Part shown: one piece after another, positions 1 through 64,000 of the stretch | Layout of the letters: the number at the start of each line of letters is the position of its first letter | Position numbering within the stretch: the stretch's first letter is position 1 | Assembly (NCBI GenBank): GCA_977020255.1 | Contig: CDROCS010002866.1 | Location: 1 to 64,000, forward strand | Length of the DNA stretch: 64,000 nt | Source: Obrimoposthia wandeli | Taxonomy: Eukaryota | Reading direction: 5' to 3' | Translations under genes and position numbers: made by a program | The notes under the pieces: model-generated | The model's input: the letters and a program-made list of their open reading frames with translations, nothing else | Told to the model about the DNA's origin: nothing | Database searches by the model: none

Positions 1-294
1 TTCATTACGCGGCGTTTCGACAATAGTAACCTTCATATTAAGTGCTTTTTCGTAGATCATATCAACATCGTTAACGACAAAAGTTACATACATACCCGTT
101 GGTATATTTTGATACTCCTTAGGGACTAAATCGTGATTTCGCTGAATAATTCCGTACTCAATTTCTGAATTACTTGGCGAACAAAGCTGAATATACCAGT
201 CACTATCATATTTAACTTTAAAATCGAGAAGCTCTACATAGAAGTCTTTGCTTTTTTGGAGGTCATTCGAGCATATATTTGTAAGTATTCTCAT
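1..294 (-). CDS. VOC/glyoxalase family protein (runs off left edge; not in ORF track)
   Basis: Manual translation MRILTNICSNDLQKSKDFYVELLDFKVKYDSDWYIQL...TFVVNDVDMIYEKA; GAGG RBS upstream. Confidence 0.75.
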   Translation of the reverse strand, partial: MRILTNICSNDLQKSKDFYVELLDFKVKYDSDWYIQLCSPSNSEIEYGIIQRNHDLVPKEYQNIPTGMYVTFVVNDVDMIYEKALNMKVTIVETPRNE

Positions 295-310
295 TGCTTC
301 CTCTTTATTT

Positions 311-410
311 CAGTAACGTTGGCGACAACTGCAGGCATGTAGCACAGGTTTTACGATTTTTTTCAAAAGCCGCGACGTAGGATTGTCAGTTTGATTGTTT
401 TTGCTAGTTC
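311..410 (-). repeat. attC-like site (degenerate)
   Basis: Core GTTACTG on minus strand directly before RBS/ATG of VOC gene; imperfect palindrome. Confidence 0.5.
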
Positions 411-755
411 GGTGACACATGATCTTCATAAAATAAAGTAACGCACAACGGTTAATTTGAGCGTCCGCTAAGGGATTGAACTAGCAGACGCCATGATATC
501 TATTGGGCATGCCTTAAAAAATTAGCAGGGCTTGCCGAGGGTTGCATAACTTATCAACAGGAATGGGAACGGAGCAACTAAATATATGTCAATGCTGATG
601 TCTTTTAGATCAAATTCAAACAAAAATTAACTGCTTTTAAGAAATTTCATTAGCAATACTGCTTTCGCAGCATCAAGAAAGACTATTACATGACAGTAAA
701 AGAGCGCACATATACATCCTTTAAATACTAGGAGCAAAGCTAACTGTTACTGTTC

Positions 756-1373
756 CTACTTGTGCGGCTTATCGGCTGGAAGTACACTTAATTCCATTGT
801 AGTAGAGCCGCCAAAGCCAAGTAACCATTTTAAATATGGATAGCTTTCCGTTTTTACTGATTTAAATCCCATTCGTTCATATAGAACCTTAGCCTTGGTA
901 TTAATATCAATAACATCTAAACGTACGTTATTAAATTTATGATCTTTAGCATATTTTGCCACCTCTGTTAAAAGATGACTCCCCACACCTTTCCCTCTTG
1001 CATCAGAGTGAACAGCTATGCCATCCATAATTAACTCGTTAAAAGTAGCCTTTCGCGCATAAAGGTCAAAAATAACAGCAGCCCAACTCCCCTGGATAAC
1101 TCCTAATTGAGAAACTAACTCACTATACGTTATCCCGCCTGTCAATGAACCTTCTGGAGTTTGGAATCCGGCGATCCCAATTAATTCATCTTGATAAACA
1201 GCACCAATTACATAATCAAGAATGAAGCATTTATTTAAAAAAAGAATTCTCTTTTCTTTAGAAGGTATTACAACTGCAAACTTTTGTCCAAAAGCTTCAT
1301 CGTATAAATCAACAGCACAGTCTCTATATTTTTCAGGCAAGCCAACGTGATAATTAATATCCTCAGTGTTCAT
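756..1373 (-). CDS. GNAT family acetyltransferase
   Basis: Motif A DGIAVHSDARGKGVGSHLL and LYERMGF; start set at ATG 1373 after GGGAG. Confidence 0.88.
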   Translation of the reverse strand: MNTEDINYHVGLPEKYRDCAVDLYDEAFGQKFAVVIPSKEKRILFLNKCFILDYVIGAVYQDELIGIAGFQTPEGSLTGGITYSELVSQLGVIQGSWAAVIFDLYARKATFNELIMDGIAVHSDARGKGVGSHLLTEVAKYAKDHKFNNVRLDVIDINTKAKVLYERMGFKSVKTESYPYLKWLLGFGGSTTMELSVLPADKPHK

Positions 1374-1389
1374 CCGAACTCCCATTGAA

Positions 1390-1421
1390 GCCAACGCCTC
1401 GCCCAGAGGAGGGCGTTAGGT
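1390..1421 (-). repeat. Very short (32 bp) attC-like site
   Basis: Minus strand ACCTAAC-gccctcctctgggcgaggc-GTTGGC between two cassette ORFs. Confidence 0.5.
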
Positions 1422-1433
1422 GGCTAGTGAAAC

Positions 1434-1682
1434 TTATAAACTCATAATTTTTAAAGCAATATAGGGTGCCACTATAAAAACTAACGTGGCTATTTTATAG
1501 TTACTCAAAAAATCATAATACTTTGAGCCAAGATCCTTTTCATCCACTGTGAACATCTTGCTATGAATGGAAGATATTGCTCCTCTGGCGAATGTAATAA
1601 CTATTGTTGCCAAGAGAAGATAGCTAATATTGATTATCGCAACCCAGCCTAAAAGTTCTGTTAATTGTGTAAGTGTAATCAT
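1434..1682 (-). CDS. Small two-TM membrane protein (DUF6868-like)
   Basis: 82 aa with two hydrophobic segments, cassette context. Confidence 0.6.
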   Translation of the reverse strand: MITLTQLTELLGWVAIINISYLLLATIVITFARGAISSIHSKMFTVDEKDLGSKYYDFLSNYKIATLVFIVAPYIALKIMSL

Positions 1683-1857
1683 AGCTTACGCCTTGTGATC
1701 AGGTAATTTCTGATATGTATTTAGACATAATAACTTCCTCTAAATGTTAGTTCACAAATGCGTGAATCAGACTGAACATAGCCATAATAGAACTTAGGAT
1801 ATATCAAGTGGAAGGAAGTGATCGTGTAAGACAATAACATAATCATTGAACAGCTTG

Positions 1858-2429
1858 TTATAAGTAACTTACACCATACTTAACTTGAATGAAGTCATTA
1901 GGAAATGCAACAGCCTTTGAATTTACCAGCTTAATACTATTATTTATCCTACCAAAAAGAGGGATGCCCTCCCCCAAAATAACAGGAGCTTTAGTTATTA
2001 TCATTGCATTGATAAGTTGCAGATTAATAAAAGACGTAATAGTTGCACCTCCATCAATATAGGCGTGTTTAAAACCGTTATTTTCAAGTTGATTTATTAG
2101 CTTTGTAATGTCGCCAGAATACATCTCAACTTTGTCACATAAATTTTGAGGCGGCTCTTTCATTGAATTACTTAAAACATAGATTTTAATAGTGCCGTAA
2201 GGCCATTGCTCAGGCGTTAAATTAAATTTGGAAATTACTTCCATACATTTTCGCCCCATAACCATGCAATCGACTGAAGCCATGAAGCCATGAAGCTATT
2301 GAAGCCCATATCAAGATTTTTGCTCATATCAGCATCGGTGTTACCTGCTGCATATATCCAGTCAACACCACCTTCGAGTGTTGCTATATAACCATCGGCA
2401 CTTGTTGCTATATATACTGAACACTTCAT
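1858..2429 (-). pseudogene. Dihydrofolate reductase/RibD C-terminal family protein, frameshifted
   Basis: YIATSADGYIA (2235-2429) and VMGRK...YIDGGATITSF...PVILGEGIPLF (1858-2283) are in different frames, joined at an 8-bp duplication at 2275-2290. Confidence 0.88.
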
Positions 2430-2457
2430 AGTTGATCATTACTCTATACTTAAGGTT

Positions 2458-2553
2458 ACTTATAAAGCCGCGTTAGCCGTTGTTTATAATTGGCTAAATA
2501 GTGAGGAACGACAGCAGCCAACTGTTTAACGCCCGCTTGAGTCGCTTATTAGG
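2458..2553 (-). repeat. attC site, ~100-bp host-type
   Basis: Shares GGCTAAAT...GAACGA...AGCCAACTGTTT core with other spacers. Confidence 0.75.
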
Positions 2554-2565
2554 TGATCTTATAGA

Positions 2566-3500
2566 TTAGTTAAGTATAAACTCACTAATGGCTTTAACTA
2601 ACTCAGGCTTTATAGGTAATTCAGGTTGATTGTATGTTTGAAAGTTAGCTTGCCTATCAAGAGTAGCCTCTTTAAAAATGTGATTCATTTTTTGTATGAC
2701 AACTTTATCTGCCTTTTTATTTGCTGCTGAAAGCCTATCAGCATCCATTAAACTAACTTGAATATCGGTAGATCCTTGAACAATTAACACAGGCTTATTA
2801 AGTTTAGAAATTTCTTTTTGTGGATCGTATTTAAACCAAGAAATCATATAAGGTTGTATACTTGGTCGAAATAATGAGTTTAAAAATGCAGGAACATTTT
2901 CAACTATTTCACCACCCATCAGTTTATCTAAGATAGGTGTTGATTGCGCTATGACGAAAGTCGGTTGAGATTTTAACTGCTCCCGTATTGTTTGATCTAT
3001 TGGTTGTCCTGCACCTGCAATAGATATAAATCTATCTACTTTTTTTTGCTGTGAGGCAACCATACCAATTAATGAACCCTCACTATGTCCAATAATAACT
3101 ATTTTATTAAAGCTGTTTAAATTATAGAGGTATTCAATCCAACTACTTGCGTCATTAATATAGTTTTCAAAACGCAGATCAACTTCCTTTAATCCTGAGC
3201 TTTTACTTTTACCAACACCTCTTTTGTCATATCGTAACGATGAAACTCCTACTTTTACAAGCTCATGAGCCAGCATTTTTAAAGATTTGTTTATCATTGT
3301 TCGGTTATTACCATTTCTATTGGCTGCTCCTGAGCCCGCGATAATCAATGCCACTGTTTTAGAATTTTTTAAATCGTCAATCTGTAGAGTTCCCTCTAAC
3401 CTTCCTGTGCCTGTTTCAATACTCACAATTTTTCTATTGAAGCTACGAATGTATTGAAAGTAGTAGACAACCAAAGTGATACGATAAAAAATAATTTCAT
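2566..3500 (-). pseudogene. Alpha/beta hydrolase; signal peptide separated by a frameshift
   Basis: GHSEG nucleophile, D and H in STDIQV/MNHIF; ATG 3500 encodes MKLFFIVSLWLS..., out of frame at an A5 run (3429-3433). Confidence 0.75.
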
Positions 3501-3741
3501 AATGTTCCTTAATTTATTAAATCCATCGTTTTAGTGATAATCAAAGCTGTTGAATGCACTAAGGAAGCAGTGAACAAATCCCAGACGCCCCTGGCGAACA
3601 GGATTGTTTGTGATTAGGTAATGGTTACAGGCGGGCGGGAATTATTAACAAAGAGCACAAATGATTCTGTATTCCCCGTAGGGGATCAGTCGCTTCTGCC
3701 CTAAACACCTAAACATAATAATGCCCTCTTGCGTAACTTTG

Positions 3742-4227
3742 TTAGGCACCTCTACGTTCAGGTTCTTTTTCATGTATATAGATTCCATATCCATCGACAG
3801 GATGTGGCACCGAAGCGAGATCTAGTGCATGAGCAATATTACCCCTGTGGTACGATCCGTGATTTACTACGTGAAACAGAATTTCCTCTACAGACAACAT
3901 ACCAAGCTTGCCATCAGCAAAAGTGAATGAAACTTGTTTCTCCTCGTTCTCAAGTTCACAAAGATAATTAGCATACCACTTATTAGAAACCATCAGCATT
4001 CGGCTTAGTTCATCAAAGTTAGGAATTACTTCTGTGTTAGTATTTCTATGTGGAGTGGGGCTTACTATTAGTCGGCTTTTGAACAACTCTTCTACAATGA
4101 TCATGTGATTGAGCTGTTGAAGTACGAATGCATAAGAATCCGGAAACGAGATTCGATTAATATCTTCGATGGCTCGCAAAGTGCGCTCGTCAGCCCATCT
4201 CTTATAATTGAATGCTTGAATGTACAC
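3742..4227 (-). CDS. DinB family protein
   Basis: LNHM...ILFHVVNHGSYHRGNI DinB metal-binding His motif. Confidence 0.85.
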   Translation of the reverse strand: MYIQAFNYKRWADERTLRAIEDINRISFPDSYAFVLQQLNHMIIVEELFKSRLIVSPTPHRNTNTEVIPNFDELSRMLMVSNKWYANYLCELENEEKQVSFTFADGKLGMLSVEEILFHVVNHGSYHRGNIAHALDLASVPHPVDGYGIYIHEKEPERRGA

Positions 4228-4242
4228 GCGATCTCCCTGGAA

Positions 4243-4343
4243 ACCTAACGCTCGCTTAAGCGGGCAAAAATTATTGGTTATAATGTGGAGCGAAACGAAA
4301 CCTAACCAGCTGTTTTTTATTTCGTTTAAAGCGCTTGTTATAA
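4243..4343 (-). repeat. attC site, ~100-bp host-type
   Basis: ACCTAAC...GCTTAAG...GCGAAACGAA...CTTGTTATAA; both cores intact. Confidence 0.9.
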
Positions 4344-4973
4344 GCCGATATACGCAAAAGCTTCGTTTTTATTTTTAAAGTTTTTAATTGATTGATGATG
4401 TTCGAGTTTATCTCCGACTAAAACAAAGTTAACACCTAACTCTTTGCAAGCCTTTAAATCCCAACTTCCATCGCCAAAATATGTAAATGATAACCGGACT
4501 TTTTTAATTGCCCTTTTCTCTGCAATTTTCATAATCTCGATTCTTGAATAATGATCATTAGAGGACGCTATTGCAATGCCTGAAATATCGAAGCCTGCGG
4601 ACTTCAATTTTAAAACTGCACTCTCATACCAACCACCCGTTGCTAATGAAATTACGACATCATCTAGTGCTTTTAAGTTGTCTATAAATGCTGAAGCCCC
4701 AGAAATCTCACTAATTGATTTTTCATCAATTCGAGTTTTAATTTTGGCTAAAAATACACTTTTAATGTTTTCTGTAACTACATTAGTATTTTTAATGCCC
4801 TTTTGATTAAAAAATTCATTAAGGATTCCAGTATCTGTTACATGCTTATAACGCGCCCAGTCTGTATTAATATCAAATCCAGTTACTTCTTCTACAGCCT
4901 GTTTAAAGCACTCAGTGTCGAAATCATATGATTCAATAAGTGTTCCATCAATATCAAACATTACATGGTGCAT
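4338..4973 (-). CDS. HAD family hydrolase
   Basis: FDIDGTL motif I, LATG motif II, FGDGSWD motif IV. Confidence 0.88.
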   Translation of the reverse strand: MHHVMFDIDGTLIESYDFDTECFKQAVEEVTGFDINTDWARYKHVTDTGILNEFFNQKGIKNTNVVTENIKSVFLAKIKTRIDEKSISEISGASAFIDNLKALDDVVISLATGGWYESAVLKLKSAGFDISGIAIASSNDHYSRIEIMKIAEKRAIKKVRLSFTYFGDGSWDLKACKELGVNFVLVGDKLEHHQSIKNFKNKNEAFAYIGL

Positions 4974-4991
4974 AGTGCAAATCCCTTTGAC

Positions 4992-5063
4992 TTATAACGC
5001 CGCGTTCTGCTGAAATTTGGGAGCGCCAGCGAGTAAGTTTTACGTAGTAGCCGCTTGTTATAT
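4992..5063 (-). repeat. attC site, short (72 bp) type
   Basis: TTATAAC-GCC...GCCGCTT-GTTATAT. Confidence 0.85.
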
Positions 5064-5087
5064 TTTATCCCAGTAATATTTTATAAT

Positions 5088-5957
5088 TCAAAGAATCCAC
5101 TCATGCGAAAAGGCCTTTGTTAAATACTGCATCACCAATTTTATTCTTTCTACATTACGTAAGTCTGGGTGTGTTAACAACCACAAGTTGCTGGGTTTAC
5201 TCTCTTGAACACCAAATAGCCTTACTAGTTCAGGCCTAGATTGATCGTCAGGCAAGAAAGCTAGCCCTTGGCCATACTCGGCAAAGTAAGACATTGCGGT
5301 CAAATCATCACAGCGGGTTATAACTTGATCTGCAAAGTGTTTGTCTAACCATTTGAATGCCGGTAGGCGATTCATGCCACCTGTAGCCCCGATTAAAGAA
5401 TGATTTACCAAATCATCCATATCACTTGGCAAACCAAACTTATCTTCATAAGCTTTACTTGCAAACACGCTCCAATTCAGTGTACAAACTTGCCTTCCAA
5501 CCAAATGCTCTGCTGGTGAGGATGTTGATCGTACCGCTATATCTGCTTGGCGATTCGACATATTGAATTCTTGATTACTGACCAATAACTCAACTTGTAT
5601 TTCAGGATATTGAATATTGAAATCGGTGATATAGCGCGGTAAATAGCGATAAGCGATATTGTTGGGAGCGGTGATCTTCACTATACCTTTAGGTTGAACA
5701 TCTTTACCCACGAGATGGCGATTTATGCCATCAAAAGAGTTTTCAATATTTTGAGCAAACTCGAGCAGCTCATGGCCCAGTGTTGTTAATTCATAGCGAT
5801 TATTTTTGCGTTCGAATAGCTGCCCACCTATGTCTTCCTCAAATGAAATCAAGCGCCTAAAAATAGTTGAATGATTAACGCCAAGATCTGTTGCCGCACC
5901 AGACAAGGATCCACGACGAACAATCGCCAGAAATACCTTTAATGCATTCCAATCCAT
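5088..5957 (-). CDS. LysR family transcriptional regulator
   Basis: MDWNALKVFLAIVRRGSLSGAA...LFER HTH plus substrate-binding domain. Confidence 0.92.
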   Translation of the reverse strand: MDWNALKVFLAIVRRGSLSGAATDLGVNHSTIFRRLISFEEDIGGQLFERKNNRYELTTLGHELLEFAQNIENSFDGINRHLVGKDVQPKGIVKITAPNNIAYRYLPRYITDFNIQYPEIQVELLVSNQEFNMSNRQADIAVRSTSSPAEHLVGRQVCTLNWSVFASKAYEDKFGLPSDMDDLVNHSLIGATGGMNRLPAFKWLDKHFADQVITRCDDLTAMSYFAEYGQGLAFLPDDQSRPELVRLFGVQESKPSNLWLLTHPDLRNVERIKLVMQYLTKAFSHEWIL

Positions 5958-6072
5958 ATTACTCCTCAAGATATTGCAATTATGCAATATTAGTTTGCAT
6001 ATTATGCTAATTACTATGCCTTTAAGCAATATGTATTATATTCGGACACTTACTTAAACGGAGATAATCATA

Positions 6073-6492
6073 ATGAAACACCTACTTAATACAGACACAG
6101 GCGCACTTATTTTACGAGTTACGCTTGGCAGCGTACTCATAGCACATAGCCTCTACTTGAAAATGATGGTATTTACTTTAGCTGGCACCGCACAGTTTTT
6201 TAGTTCAATCGGCTTACCTGAAGTACTAGCCTATATTGTTTTCTTTGTAGAGGTTGTCTCTGGGGCCTCACTTCTTCTGGGATTCAGTACTCGGTTCTTT
6301 TCTGCACTCGTTATACCCGTCTTACTTGGAGCTACTTGGGTTCACTCTGCAAATGGATGGCTATTCACTAACTCAGGTGGTGGATGGGAGTACCCATTAT
6401 TTCTTACTTTAATGGCAGTTGCACAGCTTAGCCTAGGAGATGGGAAATACTCCATCACTACTTATTTTCGCTCAAAGCAACTTCAAATTTGA
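6073..6492 (+). CDS. DoxX family membrane protein
   Basis: LRVTLG...HS...GGWEYPL DoxX pattern, divergent from LysR. Confidence 0.85.
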   Translation: MKHLLNTDTGALILRVTLGSVLIAHSLYLKMMVFTLAGTAQFFSSIGLPEVLAYIVFFVEVVSGASLLLGFSTRFFSALVIPVLLGATWVHSANGWLFTNSGGGWEYPLFLTLMAVAQLSLGDGKYSITTYFRSKQLQI

Positions 6493-6510
6493 ACCTCGGA
6501 GTAGAACCTC

Positions 6511-7176
6511 ATGAAACAGAAAAATTTTAACCTCATTACTCACGTTTTATGCCCTTATGTGCAACGTTCAATTATCACCTTGGAAGAAAAAAATATTCCT
6601 TACACCAGAACGGATCTTAATCTTGCAAAAAAACCAGCATGGTTTGAGCAAAAATCCCCAATGGGGAAAGTTCCAATTCTATTAGTTGATGAAAAACAAG
6701 CACTGTTCGAATCCGCAATCATTTGCGAATATTTAGATGAAATCACACCTGGCTCTTTGCACCCAATTGATAGTTTTGAGAAAGCGTTTGATCGAGCATG
6801 GATTGAATTTGGTTCCAGCATACTAAGCAAAATTGCTAGTTTGTATAACGCAAAGGAAGAATCACACTTTCGTATTCTACATAGCGAAATACAAGATAAA
6901 TTTCGAGTTGTTGAGAGTAAACTAAATGCTAACCCATTTTTTTCGGGGGAAGAATTTCATTTAATTGATGCCGTATATGGGCCAATCTTTAGATACTTTG
7001 ACGTATTCGATTCCTTTATTATTTTGAATACGTTTGACGAGCTACCTAAGTGTCGTCAGTGGCGTAGCTCATTGAAAGATAGAAAATCTGTACAAAATGC
7101 TGTTTCAAAAGATTATTCAACGCTTTTACTAGAGTTTTTGGTAAAACGTGGAAGCTATATATCACAGCTTATCTAG
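6511..7176 (+). CDS. Glutathione S-transferase family protein
   Basis: CPYVQR, SPMGKVPIL, FESAIICEYLDE. Confidence 0.92.
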   Translation: MKQKNFNLITHVLCPYVQRSIITLEEKNIPYTRTDLNLAKKPAWFEQKSPMGKVPILLVDEKQALFESAIICEYLDEITPGSLHPIDSFEKAFDRAWIEFGSSILSKIASLYNAKEESHFRILHSEIQDKFRVVESKLNANPFFSGEEFHLIDAVYGPIFRYFDVFDSFIILNTFDELPKCRQWRSSLKDRKSVQNAVSKDYSTLLLEFLVKRGSYISQLI

Positions 7177-7187
7177 AAAGAACGCAG

Positions 7188-7274
7188 GTGGAACGCTGTG
7201 CTAGCGGGAGCGCAGCGAGGCATGGTCGAGTATTTCAATGAGTGAAGCAAACGAATCAAGCACCTTTGTTACGT
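7188..7274 (-). repeat. attC-like site (degenerate)
   Basis: GGAACGC...CACCTTTGTTACGT; inverse core overlaps the stop of the L,D-transpeptidase. Confidence 0.6.
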
Positions 7275-7276
7275 GC

Positions 7277-7750
7277 CTACCATTGGATTTGTATTTTAGT
7301 ACCCACACTGACTAGATCCATAAACTCATCTATTTCGGAATTGGTTAATGCAATGCAACCATTCGTCCAATTAAAGTTTTGAGTGATTGCAGAAAGCCAC
7401 CCTAATTTATTCTTTTGACCGTGAACCATAATATAACCTCCAGGAGAAACATCTAACTTTTCTGCATTGGCCTTATCTGCTTGATTCGGGTAACTGATAT
7501 GCATTGCTCGATAAAATGACGAATCCTCTTTTTTGTAATCGAGTGTATATATCCCCTCTGGTGTTTTCTCATCGCCTTCGCGTTGCTTGTGCCCTTTGGG
7601 ATTTGCACCAAAGGCAACTTGATATTCTTTTACAATTTTATCGCCCTCTAACAGGTACATTTTACTCTCGGACTTATCGACTTTTACTAAGTCGACTCCA
7701 GACATCACAATGTTGGAAAACATTAGCAGTAGTAGTGCTAGGAATTTCAT
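7277..7750 (-). CDS. L,D-transpeptidase (YkuD) family protein
   Basis: GDEKTPEG, HISYPN, IMVHG...WTNGCIAL; start at ATG 7750 with a signal peptide. Confidence 0.9.
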   Translation of the reverse strand: MKFLALLLLMFSNIVMSGVDLVKVDKSESKMYLLEGDKIVKEYQVAFGANPKGHKQREGDEKTPEGIYTLDYKKEDSSFYRAMHISYPNQADKANAEKLDVSPGGYIMVHGQKNKLGWLSAITQNFNWTNGCIALTNSEIDEFMDLVSVGTKIQIQW

Positions 7751-7753
7751 GAT

Positions 7754-7852
7754 ATGTAACACCTTTGTTTGGGGGCAGCTGTAACAGAATGGGGAATGAG
7801 TGGCGTAAAGCCACCACAACCGAAAGGGCGTGAAAGAGTACTCTTGTTATTA
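7754..7852 (-). repeat. attC-like site
   Basis: Core GTTACAT immediately 5' of ATG 7750; inverse core ...CTTGTTATTA. Confidence 0.65.
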
Positions 7853-8347
7853 GCTATAGCACGCAATTGCCGGTTCTTCATGGCTTTTAATAAAATTATT
7901 TTTCTCACCCACATATTGAACAGAATGATCTCTGAATTTAAAAGCGGCTACTTTCGAATTTGCGACTAAATAATTCCTAAAGGCCCTATGACGAATTAAA
8001 TTGAAATTTCCATTCTTGAAGATATGTATATGATGAGTGCGTTGATTTCCACCTTTTGGAAAGTATCGCCGTCCAGCTATTTAATTTTCACCTTTCGCTA
8101 AAATACCAATTGATTTTATCACACTGCTTTTGCGATCAAATTTTTCAATACTGGTAACTTCAATCAGTATATCTATGACAGGCTTTGCTGGTAGACTGGC
8201 AACAGATGTACTACCAATATGCTCAATTTTTAATGCAATTGTTCCTAAGACTTTGTTAATTGAGCTTTTACGAGTAAAACTAGCCACCCAATTTGGGCTA
8301 TGAGCGACTACTTCGATTATTCTTTGAAATAGCACCTCCAATGGCAA
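7850..8347 (-). pseudogene. GrpB family protein with internal nonsense codon
   Basis: IEHIGSTSV...AKPVIDI, TAA at 8081-8083, then in-frame IAGRRYFPKGGNQRTHHIHIF...AFRNYL to 7850. Confidence 0.85.
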
Positions 8348-8418
8348 CTAACGCCTGTTGCACGCGAATGTGATAGCACTATGTAGCGAAAACATAGTTA
8401 TGCCCACCCAGCTGTCTT

Positions 8419-8979
8419 TTAGCTTTTCGCTATGCATACCCACTGAGAAAAAAACACATCACCTTCATTAATATTGTTTTCTTTTACTACTGTGAATCCC
8501 GCATCTAGTAGACCAGCCAAAAATTCTTCCTTAGCATTATCACTATTTGGCAGGCCTCCATCTTTTACGACCACAAATAGGCCGTTGGGTTTGAGAGCTC
8601 TTTGAACCTCTTTTAAACCTTTAGCTTGATCTTGCCAGTGATCGTAAGAGTCAAAGGCGAGAACAACATCAGTAGAAGAATCTTTAATGGGCAGTTTTTC
8701 AGCACTTCCTTCGTAATAAGTAATTCGTTCTTTTGCTGAATGATCAGATGTTTTTACCCACGCAATCTCTATCATACGGGGGACCGGATCTACACCAATC
8801 AGAGCTCCGCTGGTAACTTTCTTAGATGCATGCCGCAACGCACACCCCGTACCACAGCCGATATCGACAACGGTATAATCAGCCTCTAATTTCAAGGACT
8901 CAATGCCGAGTTTGTTTGTAGCGTACTCACCATAGTTTTCTGCATACCATTCGGCTGTTTCAGTATCCCATTTACTCAC
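8419..8979 (-). CDS. Class I SAM-dependent methyltransferase
   Basis: VVDIGCGTG motif I, LKPNG post-II motif. Confidence 0.9.
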   Translation of the reverse strand: MSKWDTETAEWYAENYGEYATNKLGIESLKLEADYTVVDIGCGTGCALRHASKKVTSGALIGVDPVPRMIEIAWVKTSDHSAKERITYYEGSAEKLPIKDSSTDVVLAFDSYDHWQDQAKGLKEVQRALKPNGLFVVVKDGGLPNSDNAKEEFLAGLLDAGFTVVKENNINEGDVFFSQWVCIAKS

Positions 8980-8994
8980 TTAACTCTCCCTAAG

Positions 8995-9092
8995 GTATAA
9001 CGCTGACTAAGCAGCGCGATATAGTTGGCTAAAAAAGCCACGAAGCTGCAACAGCCAACCGTATTTTGGCATTGTTTAACAGCTTGTCAAAG
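8995..9092 (-). repeat. attC site, ~100-bp host-type
   Basis: GTATAAC-GC...TTGGCTAAAA...AGCCAAC...AGCTTGTCAA (inverse core mutated). Confidence 0.8.
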
Positions 9093-9094
9093 GT

Positions 9095-9442
9095 TTACTT
9101 ATTTCGTAGAGTTGAATACCATTTACCAGATATTACGAATTTTGGAAACGTATATAACTGTTCCAAGAAAATGCGCATAAAGGCATTTTTTGCCCCCGTA
9201 AATGGCTCTACTGGCAACTCTTCTTTATTGTGCCCAACACCTTGAACCCCGATTGACACAGCCATCGACATAGCCGAGTAAAATAACGAAAACAGATTAA
9301 AACTAATGATCGAACTGATAAGAGAGAATGTACCAAAAATAAATACCGGCACTGCAAAAATATGAATCCATAAATTTATACGAGATTTATGGTATTTGCT
9401 GTACCCATTCAACTGCCACTCTAAAACATCACTAATATTCAT
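9095..9442 (-). CDS. DUF962/Mpo1-like membrane protein
   Basis: YSKYH...NLWIH...QGVGH...EQLY pattern. Confidence 0.65.
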   Translation of the reverse strand: MNISDVLEWQLNGYSKYHKSRINLWIHIFAVPVFIFGTFSLISSIISFNLFSLFYSAMSMAVSIGVQGVGHNKEELPVEPFTGAKNAFMRIFLEQLYTFPKFVISGKWYSTLRNK

Positions 9443-9456
9443 TGATTCCCCAAGAA

Positions 9457-9540
9457 CCTTAACGGCTTGCAGCAAAAGTTATTTAACTGTTGAGGCAGTA
9501 AGTACTTGTTAAATACGCTTGCTGACTGCACTTGTTATAT
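9457..9540 (-). repeat. attC-like site
   Basis: CCTTAAC-GGCTTGCAGC...GCTGACTGCACTT-GTTATAT. Confidence 0.7.
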
Positions 9541-9597
9541 TTACATTACTCTTTTCAATACTATCCAAACATCCATACTAACTAAGTTAAAAGTACG

Positions 9598-10263
9598 TTA
9601 GATATTGTTATATGAGTCTCGCTTAGATATTCGTTTAATGACAAACCAAGCAAACCACATTATTACGGTAAGTGCTACCGCAGTAATGATAGCGGGTTTA
9701 GGGTTTTCTACGCTACTAATTGAACCTGAGTATGCTGCTATGACAGCATAAGGTACTGAGCTGATTGTCCACGCAAACAAAAACTTCACAAAGGGCATTT
9801 TAGTCAAGCCCGACAAACACGCTGTTATCTCTGGTAAAATAGGTATCGCTCTTGAAAAGATAATCATCAGCAAACCGTACTGCATGAACTGCTCTCTTAG
9901 TGCTAGCCTTTGCTGAGGATCTTTAACAATTAACTTTTCTAATTTTTCCCCGAAAATACGACTCAGTATATAACCGCAAATACCCGCTAACATCACGCCT
10001 ATTATTGAGGCTATTGCACCATACATATGACCAAGAAAATAACCGCTTAATATCATAACCGTCAAGGTCGGTACGGCAATAAAAAGATCAGCAAATAAAA
10101 GCACAATAATCAATGCAGCGAGCATTAAAGCATCGATACTTTTAGCCGCCGTTAGCCACCATTCAATTTTATCAACACTTATAACGCCCGTTAGTTTTGC
10201 CAATATAAAGGTTGATGCAAAGAAGGCTGCTAACACTAAAATTAATTTAATTAACGCTCTCAC
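9598..10263 (-). CDS. VTT/DedA (SNARE-associated) membrane protein
   Basis: ADLFIAVPT, SRAIPILPE, SGLTKMPF DedA-type motifs. Confidence 0.8.
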   Translation of the reverse strand: MRALIKLILVLAAFFASTFILAKLTGVISVDKIEWWLTAAKSIDALMLAALIIVLLFADLFIAVPTLTVMILSGYFLGHMYGAIASIIGVMLAGICGYILSRIFGEKLEKLIVKDPQQRLALREQFMQYGLLMIIFSRAIPILPEITACLSGLTKMPFVKFLFAWTISSVPYAVIAAYSGSISSVENPKPAIITAVALTVIMWFAWFVIKRISKRDSYNNI

Positions 10264-10274
10264 TATCTATCTCC

Positions 10275-10724
10275 TTATGGGTAAATCATATTGATGATTA
10301 TGGGATTATGACTGTCTTCAATCTTTAATTTGGCACGGTCATATTTTGGTGGGCCAAATCCTACTTTTGCACCATTTGAGAAACCTAAACCTTCCGCGGG
10401 CATTATTCCTGTCCAATTCTTAGTGACTTGGCCTGTTTCATCTTCATCATGAAGTATTTTGATGGCAAACTCGGCAGGTACAGAAGCAAAGCGAGTAATA
10501 ACTTTTTCATCGGTCACCGGTATGACGTTGATATCGATGGCTTTAGCGTGATTTTTCGGAAAACCCTCTCTTTCATATAGCATCACCATAATATTGCCCG
10601 GTAAGCGTTTATCAACATTTTCAACATGAATGACGATATCTTTAGCAACAACGGTATTGCTCATCAAACTGAGTACTCCAATAACGATCATTGATCTAAA
10701 TAAAGATTTGAAACTAAACGACAT
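10275..10724 (-). CDS. DUF2141 family exported protein
   Basis: Signal peptide; AIKILHDEDETG...PAEGLGFSN...GPP. Confidence 0.8.
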   Translation of the reverse strand: MSFSFKSLFRSMIVIGVLSLMSNTVVAKDIVIHVENVDKRLPGNIMVMLYEREGFPKNHAKAIDINVIPVTDEKVITRFASVPAEFAIKILHDEDETGQVTKNWTGIMPAEGLGFSNGAKVGFGPPKYDRAKLKIEDSHNPIIINMIYP

Positions 10725-10725
10725 G

Positions 10726-11457
10726 TTAACTATTCCTCATGATTTTTTTAGCTACACTTGGCAATAAACGATGAATAAAACGAAGCAATTTAACCTTGCC
10801 AATGTCATGGTCAATTATCGTATTTTCAATACCTTTAATGATCGCAGTACTCACCTTATCTACTGACATTTTTGAGTGACCTCTACCTTCGGTCATAGGC
10901 GTATCCACCAGAGGAAGAAATGCTTGTAGTACTTGCACCTGCGTATTGATAAGTTGATAGCGAAGACTTTGTGAAAAGCTATTTAATGCTCCCTTTGTCG
11001 CACAATAAATAGCGGATGTGGTTTTAGGTGCTATTGCTAAACCCGAATTAACATTGAGGATAACAGCACTATGCTGTTGATTTAAAAGTGGTAATAAAAA
11101 ATAGCACAAATAACATATGCTGGTAAAGTTGGTCGTGATTTCATCGGCGATTGACTTAACGGCAAAATCATTATCGATAACCATTGGCGTGTATTGCACC
11201 GCTGCATTATTGATTAATAAGTCTAGGCTGTGTATTTCATGATTAATATCATTGACTACGTCTTGTAGCGCAACAAGATTGCTAAAGTCAGCTTGATAAG
11301 CAACAACCTTTGGAAAGCTTCTTTGCAGCTCCTTAATTTTATGTTTATTTCTGGCAATGATATATATATCATTGTTTTGGTAAAGTTTTTCTACCAGTGC
11401 TAACCCAATACCAGAGGTTGCGCCCGTAATAAGAATTTTTTTATTTATTAATTTCAT
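10726..11457 (-). CDS. Short-chain dehydrogenase/reductase (DltE-like)
   Basis: TGATSGIG, NNAA, YCATK. Confidence 0.92.
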   Translation of the reverse strand: MKLINKKILITGATSGIGLALVEKLYQNNDIYIIARNKHKIKELQRSFPKVVAYQADFSNLVALQDVVNDINHEIHSLDLLINNAAVQYTPMVIDNDFAVKSIADEITTNFTSICYLCYFLLPLLNQQHSAVILNVNSGLAIAPKTTSAIYCATKGALNSFSQSLRYQLINTQVQVLQAFLPLVDTPMTEGRGHSKMSVDKVSTAIIKGIENTIIDHDIGKVKLLRFIHRLLPSVAKKIMRNS

Positions 11458-11516
11458 TTTTCCTAGCCTTATAAATTAATTACCCGCTATCTTAATTAAG
11501 CTAAAACGAGTAATCG

Positions 11517-11530
11517 TTAACCGAGGTTAA
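11517..11530. promoter_or_regulatory. Palindromic operator candidate for the adjacent Crp/Fnr regulator
   Basis: TTAACC-GA-GGTTAA dyad in the divergent spacer. Confidence 0.45.
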
Positions 11531-11534
11531 AAAA

Positions 11535-12050
11535 ATGAATTTAAATGATTTAATAACAGAGTTTGGTATCAGCGAAAACTATCAAAAGAAAGCGCATGTC
11601 TTTTTACAAGGCGACGAAGATCAATATTTATATGTGGTACACCAAGGAGTGCTTAAAGCGTATTACAACGATGTTGAAGGTAAAGAATTCATTAAATCTT
11701 TCTTGTTCTCTGGCGATAATATTGCGAGCACCCAAGCGTTAAACCGAGGTAAATGCAGTTTTAGTTTATTATGTTTAAAAGATACGACGCTAATTAAATT
11801 ACCTTACCAAAAAGTACGAGAAGCAGCGGCCAATAATCTTGAGTTGGCCAATGCTATTATTGAACTATTAATGTCTTTCGCGATGAAAAAAGAGCAACGA
11901 GAATACGAATTACTCTGCCTTAGTGCTGAACAAAGGTATAAAAATTTATTAAAGAAATCACCGAATATTTCTCAGCAAATAAACCAAAACAACATCGCCA
12001 GATACCTTGGTATAACGCCTGTTGCATTAAGCCGAATCAAACATAAATAA
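11535..12050 (+). CDS. Crp/Fnr family transcriptional regulator
   Basis: cNMP-binding domain and C-terminal IARYLGITPVALSRIK HTH. Confidence 0.88.
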   Translation: MNLNDLITEFGISENYQKKAHVFLQGDEDQYLYVVHQGVLKAYYNDVEGKEFIKSFLFSGDNIASTQALNRGKCSFSLLCLKDTTLIKLPYQKVREAAANNLELANAIIELLMSFAMKKEQREYELLCLSAEQRYKNLLKKSPNISQQINQNNIARYLGITPVALSRIKHK

Positions 12051-12187
12051 AAACTGCTTATGCAAATTTATAGGTAGTACCAACAAGATTTTGATTAGAA
12101 AGGTTTAATTAATGAGCAAGTGCACGATCTACCAAGCAGTATAGGTAAAATAATGATAGATAATTTCTGTGCCCTATAGCCGAGTAA

Positions 12188-12285
12188 ATTTAACGCCACG
12201 TTAAGCGGAAAATAAGTGCTGGCTAAAATGTGTGATACACGAACTCCCAGCTGTTGTTTTTCCGTTTGAGCGCCGCCTTATTAGC
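12188..12285 (-). repeat. attC site, ~100-bp host-type
   Basis: ATTTAAC-GCC...TTAAGCGG...GGCTAAAAT...CAGCTGTT. Confidence 0.8.
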
Positions 12286-12931
12286 TTTTTATAGATAATT
12301 TTTTTGCCAATTTCTTTTTCCACTCAGGAGCAAGCTCTTTCAATGCCAGAGCTTCAGAAAATAAGTTTTCGGCGCCAACATAATTGCTATCAAAATATGC
12401 CTGAAAAAGATTTTTAACAGATATACCATGGGGAGATCTTTTCTCAATTGTTACAACATCTCCAGTTTTTGCGATTCCAGTCTCTAACACCCGAAAATAT
12501 ACGCCTGTACAGTAATTTTTTGTAAAAAGTTTAACTGCACTTTTATTATTAAGCGCAATACCAAGCTTGAAACAGGGCACTCTTGGTTGACTCACTTCAA
12601 GTAGCGCTGTTCCGAAGCGATATTGATCGCCAATATTCACATTTTCTTCAGATAAATTTGATACGGTAAAATTTTCTCCGAACGCCCCATTCGATAAATT
12701 TCTATTCTTTAAAACATCCTTCCAATAGTCATAGTGATTAAATGAAAAAGCGTAGACTGCTTTATGCTCACCGCCGTGATTAACAAGGTCTGCTTGCTCA
12801 TCACCAATAATATTTAGCGTCTCAATCGTCACTTCATCACAAGTAGGAACCTTAAATATTCCAGTTTTAAGTTCTTTCCCGTTATATAAAACTATTTTTG
12901 ACTTGGAAATGTTGGTTGATATTATTTTCAT
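12281..12931 (-). CDS. MOSC domain protein (YiiM-like)
   Basis: HGGEHKAVY, GAFGEN, EVSQPRVPCFKL, TGVYFRVL. Confidence 0.88.
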   Translation of the reverse strand: MKIISTNISKSKIVLYNGKELKTGIFKVPTCDEVTIETLNIIGDEQADLVNHGGEHKAVYAFSFNHYDYWKDVLKNRNLSNGAFGENFTVSNLSEENVNIGDQYRFGTALLEVSQPRVPCFKLGIALNNKSAVKLFTKNYCTGVYFRVLETGIAKTGDVVTIEKRSPHGISVKNLFQAYFDSNYVGAENLFSEALALKELAPEWKKKLAKKLSIKS

Positions 12932-12951
12932 TCTTAAACCCAAATATGAAA

Positions 12952-13052
12952 AATTAGCACCCTATTAAGAGGCTTTAATTATTAGCTAAAATGTGCAGCG
13001 AAGTGGAACCTAGCCAGCGATTAATAGCCCTGCTTGAATGATTTTTTATAAG
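12952..13052 (-). repeat. attC site, ~100-bp host-type, cores mutated
   Basis: TTAAGAGG...AGCTAAAAT...GCGAAG...TAGCCAGC...CTTGAA. Confidence 0.7.
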
Positions 13053-13056
13053 CAAT

Positions 13057-13695
13057 TTACTGATAATCGGCTAGGCTCAATTTTTCTTTTTTACACACAT
13101 TAATAACGGCATCACGTTTAGCCAGCTTACAAAGATATCTAGATAAGTTATTAAACGATAAAGGTGGCTTCTTTAACTCATCTGCCCAAACAGCTAACAT
13201 AAACAAAAAATAATCACAGGCGCTAATAGTTTCACCTACCAGAAAATCTTTATTTTCAAGTTCACGATCAAGAAGGCTAAACATTGCTGTTATTCTGCCT
13301 TCTTGTGCTTCAATGATACCCTCAACATTTTTAACATCTGTTGTATGTCTTTGAGGATAGTAATAAATCATAAGTTCGGCTTGAACTGTATTGGTTAAAT
13401 ACATCATCCACTGTAAAAATAAAGCCCTGTTTTTATCTCCTATTTTCGGTATTAAATTCGAAGAAGGGTGAGCTTCCGCCAAATATACACAAATTGCAGG
13501 ACTTTCAAAAATAGCGAAACCATCATCGGTTAAAGTAGGGATTCGACCAGCAGGATTTAAAGCTAAATAATCTGAAAATTTCTGTGCATTACTTTTTCTA
13601 TCTACTGTGATTAATTCATAATCGACTTTTAGCTCTTCTAAAATAAGGTGAGGAGCCATACTGGCATTTAAAGGATAGTAATATAATTGATACAA
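13057..13695 (-). CDS. Glutathione S-transferase family protein
   Basis: NASMAPH, NPAGRIPTL, FESPAI. Confidence 0.92.
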   Translation of the reverse strand: MYQLYYYPLNASMAPHLILEELKVDYELITVDRKSNAQKFSDYLALNPAGRIPTLTDDGFAIFESPAICVYLAEAHPSSNLIPKIGDKNRALFLQWMMYLTNTVQAELMIYYYPQRHTTDVKNVEGIIEAQEGRITAMFSLLDRELENKDFLVGETISACDYFLFMLAVWADELKKPPLSFNNLSRYLCKLAKRDAVINVCKKEKLSLADYQ

Positions 13696-13715
13696 TGAGA
13701 GCTCCGTATGATGTT

Positions 13716-13808
13716 GTTTAATACACCCTAATAAAGGGCTAAATATTATTTACTAAAATGTTGGAGAACGAAAACAGCAAACTGTTTATAGTCCCTCTTA
13801 ATTAGCTG
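13716..13808 (-). repeat. attC site, host-type, truncated
   Basis: ACTAAAATG...GAACGAAAACAGCAAACTGTTTATAGTCC core; inverse core lost. Confidence 0.6.
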
Positions 13809-14239
13809 GTAGCGACACCTTCTGCCTTGGCTTTAAGGCTTGTCGCGAACAGCTCGAAAGACTCTGTTAGGTCAGGCATCGAACGAACGATGAGCGGCGA
13901 CATTAAACCGCTAAACTTCTCTTTCATGCTAAATTCTACATGCCCGCTGTTTACGTCTGTCAATGTAAACGTCCGAACCCCCTTAAAAAGACCGAGTGGC
14001 ATCCCACCACACCAGACCATCTTCTTACTTGGCACAAACTCTTGAACCTTTACCGCAAAGGCACGCTCAGGGCTTATTTTTGCGTATACTGTAATCTTTT
14101 CGCCTAAGGCAATGCTGCCTTCAACCTTTTCAACACTCTTGTTCCAGTCGTGATAAGTCGAGCTATCTATGAGTATTGCCCAGATAGTATCAGCATCTGC
14201 ATTGATTTGTGTGGTGGTACTGTAGGTTTTCACAAGCAC
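13802..14239 (-). CDS. SRPBCC/polyketide cyclase family protein
   Basis: IWAIL...YHDWN...WCGGMPLGLFKGVRTF. Confidence 0.85.
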   Translation of the reverse strand: MLVKTYSTTTQINADADTIWAILIDSSTYHDWNKSVEKVEGSIALGEKITVYAKISPERAFAVKVQEFVPSKKMVWCGGMPLGLFKGVRTFTLTDVNSGHVEFSMKEKFSGLMSPLIVRSMPDLTESFELFATSLKAKAEGVATS

Positions 14240-14254
14240 TCCTTTATTTCATGA

Positions 14255-14370
14255 TAGCTAAGCGGTGGCGAAGCACCGTTTTAAGCGCAAAATTATAGGT
14301 CTCTACAACAGTGAGGCACGAGCAAAAAGCACACTGTAATTTGTCCAACTTGAAAATCCTTGTATGGTTG
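14255..14370 (-). repeat. attC-like site (degenerate)
   Basis: TTAAGCG...GAGGCACGAG...CTGTAATTTGTCC...CCTTGTATGG. Confidence 0.6.
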
Positions 14371-14429
14371 CTCTTGTCTGACATCCAATTTCTAATGCCC
14401 TTTAACAACGGGTAGGTTTATCTAAATTT

Positions 14430-14485
14430 CAAACTGTCAAACTGTCAAACTGTCAAACTGTCAAACTGTCAAATTATCAAACTAT
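14430..14485. repeat. 8-bp tandem repeat (CAAACTGT)x5 plus 2 degenerate units
   Basis: Read directly from sequence. Confidence 0.95.
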
Positions 14486-14573
14486 CAGTAATATTTGAGC
14501 CACACAAAAACTCATACACTTATATTTAGGTACCCTATTACTTGGTTTTGTAACTGGTTTCCGCTGACATCGG

Positions 14574-15692
14574 TTAAACCTTTATTTCTTGCTGCGTTGC
14601 ACAATGAATCGTACCGCCTCCAGATGCGATCCCATCAACGGCTATTTGTTCTACTACCCGCTCTGGAAAAGCATTTTCTAATACTGCTTTCGCTTTCGCA
14701 TCGGCTACGGGGTCACCAAATTTTTGTACGATAATGGCATTGTTGCACATGTAATAGCCTATATAGCCTGCTGCAAAGCTACTGCTACCAAATTCTTCGT
14801 TAATCTGGTCTGGCGTATCAAGAATAATGACGTTTAATTTGTTGCCTTGTGCATCTTTACTCTTTTTTAATACATCAATGTTATCCCTTGTTAACTCATA
14901 ATCGAATGAGTCAGGGTAATTGTCTCTGCTGACAATCACCTCACCAGGCTTTGTAAATCTTGCATAAAAATCGGTATGGGCATCGGTTATATCTTTACCT
15001 TTAATGCCATCCAGCCAGATTATTTTTTTTAATCCAAGTAAGCTCTTTAACTCTGCTTCAATAACCCTTTGGCTTATTTCTGGATTACGGTTGCTGTTAA
15101 TAATGCAGCTCTTAGTCATAATAGCGGTGCCGGCACCATCTACTTCAAAACAACCGCCTTCAAGGGTTAATGTGGATTTTTTAATGATAGAGTTGGTGTG
15201 ATTAGCTATAAAAGCGGCAACTTGAGCATCTAAGCTATGCTCTTGTTTATCTCCCCAGCCGTTAAAATTAAAATCGATAGCATATTTCTTACCATACTTG
15301 CTTTTAACAAAGATTGGTCCAGTATCTCTGAGCCATAAATCATCCGTCGCAAATTCAATAAGATCAATCGGGAAACGATTAGTGCCAGCATTACCTAATA
15401 ATAAAATGGCTTCATTGTAATCATTAGGTGATACCAGCATCGACACGGGCTCGTATTTGGCGATGGTTTTAGCGATCAACACTAAGTTTTTCTTCACCTC
15501 AGGAATCTGTTGTGCTGACCATATGTAATCACTTGCCACAAAAGACATCCATGTTCTTGTATGCTGACCGCTTTCTTCGGGCATCGACAGCATAAACGAT
15601 GAAGGCTGCAGCTCTGCTAATACATGGTTATTCAATATTAAACCGCTTGAAAGCAAAAAAGCGCTTTTTGTGAACTGTCGTCGAGTAATCAT
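14574..15692 (-). CDS. Agmatine deiminase (peptidylarginine deiminase) family protein with Tat signal
   Basis: TRRQFTK twin-Arg; DLWLRDTGP, EGG, DAHTD, GGGTIHCATQQ catalytic Cys. Confidence 0.92.
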   Translation of the reverse strand: MITRRQFTKSAFLLSSGLILNNHVLAELQPSSFMLSMPEESGQHTRTWMSFVASDYIWSAQQIPEVKKNLVLIAKTIAKYEPVSMLVSPNDYNEAILLLGNAGTNRFPIDLIEFATDDLWLRDTGPIFVKSKYGKKYAIDFNFNGWGDKQEHSLDAQVAAFIANHTNSIIKKSTLTLEGGCFEVDGAGTAIMTKSCIINSNRNPEISQRVIEAELKSLLGLKKIIWLDGIKGKDITDAHTDFYARFTKPGEVIVSRDNYPDSFDYELTRDNIDVLKKSKDAQGNKLNVIILDTPDQINEEFGSSSFAAGYIGYYMCNNAIIVQKFGDPVADAKAKAVLENAFPERVVEQIAVDGIASGGGTIHCATQQEIKV

Positions 15693-15744
15693 TTAAATAC
15701 CTGTGAATCAATGCAATACCAAATAGATGGATGTCCATTTTTTT

Positions 15745-15803
15745 TACTTTATGAAGCGAAGCCTAACCAACTGTTTAAGTTTCGTTTTGAACCTGTTTGT
15801 TAG
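15745..15803 (-). repeat. Partial attC site (inverse-core half only)
   Basis: AAGCGAAGCCTAACCAACTGTTT...TTTGTTAGAC. Confidence 0.55.
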
Positions 15804-16459
15804 ACTAACTGATTCAAAATTCTAGCCGCCCTAATGAATTCAATAAAAGGAACTGCAATTACTTTTTTATAACTAGGCCTATTAAGCAACTTAGCATACC
15901 ATTCATTAACTCTTGCTGGTTTAGTCACTTCAAATCCCATATTGAAATATCGGTAAAAGCACGTTCCGGCACATATATCCCCAAGCCCGAATTTTTCCCC
16001 TGATACATATTCGTTTTCTACTAAATGAGAGTTCAATAAATTTATATACTGCTCACACTTCTTGAGGCTATGTTCAATTTTTTGTAAGTCTCTTTTATCT
16101 ATGGGCGTTCGATAATATCCCCAGAACAAACTAATGAAGGTTGGTTGTAATGTAGAAAGCTCCCAGTCCATCCAGCGTTCAAATTCACTCCGGTTTACAG
16201 GTGAGTCATCCCAATATTCCTTTGGGCTATAAACGGCTGCCAGATAACGCAGAATCGAATTTGATTCCCAAATAACATTCGACCCGTCTCTAATTACAGG
16301 AATACGCCCGTTTGGATTCATTTTCAGAAACGCTTGTGTATCTAAGCCACCCGCTGCACCACCAACATTGATATGTTGATATTCGACACCTAGCTCTTCG
16401 AGAAACCAATGTACCTTTTGAAAGTTATAAGCACTTAATCTTCCCCATACTGTTAACAT
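15800..16459 (-). CDS. Glutathione S-transferase family protein
   Basis: WGRLSAYNFQKV, NPNGRIPVI, WESNSI (GstB-like). Confidence 0.92.
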   Translation of the reverse strand: MLTVWGRLSAYNFQKVHWFLEELGVEYQHINVGGAAGGLDTQAFLKMNPNGRIPVIRDGSNVIWESNSILRYLAAVYSPKEYWDDSPVNRSEFERWMDWELSTLQPTFISLFWGYYRTPIDKRDLQKIEHSLKKCEQYINLLNSHLVENEYVSGEKFGLGDICAGTCFYRYFNMGFEVTKPARVNEWYAKLLNRPSYKKVIAVPFIEFIRAARILNQLV

Positions 16460-16484
16460 TAATAATTCTCCGAATCGATTGTGC

Positions 16485-16557
16485 GCCTAACGCCTCAAAC
16501 AGGGGTATGCTCTAGCGCGCCCCTGTTTGAGGTCCTTGCTGATTTGATTTGTTATAT
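16485..16557 (-). repeat. attC site, short (73 bp) canonical type
   Basis: Minus strand ATATAAC-AAATCAAATCAGCAAGGACCTCAAACAGGGG...CCCCTGTTTGAGGC-GTTAGGC. Confidence 0.9.
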
Positions 16558-16961
16558 GGCAACCATTTGAAAAACACCCAAGCCAGAAAGGGTATAAAAA
16601 CAAGAAACTTAACGATGTCCATAATCATGATAAAAACTTGGCTAGTAGTTGAAGGTGGTCCATTTAAAAAAGACCATAAAACATCTATTACTGGTAACGC
16701 AGTAATTAACAAGGCAAAAAATAGAAGGTTCTTTTTGAAGACTAACGGAATTATTAGCGCAACAGGCAAAGCCGCCAATAATACACTCAAAGTATGTGTT
16801 CCTATTAGGTATGCATATGCTGACGCCATTTCAGATACGCCGAACGATTGTACAAATATATTTACGGGTAATTTAAATGTTAGCGATTGAGCCAATATAA
16901 ACCCGTAAAGATATGTAACGGCTAAGACGGCGGCGACTCCAAATTTCAAATATTTCGACAT
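16512..16961 (-). CDS. Hypothetical multi-pass membrane protein
   Basis: Four hydrophobic segments; C-terminus reads into the attC. Confidence 0.65.
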   Translation of the reverse strand: MSKYLKFGVAAVLAVTYLYGFILAQSLTFKLPVNIFVQSFGVSEMASAYAYLIGTHTLSVLLAALPVALIIPLVFKKNLLFFALLITALPVIDVLWSFLNGPPSTTSQVFIMIMDIVKFLVFIPFLAWVFFKWLPYNKSNQQGPQTGAR

Positions 16962-16979
16962 TTCCTAATCCTTGTAAAA

Positions 16980-17037
16980 TGTATAAAGCCCCACACACGG
17001 ACACCGTTTTTCGCGTCCTTGTGCTATGACTTATTAG
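16980..17037 (-). repeat. Short attC-like site (degenerate)
   Basis: GCCCCACACACGGAC...GTCCTTGTGCTATGAC dyad between cassettes. Confidence 0.55.
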
Positions 17038-17887
17038 CTGTATTCATGCTTACAACACTCATTTTCAACCATAGCCTGATCATTTGTATTTCCAAAAACA
17101 GCAACAGTTATGGGCTCAGCGTTAGTAAAGTGATATATAGCAATAGTACTTTCTGGCCCATACCCAGTATGCCCATAACTTTCTGCATTATCTTCCATCA
17201 TTAAACCAAGACCGTAAGCCGGGTTTCGCCATGGGCGATTACCTACATCAACATTGAGTTTATAGGGAGATAGCATTGCGGACAGTGTATCGGTTTTTAT
17301 GATTTCACTAGGAGACAACAAATGCAAGAACTTCACTGCTGAAGCAGTTGTACCAGCGATTAGACCGTGATAACACCATCCTGGATCGTAATCGGGGGGG
17401 GTGATTGTGAAAGCTCACTAAACTCCCCTGAAGTTGTGATGACTTTTATGTCGTTAAGATTCAGCGGACTAAATAAAGTAGTGTTTAAAACTGAAGCTAG
17501 GTCATTATTCCCAAGGCGTTCCAATTCGTTTTTTAAATAGAGGTAGCCTATATTAGAGTAACTCCACCCCTGATCAGGCTCAAACATTAATTCATCTACA
17601 TCAAGACGCTTAAACAGCTCTCCGACTGACCAAGGCTTATCTTTTCTGTCGACAGCTTGGTGGTATTCAGGCAATGAACCGTAATCTTTTAATCCAGACT
17701 TATGCTGAAGTAGCTGTCTATAACTAAACCTTTTCCCCTCAAGGCAGTCATCCAAATTAACTTTTCCTTGTTCATGAAATTTTAGTATGGCACACGCCAT
17801 AACCGTTTTTGTATAACTCCACCAAGGAACAATCGTGTCATTTTTATCAATAATAATTTCAGACTTAGTCATTATGCTCTTAATCAC
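17034..17887 (-). pseudogene. Serine hydrolase (beta-lactamase family), frameshifted at a G8 tract
   Basis: SYTK (SxxK), LLQHKSG, YSN; after C8 (17394-17401) the alternate frame continues DYDPGWCYHGL...YGHTG. Confidence 0.85.
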
Positions 17888-17929
17888 TTAATGAAAACCT
17901 CTTCAACATATTCGTAGCAAAAATCACAC

Positions 17930-18028
17930 AGCTAACGCCCGCTTAAGTGGGAAAAAATTATCGGTTATAATGTCGAGCGAAGTAAAATATAACTAACTGT
18001 TTTTATTTATTTTAAAGCACTTTTATGG
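17930..18028 (-). repeat. attC site, ~100-bp host-type
   Basis: AGCTAAC-GCCCGCTTAAG...GGTTATAATG..GAGCGAAG...AACTGTT; closely resembles the 4243-4343 copy. Confidence 0.85.
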
Positions 18029-18559
18029 CGTTATTTTTAACATTGGCCACTGAATTAACCACTCTTTTGATTCTACCCGATGTTCAAAGATATCTCGATT
18101 TCGTTTTGGATTGAACGTGAGTTGTAAATCAAATAATGACTCAAAACCGAAAGCAGATATACACTCATAATTGCCGAAGGCTGATTTGCGAATAGCGACG
18201 GCTGTTTCTTTTTCAGGCCAATAACTCATAGCATCAACGCTGCCTTGGTAGGGTTTATCACCATTTCTAATGTGCATTTTTGCTTGATTACGGACTTGCC
18301 ATTCAACTTGAGGCATGCGCAAAGAGAGTTCAGCTTCATATTTGAGGAAAGCCTTATCATCCACTTCATCGGGGGCGTAATAAATAACATCAATATCATT
18401 CAGGGGTGATGGAAATAACTTTTGGTGTAAATGATCCCACACCATATTTCGAACAAAACCAGCAGCCAAGTAGCATTGAGGTAAGTTCAAGTATTGTATA
18501 CATTCAAGCGCTTCTATTCTTAATTCGTCTCGCTCAACTAATTGGATAAGTTCTAACAT
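18023..18559 (-). CDS. Nucleotidyltransferase family protein (DUF925)
   Basis: LAAGFVRNMVWD, DIDVIY, WQVRNQAKMH, WPEKETAV. Confidence 0.85.
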   Translation of the reverse strand: MLELIQLVERDELRIEALECIQYLNLPQCYLAAGFVRNMVWDHLHQKLFPSPLNDIDVIYYAPDEVDDKAFLKYEAELSLRMPQVEWQVRNQAKMHIRNGDKPYQGSVDAMSYWPEKETAVAIRKSAFGNYECISAFGFESLFDLQLTFNPKRNRDIFEHRVESKEWLIQWPMLKITP

Positions 18560-18588
18560 TTAACATTTAACATTTAACATTTAACATT
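18554..18588. repeat. 7-bp tandem repeat (TAACATT)x5 overlapping a start codon
   Basis: Read directly; minus strand (TTAAATG)n ends in the ATG at 18559. Confidence 0.95.
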
Positions 18589-18598
18589 TAACTTAGCA

Positions 18599-18700
18599 CC
18601 ATAACGCCGTTTTAAGAGGCAAATTGCTGTTGGCTAAAATTTCGAAGCGAAGCAAAATATAGCCAACTATTACGTGTTCTTGTTTATTTTCTTGCTAGGC
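18599..18700 (-). repeat. attC site, ~100-bp host-type
   Basis: CCATAAC-GCC...TTAAGAGG...TTGGCTAAAAT...AGCCAAC...CTTGCTAGGC. Confidence 0.85.
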
Positions 18701-19069
18701 TACGATACTTGCGTGCCCAGCTAAAACTTGCCATTTACTATCAAGCTTTTCCCACACCCTAGTGAAACGAAAATTGCCACTTGTAGCCTCTCCTTTGTAG
18801 CTACCAACAATTTGTGCATGTGCAGATACAATTACGACATCACCTGACGATTTAATTATTTGTTCGCTTAAAGATAAGGTACTAATTTTAAAGTCGCCTT
18901 TTTTGTGAGCCTTTAAATCATCATTTTTTGAAAGGATCTGGCCCATGTGATTAGTAAATATCAACTCATCTGAAAGGAGCTGGTTAAGAGCATCAACATC
19001 AGATGAGATCATTGCTAATTTCAAGTTTTCCTCGGCGTCCGTTATTTCCTTTTTTAATACACAATCCAC
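18695..19069 (-). CDS. NTF2-like/DUF4440 protein
   Basis: SDVDALNQLLSDEL...FRFTRVW. Confidence 0.85.
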   Translation of the reverse strand: MDCVLKKEITDAEENLKLAMISSDVDALNQLLSDELIFTNHMGQILSKNDDLKAHKKGDFKISTLSLSEQIIKSSGDVVIVSAHAQIVGSYKGEATSGNFRFTRVWEKLDSKWQVLAGHASIVA

Positions 19070-19085
19070 AGTTATCTCCCTAATA

Positions 19086-19187
19086 GCCTAACGCCGTTTT
19101 AATCGGCGAGAAACAGTTTGCTGGACGGTAAAACAAAGTAGAACCGAGCAAACTGTTGCGATTCCGACTTTAAAATCCTTATTATGT
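19086..19187 (-). repeat. attC site, ~100-bp host-type
   Basis: GCCTAAC-GCC...AGCAAACTGTT...TCC...TTAAAATCCTTATTATGT. Confidence 0.75.
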
Positions 19188-19192
19188 TTTTA

Positions 19193-19551
19193 CTACTTAC
19201 CCATAAAGAAATCTAATATTGAAATAAATAAGACAGGAATTAAACCTGCTATACATGAATTTTAAAAGATTTTTATATTTATGCTTATACAGTAGCAAAG
19301 TTTTCACCTGCTAAATGACCTGCAAGTACACCTAATAATGAAAAAAGTATAAACCCATCGAAAGCACCGTAAACCAGCCAAGCTGTAAATACCATTTTGG
19401 GTACTTCGAGAAAATGACGCTATGAGCTATATTCTCCAAATGGTCCAATAATTCCTCCCATAGGGATAGGAAAGCGAAAAATAAACGCAAACGTCAATGC
19501 AATGGCTAAACTAGAAAATAAAGTAAGAATAATTCCTTTTAATATATTCAT
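19193..19551 (-). pseudogene. Membrane protein gene broken by frameshifts
   Basis: MNILKGIIL...PFGEYSS* continues in another frame as hydrophobic MVFTAWLVYGAFDGFILFSLLG and AGLIPVLFISILDFFMGK*. Confidence 0.6.
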
Positions 19552-19569
19552 ACTCTGTCCTTGAGAAAA

Positions 19570-19667
19570 ACATAACGCCTCATTATGAAGAAAATAATGG
19601 CTGGCTAAAATAGGCGGCGAAGGAGTAAATAGCCAACTGCTATTTATCATTTTAAATAACTTATAGC
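19570..19667 (-). repeat. attC site, ~100-bp host-type
   Basis: ACATAAC-GCC...GGCTAAAAT...GCGAAGGAG...AGCCAACTG. Confidence 0.8.
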
Positions 19668-19683
19668 GTTCATGTTAATTAAC

Positions 19684-20217
19684 TTAAAACTTTTTTGTAT
19701 GTGCGCGTAATTTCTTACTAGCCCAATCGTAATGGCTCGGCATAGCTGATACGCAATAACTACCCAGCGAGGTAGTCCCTGTCCAATCGAAAAATTGTTT
19801 GGTAAAAAGCTGCTCGTTAGAGAAGGTCTCCACTAATTCCAATACTGCTTCGTGGCTAGCTTTAAGCATTTCCATTGCATCTTCAAGTTGTGTGTTTTGG
19901 TGTTTTTTCCAAAACACTATGTTCATTTCACCGTATGTTTTAAAGCTATATGGCTTAGGAATAAACGGCGATTTATTTCCCGCTACGTTAGCATCAACCC
20001 AGCTTAAAAGTAATTGATGCCACTCGTAAAGGTGAGTCAATACATCTCTAAGGTTCTTATCTCGGCTCCAATGCGCTTCCTTTTTTTTAAAGTCACTTGA
20101 AAAGTCGAATTCCGTGTTTAAAGAATCCTCTGGCATTGAGTGAATTATTTGCCATAATTTTTCAAAATTATTATTCGCCGCTGCGAATAATTCGTCTTTT
20201 GTTGTAGCTCTTGTCAT
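19684..20217 (-). CDS. ClbS/DfsB family (DUF1706) four-helix bundle protein
   Basis: RDKNLRDVLTHLYEWH...PSHYDWA. Confidence 0.8.
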   Translation of the reverse strand: MTRATTKDELFAAANNNFEKLWQIIHSMPEDSLNTEFDFSSDFKKKEAHWSRDKNLRDVLTHLYEWHQLLLSWVDANVAGNKSPFIPKPYSFKTYGEMNIVFWKKHQNTQLEDAMEMLKASHEAVLELVETFSNEQLFTKQFFDWTGTTSLGSYCVSAMPSHYDWASKKLRAHTKKF

Positions 20218-20230
20218 TTATATACTCCCC

Positions 20231-20313
20231 ATTAAACGCAACTCTCGTAATGCGCGCCAACTGCGAAATGCCTTCGAGCATCTTTGGTGCTGAAGTGATA
20301 CTACTTGTTAGCT
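20231..20313 (-). repeat. attC-like site, heterologous type
   Basis: TAAAC-GC...ACTACTT-GTTAGCT. Confidence 0.6.
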
Positions 20314-20365
20314 GCAATATCTTCAAACCGACCTAAACGTTTTTTAATATTCAATAACCCTTGGC

Positions 20366-20680
20366 TTATTTTTTCTTGAATTCATCCACTTGCTGTACCC
20401 TAATAATTTTCAACTCGTTGTCTTTTCTAAATTTAACGATAATTAAAAGTAAATTCAAAAGAAAATATGCACTTGTTATCATTACTGCGTTATAGCCTGG
20501 GGAAGCAATCCAAGTAATTAAAACTATAAAGATGGCTAAACCGTGAAAACAGCCATAAATCCTTGATCTTATCTCGCTGCTTACCCATCGTTGTAAACCT
20601 TTATCAGACTTCCCTTTTAGCATCTCAGCTTGGAGTTTAAAGACCTCTAAATCACCATGTTCATTGGATGCTCCTGACAT
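20366..20680 (-). CDS. Hypothetical two-TM protein
   Basis: ORF with GGAGG RBS directly after an attC core. Confidence 0.55.
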   Translation of the reverse strand: MSGASNEHGDLEVFKLQAEMLKGKSDKGLQRWVSSEIRSRIYGCFHGLAIFIVLITWIASPGYNAVMITSAYFLLNLLLIIVKFRKDNELKIIRVQQVDEFKKK

Positions 20681-20694
20681 AAATAATAACCTCC

Positions 20695-20794
20695 AGTTAA
20701 CCCTCCACTAAGAAGCTTTTAATTGTTGTTTAAAATGTAAAGTGAAGCGGAAGCTAGCCTACTGCTAATAACCCTGATCAATGGCTTGTTATAC
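20695..20794 (-). repeat. attC site, ~100-bp host-type
   Basis: AGTTAAC...CTAAGAAG...TAAAATG...GCGGAAG...GGCTT-GTTATAC. Confidence 0.8.
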
Positions 20795-21655
20795 GGAGAT
20801 TACCACCGTACCAACGATGCTTGCAAAACCACCTACTTTTACATTGATTACAGTAGCGTTATCACATTTAACGGAAGCTGTAATTATAGAAGTACAATCC
20901 ATCGCTCTACCTTGTTCAAAAACATAGTTACTTCCCAAAGTTAAATGCTCTGTAAGATAACATGCTAAAGCACCACTAGAGCTGCCCGTAGCTGATTCTT
21001 CTGAGATACCAAACAATGGAGCAAAGTTACGGCAGCTTGCTGTAAATTTACTTTCAGAATCACAAAGCTCAAAAACATGAAAACCAACAACCTTATGCTT
21101 CTCGCAAAAGTTAGCGATAAGTTCATCATTTGGTTCTATCAAATCTAAATATCCGTTAGGAACAGGAATAATCACATCAGGTAGCCCTGTTGAAATAACT
21201 TCAATAGGTAACTTCGTGCTTTCTAATATGCTGCTTTCAATGCCAATAACATCTGAAATTTCTTGATATGAAAAGCAATCTAATTTTTGAGGTAATTGCT
21301 GCTCCATTACTACCTTACCATTTGGTTCAATGGTCACTGGTATTATTCCAACTTTCGTACGTTGAACATAAGAGCCTGCTGTAAGAATACCTTTTTGGTG
21401 CATAATAGAAAAAGTTGCTAACGTAGCGTGGCCGCAAAAGTCAACTTCGCCTGTTGTAGTAAAGAACGAGACCTCATAATCAGCTTCGTCATCACTAGAA
21501 ACAAAAGCCGTTTCTGAATACCCTACAGCTTGTGCAACTTTCAGTTTTTGAGCATCCGACAGTTGGTCGCTATTCAAGACAACACCTGCTGGGTTCCCGC
21601 CTTTTCCATTTACAGTAAATGAGTTTACCAAAGCAACTTCGATATTCACCAACAC
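20789..21655 (-). CDS. PhzF family phenazine biosynthesis-like epimerase
   Basis: GGNPAGVV, YSETAFV, EVDFCGHAT, EESATGS. Confidence 0.92.
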   Translation of the reverse strand: MLVNIEVALVNSFTVNGKGGNPAGVVLNSDQLSDAQKLKVAQAVGYSETAFVSSDDEADYEVSFFTTTGEVDFCGHATLATFSIMHQKGILTAGSYVQRTKVGIIPVTIEPNGKVVMEQQLPQKLDCFSYQEISDVIGIESSILESTKLPIEVISTGLPDVIIPVPNGYLDLIEPNDELIANFCEKHKVVGFHVFELCDSESKFTASCRNFAPLFGISEESATGSSSGALACYLTEHLTLGSNYVFEQGRAMDCTSIITASVKCDNATVINVKVGGFASIVGTVVISV

Positions 21656-21666
21656 CCTCTTCCTCG

Positions 21667-21766
21667 TATAAACGCCTCATTTAGAGGCAAAAAATTAGTT
21701 AGTTAAAATAAGCGACGTAGGAGCAAAAACTAGCTGTTATTTATTCTTTTCAATGACTTGTATGGC
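21667..21766 (-). repeat. attC site, ~100-bp host-type
   Basis: TAAAC-GCC...TAGAGGC...GCGACGTAGGAGCAAAAACTAGCTGTT...CTTGTATGGC. Confidence 0.8.
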
Positions 21767-21770
21767 GCTG

Positions 21771-22019
21771 TTAGTCGCAACCACCACTATCTGAACCTCC
21801 ACCGTCATGACCACCTGAGTATCCGCCACTACCTGAACCGGAACTTGAATTTCCATCGCTAAGTAAACCGAATCTATGTAATATTTTTATAGCGGTAATT
21901 AAGGCACAAAAACCAAAGATGAGCGGTGCAAAAACACTTTCAAATACACTATCTGATACAAGTTCAATAGATGTCCATGTGAAGTACATGATAACAAGCA
22001 CGATTAACCAAAATTTCAT
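21771..22019 (-). CDS. Hypothetical two-TM protein with Gly/Ser-rich C-terminus
   Basis: GGAGG RBS; SGSGSGGYSGGHDGGGSDSGGCD tail. Confidence 0.65.
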   Translation of the reverse strand: MKFWLIVLVIMYFTWTSIELVSDSVFESVFAPLIFGFCALITAIKILHRFGLLSDGNSSSGSGSGGYSGGHDGGGSDSGGCD

Positions 22020-22237
22020 TTAAGCCTCCATTTTACATTTAATGTTTAGTACCTAGCCATAATGACTTCACCCTAGGCTAAGCTCTTTATCTTGGGTAAT
22101 AATCCGAATCCATGAAGGAAAAGAATGTTTAAATTATAAGCAGGAACAAGTGAGCGTTACTTGACGTGGTGAGTCATACCAACGCTTAAAGAACCAGCTG
22201 CTGTTTCATTTCTATCCGCGCTACTTGAATTGCTAGC

Positions 22238-22606
22238 TTATATTTCCGATATCAAAGTTTCGAATAATTCTTCAATCTTCTTTAGGACTGGATGATTTTC
22301 AACTTGATAATTCCTGCAATAATCTTCTGTTGTCTGGTGAACTATCAGTGTTTCCCCATCAACATCTACGATAGCTAAACGTAAAGGTAGATCCAGGCTC
22401 ATTGCTATGTCCGTTTGCATCAGTTTGGTTCCGGCTACAGGGTTCCCAAAAATCAGTACTCGCGATGCTGCCATTTCTAAGTCTACGCTTTTAGCGTTCG
22501 CTTGATGGTCTATATCAACAAAAATTTTAAAGCCTTTTTCTTGTAATGATTTAGTCAGGTATTCCGCTGAATCTTTTACTGATAAGTTTACTTTTATTCT
22601 TTTCAT
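22238..22606 (-). CDS. DUF302 domain protein
   Basis: IDHQANA...LIFGNPVAGT.LMQ...LDLPLR. Confidence 0.85.
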   Translation of the reverse strand: MKRIKVNLSVKDSAEYLTKSLQEKGFKIFVDIDHQANAKSVDLEMAASRVLIFGNPVAGTKLMQTDIAMSLDLPLRLAIVDVDGETLIVHQTTEDYCRNYQVENHPVLKKIEELFETLISEI

Positions 22607-22652
22607 TTTGAGTTATTTCTCCGAAATTGAATATCTGCTATTCGCTTATAAA

Positions 22653-22753
22653 AGCTAACGCCTGTTTAAGGGGCTTAAAATAGCTTGCTAAAATGTGTAG
22701 CGAAGCGAAACCAAGCAAACTGTTAACAGTCCCGCTTTAAATTCTTGCATGTG
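22653..22753 (-). repeat. attC site, ~100-bp host-type
   Basis: AGCTAAC-GCC...TTAAGGGG...GCTAAAATG...GCGAAGCGAA...AACTGTT...GTCCC. Confidence 0.85.
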
Positions 22754-23121
22754 TTTTTAAACAAAGACTGTTCGTTCTCTAATTCAATCTTCTGTTTTAC
22801 TTTAATATCTTTCCAGCTTTCACCGTTTTCGACACCAGAAATACGCTCTTCATATTTAATACATGTACGTTTTAAAACAGAGCTTACATTAATTCCTGAT
22901 TCTTTCTCCAAGTTGATGAGGACATTTAGATAATCCCATAAAACATCGCCAAGCTCTTCCTCTAGATAGCAAGATCGGTTTTTAGGTATTTCCTCAATTA
23001 CTTCATCAATTTCACCTTTAATTTCTGTCAAATATGTATTAGCGCCATTTGACCAATCACTTTCTTGATCTATTTGCTTCTTTCTTCTGGCAATGGCCAA
23101 TAAAATATCGAACTCTTTCAT
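22723..23121 (-). CDS. MazG-like nucleotide pyrophosphohydrolase
   Basis: EIKGEIDEV...LEEELGDVLW dimeric NTP-PPase motif. Confidence 0.8.
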   Translation of the reverse strand: MKEFDILLAIARRKKQIDQESDWSNGANTYLTEIKGEIDEVIEEIPKNRSCYLEEELGDVLWDYLNVLINLEKESGINVSSVLKRTCIKYEERISGVENGESWKDIKVKQKIELENEQSLFKNTCKNLKRDC

Positions 23122-23137
23122 CAAAACCTCTCTAAAC

Positions 23138-23241
23138 ACATAGCGCCCGTCTCACCGAGCAAATATTTGACGACGGCTTTTGTGCGTTATTTTTACAAAA
23201 GGCGACAGTGGATATTTGTCCGGTGAAGCCGCTTGTTCAAC
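23138..23241 (-). repeat. attC site (~104 bp)
   Basis: CATAGC-GCC...CACCG...ATATTTG...GTCCGGTGAAGCCGCTT-GTTCAAC. Confidence 0.75.
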
Positions 23242-23268
23242 AGGCATTAGCACGACAAAACGCTTGAG

Positions 23269-23751
23269 TCAGATCTCATTCGACACCACCAATTTCTTAG
23301 TCATGCTGTACAGTATAACGTCCTTATATTTCTCTGGATGAAGGGTGTTCGTTCGTCGCCAACCTAGGTGTTCATAGATCATCTGATTTTCCAATGCTAG
23401 ACCGCCTACAATCAATTGAAGCGACCGATGTCCTGCGTCAATAGCAGCACGTTCGACTACCTCAAGTAATTTGGAGCTAATCCCTTTACCACGGCGATCC
23501 GGTGCTACCATCAGACGCTCAATGTTCGGAATGCCCCTGTATATGCGTAGACTAACCGCTCCAACAATTCGGTATTTTTCAATAGCAACCCAAGATTTGG
23601 ACTCGGCGAGCCGTGCTACGAATTCGACAAGAGCCTCGTTCAGAGAGGGAATATCCGGGGTCTCGTACAATCGCCCTTCGTCTACAAACGCTGCACGTTG
23701 AAGCGTAAACATTTCGCCGTGATCTGCAGCCACTTCCGATCGAATTTTCAT
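23269..23751 (-). CDS. GNAT family acetyltransferase
   Basis: IERLMVAPDRRGKGISSKLL; more GC-rich than its neighbours. Confidence 0.85.
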   Translation of the reverse strand: MKIRSEVAADHGEMFTLQRAAFVDEGRLYETPDIPSLNEALVEFVARLAESKSWVAIEKYRIVGAVSLRIYRGIPNIERLMVAPDRRGKGISSKLLEVVERAAIDAGHRSLQLIVGGLALENQMIYEHLGWRRTNTLHPEKYKDVILYSMTKKLVVSNEI

Positions 23752-23851
23752 ACTGCGTCGCCTTTTTACTGATTTCTTTCAAATAATCCTGTTTGTGGAG
23801 CAGTTGTCCCACGTATAAAAACTGAGAAATTCCAGCAATTGGCTTATTAAC

Positions 23852-23952
23852 GTTGAACGCCCAATTAATGAGCTAAAAATTGTTGGCTAAAGAAAGCGAC
23901 GAAGGAGCAAAAAGCCAATTGTTCTTTGTCCTGATTGATCTGCTTGTTAGCC
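23852..23952 (-). repeat. attC site, ~100-bp host-type
   Basis: TGAAC-GCC...TTGGCTAA...GCGACGAAGGAG...AGCCAATTG...GCTT-GTTAGCC. Confidence 0.85.
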
Positions 23953-24405
23953 TGACGTTATACTTAAAAAGTAATTATAAACCCCACTGCTTTTTTCATA
24001 GCCCAATGATTCGTATAATGCTTGGGCATTATGATTATCTTCTGATGTTTCAAGAGCAATACCATTAGCATTAGTTTCTGCTGCTAATGTATTAGCAGCA
24101 CTCATCAACTGTTTTGCAACCCCAAGGCCTCTTGCACGTTCGGCCACAAACAGATCATTTAACACCCAACTTCTTTTAGCTGAAACAGAAGAAAATGTTG
24201 GATAAAGTTGAGTAAAACCTAAATAGTCTCCATCCTGGTTTTGAGCGAAAAATATAACCGATTCACTATTGCGAATACGTTCAGAAATAAAATTAGCAGC
24301 TAAATCTATATCCGTCTCTTGTTTATAAAACATGCGGTATGAATTAAATAACTCTGACACACCCTTAATATTTTCTAATGTTGCCTGCTTAACACTTATG
24401 TTCAA
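23947..24405 (-). CDS. GNAT family acetyltransferase
   Basis: GFTQLYPTFSSV...LNDLFV...RGLGVA...AQALYESLGY; TTG start chosen downstream of the attC core. Confidence 0.88.
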   Translation of the reverse strand: MNISVKQATLENIKGVSELFNSYRMFYKQETDIDLAANFISERIRNSESVIFFAQNQDGDYLGFTQLYPTFSSVSAKRSWVLNDLFVAERARGLGVAKQLMSAANTLAAETNANGIALETSEDNHNAQALYESLGYEKSSGVYNYFLSITSG

Positions 24406-24420
24406 TTGATACCCCTTGAA

Positions 24421-24523
24421 GCCTAACGCCTCACTAAGATGCAAATAATTGTTGGCTAATAAAATAGGTGACGAAGGAGCAAATAGCCAACTGTTACTTG
24501 TCCTGTTGAGTGGCTTGTATGTG
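24421..24523 (-). repeat. attC site, ~100-bp host-type (first cassette)
   Basis: GCCTAAC-GCCTCACTAAG...TTGGCTAA...AGCCAACTGTT...GTCCTGTTGAGTGGCTTGTATGTG. Confidence 0.9.
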
Positions 24524-24531
24524 AAATGCGA

Positions 24532-24798
24532 CTACCTAAGCTGACTATCTTTACTGCCACGACGATTAATACCCCCTGTACTAGCAATTTTTGCTTCAAC
24601 ATTGGATTGGCATGATATACAAAGCTGAACTCCAGGGATCGCTGAACGCCTAGCCTCTGGAATAGTAGATTCACATTCTTCACAGACCTTAGCACTTTTA
24701 CCTGACTTAATATTGCTTCGTGCTAACTCAACGGCATCTTTCACACTTGCATCAATTTGATCTTGTACTGCTCCATCACGAACCCAGCCACCTGCCAT
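24532..24798 (-). CDS. DksA/TraR family C4 zinc-finger protein (YbiI-like)
   Basis: MAGGWVRDGAVQDQID, CEEC...IPEARR...C..CQ. Confidence 0.9.
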   Translation of the reverse strand: MAGGWVRDGAVQDQIDASVKDAVELARSNIKSGKSAKVCEECESTIPEARRSAIPGVQLCISCQSNVEAKIASTGGINRRGSKDSQLR

Positions 24799-24839
24799 CT
24801 AAATGCCCCTTTATGAAATGATTTACTATAAGACTTTAC

Positions 24840-24890
24840 ACATAACTGTTTAATACTGCGCATGCGCATTTAAACGGAGAAGTAAATTCT
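24840..24890 (-). other. attI recombination site
   Basis: Minus strand ...TTTAAATGCGCATGCGCAGTATTAAACA-GTTATGT; no attC-style palindrome; lies between the first cassette and intI. Confidence 0.75.
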
Positions 24891-25093
24891 ACAAAAAAAT
24901 ATAACTATTTTATTTACCAATAAAAATATCTATTTTATAAAAGCCTTCCTGGGAAAAATAGCATGCGCGTTTGTAAAAAGAACGAGTTTCTCATTATGTG
25001 TTTTTTTACTTATCTATATCACTGATATTGCATCAGTTTCCATTTTATTACCAGCGTAAACGAGCACGACCTCAAGTTAACATTGAAATAATA

Positions 25094-25109
25094 CTGGTTA
25101 CATATACAA
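25094..25109 (+). promoter_or_regulatory. Degenerate LexA (SOS) box upstream of intI
   Basis: CTGG-TTACATAT-ACAA versus CTGT-N8-ACAG; position typical of intI promoters. Confidence 0.45.
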
Positions 25110-25130
25110 CCATCAAACATGGTAATTCTT

Positions 25131-25618
25131 ATGTAGAAATGCCAATTTACCGATCAAGTTAGACAATCTATCAGGCTGCGTGGTTACAGTATACGTACCG
25201 AAAAAATTTATGCTTTTTGGATGGCTGATTTAATCCGCTTTCATAATTTCACACATCCAACTAAACTGGGTGCTAAAGAGGTTGGGCAATTTTTATCGTA
25301 TCTAGCCAATAGCAGGCATGTGGCGATTAACACGCAAAAAACAGCGCTAAACTCCTTAGCTTTTTTGTACCATCAATGGGTGATCTTGGATTCAAATATG
25401 CAACCAAACAAAGGAGCATACCTATTGTATTAATCACTGAAGAGGTAAAACAAATCCTGCTTCAATTAAGCGGGCGTAATCATCTGATTATTTCATTGCT
25501 ATACGGTTCTGGTTTACGCAAATCCCAATGCATGAGATTACGAGTTCAAAATGTGAATCTGCAAAAATTATCTTTAACAGGACATGATGGTTGGATTAAG
25601 CTTCACTATTCTCAGTGA
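25131..25618 (+). pseudogene. intI: Integron integrase pseudogene
   Basis: ATG-TAG then QVRQSIRLRGYSIRTEK...FH...HP...EVGQFLSYLA...TQKTALNSLAFLY; frameshift ~25375; LLYGSGLR...RLRV; homology ends after GHDG at ~25593. Confidence 0.93.
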
Positions 25619-25759
25619 AACGACCCCGGCTTTGGCTTCCTGTGTCGCTCTACCTTCTGCATACATGCTTTAGTGTGCGCGCTTGCAAGGTGTTGTGGGG
25701 ATTGAGGGTTAGCTACCCTGGGCTAACCGATTATAGGTCATTTTTATTATTTCCCTTTT

Positions 25760-26017
25760 TTATTCATATAATCCAGCTAAGAGAGCATAGCCCATCACCA
25801 TGCCAACTCCTATAGCTGCACACTTATCAGATCTACCTAAATATTCTTTTCCAATGTCGGAGTAATCCTCGATGGGGGCGCGTTTAAAAGATTTAATTGA
25901 TTTTTCCTGCAATGTGTTTTGGATCTTTAAATGTTTGCGCGCACGATACTGGTACGTGAAACCTGCAAAACAAATTAGTATGCCGACTATGCCAATTACA
26001 TCGATGATTAATTTCAT
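25760..26017 (-). CDS. Hypothetical two-TM protein, cassette-like
   Basis: GTTATAA core (26021-26027) three bases before the ATG. Confidence 0.65.
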   Translation of the reverse strand: MKLIIDVIGIVGILICFAGFTYQYRARKHLKIQNTLQEKSIKSFKRAPIEDYSDIGKEYLGRSDKCAAIGVGMVMGYALLAGLYE

Positions 26018-26373
26018 GACTTATAACAGCCTTATTAGGCGGAAGTATCCCTTGTTAAAATACAGAACAGCTGCGCCTATCATATTATTAATTTAATTTG
26101 TGAATTTGATATTAACATTATATTTCAATGATTAACGCCATTTATATCTTTCAGCTTGCGATGGAATCGCGAAACACTTTCGCTAATAAGCGATGCATTT
26201 CGAAAGTACATCAACTGCACATAAATCCAGTATGCTATTTGTAAGAGATTTGCCGTAAATCCCCTGTACTCCCGCACTAGCAAATACATTTTCTGCAGGT
26301 ATTACACTATGCGAATTTTCATATACTGATCTTTATTGAATAAAATACAATATCAAGTTCAACTATCTACAAA

Positions 26374-26949
26374 CTACTTCGCTTCAGCTCTACTAATGAA
26401 TTTACGCTCTTCAACATTGATTTTAATTCTTTCGCCACTGGCGATATACTCAGGCACTTGCACAACAACGCCAGTCGTTAGTGTTGCAGGTTTAGTACGT
26501 GCAGAAGCTGAAGCACCTTTAATAGAGGGGTCTGTTTCGACAATTTCTAGTTCGACAATGCCCGGTAAATCTAGACCCACAGGGTTACCATCAACGATCA
26601 CTACATATAAACCATCAGTTTCTTCGTTGATGAATAATAGCTCATCGGCAATCGCTTCTTTGCGCAGTGCATAAGGGGTGTAATCTTCTTTATCAAGAAA
26701 TACGTATTCATCGCCATCGACGTAGGAAAACATAGCTTGTTTACGCACTAAATCTGCAAGATTTAGCATTTCAGAATCTTTGAAAGATTCATCTATTTTA
26801 CCGCCGCTTACGATATCGTACATACGCATTCTATAGATGCTGCCGCCGGTACGACCTTGCGGGACTGAACGCTCAATGTCTTTAACGATGTAGGTTTTTC
26901 CATTGTAATCTAGAGCGACGTTCTTTTTAATCTCGCTGGCTTTTGGCAT
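26374..26949 (-). CDS. yeiP: Elongation factor P-like protein
   Basis: SVPQGRTGG loop, [19 protein letters not shown] typical of EfpL/YeiP. Confidence 0.92.
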
Positions 26950-27094
26950 TTTTCTCTTCCCAATAAAGTGAAATATTTAAAGTAGAATACTCTTCTCTTA
27001 ATAAGATTATTATCGACTAGGTAGTCAATCATCATGGAAGGTATGGTAGCAGCCTAAGCTGCTGAGGTAAAAGTTTTAGGTGATTGAAATAGCT

Positions 27095-27132
27095 AACTTA
27101 TACCCTTCTCGCAAGCAATGAGGGTATAAGTT
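27095..27132. terminator. Stem-loop terminator after the ABC operon
   Basis: 12-bp inverted repeat AACTTATACCCT...AGGGTATAAGTT. Confidence 0.65.
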
Positions 27133-27158
27133 AAAGTAAATTGAGGAAGCCGTGAATA

Positions 27159-28019
27159 CTAGGTTTTTTCGCCTTTTTGTAATACCACACTCAGTAAAGC
27201 CAATATACAAGAGCCGACAATGAGGAAGAATGATACTGCGTTGAGCACAGGAGTTGAGCCTACTTTGGCCATTCGGTCATACATGGTAATGGTTAAAGGC
27301 GCATCTGAGCCAACTAACATCAATGTTGTATTGAAATTTTCAAAAGAAATTAGAAATGCCACTATCCCTGCACCTATTAACGCTGGGCGTAAAAAAGGCA
27401 GTGTTACAGTGCGCAGAATACGGGTTCTATTGGCACCTAAATTAAGTGCCGCTTCCTCCAATTGAATATCAAATTTCTTGAGCCTAGCGCCGATTACTAA
27501 GGTAGTGATGGTAGTCAAAAATGAGAATTGACCTAAAATCACTAACACTAACCCTGGGCGCAAAAATTCTAAATCCCAATTCCAATTATCTTCAAAGCTA
27601 TTGGCTATATCACTGGCAAATACTAAAATTGAGATGCCTAAAATAACACCCGGTATCACTAACGGCACCACCATTAAAATGTAACACAAGCCTTTAAAAG
27701 GAAACTCTTTGCGCTCAAATAAGAAAGCATTACACGTGCCTACCACAATCGACATGATCGAGACAATTAAGGCTATCCAAAATGAAATCATTAAACCTTT
27801 AAGTAAACGCCTGTCGTGAAACATGCCTAACTTAGGTTCAGTATCGTTGAAAAACCAATCGAGCGTAAAACCTTGCCAAGGTAACGCTGGAAACAACGAA
27901 TCATTAAAGGCGAACATACTGGCCGCCAATAACGGCGCTGCCAAATAGATAAAAAACACCACGACATAAGCCGTGTAGCAATTGCGTAGTACTCGAGCTT
28001 GATTAAAACTAGGGCTCAT
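27159..28019 (-). CDS. Polyamine/amine ABC transporter permease (PotC-like)
   Basis: EEAALNLGA EAA loop, FLISFENF. Confidence 0.9.
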   Translation of the reverse strand: MSPSFNQARVLRNCYTAYVVVFFIYLAAPLLAASMFAFNDSLFPALPWQGFTLDWFFNDTEPKLGMFHDRRLLKGLMISFWIALIVSIMSIVVGTCNAFLFERKEFPFKGLCYILMVVPLVIPGVILGISILVFASDIANSFEDNWNWDLEFLRPGLVLVILGQFSFLTTITTLVIGARLKKFDIQLEEAALNLGANRTRILRTVTLPFLRPALIGAGIVAFLISFENFNTTLMLVGSDAPLTITMYDRMAKVGSTPVLNAVSFFLIVGSCILALLSVVLQKGEKT

Positions 28020-28024
28020 CTTTT

Positions 28025-28891
28025 CTACCTCTTAGCAACGGTGGATGATAAAGTTTGGCCGGTTAAGCGCAATCCTGCCCAAACGGTAACCGAGGTAAAG
28101 AACAGCAGTAACACCCCAAAAGCAGCGCCAACTTCCCAATTAAAATGGGTGATGAACTTATCGTAGATTTGCTCGGTAAACCACTGGCTGTTTTTTCCAC
28201 CTAGTAATATAGGGGTTAAATAACTGCCTGCTGTCAACATGAAGACCACGATGCAGCCTGTCACAATACCTGGCATTGCATAGGGGATGATGATACGTCT
28301 GAGTACCGTAAAACGGCTGCCACCTAAGTTAAAGCCCGCCTCTACTAGGCTATCATCCATACCTTCAAGTGTGGTTACTAGCGGCACTATCATAAAGAGC
28401 ATCACGGTATACACTAAGCCAACGATGACGGTGATATCGTTGTAAAGCAGCTCTATTGGCCCGTCTATCAAGCCGATATTTTGCAACCAAGATGAGATTA
28501 TTCCAGTTTCTCGCAGTAGTACTATCCAGCCAAATGAGCGTACTAAATCGCTTACCCACAGTGGAATTAAGCAGAGTAAAAACAGTCCTGCTTTAACTCT
28601 TTTTCTGGCTAGTTTGGCGATGTAAAAAGCGATCGGAAAGCCAATGATCAAGGTTAGAAAAGTAACAAAAATTGACATCACGGCGGTGCGTAATAAAGTG
28701 TTCCAATAGATAGGTTCAAGAAAGAACTCTAAGTAATTACCAAAGCCAAATTGGTACTTGGCTACCCCTACTTTTTCCTGCAGTGATAACATTAAAATGC
28801 CAATGTGCGGCAGTATTATTAAGCAGATTATCCAAAGGAAAAAAGGTGCTAGCAGCAAAATCAAAGCTAAACGTTTGCTATCTGTATTCAT
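28025..28891 (-). CDS. Polyamine/amine ABC transporter permease (PotB-like)
   Basis: PLWVSDLVRSFGW, LVEAGFNLGG. Confidence 0.9.
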   Translation of the reverse strand: MNTDSKRLALILLLAPFFLWIICLIILPHIGILMLSLQEKVGVAKYQFGFGNYLEFFLEPIYWNTLLRTAVMSIFVTFLTLIIGFPIAFYIAKLARKRVKAGLFLLCLIPLWVSDLVRSFGWIVLLRETGIISSWLQNIGLIDGPIELLYNDITVIVGLVYTVMLFMIVPLVTTLEGMDDSLVEAGFNLGGSRFTVLRRIIIPYAMPGIVTGCIVVFMLTAGSYLTPILLGGKNSQWFTEQIYDKFITHFNWEVGAAFGVLLLFFTSVTVWAGLRLTGQTLSSTVAKR

Positions 28892-28953
28892 AATATGTAT
28901 CCATCTTAACTTTTTAAAGAGGGAAGTCATCCCACGCGCTTTACTCGCTTCTC

Positions 28954-30054
28954 TTATCGATGAGCGAAGCAAAGGCTTTGAGATTGAGCCCAGCTAATCG
29001 AAATAGCTGCACCCGCTGACAAAGCACTAGTTTCACCGCGCTGGGGAAGGTCAACTTCGATACGCTCACCACTGGCTGTACGGGTAAGAATACGACTATT
29101 AGCGCCATTGAATAACACGCTTTCTACAGTAACTTGCAGGTGGTTGTTAGCACTGGCATTCATATCTGTTGCACCTTTTAAATGGATTGCTATCGCTTCT
29201 GGTCGTACGAATACATTTACTTTTTCACCTGAACTAAATGTGTTATCTAAGGCACTTTTACAATGAATCATTAGCCCTGAATCCGATTTAACGATTAACT
29301 GCTTGTCACTCACTTGTTGTACCCTGCCACTCCAACGGTTATTGTCACCAACAAAGCTGGCGACAAAGTCGGTTTGTGGATTATGGTAGAGCTCTTGTGG
29401 CGTGCCGACTTGTTCAAAGACACCATCTTTCATGACCGCAACATGATCAGACATCACCAACGCTTCTGATTGATCGTGAGTGATGTAAACAAAGGTAGTA
29501 TCAAACTGATGCTGTAAGGTTTTCAGTTCGACCTTCATGTGCTCACGCAATTTAAGATCTAGTGCACCTAATGGTTCATCTAGTAGCAACACATCAGGAT
29601 CTAACACCATACATCTAGCTATCGCGATGCGTTGGCGCTGGCCACCAGAGAGTTGGTCTACTTGCTTGCTACCACTACCGGGTAAGCCGATACGCTCTAA
29701 AATCTCGCCTACTTTTTGTTTTATTTCATTTTTGCCAGCACCACGGCACTCAAGCCCGTAAGCTATATTTTGCTCAACGTTCATCATCGGGAACAACGCT
29801 AAATGTTGAAACACCATTTTTACGTTGCGCTTATTCGGTGGCAGAGCAACCACTGATTTACCTTTGATACAAATATCCCCTTGAGTAGGATATTCAAAAC
29901 CTGCAATCATGCGCATTAAGGTGGTTTTGCCACAGCCTGATGGGCCGAGAATAGAGAAAAACGAACCACTTGGGATATCGAATGACACATCGTTCACGGC
30001 CTTAAAAGAGCCGAATTTTTTACTGATATTAGCGACGGTTAAATCGTATTGCAT
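28954..30054 (-). CDS. ABC transporter ATP-binding protein (PotA-like, TOBE domain)
   Basis: GPSGCGKT, LSGGQ, LLLDE, VRPE. Confidence 0.93.
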   Translation of the reverse strand: MQYDLTVANISKKFGSFKAVNDVSFDIPSGSFFSILGPSGCGKTTLMRMIAGFEYPTQGDICIKGKSVVALPPNKRNVKMVFQHLALFPMMNVEQNIAYGLECRGAGKNEIKQKVGEILERIGLPGSGSKQVDQLSGGQRQRIAIARCMVLDPDVLLLDEPLGALDLKLREHMKVELKTLQHQFDTTFVYITHDQSEALVMSDHVAVMKDGVFEQVGTPQELYHNPQTDFVASFVGDNNRWSGRVQQVSDKQLIVKSDSGLMIHCKSALDNTFSSGEKVNVFVRPEAIAIHLKGATDMNASANNHLQVTVESVLFNGANSRILTRTASGERIEVDLPQRGETSALSAGAAISISWAQSQSLCFAHR

Positions 30055-30156
30055 AACATGATCTCGTGGTAAGACTGCGAAAGTAATATGGCTTGTTGAA
30101 TGGCAGCTATGGTTGTTTTAAAAGGTAGCTTTGGGTTAACTGGCTTTAAAAGCGAC

Positions 30157-30207
30157 TATCTATAAATGGTTATCTATAAATGAATATCTATAAATGAATA
30201 TCTATTA
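30157..30207. repeat. 14-bp tandem repeat TATCTATAAATG(AA/GT) x~3.5
   Basis: Read directly from sequence. Confidence 0.85.
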
Positions 30208-30421
30208 GTGGCCATTGTTAGTAGCGATGAATCATTGACCACCAATCCAGCGGTGAATAACCTGTCGCTTCATATCGTGACGAACAGCACCTATACAATT
30301 ATCATCGCTAAATAGACACTGCTTAAGTACTTTGTTCAACATCAACTTAAGCAGTTATTTAAACTAACTAGTGACATTATGAGTACTAGGTATTACGCCT
30401 AGTACTCATAACTGAAATCGG

Positions 30422-31534
30422 CTAGTTGGAAGTAGCGGCCTTAATTCTTTCAAGCGCCTTACCTTCCATATCTTCGATACCGGCAGGAATATTGGCAAAG
30501 AACTTTAAGTTTTTAATATCTTGCTCACTAAAAGCGGCTTTTAAAGCCTTTTGCTTGTTCTCTGGCATCAAATCAATACCGCCCGCCACTGCGGCCACGG
30601 CACCTGTACTAGCTGACATAAGCGGAATGATCTCTTTAGACATCACAAAGTTAATCCACTTATAAGCGGCATCATCTGCCTTACCTTTACGTGGCAGAGT
30701 GAAAGTATCTATCCACGCGAGTGCGCCGGTTACTGGTGGTACAAAGACGATGTTTGGGTTTTGATCATAGAGCTTAAAGGCCGTTGAGTCCCATGTTTCA
30801 GAGCCGACAATTTCGCCTGAGAGCATCATTGCAGATAGATCATCGCCCCCTTTCCAGTAAGCTTTTATATTGCTTTTACAGGCAATTAACTTCTCACTGA
30901 CTTTGTCTAGAATGGTTTGATATTTAGGCAAATCACTATAAGCGGCGAATGGATCATCACCCATATCAAACGCCATGCCTAATAACAAAGTACGCTTCAA
31001 ACGCATCGACGTTTTACCCTTGTATTGTGGATCACAAAGGTCACCCCAAGCTTTTAAATTTGGCGCTTTGGTTTTATCGACCATTAAGCCTGAAGTGCCC
31101 CACTGGTGAGGTACAGAGTAAACATTGCCCTCAATAGTCGTATTGGCTGTTACCCCGTCTAGTAAGGTTTTATCAACATTTTCTAGGTTAATCTTAGTCA
31201 AATCAATCGGCTTATAAATATTATATTCCAACTGTGCCGAGTGGATTCTATCGTGGCTAGGTTGGGCTAGATCAAAGCCAGCGCCACGGGTTGCGCGTAG
31301 CTTTGAAATCATTTCTTCGTTGTTTGAAAAAGTCACCGCTACTTTAATGTCAGGATACTTTTCCTCAAACATGGTTATTACTTTTTCCGGCGCGTAACTT
31401 CCCCAAGTTAATAAACGTAAAGTGGTTTCAGCGCTAACGCTGAGAGAAGTAAGCATGACAGCACTCGAGACGGCTGCGATTAACATCTTCTTGGAATTTG
31501 ACTTTTTGCTGTTCAACTCTTTGCTAGTTAACAT
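30422..31534 (-). CDS. Periplasmic binding protein (PotD/PotF-like)
   Basis: Signal peptide, LLTWGSY, SNNEEM, PHQWG, AWIDTF. Confidence 0.88.
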   Translation of the reverse strand: MLTSKELNSKKSNSKKMLIAAVSSAVMLTSLSVSAETTLRLLTWGSYAPEKVITMFEEKYPDIKVAVTFSNNEEMISKLRATRGAGFDLAQPSHDRIHSAQLEYNIYKPIDLTKINLENVDKTLLDGVTANTTIEGNVYSVPHQWGTSGLMVDKTKAPNLKAWGDLCDPQYKGKTSMRLKRTLLLGMAFDMGDDPFAAYSDLPKYQTILDKVSEKLIACKSNIKAYWKGGDDLSAMMLSGEIVGSETWDSTAFKLYDQNPNIVFVPPVTGALAWIDTFTLPRKGKADDAAYKWINFVMSKEIIPLMSASTGAVAAVAGGIDLMPENKQKALKAAFSEQDIKNLKFFANIPAGIEDMEGKALERIKAATSN

Positions 31535-31610
31535 TGGATATTCTCCCTGTTATTGTTATTTTTTCAAAAGTAAGCGAAATCAACAGTAGGATAATTTTGG
31601 TGTTAAAAAA

Positions 31611-31644
31611 ATAACCAGTTAGCTTGAATTGATAATACCAATTT
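31611..31644 (-). promoter_or_regulatory. MocR-type operator upstream of the transporter operon
   Basis: AAATTGGTAT-N14-AACTGGTTAT; same layout as 33414-33447. Confidence 0.6.
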
Positions 31645-31801
31645 CGAAAGATAGCTTATGATTAACTCCCTATTTTTTATTTAATTTCGCTGTCGATCAC
31701 TCTATGAAGTCAGTGCCATTACTTAGCTCAAGCTACCAGCTACTCTTTGATTTATTCAACAAGTGGAATATTAGTTGTATTTTAGTCAATCTTTTTTAAT
31801 T

Positions 31802-33364
31802 CTAAACTTGCTTTAATGGCGCTTCTCGCTGAAACACTGTTGCTAATTTTTTAATTGAAATGTCAATCTGTTCAGGTGTAATGCAACCAAACCCTAACGC
31901 AATTCCTTTCTCAGTTACTGCTTCACAGCAATAATTATTGAGTTGACGCACCAATATATTTTCTAGTAACGCACTATCTGCAATCCCTTGTTCAGTGTGG
32001 AATTGTTTAAATAGTGCTAACAAATGAAAGCCAGTACTGGTGGGTATTGGCGCTAAATATTCATTCAAATCCCGTTCAATCGCGTGAGTAATTGCTTGAT
32101 AACGCTCTAAATACAATTTTTTACTGCGCCGAATATGCGTGGCAAAATGTCCCGCTTTAATGAACTCCGCCAGTGCTGCTTGAATGGGCAGCGGCACTGC
32201 AGGCAAGAAGCTATTGATCGCGTTATCGATACTATCAACTAAATGTTTTGGCACGACAAAATAGCCTAGTCGCAAGGCTGGAAATATAGTTTTACTGAAC
32301 GTTCCCACGGTGATCACGCGCTGTGCTTGAGAGAGCGAAAATAGAGTGGGTAAAGGTTCATGATGATAAAAAAGCTCTCCGTCGTAATCATCCTCTATCA
32401 CCCAAGCATTCGCTTGATCGGCGGCTTTAAGTAGCGCTAAGCGCCTCGCTAAACTTAACAACACACCACGCGGCTGCTGATGAGAGGGAGTGACAGTCGC
32501 TACTTTGAAATCGGGTGATAGCTTTTGTGCCGATTCAACATCGAATCCTTCATTGTCTACTGGCACGGGAATCAACACAGGCTCACTTTGTAGTAGCCCG
32601 TTGCGCGCAACTCGAGACCCTGGGTTTTCAATCCATACTTTATCACCCGGGTCGATGAGTAGCTGCGCTAAAAAACTAAAAGCTTGATGGGCACCACTGG
32701 TGATATAAATTTGCTCAGCATCACAAACCATACCGCGATCTGCGTGTAAATGGCTGGAAATTGCTTGGCGCAATGCATGTGAACCTTTACTAGAATTATA
32801 GCGAGTGAGGTTCGGCAGGCGGGAGTGTTTCGCCACCAGCCTAGCCCATACTGGTAGTGGAAAAGCATCGATGGCCGGAATCGCAGTAGAAAAAGATTGC
32901 TGTACACTATGCGAAATTGGCATTGGTAGCTGCTGCGCTTTTTTTAAAAAAGATTGCGATACTTTTGGTCTTTGTAAGGCAGAAGATGATCTTAACTCTG
33001 CTGAAGTTCCCGCAATCGATTGGCCTGAATCAAAAACCTCGCTATTTTTTTTTGACTTGCGCCTTGCCGACTTTAGTAGTTGCTGTTGTTGATAAAAAAC
33101 ATCTTTAACAAAGCTACCTGAGCCCGTTTTTGACTCAACCAGCCCTTCGCTGATTAAGCGATCAAAAACATTAATGACCGTCGTTCGAGATATTTCTAAC
33201 TCAAGTGCCAGCACCCTTGATGCAGGCAAGCGCTCTTCTCCGGCTAAGCTGCCGTTTAAGATCATATCTCGCAGTTTACTATACAGCTGATACTGCAAAC
33301 TTTGGCTTTTGGTTTTCTTAAGCTTAATCGAACTTAATAAAGAGCCTCCCTTACTTTTTGCCAT
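31802..33364 (-). CDS. MocR/GabR family PLP-dependent regulator (GntR HTH plus aminotransferase domain)
   Basis: LPASRVLA...SRTTV HTH; TPSHQ, IEDDYDGE, GTFSK, LRLGY. Confidence 0.93.
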   Translation of the reverse strand: MAKSKGGSLLSSIKLKKTKSQSLQYQLYSKLRDMILNGSLAGEERLPASRVLALELEISRTTVINVFDRLISEGLVESKTGSGSFVKDVFYQQQQLLKSARRKSKKNSEVFDSGQSIAGTSAELRSSSALQRPKVSQSFLKKAQQLPMPISHSVQQSFSTAIPAIDAFPLPVWARLVAKHSRLPNLTRYNSSKGSHALRQAISSHLHADRGMVCDAEQIYITSGAHQAFSFLAQLLIDPGDKVWIENPGSRVARNGLLQSEPVLIPVPVDNEGFDVESAQKLSPDFKVATVTPSHQQPRGVLLSLARRLALLKAADQANAWVIEDDYDGELFYHHEPLPTLFSLSQAQRVITVGTFSKTIFPALRLGYFVVPKHLVDSIDNAINSFLPAVPLPIQAALAEFIKAGHFATHIRRSKKLYLERYQAITHAIERDLNEYLAPIPTSTGFHLLALFKQFHTEQGIADSALLENILVRQLNNYCCEAVTEKGIALGFGCITPEQIDISIKKLATVFQREAPLKQV

Positions 33365-33413
33365 ATTTACTCTCTCTCAATGTGAAAACAGCGAGTTATT
33401 TTAACCCAACCCT

Positions 33414-33464
33414 AAATTGGTATGATAAACAGCATCTAAATGGCTATTTCTATAATTCCAATTT
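33414..33464 (+). promoter_or_regulatory. MocR-type operator upstream of the catabolic operon
   Basis: AAATTGGTAT-N14-AAATGGCTAT plus inverted TCCAATTT. Confidence 0.6.
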
Positions 33465-33509
33465 AACTACATTATTCACGAAATTGTCACTATATCAAGG
33501 AGTGAATAA

Positions 33510-34622
33510 ATGAAAATTGCGAAGATAGAAACATTTACAACCGTAGATATGGGCCTCGTTAGAGTCACTACCGACACGGGTCACCAAGGTTGGGGACAAG
33601 TCTCTACCTACCATTCTGACATCAGCTGCACCATCTTACATCGCCAAGTAGCTCCTTGGGTTTTAGGCCGTGATATCAGTGATTTAACGAAGATTGGCGA
33701 TGTATTTGATGTGGTATTTGAGCGCGAGCATAAATTTCCGGGCTCTTATGTGTGTCGCGCCGTAGGCGGTGTGGATACGGCTATTTGGGATTTACACGGC
33801 AAGCTTGAAAACAAATCAGTCTGTGAGCTACTTGGCGGTACGCCTAAGCCAATTAGAGTGTATGCCTCAAGTATGAAGCGTGACATAACCGGCCAGCAAG
33901 AAGCTGATCGCTTTGCAAGATTACGTGATATTCACGGTTATGATGCGTTTAAATTTCGCATCGGCGCTGAATGTGGCCGCAATCAAGATGAATGGCCGGG
34001 ACGCACAGAAGAGATCGTACAAGCTGTTCGCAAAACGTTAGGCGATGATGTTGATCTACTGGTTGATGGCAACAGCTGCTATCGACCTGAAACAGCGATA
34101 GAAGTAGGCAAGCTATTAGAAGATAACGGTATAAATCATTTTGAAGAGCCCTGCCCTTATTGGGAATACGAGTGGACGAAACAAGTCACTGACTCACTGA
34201 CTCTAGATGTCACCGGTGGCGAGCAAGATAACAATTTAGCGCTATGGAAAAAAATGATTGATGAAGATACCGTCGACATCTACCAGCCTGATATTTGTTA
34301 CATGGGCGGCATAGAGCGTACTATGCGCGTGGTCGATATGGCGCAAAAAGCCGGTAAAATCATTACCCCGCATGCTGCTAATATGTCATTGGTGACCATC
34401 TTTACGCTGCACTTAATGGGTGCTATTGAAAACGCTGGCCCCTATGTTGAGTTCTCAATTGAAGAAGCCGATTACTATCCATGGCAGTATGGCATTTACG
34501 ATGACTTTCCTGTGGCGAAAGATGGCAAAGTACAAATTCCACAAGGGCCGGGCTGGGGAGTTAATATCCGTGATTCCTGGTTGAATAAAAGCCAGTATCA
34601 ATGCAGCGAATGGGAGCGTTAA
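33510..34622 (+). CDS. Mandelate racemase/muconate lactonizing enzyme family protein
   Basis: FKFRIG, VDGN, FEEP, GGEQ metal ligands, QPD, PH, EF. Confidence 0.9.
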   Translation: MKIAKIETFTTVDMGLVRVTTDTGHQGWGQVSTYHSDISCTILHRQVAPWVLGRDISDLTKIGDVFDVVFEREHKFPGSYVCRAVGGVDTAIWDLHGKLENKSVCELLGGTPKPIRVYASSMKRDITGQQEADRFARLRDIHGYDAFKFRIGAECGRNQDEWPGRTEEIVQAVRKTLGDDVDLLVDGNSCYRPETAIEVGKLLEDNGINHFEEPCPYWEYEWTKQVTDSLTLDVTGGEQDNNLALWKKMIDEDTVDIYQPDICYMGGIERTMRVVDMAQKAGKIITPHAANMSLVTIFTLHLMGAIENAGPYVEFSIEEADYYPWQYGIYDDFPVAKDGKVQIPQGPGWGVNIRDSWLNKSQYQCSEWER

Positions 34623-34624
34623 TT

Positions 34625-36109
34625 ATGTCGACACTTGCGCAACAAGTCCTTGATGGCATACCTTTAAAAGATATTCCTGACACGCATTTTATCGATGGGT
34701 CATACACTGCTAATGCCGATAATAGCCATGAAAAAATCCCCAGCTATGATCCTGGAAGCAGCAAAGTTTGGCATCACATTAGTGCGGGAAAAGCTGCCGA
34801 TGCTGAACAGGCGATTGACAGTGCCCAACAAGCCTTTAGTCAATGGCGAAATACCCCACCTGCCGCACGGGCACAAATTTTACGTGATAGTGCAGGTTTA
34901 ATCGCGCAACACAGCGAAAAACTAGCGGTAGTGGAAGCGCTAGATAGTGGAAAATCGTTAAGCGATGCACAATCTGATATCGGTTCAGTAGAAAAGTATT
35001 TGCATTATTACGCTGGTGCTGCTGACAAATTAGAAGGGCGCACCATTCCGCTAGGGCCTGATTTTCTATCGATGAATTTGATTGAACCCGTCGGTGTTAC
35101 CGCACATATCGTTCCCTGGAATTATCCGATATCGACCATGATGCGCGGCGTAGCACCCGCTTTAGCGGCGGGATGCACCGCGGTGGTTAAACCGGCTGAA
35201 ACGACTTCAGCTAGCGCGTTAATGGTTGCTCAACTAATGCATCAAGCGGGATTGCCATCAGGTGTTTGCAATGTGGTAACCGGTTACGGAAGCGAGCTTG
35301 GTCCAACACTTTGCCAGCATAATGATGTACGCCATATTACGTTTACAGGCTCAGTCGTTACTGGTTCTAAAGTGATGGAGATGGCGGCTAAAAATATCGC
35401 GAGTCTTACTTTAGAGCTCGGAGGTAAGTCCCCCGCTATCGTTTTGGCAGATGCCGATATAGACGCTGCTGCTGAAGATTTTGTGATGGCTATTTACGAG
35501 AATTCTGGGCAGGTATGCTCAGCGGGATCCCGCCTAATTATCGACAGATCTGTACACCAAGAATTTTTAGCTAAGTTTATGAGTAAAGCACGTAAATTAG
35601 TGTTGGGGCATGCTTTGCGCAGCCCAGATATCGGTTCAATTAACAGCATCGCACAGCTTAAAAAAATTAGCGGTTTTGTTGATAACGCCCGTGCGCGCGG
35701 TTTAGATGTCATCATGGGGGGCAACGCCATTGGCGACCCATTGACCGGTGACGGCTGGTTTTATGAGCCGACTATTATTGATGATGTGCAATTAGGTGAT
35801 CCAATTGTTCAGCAAGAAATTTTTGGGCCTGTATTGGCTGTGCAAATCGTTGATAGTGCAGAGCAAGCACTGAGCTTCGCTAACGGCACTGACTTTGGTT
35901 TGGCCGCTTGTGTGTATAGCCGTGATATCAGCCGCGCACTTAAAATGGCTAGGGATTTAGATGCAGGGGTAATTACCGTTAATCAATATTATGCAGGGGG
36001 TGTATCAACACCTTTTGGCGGCAATAAGAAATCGGGCTTTGGTCGCGAAAAAGGCTTAACAGCATTAGAGGCTTACACTAGAGTTAAGAGTTTGACGATT
36101 AAGTTATAA
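34625..36109 (+). CDS. Aldehyde dehydrogenase
   Basis: PWNYP, FTGS, LELGGK, GQVCSAG, EIFGPV. Confidence 0.95.
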   Translation: MSTLAQQVLDGIPLKDIPDTHFIDGSYTANADNSHEKIPSYDPGSSKVWHHISAGKAADAEQAIDSAQQAFSQWRNTPPAARAQILRDSAGLIAQHSEKLAVVEALDSGKSLSDAQSDIGSVEKYLHYYAGAADKLEGRTIPLGPDFLSMNLIEPVGVTAHIVPWNYPISTMMRGVAPALAAGCTAVVKPAETTSASALMVAQLMHQAGLPSGVCNVVTGYGSELGPTLCQHNDVRHITFTGSVVTGSKVMEMAAKNIASLTLELGGKSPAIVLADADIDAAAEDFVMAIYENSGQVCSAGSRLIIDRSVHQEFLAKFMSKARKLVLGHALRSPDIGSINSIAQLKKISGFVDNARARGLDVIMGGNAIGDPLTGDGWFYEPTIIDDVQLGDPIVQQEIFGPVLAVQIVDSAEQALSFANGTDFGLAACVYSRDISRALKMARDLDAGVITVNQYYAGGVSTPFGGNKKSGFGREKGLTALEAYTRVKSLTIKL

Positions 36110-36200
36110 CTAGAAATCATGAGTTGCGAGTTACCGGCTCCATCAGTGTTTTGGCTATTTTTTACTTTAGCCATATATAACTAAAAAAGGCGATTGATAG

Positions 36201-37526
36201 ATGAGCACACTACAGTTAAGTACGGATCCTTGGTGGTGGATGGATGTACCTCGAACGGGTGAATTACCGGTCGATTTACCTAAGTCTGCCGATGTGCTGG
36301 TCGTTGGTTCTGGCTATACCGGTTTGCATGCGGCACTAGTTGCCGCTAGAGCCGGTAAAAGTGTGTTAGTGCTGGACGCCCAAGCGCTAGGGTTTGGTTG
36401 TAGCTCGCGCAACGGCGGGCAAATAAGCCGTAGCGTTAAGCCGACAGTCGATATGTTGACCAAGCGCCACTCTAAAGATTTGGCGCTGCGTATTCATCGC
36501 GAAGGGCAAGCGTCACTTAACTGGATAGAATCGTTTATCACTCAAGAGCAACTCACTTGCGATTTTGCGCGATGTGGCCGCTTTCATGCGGCGCATAACA
36601 GCAGCGCATTAGAGAAATTAAAGCGTTCGCTAGCCTCTGAGTACAGTGAGTTCAAAACAGCTGCACTTTTGGTCGATAGAGCAGATCAGCATCGTTATAT
36701 AGATACCGATGGTTATGTGGGTGGTGCCTTTTTCCCTGAACACGCAAGCCTGCACCCTGCCAAATACCACCAACAATTATTGAGTTTAGTCAATCAAGCC
36801 GGTGCATTAACCTTAGGCTACTGCCCTGTTTTAAAAATCGATGGCGATGGTAGAACAGGTAGCACTTATAAAGTGACTACTAAGCAGGGAACGGTCAGCA
36901 CAGGCCAAGTAGTGATTGCGACTAACGGCTATTCTGATAACGCATTTATCGAAAACAACAATGCATGGCTGCAAAAAAGAGTCATCCCTATTGGCAGTTA
37001 CATGATCGCCACACAAGAGATAGACCCTGACATTCTCAGTCAATTACTACCTAGTCAATGCATCATCAGCGATAGTCGCAAAGTAGTGTATTACTACCGT
37101 AAATCCGCCGATGGTAAACGGGTAATCTTTGGCGGTAGAGTTTCAAGTGCAGAAATTGACCCCGTTGATAGCGCGCCGTTACTAAAAGCAGAGTTAGATC
37201 GCTTGCTGCCCTCCTTGACAGATTTCAAAGTCAGCCATAGCTGGTCGGGGAAAGTTGCTTATACTTTTGATGAGTTACCTCATATTGGTCAACAGCAAGG
37301 TAAGCATTACGCGATGGGATATTGTGGTGCAGGTGTGGGTATGGCCAGTTACTTAGGGATGAAGCTCGGTCATCAAGTTTTAGCCGCCAGTGAAGGCAAA
37401 ACCTTTCAAGATGCCAGTGCTTTTAGTGAAACCAAATTTCAAACGCGGCCTTTATATTCAGGTAATCCTTGGTTCTTAGCACCTTCTGTCGCTTATTATC
37501 GCTTGCGAGATAAGTTCAATATTTAG
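36201..37526 (+). CDS. FAD-dependent oxidoreductase (DadA/PuuB-like amine oxidase)
   Basis: VVGSGYTG, GCSSRNGG, LHPAKY, GYCGAGV. Confidence 0.88.
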   Translation: MSTLQLSTDPWWWMDVPRTGELPVDLPKSADVLVVGSGYTGLHAALVAARAGKSVLVLDAQALGFGCSSRNGGQISRSVKPTVDMLTKRHSKDLALRIHREGQASLNWIESFITQEQLTCDFARCGRFHAAHNSSALEKLKRSLASEYSEFKTAALLVDRADQHRYIDTDGYVGGAFFPEHASLHPAKYHQQLLSLVNQAGALTLGYCPVLKIDGDGRTGSTYKVTTKQGTVSTGQVVIATNGYSDNAFIENNNAWLQKRVIPIGSYMIATQEIDPDILSQLLPSQCIISDSRKVVYYYRKSADGKRVIFGGRVSSAEIDPVDSAPLLKAELDRLLPSLTDFKVSHSWSGKVAYTFDELPHIGQQQGKHYAMGYCGAGVGMASYLGMKLGHQVLAASEGKTFQDASAFSETKFQTRPLYSGNPWFLAPSVAYYRLRDKFNI

Positions 37527-37599
37527 CGGTTAATAGATCCTCTAACCCGTTATTCTTACAACATCACCCTATGTTATAAACTTGCTATTGGAGCTATAA

Positions 37600-39234
37600 A
37601 TGGTAGATCAGCAAACTAATTTCGACTTTTTGATCATTGGTGCAGGTTCTGCAGGCTGTGTATTAGCGAATCGTTTAAGTGAATCAGGTAAGCATAGTGT
37701 GTGCGTACTTGAAGCCGGTGGCTCCGATGCTCGATTTTGGATACAAGTGCCAATTGGTTATGGTAAAACTTACTATCAGAAGGCCGTAAATTGGATGTTT
37801 GAAACCGTGCCGCAAGCTGGTCTTAATAACAAAACCAGCTACTGGCCCAGAGGGAAAGTGTTAGGAGGCTCAAGCGCGATTAACGCGATGGTGTACATTC
37901 GCGGTAATAAAAAAGATTACGATGATTGGGCTGCACTTGGCAACAATGGTTGGAGTTATCAAGACGTACTGCCTTATTTTAAAAAATCTGAAACGGCGCA
38001 AAGCGGTGACAAAAAATATCGAGGTAAATCAGGCCCTTGGTATATCTCTGATGTTAGCGCTGATATGCACCCTATGACGCAAACTTGGATTGCCGCTGGA
38101 CAAGAGCTCGGTATTGAGTACAACAGCGATTTTAATGGCAAGCAACAGCAGGGCATCGGTCGCTACCAGCAAAACACCAAAAATGGCTTTCGTATGTCTG
38201 CGGCCAAAGCTTATTTACATCCGGTAAAAAAACGTAAGAACTTAACCATTACCTGCCGCGCTCATGTCACGCGTATTTTGTTTGAGGGTAAAAAGGCTAT
38301 TGGGATTGAGTATTCACAAAAAGGGAAATTAACCAAAGTCTTTGCCCGTAAAGAGGTAATTTGTAGTGCAGGTGCGGTGCAATCACCGCAGCTATTAATG
38401 CTCTCAGGGATCGGCCCTAAGCATCATTTACAGCAGCATAGTATTGAGTTAGTTCATGACAGCCCGCATGTTGGCCAACATTTACAAGATCATTTAGGCG
38501 TCGATTTTTTATACAAATGCAATCAACCCACTTTGAATGACGAATTGCACAGCAGTTTCGGTAAGTTCTGGGCTGGGCTTAAATATATAACGATGCGCAA
38601 AGGGCCTTGCAGGTTAAGTGTCAACCAAGGCGGTGGTTTTGTCCATTGTGATGGTGAAACAGAACAACCGAATTTACAGCTGTACTTCTCCCCTGTCAGC
38701 TACACCAAAGCACCTGAAAAAACCCGACCACTGATGAACCCTGATCCTTTTTCAGCTTTTTTAATTGGCTACTCCAACTGTCGTGTCAAATCTGAGGGAC
38801 AGATAACACTGGCTAGTAATGATCCTTTCGCAGCACCCGTAATAGACCCTAATTATTTATCCCACCCCGATGATATAGCACTGATGCTTAAGGGATCGAA
38901 ACTGATGCGCAAATTAGCGCAAACTAAGGCTTTTCAAACAGTGATTACCCAAGAAGTGCGACCAGGCGTCGATTATCAAACTGATGAGCAGCTGATGCAA
39001 GATATCAAAGATTACGCTTGGACGGTGTTTCATCCTTCTTGCACTTGCCGAATGGGAAAAGATACCACCACCAGCGTGGTTGATGCTCGCCTTGCGGTGC
39101 ATGGCATAGAGAACTTGCGCGTGTGCGATACTTCTATTATGCCGTTTTTAGTGTCGGGTAATACCAATGCGCCTACTATTATGATTGCAGAGAAAGGGGC
39201 TGATATGATTTTAGAAGATCATCGGCTGAATTGA
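37600..39234 (+). CDS. GMC oxidoreductase (choline/alcohol dehydrogenase-like)
   Basis: GAGSAG, RGKVLGGSSAIN, GQHLQDH, FHP, GNTNAP. Confidence 0.93.
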   Translation: MVDQQTNFDFLIIGAGSAGCVLANRLSESGKHSVCVLEAGGSDARFWIQVPIGYGKTYYQKAVNWMFETVPQAGLNNKTSYWPRGKVLGGSSAINAMVYIRGNKKDYDDWAALGNNGWSYQDVLPYFKKSETAQSGDKKYRGKSGPWYISDVSADMHPMTQTWIAAGQELGIEYNSDFNGKQQQGIGRYQQNTKNGFRMSAAKAYLHPVKKRKNLTITCRAHVTRILFEGKKAIGIEYSQKGKLTKVFARKEVICSAGAVQSPQLLMLSGIGPKHHLQQHSIELVHDSPHVGQHLQDHLGVDFLYKCNQPTLNDELHSSFGKFWAGLKYITMRKGPCRLSVNQGGGFVHCDGETEQPNLQLYFSPVSYTKAPEKTRPLMNPDPFSAFLIGYSNCRVKSEGQITLASNDPFAAPVIDPNYLSHPDDIALMLKGSKLMRKLAQTKAFQTVITQEVRPGVDYQTDEQLMQDIKDYAWTVFHPSCTCRMGKDTTTSVVDARLAVHGIENLRVCDTSIMPFLVSGNTNAPTIMIAEKGADMILEDHRLN

Positions 39235-39270
39235 GTTGCGAGTTGCGAGTTGCGAGTTGCGAGTTGCGAG
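39233..39270. repeat. 7-bp tandem repeat (GAGTTGC)x5
   Basis: Read directly; 1.7 further units at 36121-36132. Confidence 0.95.
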
Positions 39271-39365
39271 GGTATGTTTTAATAGTTTAATCACTAAAGG
39301 TATTTATCAATGTCGGACATTACTATAATCTGGAAAATTATTTTTTAGCTTCACAGTAGAGTAAA

Positions 39366-39887
39366 GTGGATATGATTGATTGCCCTTGCGGTTCAAGCAA
39401 AAAATTTGCGGCCTGTTGTGCCTTAGTTCATCAAAATGAGCTATTAGCCATTAATGCTGAGCAGTTGATGCGCGCTCGTTACAGTGCCTTCGCCACTGGC
39501 AATGTTGATTTTGCGGTAAACACTTACCACTCTAGTTGTAATGCACAGTTAGATAGAGATGGGATTGCCGATAGCACACAATTAAACTGGGTCAAACTTG
39601 AAATAGTGTCTAGTAGCAAAACCACTGAACAAAACTCAAAAATAGACTCTGAACTAAGTGCAGAAGCTTTTGTAGAATTTAAAGCGTGGTACATGGAAGA
39701 TAATTCAAGCACGCTGCATTTGATGCACGAGAAATCACGATTTGTAAAAGAACCTGTGGGAACTGATTTATGCTGGCGCTACATTGATGGCGTGTTTATG
39801 GATCAGAAGCCGAGCCCAAAAATCAGCCGCAACGCTCTATGCCCATGTAATAGCGGAAAGAAATACAAGCGCTGCTGTGCCCTATAA
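39366..39887 (+). CDS. ychJ: YchJ family SEC-C metal-binding protein
   Basis: CPCGS, AEQLMRARYSAF, HEKSRF, WRYIDG, C-terminal CPCNSGKKYKRCC. Confidence 0.9.
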   Translation: MDMIDCPCGSSKKFAACCALVHQNELLAINAEQLMRARYSAFATGNVDFAVNTYHSSCNAQLDRDGIADSTQLNWVKLEIVSSSKTTEQNSKIDSELSAEAFVEFKAWYMEDNSSTLHLMHEKSRFVKEPVGTDLCWRYIDGVFMDQKPSPKISRNALCPCNSGKKYKRCCAL

Positions 39888-40129
39888 AATGCGCTATAAG
39901 TAAAACAGATCAAAATCAGTAAAGAGCCTGAACGGCTAGTTTTGGCACTACAGCTGAAAACTATAACGAACTATGGATAACTTGATCCCCGCTTGTACAT
40001 CTTCTTAGGCAGAGTAAGCTTTTACTGGGAAATATAGCAGATAAAGGTTTTTTTCAAGCTATAACCTTAGATGTAAATTCAAGGCATTTACTAATGAAGG
40101 TAGTTTATTATCATTCTTAACAAAAACAC

Positions 40130-40162
40130 TTGAACCTAGAGTCAGCTCCAAGTATTTACAAT
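40130..40162 (+). promoter_or_regulatory. MerR-type (ZntR-like) long-spacer promoter/operator
   Basis: TTGAAC-CTAGAGTCAGCTCCAAGTAT-T-TACAAT; operator resembles the E. coli zntA dyad CTGGAGTCGACTCCAG. Confidence 0.6.
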
Positions 40163-40214
40163 TATAAACAATATACTGGTGCCACATCAAAATAATGAAG
40201 AAAAGATATAATTT

Positions 40215-40502
40215 ATGCTTATCAAAACGCTAGCAGTGTGTACCGCAATGAGCTTAACACTCGCGGCAACTGTCACCCACGCCCATTCCACTGCGCAGCA
40301 TAAGAAAGAAAATTCAGAGAAACCTAACTGCTTAGCCATGAAAAAGATCGACCTTTCAAAAATAGATAAGAGTGACCCAGTAATGCAAGCGATGATGCAA
40401 CAATGCATGCCTACAGATGGGCACAAAGCTGAACAGCATAACGATGATGATAAAATAGATGAGCATGAAAAAAGTAATCACATAGCGGTGCCAAAAAAGT
40501 AA
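40215..40502 (+). CDS. Small exported His/Met-rich protein (putative metal-binding)
   Basis: Signal peptide, C...DPVMQAMMQQCM, His-rich. Confidence 0.7.
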   Translation: MLIKTLAVCTAMSLTLAATVTHAHSTAQHKKENSEKPNCLAMKKIDLSKIDKSDPVMQAMMQQCMPTDGHKAEQHNDDDKIDEHEKSNHIAVPKK

Positions 40503-40570
40503 ATTAGTGACAATATACGTAGCGAGTTTTATCGCTTCTATTTATCAGTTCAATTTTATCGTTAAAAATA

Positions 40571-41137
40571 GTGGACAGTTTAGTTAAATATATGAATTAC
40601 ATAAAATATACAAGTGTGATGTTAATCGTATTAGCGCTGTTAGCTACAGGTTTTATTTACTCAGGGGTATACCCTGTCGGCGCAGATAATAAGCATAATG
40701 CGCTCACGTTTTGGGTGTTAGACACATTGCGGAAAAAATCGATTGCACGCGCTTCAAATAATATCAAAGTGCCGCCTTTAGATGAGCCTCAGCTTTTATT
40801 GACTGGAGGTGCTGACTATAATGAGATGTGTTCTGGGTGCCATTTACAGCCAGGCAAAACAGAAAGTGACATGACCATTGGTTTATATCCTAAACCACCT
40901 AATTTAACTATCGCTGCAAAAGATCACGGTCACAGTCATGAAGGTGCCGGTAATAATGAGCTTCAGTCTGCAGCGCAACAACAGTTCTGGGTTATTAAAC
41001 ATGGCATTATGGCCTCGGGGATGCCGGCTTTTGGCCAAACTCATGATGATGAACGTATTTGGGCAATGGTCGCTTTTTTACAGAAACTGCCAGAATTAAG
41101 CCCTTTGCAATACCAAATTTTAACGGCTCGTAAATAA
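40571..41137 (+). CDS. c-type cytochrome (monoheme, membrane-anchored)
   Basis: CSGCH heme motif, GIMASGMPAF. Confidence 0.88.
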   Translation: MDSLVKYMNYIKYTSVMLIVLALLATGFIYSGVYPVGADNKHNALTFWVLDTLRKKSIARASNNIKVPPLDEPQLLLTGGADYNEMCSGCHLQPGKTESDMTIGLYPKPPNLTIAAKDHGHSHEGAGNNELQSAAQQQFWVIKHGIMASGMPAFGQTHDDERIWAMVAFLQKLPELSPLQYQILTARK

Positions 41138-41294
41138 GATATAGAGTTGTGGTTGCACTTAAGCGCTGATCAGCGACTTAGAATGGAAGGCACGCCTTAT
41201 AAATGAGGTACGCCTTCCTGTTATTGCTAACTTTTGAGCCTGTCTATTACTTTTTCTTTTAGCTTGGTTCTTATTTTAGCCCTTATCTCAGCCC

Positions 41295-41753
41295 TTACTT
41301 TAGCCCACCTCTTTTAATCCAAGCTGCATAGATTTCTTTCGTCCATAGACTTTGAAAATAAGCAATAGTCGCCGCTTGTTCACTAGCTGTCAACTTGCTA
41401 TCAAACCCAGACATTGTGCCACCAAACTTTGCCCCTCCCTGTTTAACCGTTGCTTTGAGGCTCTTTAGAGAGTGATGCCAAGCGTGAGCTGATCCATTCA
41501 GCGGAGGTGGTGGGTATTTCCCATTAGCCAGCGGTTGACGCCATGTTTTAACTCCCTGTGCTTTTGCACCATGACAGGTTGCGCAATTGTCCAAAAATAC
41601 TTGCTTGCCTAACTCTAATTGCGATGGCGTATACCAACGCATCGCCACTGTAGGTTCACTTTCTGAACATCCTGCAAGAATCACAACCAGCGGCAAAATT
41701 ATCCCTAGAGACCTGCTGGTTTTGCTATTTATCTTGGGGACGCTGGTCTTCAT
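41295..41753 (-). CDS. c-type cytochrome lipoprotein
   Basis: LAGC lipobox, CATCH, HAWHH, MSGF. Confidence 0.88.
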   Translation of the reverse strand: MKTSVPKINSKTSRSLGIILPLVVILAGCSESEPTVAMRWYTPSQLELGKQVFLDNCATCHGAKAQGVKTWRQPLANGKYPPPPLNGSAHAWHHSLKSLKATVKQGGAKFGGTMSGFDSKLTASEQAATIAYFQSLWTKEIYAAWIKRGGLK

Positions 41754-41883
41754 CAGCTAGCTCCTTTTCACTTTTTTTATCAGCCAGTATTTTCCTCGAT
41801 AGCTGTTTGGGGTAGAGCCAAAACCACCAAATTATCGCCACCATTAGTAATAACCCTGCGGCATTAATTATCCACGCTAGCAT
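41725..41883 (-). CDS. 52-aa membrane peptide resembling the N-terminal TM of CupA-type cupredoxins (below ORF-track cutoff)
   Basis: [26 protein letters not shown]...; ATG overlaps the ATPase stop (TAATG). Confidence 0.55.
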   Translation of the reverse strand: MLAWIINAAGLLLMVAIIWWFWLYPKQLSRKILADKKSEKELADEDQRPQDK

Positions 41884-44702
41884 TAACTCACCTCCGTTTG
41901 ACATATATTTGGTGTTTCAGTTGTGGCATCTTGCGCTCTAATTCTACTCGTCTTGAAGAAACGTAATCGGTTGGCATTGCTGACCACCGTTACAGATGAC
42001 AACGACATTGCGACCCCTGCGATAACTGGACTTAGTAATATACCGGTCATGGGAAACAACACACCAGCCGCAATCGGAATTCCCATTGTGTTGTATGCAA
42101 ACGCACCCCATAAGTTCTGTTTGATATTTTTAAGGGTCGCTCGACTCAATTCTATAGCGTCGGCGATACCATGTAATGAACCGCGCATTAAAGTGATGTC
42201 AGCGCTTTCAATAGCGACATCAGCACCTGAGCCAATTGCAAACCCCACATCTGCTTGAGCCAAAGCTGGGGCATCGTTGATGCCATCTCCAGCCATGGCC
42301 ACTATTTCACCCTGCGCCTGCAAACTACGAATTTCTGCTAATTTATCTTCAGGTAATAGCTGGGCGCGAAAATCATCAATTCCAGTCGCTTTTGCCACTG
42401 CCGCTGCAGTTGCTTGGTTATCCCCAGTCAACATCATTACTTTTACACCGCTAGCTTGTAAGCGTGTGATAGCTGACAAAGCATCAGGTTTAATAGGGTC
42501 AGCAATACCGAATAAAGCACTTAGCTTTGAGTTTATAGCGACATAAACCACCGTTCTAGCTTGTTGCTGCCAATATGCAGCCATCGCTTTAGCAGGTTCA
42601 ATATCGACTTTTTGTTGCACCATAAAGCGCGGGTTGCCAATAATGACATGCTGCCCATCTATGACCGCTTGTAGCCCCAAGCCAGATAGTGCTTGAAAGT
42701 CAGTGAAACTAAGGTCCACCGCTTCTGGTTGAATATAATTCATCAATGCTTCGCCAAGTGGGTGTTCCGAGCGCCCCTCTAGTGCGTGTATTAGCGATAA
42801 TGTATGCGCTTCATTAGGCTTATCAAATAAATGAGCGTCAGTGACTATGGGTTGGCCTGCGGTCAGTGTGCCCGTTTTATCTACAACGACTTGTGTCACA
42901 CGGCTGGCTTTTTGTAACGCCTCACCATTGCGAATCAAAATACCGTACTCAGCCGCTTTACCTACACCAATCATGGTTGAAATAGGCGTGGCCAAACCCA
43001 ACGCACAAGGGCAAGCTATTATCAGTACTGTGGTAGCGCTAACCAGCATGTAAACAATTTGCGGTTCAGGCCCAAAGTTGTACCAGAGCAAAGCAGTAAA
43101 AACTGCGATCAGTAATACAGCGGGGACGAAGATCGATGAAATTTGATCGGCCATTCGACTTATCGGCGGTTTGCTGTTCTGAGCCTTTCGCACCATTTCT
43201 ATGATTTGCGCTAATACCGTTGATTTTCCAACGCGAGTAGCTTTAAACGTTAGAGACCCATTGCGATTAAGCGTACCGGCAGATAATTCGTCACCCACAT
43301 TTTTTTTAACGGCAAGTGGCTCTCCAGTCAACATTGATTCATCCAATGTACTCTGACCTTCTGTTACTTCGCCGTCAACGGGTATTTGTTCCCCTGGGCG
43401 CACTTGAATTAAGTCATGCTGCATTACCTGATCTATCGGCAAATCCCGGAATACTCCCTCTCTAAAAACGCGCGCGGTTTTAGTTCGCAAATCTAACAAA
43501 CGCTTTATCGCTTGACTTGTGCGGCCTCGCGCTTTTAGCTCCATGGCTTGGCCAAGGTTAATTAAACCTATAATCATCGCCGCCGCTTCAAAATACATAC
43601 CTCTTGCAGTTTCAGGCAATATTTCGGGCATCAATACTACCACCATGGAATAGAGCCATGCAGCCGCGGTTCCCGTCGCTATCAGCGTATCCATGTTAGC
43701 ATTATGGTGTTTAAACGCTTTGAAAGCACTGATATAAAAATGACGCCCAGCCGTTAAAAGTACAGTCAAAGTCAGCAGCCCAACCACAGCCCATATTAGG
43801 CGTTCACCGCTGGATGAAACACTCATATCGTGTACTAAACTTATCAGCATCAGTGGTACACCTAAGCCTAAGCCAATCAGTGTATTTCTGATTTTACTCT
43901 TATAATCAGCGGCTTCGCTGCGCTCTTTTTGACGCTCAGCCTGCTCAGGGTCAAATATTTCGCTTGCGCCATAGCCCGCCTCAACAACGGCTTTAATCGC
44001 AGCTTCAGCGCTCACTTTATTGCCAGTGATCAAAGCACTACGACTGCCAAAGTTAACATTAATTGCAGTAATGCCAGCAACGGTATTGAGCGCATCTTCG
44101 ACGCTCTTAATACACGCAGCACAAGTTATCCCCTCTAGGGATAGGTGAATTTGTTGAAGTTCAGCAGATTGTTGTTTTGATTCAGCGATGCCTGATACAG
44201 CTTTTTCAGCTAGCTCAGCGGGCTTAGTATCATTCTTTGAATCTGTCTTAGCGGTTTGTGTGTTTGTCGAACTGATTATGGATTCAATACCATAATCTAG
44301 ACCTGAAACTAAAGTGATTATCTGCGAAGCTTTCAACACACTAGTCACAGACATTATCTGAGTTTTATAATCCGCTTCAACCACTATCTGTGAATCATAG
44401 TTAGCTAACACATTACGTACTTTTGCTAGGCAGCCATTACATTTAACCCCACTGGTCTTAAATTGCTGATATTGCGTAACTAGAGTTCGTGCTTGGTAAC
44501 CCAGTGTTTGAATTTGTGTAATGATTTGCTCAGCGGTTAAAAAGGAGTTAGCTGCAGCTGTTTTATTTTCTATATCAATTTTTAGCTCAATATCGGGATC
44601 AAGTGCTGACAGCAGCTTATCTATTTTTTTCACGCAGGCGCTGCACTTTACTCCTTCTAGAGCCAGTAACAGATCTGAATTTACTTGCTTCTCATCCGTC
44701 AT
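41883..44702 (-). CDS. copA: Copper-translocating P1B-type ATPase with three N-terminal HMA domains
   Basis: Three Cxx[38 protein letters not shown]. Confidence 0.93.
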
Positions 44703-45118
44703 TTTGAACTTTCCTGATTATTCCAATGTTCTATTAATGGGCATATTGCCGTGTCACTTGGCACACCATCTGGCATTTCTTTCCATGCCGACATCGCGCG
44801 CTCCATTCTCGTTAATTGCTCTTGCAGCTCAGCAATCTGTTTAGAAACTTTAGGTAATTGGCTCGCCATCAAATCACGCACCATAGGACAAGGGGAAGTT
44901 CCGCTATGCTGATGGTGCACTATCGTCTCGATATCATTTAAGTTAAACCCTAATAACCGCGCTTTCTGGGTAAAGCGTAAATGCTTAAGGGCGACTTCAT
45001 CAAACAGTTGATAACCGTTTTCAGGGTTACGCACCGGTTTAAGTAGCCCTATTCGCGTATAGTGGCGCACCGTATCTGCTGTAACACCCGCTTGTTTGGC
45101 AAGCTCGCTCACTTTCAT
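44699..45118 (-). CDS. MerR family metal-responsive regulator
   Basis: MKVSELAK...VRHY...GLL, NGYQ, C-terminal CP...ICPLI. Confidence 0.9.
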
Positions 45119-45170
45119 TTTTTAATCCTTGGTCCACTCTTATCGAATTTGCGTATTCTAATACTACCTT

Positions 45171-45202
45171 AGTGTAAAACATATGTGTTACACATAGGTC
45201 AA
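45171..45202 (-). promoter_or_regulatory. MerR-type promoter/operator of the merR-copA operon
   Basis: TTGACC-TATGTGTAACACATATGTTT-TACACT with a dyad in the long spacer. Confidence 0.7.
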
Positions 45203-45399
45203 GTGTATTAGAAAAATAGCTACTTGTTCTGCATTAGCACGAAATGGCGATAGCGGAAATCTAACTGAGTGATTGGATGGTGTTGGGCTTAATAACGAGA
45301 GGCAGTAATGATCATAATAAATAACAGCCCATTTCTATGCCTAAGCCGTGATTGACTTAGGGCTTAAAGCCTATGACCTATGAAATAAATAGATACCAT

Positions 45400-48300
45400 T
45401 TAATTTACTATCTTTAAATGAGAGCCTTGCTGATCTGTATGAATATCAATGCGTATTGGCATTTGTTCTTTAAGTTCAGCCACATGGGAAATAATCCCAA
45501 TCATACGTCCGCTGCGCTGCAAATCAACTAATGTACGAATCGCCAGCTCTAGCGCTTCTGCATCTAAACTGCCAAAACCTTCATCGATAAACAACGTATC
45601 TAACACGATGCCCCCTGCATAAGCTTGCACAACACCTGATAAGCCTAAAGCGAGTGCCAATGCTGCCATAAAGCTCTCACCGCCTGACAAGGTTGCCACA
45701 GATCGTACTTTGCCGGTGTATGCATCATCTACTTCTAACTCTAAACCCGAAGCTTTATTGCCTTTTGCACGCTGCTCTTTGCGTATTAACTGATAGCGCC
45801 CTTTGCTCATAATATGCAAACGACTACTCGCTTCTATCAATACATCATCCAACAAAGCGCTTAATACAAATCGCTGCAAACTTACCTTATCTGCAGTGAG
45901 TCCATTTGCTACATCACTTAAAGTACCCACCACTTTATACTGCGCTTCTAGTGCCGCATTTTTTTGAACACTGACGGCGATTTGCTTCGCTACATTTTTT
46001 AGATGCGATAACTGTTTATCAATGACTAGCCATGCTTGTTCTGCGGTTTGCTGTTTAGATAACAATGCTGCTAACTGCTGCTGTAGATTGTCTAAATTTG
46101 GTTCTTGCTGATTGAGAATGACATTTTTTTGCCCTTGCATTGCCACTTCAATTTCTTTGCGATGCAGTTCATAAGCATTTATTTCTTCACGCATTTCTTG
46201 TAGTTCTTGCAACGGTGTACGCGCTTGTAAGAAATCAATTTCAGCGCTAAATGAGCTATCTTCTAATGCTTGCTGCCACTGTTGGACTAAAGCCGTTAAT
46301 TGCTCATTAAGTGTGGTTAGTGCCTTTTGCTGTGCTGTGCTATTCGCTTGTGCTGCTTGCTCACCACCTTGTGCATTTGTGTAGGCTTGGGTTATTTGCG
46401 CGTATTGGTTTTCTAGTGTGGACTGACTTGTCATCAGCTCAGCTATAGCACTATCTAACGCGCCGATTGCTTTAAACTCATCGGGTAATTGTGTTAGACA
46501 ACGGGTTAACTCATTTTCAATGACCGCTAATGTGGTATCAGCACTCATTAACAATTGGTTATGATCACTATGCAAAAGCTCTGCTTGCGCTTGTAATTCA
46601 TCGAGCTGTACTGTTCGCTTGTGAGCTTGCTGTAAGTGCACTTTATGATCACCTAGCTGAGTGATTGCGCTCTGCGCTTTTTGCAGTACTTCATTCCAAT
46701 AGCTTAATAGTTCAAATTGCTCAACAGCCATGTTTTGCTGTTGCCATTCATTTTTGTACTGTGAAAATTGTTGAACAGCGCTATCTAGCTGAGCATTAAG
46801 CGCTTTATACTGTGCAGCTACACTTGAATAGTGCTCGCGCTGGGCAACTAACTTTTGCTCCCATTGCTGCGCGACCACTTTAGCATTATCAATTTGCTCT
46901 AAGGTAACTAGCACTTGCTCACTAGCAGCAATGTTTGGGTGCTGTTTTGAGCCGCAGACAGGGCAAGGTTCATCTACTTTTAGTTGTTGTGCTAAGTGTT
47001 GCGCTTGCGATAAGTGCCACTGCATTTCTAGCTGTTTTACGCCCTCTAATTGCTGATCAGTACTTGCTCTTACTTGGGCGCCAGAGGCTTTTAAATTTTC
47101 CAACTCTTGTTGAATAAGTAAAAGCTGTGCACGCAATTGCTCAATAGCGTTTAGTTGTTGAATTCTTTGTTCGGCAAAATTTTTGGTTGATTGTGGATCA
47201 ACAATCAACGCTATTGCTGCATCTTGGGTGGCTATTTTTGCCACCACTTTTTGCTTTTCTTCTTTTAAAGTCGCAATTTTTTGTGCCACTTTGGCCACAC
47301 CTTGTGCTGCCTGAACTTTTTCTCGGCTAGCTTTATCTCGCCCTGTTTGTAATTGCTTTAGCTCATCTGCACTTTTTAAATGGCGTTTATACTCTATATG
47401 CAACGCTTTAGTGGTATCAATTTTTTGTCTTATTTGCGGGCAGCGCTGTTGCTCAAGTGTGCTGTTTTGCAACGCTAGCTTACTTTGCTCTAGCACTAAT
47501 AACGATTGCTGATAAGCAGTGTCTAAGCTCGGTATTTGCAATTCAACATTGTGTTTTTGCTGATAAGCGCTATCAATAGTTTGTGCTATTTCACCTCTCA
47601 TTAAACGGTTTTTAACAGCCACTATGTGAGCTTGCTGCTGTTTGTGTTGCTGTTGTTGCTCAACTAATTGCTGCAATTGATCAAAAGCGCGCTTGAGGTT
47701 TTTTGCCTGCTCGAAGGTTTTAGTTGCCGCTAAATATTGCTGATGCTGCACCGCTTTAATTGCTAACGCGGCTTTTTCTTGATGGGCGACCTCTGCAATT
47801 TGAGTATCAAGTTGCTCGCTACTTTGTAAATCTAAGCTTTGTAACAGTCCGGCATTCAAACGCAGGATATCCCCTACTTCGCGCTTTAATACTGCCGCTT
47901 GATCTTTTAGGGTGTTTTCAATACGTTTATAAACAGAGGTGGCAAATAACTGGCTAAAAATAGCTTCTCTATCTTTTGAATCAGCCATTAATAGTTTTCT
48001 AAATTGTCCCTGTGGCAACACCATTACTTGACGAAACTGGTCAACATTCAAGCCTGTTAACTGTTCTATTTCAACGTTGGCTTCAGTCACTTTTTGACTG
48101 ACGATCACCTTGACCTCTTTACCTTCACGATCAATTATCCACAGTTGTGCCTGTGCCGCTTGACGGGTAAACCCTTCGCCTTTGGCTTTGGGCCTCGCTT
48201 GCTCAGGAATACGTTTAATTCGATAAAACTGATCTTTAATAGCAAAGCTTAATTCAACATAGGTTAATGCATCGTTGGCAGCATAATCACAGCACATTTG

Positions 48301-48492
48301 CCCTGCATCGCGTTCATCTCCCGTTGTTTTACCGTATAGGGCAAAACAGATGGCGTCTAAAATAGTTGTTTTACCAGCACCTGTCACACCGTTAATGAGG
48401 AAAAGAGGCTGCTCTCCTAACAAGCTAAAATCAATCGTTTCTACCGCTGCGAAAGGCCCAAAGGCACTCATTTTAAGAATTAATGGTCTCAC
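45400..48492 (-). CDS. sbcC: SbcC SMC-like nuclease ATPase
   Basis: GVTGAGKT, LPQGQF, CPVCG zinc hook, LSGGE, FIDEGFG. Confidence 0.95.
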   Translation of the reverse strand: MRPLILKMSAFGPFAAVETIDFSLLGEQPLFLINGVTGAGKTTILDAICFALYGKTTGDERDAGQMCCDYAANDALTYVELSFAIKDQFYRIKRIPEQARPKAKGEGFTRQAAQAQLWIIDREGKEVKVIVSQKVTEANVEIEQLTGLNVDQFRQVMVLPQGQFRKLLMADSKDREAIFSQLFATSVYKRIENTLKDQAAVLKREVGDILRLNAGLLQSLDLQSSEQLDTQIAEVAHQEKAALAIKAVQHQQYLAATKTFEQAKNLKRAFDQLQQLVEQQQQHKQQQAHIVAVKNRLMRGEIAQTIDSAYQQKHNVELQIPSLDTAYQQSLLVLEQSKLALQNSTLEQQRCPQIRQKIDTTKALHIEYKRHLKSADELKQLQTGRDKASREKVQAAQGVAKVAQKIATLKEEKQKVVAKIATQDAAIALIVDPQSTKNFAEQRIQQLNAIEQLRAQLLLIQQELENLKASGAQVRASTDQQLEGVKQLEMQWHLSQAQHLAQQLKVDEPCPVCGSKQHPNIAASEQVLVTLEQIDNAKVVAQQWEQKLVAQREHYSSVAAQYKALNAQLDSAVQQFSQYKNEWQQQNMAVEQFELLSYWNEVLQKAQSAITQLGDHKVHLQQAHKRTVQLDELQAQAELLHSDHNQLLMSADTTLAVIENELTRCLTQLPDEFKAIGALDSAIAELMTSQSTLENQYAQITQAYTNAQGGEQAAQANSTAQQKALTTLNEQLTALVQQWQQALEDSSFSAEIDFLQARTPLQELQEMREEINAYELHRKEIEVAMQGQKNVILNQQEPNLDNLQQQLAALLSKQQTAEQAWLVIDKQLSHLKNVAKQIAVSVQKNAALEAQYKVVGTLSDVANGLTADKVSLQRFVLSALLDDVLIEASSRLHIMSKGRYQLIRKEQRAKGNKASGLELEVDDAYTGKVRSVATLSGGESFMAALALALGLSGVVQAYAGGIVLDTLFIDEGFGSLDAEALELAIRTLVDLQRSGRMIGIISHVAELKEQMPIRIDIHTDQQGSHLKIVN

Positions 48493-48495
48493 TAA

Positions 48496-49635
48496 TTAGT
48501 TCCCTTCACGGTTTACATCATCGATGGTTTTTTGCACTAAACTTTGCTCTTTTTCGCTGAGTGGTCTATCCATTACTTGCATAAAAAAATCACTAAACAT
48601 CGATAGTTCACTAGCATTTAGCTGGTTTGGCATCACAGAGTTAGCGGTTTTTTTAGCCATAAGTCCTGGGCGTTCTAAGTGTAGTATGTTTGGATAAACG
48701 GCTCGCAACTTGCCCATCACATCTAAAATAGCGTGTGAATCGGTTAGTTTAACTAGCAGATAATCGTCACTTTTTAAATCATCAACTGCATCATTTAATA
48801 TATTTTCTAACTCGCCTTCAATACTGCGCATATCACGCAAAGGCTCAAGCACTACTTGCTGATACTCGCATTCTCCCTGCGCATCCATTTCAACAACCAC
48901 TACAGATTTAATATGCTTTTCTTCAGAAAAGGAGTACTTCAAAGGGGAACCTGAATAACGAATGCATTGCTTCCCTTTAAATTGGCGGCCATGTAAATGG
49001 CCAAGTGCTACATAGTCAAAATTTTCAAAGTGCTGCCAGGAAACTCTATCAGCGCCTCCTATTGACAGTGGACGCTCTGATTCAGATTCACTAGCACCGT
49101 CAATAAAACAATGGCTTAGCACAACATTGCGCTGTCCTTGGTGTAATTGACTATTTAACTGCTCACACATAAAACTAATGCCCTGATCATGGGTTGATAC
49201 ATCAGTATCGAAGGCGCTGCGTACTTGTGCGGGGTCTGCGTAAGGTAATCCCCAAAAAGCAACTTCGCCAAATTGATCTTTAAGCACCACACTTTGCGTA
49301 ATATTCCTAAGCTCACCTAATATATGCAAGCCCGTTCGCTGTAACTGCTTGGCTGCAAACCCTAGGCGCTGGGCGCTATCGTGATTGCCGGAAATAATAA
49401 TCATCGGTATTTTTAATTCATTGATGATCACATCAACAATTTGATTAAGTAAAGCCACCGCGGTAGCCGGAGGCACCGATCTATCGTAGATATCACCGGC
49501 GACTAAAATAGCATCAACTTGCTGATCTTTTGCTATTTGAATGATTTGTAGCAGGATATGTTCTTGATCTTGTAATAGAGACACATTGTGAAACGAGCGG
49601 CCAATGTGCCAATCAGAGGTATGTAAAAAGCGCAT
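48496..49635 (-). CDS. sbcD: SbcD exonuclease subunit
   Basis: HTSDWHIG, GDIYD, GNHDS, LGHLH. Confidence 0.95.
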   Translation of the reverse strand: MRFLHTSDWHIGRSFHNVSLLQDQEHILLQIIQIAKDQQVDAILVAGDIYDRSVPPATAVALLNQIVDVIINELKIPMIIISGNHDSAQRLGFAAKQLQRTGLHILGELRNITQSVVLKDQFGEVAFWGLPYADPAQVRSAFDTDVSTHDQGISFMCEQLNSQLHQGQRNVVLSHCFIDGASESESERPLSIGGADRVSWQHFENFDYVALGHLHGRQFKGKQCIRYSGSPLKYSFSEEKHIKSVVVVEMDAQGECEYQQVVLEPLRDMRSIEGELENILNDAVDDLKSDDYLLVKLTDSHAILDVMGKLRAVYPNILHLERPGLMAKKTANSVMPNQLNASELSMFSDFFMQVMDRPLSEKEQSLVQKTIDDVNREGN

Positions 49636-49641
49636 TTTTAA

Positions 49642-50460
49642 TTATCTTATATTTCCACAGTGCTGTTTATAGGTGTTTAAAAAATCTTGATATTGCGCCA
49701 TGTCTAATATTCTTGGCGCACTTAGTTGTTCTGCGACGACTTTATCATAACAACGAGAGCTTTTATCTATCACTTTGCGCGATTCATCTCGGGTAAAAGC
49801 CACTTTAGAAAAATGCATTTTATTAGAGATCAAATTGTAGGTTTTAGTGATGATACCTGCGCAGGCATAAGCTTGATAGTTGTTCGGCTTTAAAGAAAGC
49901 CCCGCCGCATTACTGCTGCCACTGTCGCTTAAAAACGTTAGCATTTGACGCACCGTGGCATTTACATCTACTTCTAATTCAGAAGGTGAAATAAGACGGG
50001 CTGCACTAACACCGCCTAAGCATCTATCGCCACCTTTTTCAATTGTGGTCAAAAAAGCACGCGTTAGCGCACTGCCCGGTATACGCCCTAAGAAATAAAT
50101 AGAGGTTATCGGATTACCGTTTTTCTTATCATACACTAACAGTAATTCCATCGATTGATCTAAAGAACCAATTGGTTTATACGCCATAAAACCCGCTTCA
50201 CCATCCACTCTATTTGCGTAAAAAGCGCCATCAGAGGTTTTGGTAACCTCAGCATCACGTTGCGTTTTTGCACATTGTTGCATGTCTAAAGCGCCGCCAT
50301 CTTGCGGCCAATCTTTTAATATCGATAGACACAGAGGGTGAAATTGCGGCACTGAACTAGGGCCTTGGAAACTGGGAGCGGCTATCGCGATTGCTGTGCT
50401 TAATGATATGCATCCAATTCCTGTATAAAACAACGTGCGTAATAACTTTTTATTTTCCAT
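49642..50460 (-). CDS. Hypothetical exported protein
   Basis: Signal peptide, six Cys in the mature region; 6-bp gap to sbcD. Confidence 0.7.
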   Translation of the reverse strand: MENKKLLRTLFYTGIGCISLSTAIAIAAPSFQGPSSVPQFHPLCLSILKDWPQDGGALDMQQCAKTQRDAEVTKTSDGAFYANRVDGEAGFMAYKPIGSLDQSMELLLVYDKKNGNPITSIYFLGRIPGSALTRAFLTTIEKGGDRCLGGVSAARLISPSELEVDVNATVRQMLTFLSDSGSSNAAGLSLKPNNYQAYACAGIITKTYNLISNKMHFSKVAFTRDESRKVIDKSSRCYDKVVAEQLSAPRILDMAQYQDFLNTYKQHCGNIR

Positions 50461-50706
50461 GCATACCCTTTACAAAACAACAAAATCACTATTAAAAACA
50501 AACTAAACATTGCATAAATATGCCGCTAATCGGCAAAAAAACCAATGATACCTGTTCATAACAAATTGAGCATCTTTATTTTTTGTCACAAAGCTCCCTT
50601 TATTCAGGATGATCGTCACGCTAATTAATTGTATTTGCTAAAGTGTCATTTTTGCGGTAATGACATTATTTAGCGCTACTGTAATGGCACTATGTTCAAC
50701 GATGAT

Positions 50707-50858
50707 CATTGGTGGCCCGTTTACTTGCTGTTGCTCTTTAATTCATTGATTTTACGTTAAAGATAATTATCAATTCACTGAAAAATATCGATTTCTGTAT
50801 AGCTAGAAACCACAAATCAATGAGTTAGAGGGATTACATTTTTAGCCGAGTTGTAATG
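50707..50858 (+). mobile_element. MITE copy 1 (degenerate)
   Basis: Aligns by eye with 58355-58521 at both ends; degenerate 9-bp flanking repeat AACGATGAT/AACAATGGT. Confidence 0.65.
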
Positions 50859-50905
50859 AACAATGGTACAATAACTTAACTTTTCATCATTAGCGGGAGT
50901 ATCGC

Positions 50906-51334
50906 TTGAGTCAAAAACACGGGTTTTATTTAGAAGATTTAGAAATTGGCATGTCTGATAGTTTAGAAAAAACCATCTCAGCTGCTGATGTCGATACATT
51001 TGCAGCATTATCAGGTGACAACAATCCTATACACTTAGATGATGAATATGCTCAATCAACCGCTTTTGGTCAACGTATTGTACATGGTATGTTTAGCGCC
51101 GCGCTAATCTCTGCGGTCGCAGGCACCAAACTACCAGGAGCTGGGGGCGTGTATTTTTCTCAAGAATTGAAATTTCGTAAACCGGTATTCATTGACGACA
51201 CGGTGATCGCAACATTAACCATCACTGATATCAACCAGCGCAGAGGCCGTGTAACAATGGATACGCAGGTGCATGTAAAAGGGGTATTGGTTGTATCCGG
51301 GGAAGCTGTTTACGGTGTCGATAAACGCCCATAA
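50906..51334 (+). CDS. MaoC family dehydratase (R-specific enoyl-CoA hydratase)
   Basis: FAALSGDNNPIHLD, IVHGM, PGAG. Confidence 0.92.
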   Translation: MSQKHGFYLEDLEIGMSDSLEKTISAADVDTFAALSGDNNPIHLDDEYAQSTAFGQRIVHGMFSAALISAVAGTKLPGAGGVYFSQELKFRKPVFIDDTVIATLTITDINQRRGRVTMDTQVHVKGVLVVSGEAVYGVDKRP

Positions 51335-51648
51335 AAACTTTTTAAATAGTTAAAATAAAATAATTTGAAATCAAATGGTTACACCTATTTTCGGTTGGCC
51401 ATTTTCAAGCATGCAATATATATGCAAAACCCTTCCGTAATATTAGATACTAATTTACTCTTATTTTTCGTGATTTAGCCTTCCTTATCATGTTAAACCA
51501 TTGTTGAAAAAAATTTATTTTAAAAGGAAATTTAATCAATATGTTTATCAATCCCTCTGTTTTTGTTCTATCTATTTTCATCGCCACTTCTGTAATTGCT
51601 GACGGCAACACAACATACTAATTTTTCAACAAAGCTAAATAATTTATT

Positions 51649-51846
51649 GTGATGCTTTTGGATAGCAAGAATAATGTGATCACACCTGCTGGCTTTACGT
51701 CTAAAACGCATGTTAAACGGAGCAAGCGCATGTCATCCCTGCTCAAAATTTTGGCAAATCTTTTAAAGAATGGCGCGAAGGTCATCCTGAACGTACCAAC
51801 AAAAAAGGATAATCGTTTAAGGGCCGTAGATGCGCTAGCAAGATGA
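51649..51846 (+). CDS. Hypothetical small basic protein
   Basis: Overlaps the next ORF (ATGA); islet context. Confidence 0.35.
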   Translation: MMLLDSKNNVITPAGFTSKTHVKRSKRMSSLLKILANLLKNGAKVILNVPTKKDNRLRAVDALAR

Positions 51847-52040
51847 ATACTGATTACCGCTACATGCAAGCTGACATGTTCAAACGTTACGCGGCTATCC
51901 ATAGAGTAAAACCGCAGCCACACTTACAGGCTACTTCTACTCTAGTGAAGTGTTTAGATATTCTAGGCATTGGTAATCCTCGAATTTTAGACATAAAAAA
52001 GCCCAGCTCGAAGGCTAGGCTATCGTGTAAATATAAGTAA
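51843..52040 (+). CDS. Hypothetical small protein
   Basis: ATGA coupling; the 3' end overlaps a minus-strand terminator. Confidence 0.3.
   Translation: MNTDYRYMQADMFKRYAAIHRVKPQPHLQATSTLVKCLDILGIGNPRILDIKKPSSKARLSCKYK
51995..52021 (-). terminator. Rho-independent terminator (minus strand)
   Basis: AGCCTAGC-CTTCGA-GCTGGGCT-TTTTT. Confidence 0.7.
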
Positions 52041-52101
52041 TACGACTAAATAAGAATTTTTCGTATACTATCTGTATACAATTAAGTATAAACTTTTATT
52101 T

Positions 52102-52302
52102 ATGAATAACTTAAATAGTAAAGTATATACTGATAACGTCACAAAAAAACAAGCTGTAGATAAACTGGTTGAACATTACCGCTCTACAAATGAAACCATC
52201 ACTAAGGAAGGAATATTCGAGATCTATAATTGTATACTCGACGACATAGAGGTCGCTGGGTCGCTTCCCTTTTATCTAAATGACTCAACTGGAACTTCTT
52301 GA
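52102..52302 (+). CDS. Hypothetical small acidic protein
   Basis: 66-aa ORF with plausible composition. Confidence 0.45.
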   Translation: MNNLNSKVYTDNVTKKQAVDKLVEHYRSTNETITKEGIFEIYNCILDDIEVAGSLPFYLNDSTGTS

Positions 52303-52334
52303 TTGAATACCAAAGGCTTGCTGCCATTCGGCAT

Positions 52335-52451
52335 AAAAAAGCCCCACTTTATTAGCGAGGCTTAATCTGTTAAAAAATGGCAATATATAATTGAGGGTTA
52401 ATTGTGATGGAAACCCCATCACTTACAAGAAACAACTGTATTTATTAAAGG
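52335..52451 (-). repeat. Copy A of a ~115-bp promoter/short-RNA/terminator module
   Basis: Direct repeat of 53733-53851. Confidence 0.85.
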
Positions 52452-53416
52452 GCTCTTCTTTGTTCTCGCTCGATATGTTCCTTCTTGTTAATTTTACTAT
52501 AAAACGAAGATCTGCTCATAAGCACATCTCTTGGCGCTCCATCTTCAGCCCAGAAAGCTTCTGTAATATATTGTCTTGACCATCTACCGTTCTCTTCTTC
52601 TTTAAATGTAGCACTCTGGACAAATCGCCCGTTTCTAGCATGGTACTCAGCCTTGAGCTCTATTTCCCCTGAATGCGAACCCGCTAGAAATTTCTTGTGG
52701 TTTTCAAAAGAACCAATCAAAACTCCAAGTTCTGATGTTTCTACATCCTCAAAGCCGACGATATTTCTAATCGACACTTTTACATCATACAAAGGATTAT
52801 ATCCTTCAATTCTATAATAGTATTCAACAGCGCCAGTAACAGCATCTATTTGCAAATCAACTAATGGGTATGACCGCCCTCCTGTAATCTGACCAATTAT
52901 TTTCTTCCTTTCTTCTTCTTGTGCTTCACTACCATGCTGGTGCGACAAAGCATTCAAAAAAAGACCAATTATCGCAAGACCTGTAACAGATTCAAACCCG
53001 ACAACGAATTTTGCCCATCCACTTACTGGTGAGATATCCCCATACCCAAGGGTAGTGATAGTAACGGCGCTAAAATACAGCCGGTCCCCAATGACTCCCC
53101 ACTTTAAGCTATCCCATGTCAAACGGTCCCAGGTCAAAACCTCCCAATTAAAACTACTGAACTCAAAGTTTTTCCAATTTATGGCTTCCCATGGAAAAAA
53201 ATCGCCTACATTTTCTAATTCAATTCCAGGGATAGCGAATAAAAACGAATACAAAATAACAGCCGATACGAACCATAATGCATACACTTGGGGGAGTTGA
53301 TTCGTCACAGCCTTACTTTCATCAAAATCTAACGAATCAATACCTTCCTCTGGATTGAAATCATATCTCTTAGTAGGCCTTGTTTTTTGCTTATTGAAGT
53401 TTAGATTGCTGACCAT
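52445..53416 (-). CDS. Two-TM potassium channel (Ion_trans_2) domain protein
   Basis: YFSAVTITTLGYGDISP pore/selectivity filter flanked by TM helices. Confidence 0.85.
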   Translation of the reverse strand: MVSNLNFNKQKTRPTKRYDFNPEEGIDSLDFDESKAVTNQLPQVYALWFVSAVILYSFLFAIPGIELENVGDFFPWEAINWKNFEFSSFNWEVLTWDRLTWDSLKWGVIGDRLYFSAVTITTLGYGDISPVSGWAKFVVGFESVTGLAIIGLFLNALSHQHGSEAQEEERKKIIGQITGGRSYPLVDLQIDAVTGAVEYYYRIEGYNPLYDVKVSIRNIVGFEDVETSELGVLIGSFENHKKFLAGSHSGEIELKAEYHARNGRFVQSATFKEEENGRWSRQYITEAFWAEDGAPRDVLMSRSSFYSKINKKEHIEREQRRAL

Positions 53417-53732
53417 GTTTTATACTCAGAAAAAGGCTATTGTCTCTTAAGACACTAACAAATAGAATTATTTTTTACGCAAGCTGTAGCTGTTCAATTT
53501 ATTCAAGAGGGTCTTTGTGCGCTAGCTTTTCGATCAGTTTCTTCAAGCCCATGCTTTTGTTATGTCTGAAAACAGCCTTAGATCCTTCCAAATACTCAGC
53601 TATTTAAAAATCAGAATGCGCTCTCTTATAACAAAATTTAAATACGTCCCAGCCAAAAACGCAAACAACTTCTTATCCTCAAACTTGGCAAACAACATCT
53701 TCATCAACTCAAAATAATAATGATTCATCCAC

Positions 53733-53851
53733 AAAAAAGCCTCGCTTTATTGGCGAGGCTTAATCTGTTACAAATATGGCAATATATAATTGAGGGTTAA
53801 TTGTAATAGTGTTTTTCTATCACTTGCAAGGATAGCTGTATTTATTATCAG
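53733..53851 (-). ncRNA. Copy B: candidate ~60-nt sRNA with sigma70 promoter, terminator and SOS-like box
   Basis: TTGCAA-N18-TACAAT, then AGCCTCGC-CAATAAA-GCGAGGCT-TTTTT; CTGTATTTATTATCAG at 53836-53851. Confidence 0.5.
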
Positions 53852-53939
53852 GATGATTATTTATATTCTATATTTAGATAAGCAATAACACTCTAGCAAG
53901 ATTAGCCACTATTGAAAACAAAACTACTGAGCACACATT

Positions 53940-54710
53940 TTAACACTCTTCAAATTCAATTTTAAACGAAACACTACTTCTTTTCCCTCTCCAAAGCTTA
54001 ACATTTGGGTTGCAATCTTGCAGTATTGAACAGATTATTTGAATATCATCTTTCTTCATCTCAGATCCAAAATATACTCCAGTCAAATCTTCTCGTTTAT
54101 AAACACACTTCTTTCCTGCTTCTTCATGGAAAAGCCTCCACTCACTTTCATACTCCCAAGATTTCGACTTTGTACTGAAAAGTTTAGTAACCATTTCGTC
54201 TGTGCCTGTATTCTCAATTATCGTTTGGATATCCAACACTGGTAGATTTTTATCATAGCTAACTTTACGAGCCAGACAAAAAAAGTTTGATCTGGTAGTA
54301 TCAAACTCTAAACAAAAACCTGTGTACTTTTGTCCATAATGCGCCCACATTAAAAGCTCATCATTATTTTCTGAAAAGCACGAGACACCTCTATTTAATC
54401 TAAAGTTACGTATTATTTTATTAAGAACTGTTCTCGCTAACCTAGACATTCCTAGTTTTACTTCTTTAAAAGGTTTGCCTTTAAAATCTATATGTTTAAG
54501 ACGAAAGGTTTCCACCTCTTTTTTTGTAGGAAATCTAATCCCAGCATTTAATGCACAATCATATGGATCATTAAAAGCTTCTGGTGACCCAAAATAAATG
54601 ATTTGTTTTTTTAGATTGGATAATGCTTGTTCCGAATAAGGTTCATATTTATATAGTTTATTTGGACGATTCAAGGTAACACCTTTTGTAAGGGTTATTC
54701 GATTAAACAA
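53940..54710 (-). CDS. DUF2971 domain protein
   Basis: LYKY, FNDPYDC, SCFSE...LMWAHYG...GFCLEF, TKS..WEYESEWR. Confidence 0.85.
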   Translation of the reverse strand: MFNRITLTKGVTLNRPNKLYKYEPYSEQALSNLKKQIIYFGSPEAFNDPYDCALNAGIRFPTKKEVETFRLKHIDFKGKPFKEVKLGMSRLARTVLNKIIRNFRLNRGVSCFSENNDELLMWAHYGQKYTGFCLEFDTTRSNFFCLARKVSYDKNLPVLDIQTIIENTGTDEMVTKLFSTKSKSWEYESEWRLFHEEAGKKCVYKREDLTGVYFGSEMKKDDIQIICSILQDCNPNVKLWRGKRSSVSFKIEFEEC

Positions 54711-54729
54711 CTTGGATATCCGTGCTATT

Positions 54730-55263
54730 TTATTCTATGCCGGTCTGTTTCCCGTCAATACTCACTCCATTTTTCTTTCGCCAATAATTACTGACGCCCT
54801 CTTTCCCCATTTCTTGGTAATAAGGTATTAATTCCGACTCTCCACGCTGGCTATTATAGTCCATTATTGGCACGCCAGCTCCGCATGACAATTGCACTAA
54901 GTCTATTGATAATTCAAATATTTGCCTAGAGCCTGCCATTTTTGGAAACATGCTCGTTAACTCCTTCCATTCAGGGTCGCGCGGATGATACGTTGTCGCT
55001 TGACCATACACTCTAAGAATCAAAGCACTATCCGAAAATGCACAAAACATTAGCGTCATCCGGTTGCAGTCAAGTAGATGAGCCGCTGTTTCATTACCAC
55101 TGCCACTAAGGTTAATCCAGACAATTTTTTTCTCGTTAATTATACGTAGAGAATCTAAACCTTTAGGGGATAAATTGACCCTTCCGTCTGCAGCGGCTGT
55201 AGCCACAAAAAACATGGGTTGTTTTTCAATGAACTTTCGCAGTTTAGTATTTAATTTATCCAC
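54730..55263 (-). CDS. Pyridoxamine 5'-phosphate oxidase-like FMN-binding protein
   Basis: FFVATA...VNLSPKG, GSGNETAAH, SCGAGVP. Confidence 0.85.
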   Translation of the reverse strand: MDKLNTKLRKFIEKQPMFFVATAAADGRVNLSPKGLDSLRIINEKKIVWINLSGSGNETAAHLLDCNRMTLMFCAFSDSALILRVYGQATTYHPRDPEWKELTSMFPKMAGSRQIFELSIDLVQLSCGAGVPIMDYNSQRGESELIPYYQEMGKEGVSNYWRKKNGVSIDGKQTGIE

Positions 55264-55330
55264 AAAATAATCCTTATTTTTATTAAAAACGATGACATCA
55301 TTATGGTTGTAAATTTCAAAAAAATTTTAG

Positions 55331-55391
55331 CTTTAACAAGCGTTTAAAGAACTAGTCATGCTCAATGGTCTCTCTTTAAACATTATTAGCC
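55331..55391 (+). repeat. Isolated attC-like site (61 bp)
   Basis: CTTTAAC-AAGCGTTTAAAGA...TCTTTAAACATT-ATTAGCC. Confidence 0.45.
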
Positions 55392-55463
55392 TTTAGCATT
55401 ATCAATAATAGATCGGCGTCACTACTGTAACCTAAGCTCACTTTACTCAAAACTAATTTACTA

Positions 55464-56100
55464 TTACGGGTTGTGTTTAGCCAAGAATACTTTTACACGC
55501 TTCATTGAATCTTGATGCGCCTGTGCAGCGTAATAATAAGCTGATTTTTCAGCACTCGCAGCCTCAGGGTATTTTGCATCATCATAAAAGTGGGTGGCGC
55601 CGGGATAGACTTTTAACGCTACTTCCTGCTGGGGATCACTTTATTAATTTCTACACCATCGTTATCTCCCAACAATAGCAAAACTTAAGTTTACGCGCTT
55701 ACACTTGGACAACATTTTGTCGTTAAACGCCCTGGAGGAGCTTCCTGTCCAATTAGACTTAATGCAGTACCCCCGCCAGCTGACCAACCCATAAGCGCTA
55801 TACTTTTAGGGTTTACAGAGGGTAGGTCTCGCAGATAATCAAAAGCTCCATAGGCGTTACTAATCACATCATTCGATAAGTTAATAGCAGCATCTACTTC
55901 CTCTCCTACTCCTGCATAACTGTATATTAATAATGAGACATAACCCCATTGAGTAAGCTGTTCTGCCCATCGCTTATGATATTCTTGTAAATGCTGGTTT
56001 ATCACTACTCTAGAGCGACTGCATTAGATGAGACTTAATAGGTGATAGCTTTCAATTTCTAACCATACATCAAGACTAAAATAAATTTTATGATTCTTGT
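55464..56100 (-). pseudogene. Dienelactone hydrolase family pseudogene
   Basis: GWSAGG nucleophile fragment (55691-56005); out-of-frame LLLGDND and LKVYPGATHFYD downstream. Confidence 0.75.
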
Positions 56101-56545
56101 ATTATTATGGCGAATATAACCCCACATGCTGACTATAAACTAGATAATAATAATCACTAATACCTGGCGAAAATTAATGAATATAGATTAACAAATTGAG
56201 CTTTATCTACCGATAGCTGATAACATATAAATATATTAAGGCATGAGAATAAGTCACCACTACACAATATTCTCGTTGCCTTTGACGGCGTATTTTACTT
56301 ATTTATGCTCACTGTTTTATTGGAAACTTGTTTTAAAACAGAAGCCAAACATGAACTACTTTTTTTATTAAGCCAATAGTAATTATTTTTGTGCTTGGTT
56401 TATGGTGGAGATTAAAACATTGGTTGGTAAAGGCTTTTTCGCCCAGTATAGGTTTAATGATACGTATCAAATTTTTATAAATAATTTATAGATCCACTTT
56501 CTACAGCGTTTTATTAAAACCCAACTACTGACATATCACGTCACC

Positions 56546-58138
56546 CTAAACTTTTGCGAGCGAACCTTGTAGCAATTTTTTGAATGCTTTTGCATCCACA
56601 GGTTTACTAAAGTAATACCCTTGGACTGAATCACAGACAGTGTTTTGAATAAAATTAAGTTGCTCTAATGCCTCTACTCCTTCCGCTGTAATTTTAAGAT
56701 TAAGATTGTTAGCCAATGCAATAATGGTATTGGTTGTTAATATGTCCTCTTCACTACTGGGTATATTTTGCAGGAACATTTTATCAATTTTTATTCGATC
56801 CAATTTAAAACGCCTTAAATAACCGATTGAAGAGTAGCCAGTGCCAAAATCATCTAACGCCAAAGACACTCCAGTGCTCTTTAATTGCCCTAAGCACTCA
56901 ATTGCTGTTCCTACATCTTTCATCATGGCTGTTTCTGTTACTTCTAGTTCTAAAAAGGCCGGTGATAATTGACTTAGATTCAAAGAGCGAGTGAGAGAGC
57001 TTACTATTCTATTGGAGTTAAGATGGCTTGCTGATAAGTTGACTGATACGACAATAGGGTCAAGCCCTTCGTCTTGCCATTTTTTATTTTGCTTACAGGC
57101 AGAAAGTAAAACCCAATCATCTATTGCGTTAATCATTCCTATATCTTCTGCTATCGGAATGAATTCATCGGGGGGAATAATGCCGAGCTCTGGATTAGTC
57201 CAGCGTATCAACGCCTCGGCACCTGTTATTTTATTCTCTTGGCTTTCTAGAATGGGTTGGTATACGATGTGGAATTCATTATTAATAAGCGCTTGTTGTA
57301 AATTTTGACCGATACGTGATTTTCTTTTAACCTGTTCCTCTATAGCTTTTGAGAAGTACTTGAAGGTGTTCTTACCATCACTTTTAGCCTGATACATAGC
57401 TGCATCTGCGCGCTTTAGTAAGTCTTCAGCCTTATTGCCATCACTAGGGTATAGGGATACGCCTATACTAAGCCCCATATAGACATTTTGTTCATCTAAT
57501 ATGAAAGGTTTTTCTACACTTTTAAGTAATCGATTAAGTAACCCTCCAAGACACTCGCGACTTTTAAATTTATCAACAACGATGACAAATTCATCACCTG
57601 ATATACGTGCAAAGACATCTTTCTCTCTTAACTCAATACTTAATCGTGCAGCTACTTGTTTTAATAACTCATCTCCACAGATATGACCAAAGGTGTCGTT
57701 AATTCCTTTGAAATTGTCAAGATCAATAAAAAGCACTGCCACTCTATAATTTTGTTCAGCGGCATTGGAAATAATCTGATCTAGTTTTATAGCGCAAGAA
57801 CTGCGATTTGCTAGCCCAGTCAAACTATCATGATAAGCCGCTTTTTTTAATGCTTTCTCTGCCTTTTTACGACGAGTTACTTCTCTTTTTAAATAGCTAC
57901 TACGACGATAAATAATAAACATTAAACCTAGTGAAGAAACCATTAATAACACTAAAAGCTCATCTAGCTCATATTCTTCGTGTGCTTCTGCAAAGCGAAC
58001 GATTCGTTCAAATAAATCTTGATGCTGCGCGTGCCAAAATAATGTTACAGCAATAACTATTGTAACTAGTATTTCTTGAATGAAGGGTTTTTCAAGATGA
58101 TTCTTAATATCAATACCAATGGATTGCAATTGCTTCAT
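56546..58138 (-). CDS. Membrane-anchored diguanylate cyclase/phosphodiesterase (SGDEF + EAL)
   Basis: YHDSLTGLANR, RISGDEF, GAEALIRW, LDDFGTGYS, AEGVE. Confidence 0.93.
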   Translation of the reverse strand: MKQLQSIGIDIKNHLEKPFIQEILVTIVIAVTLFWHAQHQDLFERIVRFAEAHEEYELDELLVLLMVSSLGLMFIIYRRSSYLKREVTRRKKAEKALKKAAYHDSLTGLANRSSCAIKLDQIISNAAEQNYRVAVLFIDLDNFKGINDTFGHICGDELLKQVAARLSIELREKDVFARISGDEFVIVVDKFKSRECLGGLLNRLLKSVEKPFILDEQNVYMGLSIGVSLYPSDGNKAEDLLKRADAAMYQAKSDGKNTFKYFSKAIEEQVKRKSRIGQNLQQALINNEFHIVYQPILESQENKITGAEALIRWTNPELGIIPPDEFIPIAEDIGMINAIDDWVLLSACKQNKKWQDEGLDPIVVSVNLSASHLNSNRIVSSLTRSLNLSQLSPAFLELEVTETAMMKDVGTAIECLGQLKSTGVSLALDDFGTGYSSIGYLRRFKLDRIKIDKMFLQNIPSSEEDILTTNTIIALANNLNLKITAEGVEALEQLNFIQNTVCDSVQGYYFSKPVDAKAFKKLLQGSLAKV

Positions 58139-58354
58139 TTAGTGCTCCTCAGTTATTTTGCGTGACCGAGCTTTTTTCTTATTATAGGCATCATAACCCA
58201 AAATCCATTTTAGCCTGCATATAGATTGTATTTTTAGTAGTAATTTGATTTACGGCAACTAAAATGAAATTTTACTTAAGTAAAATATCCAGCCTAGCAG
58301 GCTTATCAGCTCTAGCTTTATCGAGCAAACTGATCATAAACCATTACCCAGTGT

Positions 58355-58521
58355 CATAGCTGTCCGGTTAAAAAGTGTAAGCTCTTTACCCATTGACTAC
58401 TTGTGGTATAATCTTTGCTAATCATAGGTAATTGGATTTTTTTAAGTAACGTATCCAGTTGTGGTTATCAACTCACTCATCAGAGCTTACAGAACAACAA
58501 AAATTAAACCGGACACTAATG
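58355..58521 (-). mobile_element. MITE copy 2 (complete, 167 bp)
   Basis: TIRs CATAGCTGTCCGGTT / CATTAGTGTCCGGTT; perfect 9-bp TSD ACCCAGTGT (58346-58354, 58522-58530). Confidence 0.85.
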
Positions 58522-58529
58522 ACCCAGTG

Positions 58530-58918
58530 TTGTAAATTCCCTTTAACTCTAACAGAATGAGCCTCTCCTGCGATTTGATATGCATCACTTTCATTATTAT
58601 TAAATGCTCGCTACCTCAAAAGCACAGCAATTCCTTCTTAGCCTCTATTTTTACAAACTAACATGCCAATGAAATTCGCAATCACTATATCCTGATCCCT
58701 TACTAATTCGGTTCTTGATGTAATTCACGGATCGCATGAAGATACCAACCCCAGTCAATTAATCGCCTCAGCTAATCAGGCAATGTTGTTTCTCAATCAA
58801 AGGTCAGCAAATCAGGCAGCTCATAATCACTGATTGCTTAGATTCATCTGTGGGTGATTCAAAGCCTGCCATACTGCATTGAGCAACTGGGATGAATTTT
58901 ATAAATAGGTAAAAGCAT
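58530..58918 (-). pseudogene. umuD: UmuD/S24 peptidase pseudogene
   Basis: MAGFESP autocleavage motif, GVGI, DQDIVIANF remnants with several frameshifts. Confidence 0.65.
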
Positions 58919-59095
58919 ATACTGTTTTTTGTAGAACATAATTTATTAAACTTAGTCGTTTAAATTAATAAAGCACTTTTTGTGTTGCTTGAGTTTCTTA
59001 AAAAAAACATGGCCACTACGTTGTCATGACAAAAGTGGTTATATCCGCGCTGAATTCGCACAGTAGAGGAAGTAAAAAGTGGAGGTGAGGAAAAT

Positions 59096-59132
59096 AAAAA
59101 AAGCACAGTCTACTTATTTAATAGACTGTGCT
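59096..59132 (-). terminator. Rho-independent terminator
   Basis: AGCACAGTCTA-N9-TAGACTGTGCT followed by a T-run on the minus strand. Confidence 0.8.
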
Positions 59133-59171
59133 CTGTAATTGTAAAGTATCTATAAAACGTTTAAATCGGCT

Positions 59172-59850
59172 TTATTGAGTGATATTCGATAGTAGCGTTG
59201 GATGAGTAACTAGATTTCTTACACCGTGTGCATGATCTTCTTTAAAAGCATTGCCTTTTAGCCATTTACCAACACTACCAATAGACACTTTTTCAACATT
59301 AGGTCTAACGCTCCAAGTCACTTGAAAAGGAGATCCTTTTTCATTATAACCAGGTCCTGTAGTTGATCCTGCATATTGAACAGGAGTACCTGTGTTACTA
59401 GGGATGTTAACAGCTTGGTATAATCCGTTGACTGTTTTAACTTTTGTTAAAGACACAAAGTTTTTCGCTTTTTTATCGTTAACAGCAACGTAAACCTGGG
59501 TTTCCACACGTAACTGAGGGTTACCAATAGACTCGCTTAAACAAGCGCCTAAAGTTGCGCCAGGCTTTACCTGAGCAGTTGAGTAAACATAGTGAACTTC
59601 AAGTGTATCGCCAGCGTAAATACTACCATGCTTGCTTGCCCCTACTTCTTTGCCATAAGGCGCAAGCTCTGCGTCACTTAAATGACCTGAGTATTTGTAC
59701 CCTGTTTGATAACCGTGACCGTCACCATTTCCAGCGTATGTGGTGAACTCACCGCCTTTATGTTCAGCATTCTTGTGTAAATGAATGTTACATAAGTTCA
59801 TTTGTGCTGACGCAGGAGACAGGGAAAAAGCTCTCTTATTGCTTCCTGTC
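59172..59850 (-). CDS. Delta-class carbonic anhydrase-like protein, 5' end interrupted
   Basis: GSNKRAF...QMNLCNIHLHKNAEHKGGEF, EVHYV, YAGSTTGP...VTWSVRP; reading frame broken at 59850 by an IS remnant. Confidence 0.72.
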
Positions 59851-60170
59851 TATAAAAAATCTCGGCCGCAAGCGACCGAGTTTTTAGAACAGCCCGAGCT
59901 ATATCTCTTGGCTTGAACATTTTTCGTGGGTTTCCACGAAATAACTTTGAGTCCAAATCCTCCCCAGAAGTGATTCTTAGTTTGAACTAATACTTTTAAT
60001 GACTTGCAGTGGTGATTTTTGGATCTCTTCGTACTAGAATATGATCAACTGGTATTTCAAGCTCTATAATTTCTATATCGATCTTCCAATTTTTTGGATA
60101 ATTGCTTGATCTTTTGGCTCAACAAATACTTTATGCTCTTTGGATGGTCCAAACAAAATGATACATTAAT
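59851..60170 (-). mobile_element. tnpA: Decayed IS200/IS605 tnpA (Y1 transposase) with right-end hairpin
   Basis: Fragments YHFVW, HKVFVEP, DIEIIELEIPVDHI, QVIKSI, FWG..WTQSYFVET; hairpin CTCGGCCGCAAGCGACCGAG at 59861-59880. Confidence 0.82.
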
Positions 60171-60613
60171 CTGAGCTTTGAATTTCAGAACTTGCAGAAG
60201 AACTTGCATTTACTAAAATGGCAATAAGAAATGGCGATCTTCAATTACTTGCAGCTGCAGCTTGCAACATAACACGGCAGCTAGTTGTAATTTTTTCATT
60301 ACTAATCCTTATAATGATTATATTCTTTTACTTATCATGCTTCTTTGAAAACGAAACAGAACAATTAGTTTATAACAAATGATAATCATTATATTTAATT
60401 GTTTTGTATTAATGTGATCTGAATCAATATTTTGCAAATTTTAAATTAAAGCAACCCTCTCCTAAATCATATACTTTTACTTAAATGGGACTCAGTAGTA
60501 ACTTAATCAAACAATAAAATGAAGATATTTTAGAAAGCATAATAAAGCTAAAAGCAATATCACCAAATGAGCTCCACGCTATTGCCTACACGATGGAGCT
60601 GAGCTAATACTTA

Positions 60614-61906
60614 CTAGTGTAGCTTCATTTTCGGACGTACTACTTTTGCAATTTTTTCGGCCACAATCAGTAGTATCGCTTTACCCCAACCATGCACTGC
60701 AAATTGATGCATTCGATATAGCGAAATATACATAATGCGCGCAATGTGTCCTTCAATAAACATCGATTTACGAGTTAAGTTTCCCATCAAATTACCTACT
60801 GCACCATAGCGACTAAGACTAACTAACGATCCGTAATCACGATACTGGTAGCTTTTTTGTGCTTTGTGTTCTATCGACGCCATTATATTAGTAAACACTC
60901 TTGCTGCCATTTGGTGTGCCGATTGTGCTCTGGGAGGTACCCAAGATCCATCCACGTTTTGAAACCCACAGCAATCGCCTAAAACATAAATATCATCACT
61001 AACGGTTGATTTTAAATTGGGCTTCACGAGAATCTGATTGAGATGATTTAATTCAAACACCTCGAGTGCTTTAATAAAATCAGGCACTTTAATACCAGCA
61101 GCCCAAATCATTAAATCAGCTTCAATTAATTCGTCTTCACTTGTGATATAGCCCTGAGCACAAGCCTCTTTGACTTTAGTGTTTTCTCGAACAGTCACAC
61201 CTAAGCTTTGTAATTCTTTACGCGCCGCGGTTGATATACGTTCAGAAAGTGCACCTAACACTCTAGGCCCGGCCTCTATTAAGCTGATGCTTAATTTATC
61301 AGTGCTCATATTCGGCATGTTATAAGCTTTAACTAAAGCCGTCACATTGAGTAGTTCAGCCGATAGTTCGACACCTGTTGCCCCCGCTCCTACTATCGCT
61401 ATCTTTAAACAGCTGTCTTGTTCCTCACTTTGATTAATGCGTAAAAATTGATTGAGTAGAGCGGTATGAAATCGTTCCGCTTGTTTTACAGAATCTAAAA
61501 AATGGCAATTTTGCTGCACACCTTTCGTGCCAAAATCATTACTTTGAGAACCTATCGCCATCACTAATAAATCGTAACTTATTTCGCGTTCCGGTAATAT
61601 TTGAATGTTATCTTGTGTGTAGCTCGCGGCTACTTTAATCACTTTTTTAGTGGAGTTTACATCTGTAAAATCACCTAGGCAAAACTGATAGCCATGTTTA
61701 GCCGCGTGTGCGTGATATACCACGCCATCAATGCTCGTATCTAACGTCCCTGTGGCCACTTCATGTAATAATGGCTTCCAGATATGTGTTCGATTGCGGT
61801 CGATTAAAACTATTTCTGCTCGCTTTTTTTTACCTAGCGCTGCCCCAAGTTTTGCGGCAAGCTCTAATCCACCCGCGCCACCTCCTACAATGATAATTTT
61901 ATACAT
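60614..61906 (-). CDS. ndh: Type II NADH:quinone oxidoreductase
   Basis: GGGAGG, WKPLLHEVA, GAGATGVE, PPRAQSAHQ. Confidence 0.93.
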   Translation of the reverse strand: MYKIIIVGGGAGGLELAAKLGAALGKKKRAEIVLIDRNRTHIWKPLLHEVATGTLDTSIDGVVYHAHAAKHGYQFCLGDFTDVNSTKKVIKVAASYTQDNIQILPEREISYDLLVMAIGSQSNDFGTKGVQQNCHFLDSVKQAERFHTALLNQFLRINQSEEQDSCLKIAIVGAGATGVELSAELLNVTALVKAYNMPNMSTDKLSISLIEAGPRVLGALSERISTAARKELQSLGVTVRENTKVKEACAQGYITSEDELIEADLMIWAAGIKVPDFIKALEVFELNHLNQILVKPNLKSTVSDDIYVLGDCCGFQNVDGSWVPPRAQSAHQMAARVFTNIMASIEHKAQKSYQYRDYGSLVSLSRYGAVGNLMGNLTRKSMFIEGHIARIMYISLYRMHQFAVHGWGKAILLIVAEKIAKVVRPKMKLH

Positions 61907-61989
61907 AATTTAAACCTCAATAATATTATAGGATTAATGGCTAACTAGCGCGATTAAAGACCAGCATTCCTATAACAATTGAGCATGTC

Positions 61990-62046
61990 TTGTAACTTGT
62001 AACTTGTAACTTGTAACTTGTAACTTGTAACTTGTAACTTGTAACT
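61990..62046. repeat. 7-bp tandem repeat (TTGTAAC)x8
   Basis: Read directly from sequence. Confidence 0.95.
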
Positions 62047-62108
62047 ATCAGCATTAATCAAACTCGCTAATCACAACCTAAGTTGTGATTTTGCAAAGTT
62101 TAATTAGT

Positions 62109-62843
62109 TCATTCCAACTTGCCAAGATAACGCTGTAAACTGAAACCTACAGTGAGTGAAAGCTTGTCCGCGGCGGTTCTTAAATCAGGCGCAGAGGTAC
62201 CATCTTTTTGTCGACCGGCAAAAATGATCAAGTTACCATCGCCAGATTCACAACTGCGCACATCGGCATATTGTTTGCGTAAATAGCTTAATAACTCAGT
62301 GTGATCGTTTTCTCTACCCCAGCAGTTAAGTACCAACCAGCCATTCACTTTTAACTGCGCTGTACATAAATCAATGTACTCTTTACTCACTTGAACAGCT
62401 TGCATGCCCTCATCTGTGTATAAATCAGTCATTATCAAATCAACTTTTTTATCCACACCGCGCTTTAAATAAGCACTAGCATCTTCGCAATGCAAAGTGA
62501 TTTTTTTACTCGTAGGGAGTCTGAAATACTTTTTAGCGATATCAATAACCGCTTGTCGAATTTCAACCGCTTCAATACGCACCCCTGCAACACTGTGGCG
62601 CATAGCCTGTAACAAACTACCAGCACCTAAACCTAATAATAAAACTCTTTTAGGTTCGCAAAATAGCAATGACATCATCATCGCTTGGGTGTAAGCATGT
62701 TGTAATAGATGCGGTTGTTGAGTTAATTGTATGCTTTGCTCATCCCCCACTCCAAAAGATAGGATACGACAATCCCCTTCTTCCATTACAGCAATGTCGC
62801 CATACTCATCGGTTTGGGTGTATAAATATTTCGGTGTATTCAA
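62109..62843 (-). CDS. Spermidine synthase-like SAM methyltransferase
   Basis: LLLGLGAGS, VEIRQAV, EDA, DLIMTDLY. Confidence 0.8.
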   Translation of the reverse strand: MNTPKYLYTQTDEYGDIAVMEEGDCRILSFGVGDEQSIQLTQQPHLLQHAYTQAMMMSLLFCEPKRVLLLGLGAGSLLQAMRHSVAGVRIEAVEIRQAVIDIAKKYFRLPTSKKITLHCEDASAYLKRGVDKKVDLIMTDLYTDEGMQAVQVSKEYIDLCTAQLKVNGWLVLNCWGRENDHTELLSYLRKQYADVRSCESGDGNLIIFAGRQKDGTSAPDLRTAADKLSLTVGFSLQRYLGKLE

Positions 62844-63051
62844 TTGTTTCTCATTGCGTTAAATGCTGATGTGAACTAATAGCCAATCTGGTTTAGCTAA
62901 AAGAGAGGGAAAGGTAGAGAATATAGCTAACTTTAGTTTTTTTGCAATGATTAGTGATAGCTAAGGAACGTGTGATCAAGCACCTTAGTTATCCACGGAG
63001 AAAGTTTAGGGGCTTAATCGCGTGCTCCCTGACATTTAAGACAGATAAACT

Positions 63052-63156
63052 CATTAGTGTCCGGTTTAATTCTGTTGTTCATTAATTCATTGATTTCACG
63101 TTAATCACAAGTATTATTTGGCTAATAAAACACTATGCCATCAATGAGTAAAGAGC
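63052..63156 (+). mobile_element. MITE copy 3 (right end missing)
   Basis: Starts CATTAGTGTCCGGTTTAAT, ends TCAATGAGTAAAGAGC; perfect 10-bp flanking repeat CAGATAAACT (63042-63051, 63157-63166). Confidence 0.75.
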
Positions 63157-63173
63157 CAGATAAACTACTGAGA

Positions 63174-63899
63174 CTAATCGATTGCCACAATAACCACTAC
63201 TTCAACTAACTCAATCGTTGCACCTGCCGTATCACCGGTTAGGCCATCTAATCTGTTTAACATCATATTGCGCAAGGCAAACACACAAACCACTGCCGCT
63301 AGTACAATGTTAAAAGGAGCGAGTAGCAAGGCACCAACAATACCGAGTATACAGCTACAAAAAACCCGCTGTTTAGGTGCATGCTTAACTAAAATAGCGC
63401 CAATACCGCCTTCTCTGACATAAGGCGTCATCAATAATAGTATAGGCAGTAATGAGCGACTAACTAAAGGTGCTATTAAGAGCATCCAATGTAACTGCAA
63501 TTGAATGATCGCCACAATAGCACTTAATTTCAGTACTAATGTGCACACTAACATCACCACGGCAATTGGTCCGCTACAAGGATCTTTCATGATAGCGAGA
63601 GTGCGTAGCTTATCCCCTTGCCCCCCTATCCAAGCATCACAGCTATCCGCTAAGCCATCAAGATGTAGCGCACCGGTTATTACCACCCATAAAGTTAATA
63701 CGACTGCTGCTGTTAAAAACGCAGGCGCGGCTGATAAAGCAATGGCAACTGCCGCTAGCATCACACCAATCAACAGACCTATAATCGGGTAAAAGATAAG
63801 CGATGCCGCGACTGTTTTATCATCAGGATAGTGCTTAAACTTCACTGGGATTTGCGTTAAAAATTGCAGCGATACTAGTAAGCTTTTAAAGTAATTCAA
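63174..63899 (-). CDS. cobS: Adenosylcobinamide-GDP ribazoletransferase
   Basis: LQFLT.IP, GALHLDGLAD..D, MKDP, GLTGD..GA. Confidence 0.93.
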   Translation of the reverse strand: MNYFKSLLVSLQFLTQIPVKFKHYPDDKTVAASLIFYPIIGLLIGVMLAAVAIALSAAPAFLTAAVVLTLWVVITGALHLDGLADSCDAWIGGQGDKLRTLAIMKDPCSGPIAVVMLVCTLVLKLSAIVAIIQLQLHWMLLIAPLVSRSLLPILLLMTPYVREGGIGAILVKHAPKQRVFCSCILGIVGALLLAPFNIVLAAVVCVFALRNMMLNRLDGLTGDTAGATIELVEVVVIVAID

Positions 63900-64000
63900 A
63901 ATTTTATACTCAATAACTGACCATGCTCTACCGGAAAATTCAGCATTGAAGAAATCGGCAATTGTTGTTCTTGACTCAATAAATAGCGCATCACGCCACC
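63896..64000 (-). CDS. 3' end of a histidine phosphatase (CobC-like)
   Basis: GGVMRYLL...; stop overlaps the cobS start; cob operon context. Confidence 0.5.
   Translation of the reverse strand, partial: GGVMRYLLSQEQQLPISSMLNFPVEHGQLLSIKF

What the first reader, a model, noticed from the sequence alone, without database searches (positions are those of the whole stretch)
1..25618. Frozen, eroding chromosomal super-integron of at least ~30 cassettes
Almost every intergenic spacer in 1-24.8 kb is an attC-like palindrome, and the ORFs are co-oriented away from attI/intI. The integrase is dead, and at least five cassettes carry frameshifts or nonsense codons. This is a snapshot of an array decaying into a CALIN-like state while intI is still recognisable, and it continues past the left edge.
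Basis: partly seen in the sequence, partly recalled or inferred. Interest (0 to 1): 0.75.

Follow-up and report, generated by a model that had tools for sequence, protein, structure and literature searches.

The report
Decaying chromosomal integron, two dead integrases
This is a long gene-cassette array (an integron) in a marine bacterium whose capture enzyme gene is reduced to a broken front half and whose recombination sites and some cargo genes are decaying, a known kind of element caught partway through its loss.

Summary
Window 1-24.85 kb is the integrase-proximal part of a chromosomal integron, and it runs to base 1 of its 548.6-kb contig. The contig comes from an Oceanospirillaceae-like marine bacterium inside a 1.35-Gb mixed assembly.

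- **attC sites:** Sixteen attC sites of one ~115-nt family lie on the minus strand at 2.4-24.5 kb. A covariance model built only from attCs on other contigs recovers all 16 and nothing else in the window at E < 0.3.
- **Other junctions:** About five more junctions have fair support. About ten are motif-level only, so "~30 cassettes" is an upper reading.
- **intI (25137-25591):** It keeps profile positions 2-154 of 315, with a frameshifting internal deletion. The catalytic half is gone.
- **Second relic (new here):** 25592-26362 holds a second, more eroded platform: one cassette, an attI of another type, and ~36 degenerate integrase codons abutting yeiP.
- **Second integron:** A second integron 72 kb away on the contig has a stop codon just before its catalytic tyrosine.
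- **Erosion:** Only 3 of 16 attCs keep both AAC and GTT core triplets, against 40 of 56 in sister arrays (p = 3e-4). Two attCs are truncated. Three cassette genes are firmly broken and one probably is, not the five claimed.

"Frozen" holds in cis only. This is a new member of a known kind, comparable to Xanthomonas integrons and to the proposed origin of CALINs. Other notes of this scan concern attC-related elements elsewhere in this assembly, not this locus.

The parts
25137..25591 (+). intI-A remnant. Codons for TIGR02249 positions 2-81 lie at 25137-25385 and positions 89-154 at 25391-25591, in another frame after a short internal deletion. Positions 155-315 (IntI-specific insert, catalytic His/Arg/Tyr) are absent.
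   Evidence: It is 72% aa identical to the intact IntI of G002. The junction at 25585-25592 shows GATGGT microhomology with both parents. A Logan unitig of run X4 spans 25491-25940.
24846..25136 (.). attI-A and promoter region. The likely crossover GTTATG (minus strand) is at 24841-24846. Two GCATGCGC(R)TTT direct repeats are present.
   Evidence: Read from the sequence. Homology to the attI region of the intact G002 integron (L099 416-642) and of C2735/C1089 starts at 24834-24842, where the cassettes begin to differ.
25592..25759 (-). Conserved element 3' of the 85-aa ORF. It may be an attC of another class; status not established.
   Evidence: 91-93% and 78-81% identical blocks sit just 3' of cassette ORFs in the C2735 and C1089 arrays. 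No significant end-to-end fold.
25760..26021 (-). Single cassette of relic platform B: an 85-aa membrane-like ORF (25760-26017) with no Pfam family. Its ATG directly follows the attI-B crossover.
   Evidence: The 5' end resembles that of the YkuD cassette (repeat family D16).
26022..26255 (.). attI-B relic, with an inverted repeat TAGGCGGAA...GCGCCTA.
   Evidence: 72% identical over 351 aligned columns (E 6e-43) to the region directly upstream of the intact intI of C5466. Also 74% identical to C2866:96692-96807, upstream of the intI of integron 2.
26256..26362 (+). intI-B remnant: about 36 degenerate codons with the start codon lost, indels and a TAG. It is cut off 11 nt from the stop of yeiP.
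   Evidence: Alignment to the C5466 intI start. An ice-metagenome relative keeps the same junction (X1 record 8, 26262-27000).
26374..26949 (-). yeiP (EF-P-like). First core gene, used as the anchor for synteny.
   Evidence: 100% (best aligned segment) and 94% aa identity to Oceanospirillaceae MAGs. In G001 an intI-A pseudogene sits next to it.
24417..24845 (-). Cassette 1: DksA/TraR-type zinc-finger ORF 24532-24798. attC 24417-24534 with R'' CATAC and R' GTTAGG.
   Evidence: 98.4 bits; 85.8 bits
23848..24416 (-). Cassette 2: GNAT acetyltransferase ORF 23947-24444. attC 23848-23963, one of three with both AAC and GTT.
23136..23847 (-). Cassette 3: GNAT ORF 23269-23751. Non-family ~115-nt attC 23136-23250 with R' mutated to GCT.
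   Evidence: Fold z = -2.8 with end-to-end pairing. 74.5% identical to the first attC beside the intact intI of C5466. Pfam.
22649..23135 (-). Cassette 4: MazG ORF 22723-23139. attC 22649-22763.
21663..22648 (-). Cassettes 5-6: DUF302 ORF 22238-22606 and an 82-aa ORF 21771-22019. Only a degenerate attC-like remnant lies between them (22150-22236, no fold support). attC 21663-21777.
20691..21662 (-). Cassette 7: PhzF-family ORF 20789-21655. attC 20691-20805 with AAC and GTT kept.
19566..20690 (-). Cassettes 8-9: a 104-aa ORF 20366-20680 with a motif-level attC candidate at 20224-20313, then DUF1706 ORF 19684-20217. attC 19566-19680.
19082..19565 (-). Cassette 10: small membrane ORF interrupted by an in-frame TAG at 19420-19422 (probable pseudogene). 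attC 19082-19198.
   Evidence: No Pfam family.
17926..19081 (-). Cassettes 11-12: DUF4440 ORF 18695-19069 with attC 18595-18711, then NTP_transf_6 ORF 18023-18559 with attC 17926-18040.
16975..17925 (-). Cassette 13: beta-lactamase-fold gene in two frames (17363-17887 = profile 46-194; 17037-17414 = profile 208-313). The shift is at the C8 run 17394-17401. A short attC candidate lies at 16975-17052 (z = -1.9; R' reads TTT).
15688..16974 (-). Cassettes 14-15: a 149-aa ORF 16512-16961 with a short hairpin attC 16482-16558 (R' GTTAGGC), then GST ORF 15800-16459. It is followed by a truncated family attC (5' half only) at 15688-15816.
   Evidence: z = -4.6; 18.9 bits
14264..15687 (-). Cassette 16, now fused to cassette 15: agmatine-deiminase-like ORF 14574-15692, an 8-nt tandem repeat at 14413-14484, and attC 14264-14378 with R' mutated to GCT.
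12184..14263 (-). Cassettes 17-19: SRPBCC ORF 13802-14239 with attC 13714-13826 (R' GTA). GST ORF 13057-13695 with attC 12948-13062 (R' GCT). MOSC ORF 12281-12943 with attC 12184-12294.
9458..12183 (.). Four-gene block without internal attC: cNMP-binding regulator (+, 11535-12050), SDR (10726-11457), DUF2141 (10275-10724) and DedA/VTT (9598-10263). A motif-level attC candidate lies at 9458-9541.
   Evidence: R1/R2 give 12-14.5 bits.
7180..9457 (-). Cassettes 21-24.
- 126-aa ORF 9095-9475 with attC 8991-9103.
- Methyltransferase ORF 8419-8979 with candidate 8345-8420.
- GrpB broken by an in-frame TAA at 8081-8083 (pieces match profile 2-72 and 79-125) with candidate 7757-7856.
- YkuD ORF 7277-7819 with candidate 7180-7275.
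4239..7179 (.). Three-gene block: GST (+, 6511-7176), DoxX (+, 6073-6492) and LysR (-, 5088-6029), with attC candidate 4992-5064 whose 7-bp R boxes pair. Then HAD ORF 4338-4973 with attC 4239-4354 (AAC and GTT kept).
   Evidence: (17.5 and 89 bits)
2456..4238 (-). DinB ORF 3742-4227 with candidate attC 3645-3748, plus a 170-nt non-coding stretch holding a dispersed repeat (3560-3683). Then alpha/beta-hydrolase ORF 2566-3474 with attC 2456-2565 (R' TTT).
1..2455 (-). Distal cassettes.
- RibD_C gene frameshifted at the 8-nt tandem repeat 2275-2296 (pieces 2238-2435 and 1861-2295).
- DUF6868 ORF 1434-1682 with mini palindrome 1390-1430.
- GNAT ORF 756-1394 with a partial attC at 731-770.
- An ORF-less stretch at 310-730.
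- A glyoxalase-family ORF 1-309 cut by the contig end.

Best explanation
Window 1-24,846 is the integrase-proximal part of a sedentary chromosomal integron of a marine or sea-ice Oceanospirillaceae-like gammaproteobacterium.

**Layout.** The cassettes are on the minus strand. Each is a mostly promoter-less ORF followed by an attC, an imperfect palindrome R''-L''-variable stem-L'-R' with extra bases on the '' arm that mark the recombined bottom strand. They were once stacked at attI-A (crossover near 24,846) by IntI-A, whose gene diverges from the array.

**Loss of the integrase.** That gene now keeps only its first ~154 codons, with a frameshifting internal deletion. A deletion ending in a 6-8-nt microhomology removed the catalytic half. 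It joined the stump to the last cassette of a second, different integron platform (attI-B plus ~36 degenerate codons of intI-B) that abuts yeiP.

**Consequence.** With no integrase in cis, and with the contig's other integron integrase stopped just before its catalytic tyrosine, the array is no longer maintained by recombination and is decaying by mutation:
- most attCs have lost the AAC and/or GTT core triplets;
- two attCs are truncated, fusing neighbouring cassettes;
- three to four cassette genes are broken.

**Shown versus inferred.** Shown: the anatomy, the homologies, the attC structure and the relative degeneracy. Inferred: the order of events, the microhomology mechanism, and loss of mobility.
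For: **attC family and structure**
- nhmmer gives 16 significant hits, all on the minus strand, plus partial sites at 15752-15794 and 731-770; it finds none significant outside 1-24.6 kb.
- R1 finds 16 sites.
- R2, built from 55 attCs on other contigs, recovers the same 16 at 28-86 bits. The next best hit in the window is 18.9 bits.
- Pairing is 77.7% against 31-44% slid, with covariation 0.29 against 0.08-0.13. On 72 sites pairing is 83.8%, with 239 double-change cells against 19-74.

**Platform A**
- TIGR02249 matches at positions 2-81 (77.9 bits) and 89-154 (58 bits), far below the 265-bit cut-off, with nothing beyond.
- 72% aa identity to the intact 332-aa IntI of G002, with a collinear attI.
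- G001 has the same gene next to yeiP, truncated at position 242 with a TGA.
- C2735 and C1089 keep attI-A-like DNA plus arrays but no intI.

**Platform B**
-.

**Junctions**
- Junctions are supported by independent unitigs.
- Microhomology at the intI-A junction.

**Integron 2**
- A 15-nt insertion with TAG lies before YTHV.

**Erosion**
- AAC and GTT are both kept in 3 of 16 sites here.
- The same count is 16/17, 4/4, 3/3 and 9/14 beside intact or recently broken intI, and 5/11 and 1/4 in integrase-less clusters. Fisher p = 3e-4.
- Truncated attCs.
- Pseudogenes.

**Cargo**
- Cargo is typical of chromosomal integrons (GNAT, GST, DinB, MazG, DUFs).
- Array GC is 0.378 against 0.429 in the flank.
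Against: - IntegronFinder's generic attC model was not available. My models are family-specific, so about ten junctions rest on motifs only, and several show no better-than-shuffled folding.
- The attC family occurs on many contigs of this mixed assembly, three with intact intI. One of them could belong to the same cell and act in trans.
- Degenerate R'' boxes such as CATAC recur in several sites. They could be an inherited, still usable variant rather than independent decay.
- The comparison of triplets relies on sites found by covariance search, which may miss the most degenerate sites elsewhere.
- The C8 frameshift may be a sequencing error.
- One Logan contig joins attC 21723 to attC 22665, but with only 28 nt on one side. 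This is not usable evidence either way.
Confidence: 0.85

Rival explanations
1. The array is not frozen. An intact integron integrase encoded elsewhere in the same genome still excises and inserts these cassettes in trans, and the degenerate R'' boxes are a tolerated family variant.
For: The same attC family flanks intact intI genes on C253, C666 and C5466. The assembly is unbinned, so one of these could be the same organism. The array shares no cassettes with the syntenic G001 array, so turnover went on after the lineages split. The CATAC-type R'' recurs in several sites.
Against: Both integrase genes on this 548-kb contig are dead. C253 carries its own yeiP at only 71% identity, so it is another organism. 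R-box triplets are significantly more degenerate here than beside intact integrases. Two attCs are half-deleted and cassettes are fused.
Confidence: 0.2
2. The array originally belonged to another platform (type B or integron 2) and was brought next to the intI-A stump by rearrangement. The adjacency of stump and array would then be secondary.
For: Two platform relics lie in tandem. The same attC family serves type-A and type-B platforms. A deletion junction with microhomology shows the locus has been rearranged.
Against: The attI-A region is collinear with the intact G002 integron. Homology stops exactly at the predicted attI crossover, where cassette 1 starts. Orientation and spacing are those of a normal platform.
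Confidence: 0.08
3. The repeats are ordinary intergenic palindromes (REP/BIME- or MITE-like), or the structure is an assembly chimera, and the region is not an integron.
For: The assembly is a large mixture. A naive AAC...GTT hairpin scan is not enriched in the array. Rfam has no match.
Against: The repeats are strand-specific, placed one per gene 3' end, and have R/L box covariation with bulges on one arm. They sit beside integrase and attI homologues, and the same family sits beside intact intI genes elsewhere. Logan unitigs of run X4 match 21156-24990 without differences and bridge the 25591/25592 junction.
Confidence: 0.02

Closest known systems
Sedentary chromosomal integrons of marine gammaproteobacteria (Vibrio cholerae superintegron and kin)
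   Same: Chromosomal location. A long array of co-oriented, mostly promoter-less small cassettes. A homogeneous, long (~115 nt) species-group-specific attC family that starts TAACAAG-like and ends GGCGTTAG-like. Cargo of GNAT, GST, DinB, MazG and unknown genes. intI divergent from the array.
   Different: The integrase is a stump. No toxin-antitoxin cassettes were recognised by Pfam in these 25 kb. Only 16-31 attCs are visible before the contig ends. Two platforms of different integrase types lie in tandem.
Xanthomonas chromosomal integrons with inactivated intI (bioRxiv 10.1101/2025.06.18.660453)
   Same: The ancestral chromosomal platform has intI deleted or truncated in many lineages, leaving stable cassette arrays. 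Related lineages show different lesions.
   Different: Different phylum-level host group and anchor gene (yeiP rather than ilvD). Here decay of the attC core triplets was measured against sister arrays, and a second platform relic is present.
[quoted passage not shown] 2016, PMC4889954)
   Same: By IntegronFinder's operational rules (PF00589 plus the intI_Cterm profile) this array would be called a CALIN. The paper proposes loss of intI as one origin, and found recognisable intI pseudogenes near only 15 of 279 CALINs.
   Different: A recognisable N-terminal intI remnant and the attI are still attached. The paper's pseudogene screen used the C-terminal profile, which is exactly the part missing here, so cases like this would be counted as CALINs without a pseudogene.

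Membership tests
Integron (complete) | Intact intI: a tyrosine recombinase with the IntI-specific additional domain and the catalytic R-H-R-Y residues | tested here: not met
   Only TIGR02249 positions 2-81 and 89-154 are present, at 77.9 and 58 bits against a 265-bit cut-off, in two frames. Nothing matches positions 155-315. The intI-B relic has about 36 degenerate codons.
Integron (complete) | attI site adjacent to intI, at the head of the array | tested here: met
   24846-25136 is collinear with the region upstream of the intact G002 intI. Homology ends at a GTTATG crossover where cassette 1 begins. Recombination activity was not tested.
Integron (complete) | attC sites: R''-L''...L'-R' imperfect palindromes with conserved AAC/GTT and extrahelical bases | tested here: met
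   The structure is supported by covariation on 20 and on 72 sites. All 16 sites are recovered by a model built from other contigs. However, only 3 of 16 keep both AAC and GTT.
Integron (complete) | Detection of the sites by IntegronFinder's generic attC covariance model | not testable with these tools
   The model is not in Rfam (0 hits) and not otherwise available. Family-specific models were used instead.
Integron (complete) | Co-oriented cassettes, one ORF per attC, transcribed away from attI | tested here: met
   35 of 38 ORFs are on the minus strand. Exceptions are two multi-gene blocks with plus-strand genes.
CALIN (operational, IntegronFinder) | Two or more attC sites within 4 kb of each other, and no integrase passing both the PF00589 and intI_Cterm profiles nearby | tested here: met
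   16 attCs spaced at most ~5 kb apart (mostly 0.5-2 kb; one gap, 4354 to 8991, exceeds 4 kb if weak sites are ignored). No C-terminal integrase sequence is present in the window. The definition is taken from PMC4889954.
Sedentary chromosomal integron / 'super-integron' | More than 19 attC sites, or fixed in the species, with homogeneous attCs (criterion of PMC4889954) | tested here: inconclusive
   There are 16 strong and 5 fair sites before the contig end; the array is cut at base 1. The syntenic intI-A next to yeiP in G001 argues for an old chromosomal platform.

The most novel reading that the evidence does not exclude
The locus records the death of two different integron platforms in tandem. 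A type-A integrase was beheaded by a microhomology deletion that fused it to the first cassette of a type-B platform, itself cut down to attI and ~36 codons.

The co-assembled relatives form a graded series: intact, then stop codon, then truncated at position 242, then truncated at 154, then integrase absent with attI kept. Loss of the attC core triplets increases along that series.

If that holds, this group of sea-ice and seawater Oceanospirillaceae would be a natural system to time how CALINs arise from integrons. It would also suggest that many 'CALINs without a pseudogene' are simply arrays whose intI lost its C-terminal half.
Probability: 0.45. Interest if true: 0.55.

Novelty: new member of a known kind. 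Interest (0 to 1): 0.38.

Why it matters
Chromosomal integrons with inactivated integrases are known, for example in Xanthomonas. Loss of intI is one proposed origin of the many integrase-less attC clusters in genomes, but few such clusters have a recognisable pseudogene beside them. This locus is a clear intermediate: attI and the N-terminal half of intI are still attached. It also offers a measurable sign of site decay relative to sister arrays of the same attC family, and a set of relatives at different stages. It shows that screens based on the C-terminal IntI profile miss such remnants. For annotation, it says that the ~30 small genes at the start of this contig are integron cargo of a marine bacterium, several of them already dead.

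Tried and rejected
- **Rfam scan of the window:** no family. attC is not an Rfam family.
- **Naive scan for AAC...GTT-bounded hairpins, ranked by folding energy or outer-stem pairs:** no enrichment in the array. It mostly picked coding sequence and was abandoned as not discriminating for AT-rich attCs.
- **RNAalifold on the MAFFT alignment:** found only the central stem because of bulges. I supplied the R/L structure by hand and tested it with slid controls.
- **Motif counts:** TAACAA[AG] on the minus strand occurs at 0.69/kb in the array against 0.13/kb outside. Looser motifs are not informative.
- **DNA folding of 14 non-family junctions:** only 23136-23250, 16482-16558 and 1390-1430 (and the attI-B palindrome) beat shuffles. 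22150-22236, 8345-8420, 7757-7856, 3645-3748 and 25615-25745 do not.
- **Self-assembly search with the array DNA for shared cassettes:** only gene-level matches at 70-88%. These do not inform on cassette boundaries, and no near-identical duplicate of the array exists.
- **Own-genome search with the 180-nt element 25586-25765:** found only itself.
they look like terminators, not attCs. R1/R2 give only E 0.5-3 there.
- **blastn between the two intI genes of the contig:** no hit. They are different integrase types (33-39% aa identity).

Full report
**Context.**
The window is the first 64 kb of contig C2866 (548,631 bp) of a 1.35-Gb, 6,912-contig assembly. That assembly holds many bacterial genomes: more than 100 tyrosine-recombinase matches, four of them over the integron-integrase cut-off. 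The window's 'left edge' is therefore a contig end.

The YeiP protein next to the locus is 100% (best aligned segment) and 94% identical to those of two Oceanospirillaceae MAGs. Public runs holding related DNA are ice and seawater metagenomes. Array GC is 0.378 against 0.429 for the core genes to its right.

**The repeats.**
Direct-repeat search already shows families of 34-73 nt spaced one gene apart. An HMM from 11 copies finds 16 significant copies, plus partial sites at 15752-15794 and 731-770. All are on the minus strand and all lie in 0.7-24.6 kb; none is significant elsewhere in the window.

Aligned on the minus strand, the copies read as follows:
- an R'' box (consensus TAAC, often forming the ORF's stop codon);
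- a long L'' arm;
- a 7-bp central stem with a variable loop;
- an L' arm;
- an R' box, GGCGTTAG.

The '' arm carries three extra bases (C, C, A on the top strand, hence G, G, T on the bottom strand). This is the asymmetry that marks the recombined strand of attC sites; that reading rests on established knowledge of attC structure.

I wrote the 30-pair structure by hand and tested it.
- 77.7% of cells pair, against 31-44% when partners are slid by 1-3 columns.
- Covariation is 0.29 against 0.08-0.13, and there are 55 double-change cells against 15-33.
- On 72 sites from 15 loci the figures are 83.8% against 35-45%, and 239 against 19-74. That alignment is model-fitted.

**Independent detection.**
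Model R1 was built from 16 window sites and 4 sites from integron 2 (90-96 kb on the same contig). It finds at least 120 members on many other contigs of the assembly. I then built R2 from 55 sites on other contigs only.

R2 recovers exactly the same 16 window sites at 28-86 bits (E 3e-3 to 2e-16), all on the minus strand. The next hit (18.9 bits) is the truncated attC at 15688-15816. Nothing in 25-64 kb reaches E < 0.3. IntegronFinder's generic model could not be run.

**The other junctions.**
Of about 31 ORF-to-ORF junctions on the cassette strand, 16 are strong. Five more have fair support:
- the half-attC at 15688-15816;
- a half-attC at 731-770;
- a 115-nt imperfect palindrome at 23136-23250 (z = -2.8), which is 74.5% identical to the first attC beside the intact intI of contig C5466;
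- a short perfect hairpin ending GTTAGGC at 16482-16558 (z = -4.6);
- a mini palindrome at 1390-1430 (z = -2.3).

About ten junctions have TAACAAG-like and GTTA-like ends in the right places but fold no better than shuffles. They may be other attC classes or decayed sites. Two blocks (9.5-12.2 kb with four genes, and 5.1-7.2 kb with three genes, including the only plus-strand genes) have no internal attC. So 'at least ~30 cassettes' is the generous count, and 21 is the supported one.

**Cargo.**
Pfam gives GNAT acetyltransferases (three), glutathione transferases (four), DinB, DUF1706, MazG, PhzF, MOSC, SRPBCC, HAD, alpha/beta hydrolase, YkuD, a methyltransferase, NTP_transf_6, an agmatine-deiminase-like enzyme, a DksA/TraR zinc finger, and several DUFs and orphans. 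No toxin-antitoxin pair was recognised.

Broken genes:
- RibD_C, whose frame changes at a tandem 8-nt repeat at 2275-2296.
- GrpB, with an in-frame TAA at 8081-8083. Both pieces hit the profile, at positions 2-72 and 79-125.
- A beta-lactamase-fold gene whose two pieces (profile 46-194 and 208-313) overlap at a C8 run at 17394-17401. This one could be a sequencing error.
- Probably a small membrane ORF with TAG at 19420-19422.

These rest. That makes three firm and one probable, not five.

**The integrase.**
25137-25385 matches integron-integrase profile positions 2-81. 25391-25591 matches positions 89-154 in another frame, so about seven profile positions are missing between the two pieces and the reading frame changes. 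Nothing matches positions 155-315, in this window or next to it. The gene has therefore lost its IntI-specific insert and most catalytic residues; this is not a point lesion.

The stump is 72% identical to an intact 332-aa IntI in the related MAG G002. The 230 nt upstream (attI-A) are collinear, and homology stops at 24834-24842, next to a GTTATG at 24841-24846 where cassette 1 begins.

In MAG G001 the same integrase type sits next to yeiP, but ends at profile position 242 and has a TGA. Its array shares no cassette with this one. Two other contigs of the assembly (C2735, C1089) keep attI-A-like DNA (82% and 72%) and attC arrays but have no integrase at all. This gives a graded series of loss.

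Window 26022-26362 is 72% identical (E 6e-43) to the region directly upstream of, and the first ~36 codons of, the intact integrase of contig C5466. It is also 74% identical to the region upstream of the integrase of integron 2 on this contig.

In the window these codons have lost the ATG and carry indels and a stop. They end 11 nt from yeiP. To the left of this attI-B, on the minus strand, lies a single 85-aa ORF (25760-26017) that starts right after a GTTATAAG crossover. Next comes a conserved element (25592-25759) that also follows cassette ORFs in C2735 and C1089. Its attC status is not established.

The stump of intI-A is joined to that element at 25585-25592, where both parental sequences read GATGGT. 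I infer a microhomology-mediated deletion that removed the 3' half of intI-A and whatever lay between the two platforms.

Unitigs of the probable source run match 21156-24990 without differences and bridge 25491-25940. An ice-metagenome relative has the intI-B/yeiP junction. The structure is therefore not an assembly chimera.

**Is it frozen and eroding?**
On this contig the only other integron integrase (96,921-97,898; 428 bits) has a 15-nt insertion with a TAG directly before the YTHV motif that holds the catalytic tyrosine. Both integrases on the contig are therefore dead. The rest of this organism's genome is not identified, so trans-activation cannot be excluded.

For decay, I compared the conserved R-box triplets in sites found by cross-trained models. 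Both AAC and GTT are kept as follows:

| Array | Sites keeping both AAC and GTT |
|---|---|
| This window | 3 of 16 |
| Beside a recently broken intI (C253, 3.0 Mb) | 16 of 17 |
| Integron 2 of this contig | 4 of 4 |
| C666 (intact intI) | 3 of 3 |
| Beside the intact intI of C253 | 9 of 14 |
| Integrase-less cluster, C253 3.65-3.67 Mb | 5 of 11 |
| Integrase-less cluster, C2866 364-370 kb | 1 of 4 |
| All other arrays together | 40 of 56 (Fisher p = 3e-4) |

Four window sites have lost GTT itself (they read GCT, GCT, GTA and TTT). Two attCs are half-deleted, which fuses cassettes.

Caveats: relatedness of sites, possible tolerated variants (CATAC recurs), and detection by covariance score.

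**Comparison with the known.**
This works like, and by anatomy is, a sedentary chromosomal integron. By IntegronFinder's operational rules it would be labelled a CALIN. Cury et al. found recognisable intI pseudogenes near only 15 of 279 CALINs, using the C-terminal profile (PMC4889954). The remnant here lacks exactly that part.

Widespread intI inactivation with stabilised arrays is documented in Xanthomonas (10.1101/2025.06.18.660453). The finding is therefore a new member of a known kind. Its added value is the tandem pair of relic platforms, the deletion junction, and the relative measure of attC decay.

**Earlier notes of this scan.**
Earlier notes concern other places in this assembly.
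- One note describes an IS91-type element that targets attC R'' boxes. A 299-aa tyrosine recombinase plus a 344-aa ORF sit inside integron 2 of this contig and probably correspond to it. No such element is in the window's array.
- Whether such elements contributed to the R'' degeneracy was not tested.

Noticed in passing
G000:C2866:89231-97898 (outside the window; L015, L018, L006): A second integron on the same contig, same orientation and same attC family (4 strong sites). Its full-length type-B intI carries a 15-nt insertion with TAG just before the catalytic-tyrosine motif.
   Followed up: partly
G000:C2866:90612-92532 (L015 6612-8532, + strand): A 299-aa tyrosine recombinase and a 344-aa ORF inserted in the array of integron 2, beside attC 90415-90521. 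An IS91-like ORF also lies in the G001 array (L019 13509-14066).
   Followed up: no
G000:C2866:363830-369651 (L120): A further cluster of 4-5 attCs of the same family on the plus strand, with no integrase match nearby (CALIN-like). Only 1 of 4 sites keeps both core triplets.
   Followed up: partly
window 3560-3683: A ~125-nt non-coding repeat inside the array, 78-80% identical to copies on four other contigs (C2422, C2749, C2027, C4370). Nature unknown.
   Followed up: no
window 14413-14484: About eight tandem copies of an 8-nt unit (TCAAACTG on the plus strand), 3' of the agmatine-deiminase-like ORF and before its attC.
   Followed up: no
window 21601-24600 (attC positions), runs X1 and X2: Logan contigs of an ice metagenome and a seawater metagenome pile up on the attC repeats only, with summed word depth up to ~10^4. 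This attC family appears to be very abundant in those habitats.
   Followed up: no
window 50509-50595, 53945-54054, 55327-55402 (minus strand): Weak, non-significant hits of the attC models (E 0.5-3) in the low-GC accessory region at 50-56 kb. The ~77-nt repeat at 52332-52408 / 53730-53807 looks like a terminator module, not an attC.
   Followed up: partly
G000:C253:2995441-3019194 and 3508441-3528195: A 4.68-Mb contig of a different but related bacterium carries two integrons of the same attC family. One has a broken intI (pieces with stops) and the other an intact one. It also has a third, integrase-less cluster at 3.654-3.674 Mb.
   Followed up: partly

What the first reader, a model, noticed from the sequence alone, without database searches (positions are those of the whole stretch)
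52335..53851. Duplicated ~115-bp promoter-sRNA-terminator module with SOS-like box, each copy following an accessory gene
Copies 52335-52451 and 53733-53851 share an identical 24-nt core (ATGGCAATATATAATTGAGGGTTA; AATTGT continues the match) and a terminator hairpin. The promoter spacers differ in sequence but both keep a dyad (GTGATGG/CCATCAC; GTGATAG/CTATTAC). Both carry CTGTATTTATTA(TCAG/AAGG), a LexA-like box. On the minus strand this predicts a ~60-nt RNA. Copy A begins exactly at the stop codon of the K+-channel gene, giving a gene-repeat-gene-repeat layout like a non-integron cassette array. Alternatives are an istR/tisB-like type I TA antitoxin, a phage late-promoter/terminator unit, or recombination sites that capture defence genes. 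I do not recognise the RNA.
Basis: partly seen in the sequence, partly recalled or inferred. Interest (0 to 1): 0.7.

Follow-up and report, generated by a model that had tools for sequence, protein, structure and literature searches.

The report
Phage late-gene switch, duplicated in remnant
The repeated 115-bp unit is most likely the control switch that a family of marine temperate phages places just ahead of its cell-bursting genes: a DNA-damage-sensing site, a promoter and an early stop signal. The two copies here lie in a decayed prophage, so this is an interesting variant of a known kind of switch, not a new class of RNA gene.

Summary
Copies at 52332-52451 and 53730-53851 are real repeats, with 0 expected by chance. 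On the minus strand each has a sigma-70 promoter, about 60 transcribed bases and a strong intrinsic terminator. The contig is bacterial (Oceanospirillaceae/Nitrincolaceae) inside a 1.35-Gb eukaryote assembly.

A covariance model found about 35 further copies in relatives and metagenomes. The genomic context decides the reading:
- In an intact-looking prophage (G187) and on many metagenome contigs the unit sits about 20 nt upstream of a lysis cassette.
- Upstream of it lies a conserved 159-aa regulator with a sigma-region-4-like fold, as phage 21 Q has, followed by 1-3 variable genes that are often a K+-channel homologue.

The window has this same order in decayed form: truncated regulator, K+ channel, copy A, terminator, stump of an M15 endolysin gene.

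The LexA box is genuine. CTG-N10-CAG lies 6-8 nt upstream of the -35 element in 10 of 19 full copies, and it matches this clade's own lexA operators.

My best reading is a lambda PR'-tR' / Pseudomonas PalpB-like late promoter that needs processive antitermination, with LexA gating added.

A trans-acting role for the short RNA remains possible. No RNA data exist. Type I toxin-antitoxin and attC-like recombination-site readings are rejected.

The parts
53730..53862 (-). Module copy B, complete. LexA box CTGATAATAAATACAG (53851-53836); -35 TTGCAA and -10 TACAAT (53829-53800); spacer dyad GTGATAG/CTATTAC; conserved start of the transcript TCAATTATATATTGCCA; terminator at 53761-53737.
   Evidence: (89.8 bits)
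52332..52463 (-). Module copy A. It has the same parts as B, but the left half of the LexA box is replaced by the 3' end of the K+-channel gene. Promoter TTGTAA / CACAAT with dyad GTGATGG/CCATCAC; terminator at 52363-52339.
   Evidence: (85.7 bits)
52445..53416 (-). 323-aa Ion_trans_2 (K+-channel-like) gene. It is homologous to the gene that sits directly upstream of the module on three metagenome phage contigs.
   Evidence: 29-32% identity over about 270 aa, E 1e-27 to 1e-39
53478..53737 (-). Remnant of the 159-aa candidate late regulator (f159). Only residues about 76-159 remain, with a frameshift near 53636. The remnant starts at the end of copy B's terminator.
   Evidence: (tblastn E 3e-10)
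52000..52021 (-). Intrinsic terminator T1 (AGCCTAGCCTTCGAGCTGGGCT + T-run). It lies directly upstream of the endolysin stump. The same terminator precedes M15 endolysin genes at three other loci.
51908..51970 (-). Stump (first 21 codons) of a Peptidase_M15_3-type phage endolysin gene. This is 'repeat X', shared with contig position 214.6 kb and with contig C2814.
53940..54710 (-). 256-aa DUF2971 protein, a PADLOC PDC-S31 candidate defence protein. It is the gene that copy B follows.
   Evidence: E 6.6e-57

Best explanation
The module is the late-gene control region of a family of temperate phages of Oceanospirillaceae/Nitrincolaceae bacteria. The window holds two copies of it inside a decayed prophage.

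Anatomy on the minus strand (shown):
- A LexA operator 6-8 nt upstream of the -35 element.
- A sigma-70 promoter, TTGCAA-17-(C/T)ACAAT.
- An inverted repeat, GTGA-N11-13-TCAC, that fills the promoter spacer and overlaps the -10 element.
- A near-invariant start of the transcript, TCAATTATATATATTGCCA, which contains the -10-like hexamer TATATT.
- A strong intrinsic terminator about 40-65 nt after the start.
- In intact relatives, the start codon of the lysis cassette about 20 nt further on.

Mechanism (inferred by analogy with lambda/21 PR'-QBE-tR' and Pseudomonas PalpB-tB):
- In a lysogen, LexA and the terminator keep the lysis and late genes silent.
- After DNA damage the promoter fires, but it yields only a short RNA of about 60 nt.
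- A phage factor then binds the spacer element while RNA polymerase waits at a sigma-dependent pause on the TATATT element.
- That factor makes the polymerase terminator-resistant, so it reads into the cargo, lysis and structural genes.
- The best candidate for the factor is the 159-aa sigma-region-4-like protein encoded just upstream.

Origin of the tandem copies (inferred): the duplicated unit with variable genes between copies arises by recombination at this conserved sequence. It marks the phage's cargo slot.
For: (1) Context.
- In the G187 prophage the module lies between the early genes (SSB and replication genes) and the late genes. The late genes are a putative endolysin, a holin-like gene, a lipoprotein, HNH, terminase, portal and capsid.
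- On metagenome contigs L160, L196 and L168 the putative endolysin gene starts about 20 nt after the terminator. L205, L152 and L185 have the same order.
- In G190, and at copies A and C of the window's own genome, an M15 endolysin gene or its remnant lies downstream behind a second terminator, T1. There is no room for a promoter between T1 and the gene.

(2) The candidate regulator f159 lies 0.1-3.5 kb upstream of the module at six loci: G187, L168, L148, L207, L190 and the window.
- Its model has an N-terminal helix, a disordered loop and a sigma-region-4-like helix-turn-helix (Z 6-7.3, rmsd about 2 A).
- Phage 21 Q (6jnx_P) appears at rank 17, Z 6.0.
- 21Q is described as sigma-R4-like with an RseA-like N-terminal helix (PMC6606751).

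(3) The cis elements match the published rule: a binding element between -35 and -10, plus a -10-like element in the early transcript (PMC6606751, PMC9371919).
- The spacer arms covary: 4 of 7 pairs change on both sides.
- The early-transcript core is among the most conserved segments (0.86).

(4) LexA box.
- 10 of 19 full copies have CTG-N10-CAG at a fixed distance from the -35 element. Five more have CTG-N10-CAT.
- Such sites are rare: 2 in the 64-kb window.
- They match the operators at this clade's lexA genes, one of which also lies 8 nt upstream of its -35 element.
- LexA repression of a phage late promoter has precedent in GIL01 P3 (PMC6182141).

(5) In all 7 full copies with readable flanks, the next gene downstream is on the same strand as the module.
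Against: - No transcript, pause or read-through has been observed. No RNA run holds this DNA.
- f159 has no sequence match to any Q family in Pfam, the PDB or GenBank phages. The structural match to 21Q is weak (rmsd 7.7 A), and sigma-R4-like folds are common, so f159 could be an activator or a small sigma factor.
- The spacer element is an inverted repeat. The QBE of phage 21 is a direct repeat and the AlpA site is a single hexamer. A repressor operator would explain the inverted repeat equally well.
- A LexA box centred near -50 is an unusual place for repression.
- Some copies keep the transcribed part but have a different upstream sequence (G001 two copies, G187:C1, G187:C23, L152:1761). 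Conservation of the RNA part alone is what a trans-acting sRNA predicts.
- Copies in G004, G005 and L148 are followed by a chemoreceptor gene, not by lysis genes.
Confidence: 0.62

Rival explanations
1. The module is an SOS-induced, Hfq-type trans-acting small RNA gene family. It has its own promoter, a single-stranded 5' seed (UCAAUUAUAUAUAUUGCCA) and a Rho-independent terminator. Phages and prophage remnants carry it, and it regulates host or phage mRNAs by base pairing. This can coexist with the late-promoter reading, as the Stx-phage PR' short transcript StxS does.
For: - The 5' 35 nt are predicted unpaired and are followed by a stable hairpin and a U tail.
- The seed-like block is conserved in copies whose promoter and terminator sequences differ: G187:C1, G187:C23 and the two G001 copies.
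- There are several copies per genome.
- There is precedent: StxS is the terminated PR' transcript and acts as an sRNA (PMC7547250).
Against: - It matches no Rfam family.
- The conserved block is almost pure A/U, which makes a weak pairing seed but a good -10-like DNA element.
- A duplex scan of three phage contigs gave no outstanding or recurrent target.
- Its fixed position directly before lysis genes and after f159 is not explained by a trans-acting role alone.
- No RNA data exist.
Confidence: 0.25
2. The module is an activator- or repressor-controlled late promoter without antitermination. Its terminator only insulates the late operon from upstream transcription. Late genes would then be transcribed by leaky read-through, or from the module when f159 acts as an activator or small sigma factor.
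For: - The f159 fold is closest to ECF sigma region 4, and one source names a homologue 'specialized sigma subunit'.
- Weak Pfam hints point to phage late-activator-like HTH families: DUF1492 and UPF0122.
- The inverted repeat overlapping the -10 element looks like a classical operator.
Against: - The terminator lies downstream of the promoter and upstream of the genes. Any transcript from this promoter must pass a 9-bp GC-rich hairpin followed by a T-run of about six (T6 in most copies).
- A second terminator, T1, directly precedes the M15 genes. An activator alone does not solve either obstacle.
- The promoter already has near-consensus sigma-70 hexamers.
Confidence: 0.1
3. The module is a recombination or attachment site that captures genes. 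It would be attC-like, or the 3' part of a host sRNA gene used as a phage att site. Alternatively it is a type I toxin-antitoxin locus.
For: - Tandem gene-module-gene-module arrays occur in the window and on five metagenome contigs.
- Partial copies exist that keep only the 3' part.
- Earlier notes of this scan report an integron-type array about 25 kb beyond the window's end on this contig.
Against: - The module has phage genes on both sides, in one orientation, on many contigs. It is therefore internal to the phage, not an end.
- The single strand does not fold into one long imperfect hairpin as attC does. Only the terminator hairpin is stable.
- No integrase lies beside it in the stretches read.
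- The opposite strand encodes only a 5-codon frame, and no small hydrophobic reading frame is present.
Confidence: 0.03

Closest known systems
Lambdoid phage late control region: PR' promoter with Q-binding element, sigma-dependent pause element and terminator tR' (phages lambda, 21, 82; Stx phages)
   Same: - A sigma-70 promoter lies directly before the lysis and late genes.
- A protein-binding element sits between the -35 and -10 elements.
- A -10-like hexamer lies in the first 15 transcribed bases.
- A short terminated transcript is made.
- A small regulator gene lies just upstream, with a sigma-R4-like helix-turn-helix as in 21Q.
- Cargo genes sit around the unit, as stx does downstream of PR'.
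   Different: - A LexA operator is built into the unit; PR' is constitutive.
- The spacer element is an inverted repeat, not a direct repeat or single site.
- The terminated RNA is only about 60 nt.
- One to three cargo genes separate the regulator from the promoter.
- The candidate regulator has no sequence similarity to any Q family.
- The unit is often duplicated in tandem.
Pseudomonas aeruginosa alpR-alpA / PalpB-tB programmed-lysis switch (AlpA antiterminator)
   Same: - It is a DNA-damage-triggered lysis pathway.
- A binding element lies between the -35 and -10 elements.
[quoted passage not shown]
- An intrinsic terminator precedes the lysis genes.
- The antiterminator has a 21Q-like fold without sequence similarity to 21Q (PMC9371919).
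   Different: - There, DNA damage acts through cleavage of the repressor AlpR, which controls alpA.
- Here a canonical LexA box sits on the terminated promoter itself.
- Neither AlpA nor AlpR was sought here. No homologue turned up among the proteins scanned.
Bacillus phage GIL01 late promoter P3 (LexA-gp7 repression, gp6 activation)
   Same: Host LexA binds boxes in a phage late promoter and holds back the lysis and structural genes until DNA damage. A small phage protein is needed in addition (PMC6182141).
   Different: - GIL01 is a Gram-positive tectivirus.
- Its boxes lie within the promoter.
- Control is by activation, not terminator read-through.
- No terminated leader RNA is described.
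StxS, the sRNA made from the terminated PR' transcript of Stx phages
   Same: A short RNA arises as a by-product of a late promoter that is terminated at once. It could have a trans-acting role of its own (PMC7547250).
   Different: There is no sequence or Rfam similarity. No Hfq binding, target or even transcript has been shown here.

Membership tests
Q/AlpA-type late promoter-terminator (processive antitermination) unit | A sigma-70 promoter lies immediately upstream of the phage late or lysis genes. | tested here: met
   Promoter hexamers are called by the scan tool and conserved in 19 copies. A putative endolysin gene starts about 20 nt after the unit in L160, L196 and L168. In the G187 prophage the unit lies upstream of the lysis, terminase and head genes.
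Q/AlpA-type late promoter-terminator (processive antitermination) unit | An intrinsic terminator lies between the promoter and the late genes. | tested here: met
   The hairpin has 9-10 bp and is followed by a T-run. Folding gives z = -2.6 to -4.6. The stem pairs in 91% of cells, with compensatory changes.
Q/AlpA-type late promoter-terminator (processive antitermination) unit | A -10-like element in the early transcribed region causes a sigma-dependent pause. | tested here: inconclusive
   TATATT lies about 8-15 nt after the predicted start, inside the near-invariant block TCAATTATATATATTGCCA. The start site and the pause are inferred, not measured.
Q/AlpA-type late promoter-terminator (processive antitermination) unit | A factor-binding element lies between the -35 and -10 elements. 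| tested here: inconclusive
   A conserved inverted repeat, GTGA-N11-13-TCAC, fills the spacer and has covarying inner bases. What binds it is unknown. Known Q and AlpA sites are not inverted repeats.
Q/AlpA-type late promoter-terminator (processive antitermination) unit | An antiterminator gene (Q or AlpA family) is encoded nearby. | tested here: inconclusive
   f159 lies upstream at six loci. Its fold is sigma-R4-like, with 21Q at Z 6.0 and rmsd 7.7 A. There is no Pfam Q hit and no PDB sequence hit.
Q/AlpA-type late promoter-terminator (processive antitermination) unit | Factor-dependent read-through of the terminator. | not testable with these tools
   This needs in vitro transcription or reporter assays.
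LexA (SOS) operator of Gammaproteobacteria | A 16-bp palindrome, CTGT-N8-ACAG, matching the organism's own SOS boxes. | tested here: met
   Copy B reads CTGTATTTATTATCAG. Ten of 19 copies have CTG-N10-CAG. The clade's lexA promoters carry CTGTATAAATAAACAG and CTGGATATATAGACAG. The umuDC control locus carries CTGTATATATGTACAG.
LexA (SOS) operator of Gammaproteobacteria | LexA binding and damage-dependent derepression. | not testable with these tools
   No RNA data exist. A gel-shift or reporter assay is needed. The box lies 6-8 nt upstream of the -35 element, as the distal box of the lexA promoter does.
Known bacterial sRNA families (Rfam) | A match to a curated covariance model. | tested here: not met
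   There were 0 matches at gathering score in the window. Only sub-threshold chance-level hits appeared in 51300-54000.
Type I toxin-antitoxin (tisB/istR-like) | A small hydrophobic toxin reading frame overlapped by, or next to, the antisense RNA. | tested here: not met
   The opposite strand holds only a 5-codon frame. The neighbouring reading frames are the K+ channel, the f159 remnant and a hydrophilic 66-aa frame.
Integron attC / gene cassette | An imperfect palindrome spans the whole site, folding as one hairpin with R''/L''-L'/R' boxes, next to an intI platform. | tested here: not met
   The single-strand fold is dominated by the terminator hairpin only. The unit lies inside phage gene orders. 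No integrase was seen in the stretches read.

The most novel reading that the evidence does not exclude
The unit could be a dual-purpose, SOS-gated late switch unknown in cultured phages. LexA would sit directly on a PR'-like promoter. The antiterminator would be a new sigma-R4-like family, f159, which has no hit in 50,697 GenBank phages. The short terminated transcript would double as a trans-acting sRNA, kept even where the phage has decayed. The conserved unit would also act as the recombination joint through which cargo is swapped in tandem arrays. Such cargo includes phage K+ channels and candidate defence genes like PDC-S31.
Probability: 0.2. Interest if true: 0.65.

Novelty: new variant of a known kind. 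Interest (0 to 1): 0.45.

Why it matters
If the reading is right, it extends Q/AlpA-type antitermination to uncultured marine Oceanospirillales phages, including relatives of invertebrate symbionts. It would do so with a regulator family that sequence searches cannot link to Q.

It also shows host LexA wired directly onto the late promoter. That would be a second safety catch on lysis, so far documented mainly for the unrelated phage GIL01.

It gives a searchable DNA signature, covariance model R1, for finding late regions and cargo slots in these phages.

It flags a conserved phage K+-channel gene placed next to the lysis cassette.

For the genome at hand, it explains a puzzling repeat as prophage debris, not as a new RNA gene or cassette system.

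Tried and rejected
- Rfam at gathering score and at E-value threshold gave no family.
- An exact-pattern scan of 185,579 species genomes gave 0 hits. An IMG/VR scan gave 4 chance hits, none confirmed by the model. blastn of the module against GenBank phages gave no match.
- Synteny with the closest relative (G001; ndh protein 95% identical, DNA about 90%) ends at window position 60570, so the locus could not be compared directly.
- Only one sequencing run holds this DNA, and it is not on record as RNA. Laying it showed extra module variants in the sample. It also showed a 52020->53728 joint that matches the paralogous T1+T2 arrangement on contig C2814, so it does not indicate an excision.
- The Q search was negative by sequence. 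Pfam and PHROGs on the four reading frames upstream of the module in G187 gave no Q family. PDB sequence and profile searches were blank.
- The RNAduplex target scan found only the self-antisense site.
- The CRP-site idea for GTGA...TCAC was dropped because the spacing is 11-13 nt, not 6. The P2 Ogr-type TGT-N12-ACA idea was dropped because the symmetry is CTG/CAG.
- attC-like folding is not seen.
Full report
**What is there.**
- The window is a bacterial contig of about 38% G+C (C2866, 548 kb) inside a 1.35-Gb eukaryote assembly.
- Its ndh gene is 95% identical at protein level to an Oceanospirillaceae MAG. It is 73-79% identical to Nitrincolaceae MAGs and Osedax symbiont Rs2.
The 29-nt core occurs exactly twice, against 0 expected. 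The copies align over about 118 nt at 82% identity.
- On the minus strand, the scan tool calls TTGCAA-18-TACAAT for copy B. It calls intrinsic terminators at 53761-53737 and 52363-52339, plus a third terminator, T1, at 52021-52000.
- The transcribed stretch folds as about 35 unpaired A/U-rich bases followed by a 9-bp hairpin and a U tail.
- No Rfam family matches.

**More copies.**
- The same contig has a third copy at 215384-215482. A diverged fourth copy lies on contig C2814.
- BLAST, and then a covariance model (R1), found copies in 8 of 151 genomes of the same family. G187 has three, G001 two and G005 two. G190, G004 and G185 have one each. G002 and G007 give borderline hits at E 0.005-0.009.
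- A pattern scan of metagenome contigs followed by the model gave 23 further hits on 18 contigs.
- No RNA run holds this DNA, so expression cannot be judged. The one DNA run shows that the sample holds further module variants.

**Context decides the reading.**
- In G187 contig C34 the module lies inside an intact-looking prophage.
  - Upstream are SSB, replication genes and other early genes.
  - Downstream are a 483-aa gene and a 198-aa putative endolysin (phrog_3000; phrog_33083 'endolysin', E 3e-19). Then follow a holin-like gene, a lipoprotein, HNH, small and large terminase, portal, protease and capsid.
- On metagenome contigs the same putative endolysin gene starts about 20 nt after the module's terminator (L160, L196, L168). 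L205, L152 and L185 have the same order.
- The recurrent gene order upstream is SSB, a 149-aa gene, a zinc-finger gene, a 159-aa gene (f159), then 1-3 variable genes, then the module.
- The gene directly before the module is an Ion_trans_2 channel homologue in L148, L168 and L207, as it is in the window. These are 29-40% identical over about 270 residues.

**The window holds this architecture in decayed form.** Reading the minus strand:
- a DUF2971 / PDC-S31 gene;
- copy B;
- the C-terminal half of f159, frameshifted, beginning at the end of B's terminator (53737-53478);
- the K+-channel gene;
- copy A;
- a 66-aa frame on the other strand;
- terminator T1;
- the first 21 codons of a Peptidase_M15_3 endolysin gene (51970-51908).

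The pair 'T1 then M15 endolysin' recurs at contig position 214.6 kb next to copy C, on contig C2814, and intact in G190. In G190 the order is module, two genes, T1, then a 126-aa M15 gene. T1 leaves no room for a promoter before the endolysin start codon.

**The cis elements.** An alignment of 19 full copies shows the following.
- *LexA-type box.*
  - It lies 6-8 nt upstream of the -35 element. It reads CTG-N10-CAG in 10 copies and CTG-N10-CAT in 5, and is degenerate in 4, including copies A and C.
  - AT-rich boxes of this form are rare: two in the whole window.
  - They match the operators at this clade's own lexA genes, CTGTATAAATAAACAG and CTGGATATATAGACAG. The second of these also lies 8 nt upstream of its -35 element.
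  - A umuDC locus serves as a positive control.
- *Spacer dyad.* The promoter spacer is filled by an inverted repeat, GTGA-N11-13-TCAC, whose inner bases covary. Examples are GTGATGG/CCATCAC, GTGATAG/CTATCAC, GTGACAAT/ATTGTCAC and ATGACAC/GCGTCAC. Four of 7 pairs change on both sides, and 0 of 500 shuffles reach the observed score. Because it lies upstream of the start site, this looks like a dimer-binding operator and not an RNA helix.
- *Start of the transcript.* The first transcribed bases, TCAATTATATATATTGCCA, are among the most conserved segments (0.86). They contain the -10-like hexamer TATATT.
- *Terminator.* The terminator stem is kept through compensatory changes.

**Mechanism.**
- Phage Q proteins need a binding element between the -35 and -10 elements of the late promoter. 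They also need a -10-like element in the early transcript that causes a sigma-dependent pause. Q then makes RNA polymerase resistant to the terminator placed before the late genes (PMC6606751).
- Pseudomonas AlpA works the same way at PalpB-tB, upstream of lysis genes, under DNA-damage control (PMC9371919).
- The module has every sequence-level element of this scheme, in the right order and place.
- The candidate factor is f159.
  - Its AlphaFold model (pLDDT 69) has an N-terminal helix, a disordered loop and a C-terminal four-helix domain.
  - That domain matches sigma region 4 at Z 6-7.3 and rmsd about 2 A. Phage 21 Q appears at Z 6.0 over 112 residues, but at rmsd 7.7 A.
  - 21Q itself is described as sigma-R4-like with an RseA-like first helix (PMC6606751).
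- The f159 assignment is suggestive only. There is no sequence link to any Q family, and f159 has no relative in 50,697 GenBank phages.
- LexA control of a phage late promoter has a precedent in GIL01 P3 (PMC6182141). The short terminated RNA could have a role of its own, as StxS does (PMC7547250).

**What stays open.**
- Copies with the transcribed part conserved but a different upstream sequence fit a trans-acting sRNA better. These are the two G001 copies, G187:C1, G187:C23 and L152:1761. One G001 copy is syntenic with the window genome's copy C.
- Copies in G004, G005 and L148 precede an orthologous chemoreceptor gene, not lysis genes.
- A duplex scan found no recurrent target.
- Tandem units with different genes between them recur on five contigs. 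I read it as recombination at the conserved unit, in the cargo slot.
- The attC and attachment-site readings fail. The unit is internal to phage genomes and does not fold like attC.
- The type I toxin-antitoxin reading fails for lack of a toxin reading frame.

**Verdict.** The LexA box and the promoter-RNA-terminator anatomy are confirmed as conserved features. The best-supported identity is a LexA-gated late-gene promoter/terminator switch of a phage family, present here as two copies in a prophage remnant. It is a new variant of a known kind of system. The antitermination step and the role of f159 are inferences.

Noticed in passing
window 52445-53416 (-); L148:8723-9739; L168:1251-2180 (-); L207:1022-1930: A K+-channel-like (Ion_trans_2) gene is a conserved but fast-diverging phage gene. 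It sits between the candidate late regulator and the lysis-gene switch. Its position next to the lysis cassette suggests a role in lysis timing or exclusion.
   Followed up: partly
window 53940-54710 (-): The DUF2971 protein matches the PADLOC candidate defence family PDC-S31 (E 6.6e-57). It sits directly upstream of module copy B.
   Followed up: partly
window 52000-52021 (-); L088:1750-1782 and 555-585 (-); L127:5210-5240: A second conserved terminator, T1 (AGCCTAGCCTTCGAGCTGGGCT + T-run), lies about 25 nt before M15 endolysin genes at four loci. There are three paralogous M15 loci in this genome, two broken by stops or frameshifts and one cut to 21 codons. G190 has T1 twice, flanking the module and its cargo.
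   Followed up: partly
L003:1660-2290 (contig about 215.5-216.2 kb): An IS200/IS605 Y1 transposase gene (142 aa) with hairpin-rich ends sits right beside module copy C. The LexA box of copy C is split by an insertion of about 16 nt.
   Followed up: no
window 50706-50760, 58492-58522, 63051-63104: A short repeat of 31-55 nt occurs in three copies (85-94% identity).
   Followed up: no
L135, L128-L131 (lexA upstream regions): The lexA promoters of this clade carry three LexA boxes with a conserved layout. The distal box lies 8 nt upstream of the -35 element.
   Followed up: partly
L142:1567-3672, L125:9940-11748, L148:10880-12777: In three different genomes or contigs the module is followed by orthologous 541-542-aa methyl-accepting chemotaxis protein genes instead of lysis genes. 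This could be a shared ancient deletion, cargo, or a domesticated use of the switch.
   Followed up: no
window 51500-54500 in run X1: The source sample holds several related strains or paralogues. Contig depth over the module is about 124 and over T1/X about 106, against about 21 for the flanks. Variant modules resembling the G190 type are present.
   Followed up: partly
G000 as a whole: The assembly holds at least nine lexA loci on different contigs, so several bacteria were co-assembled with the eukaryote.
   Followed up: no
window 51843-51900 (+): A short reading frame starting MNTDYRYMQADMF resembles the N-terminus of a 124-aa gene in G005 (L125:14268-14642). It abuts the endolysin stump and looks like another gene fragment at a rearrangement joint.
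   Followed up: no
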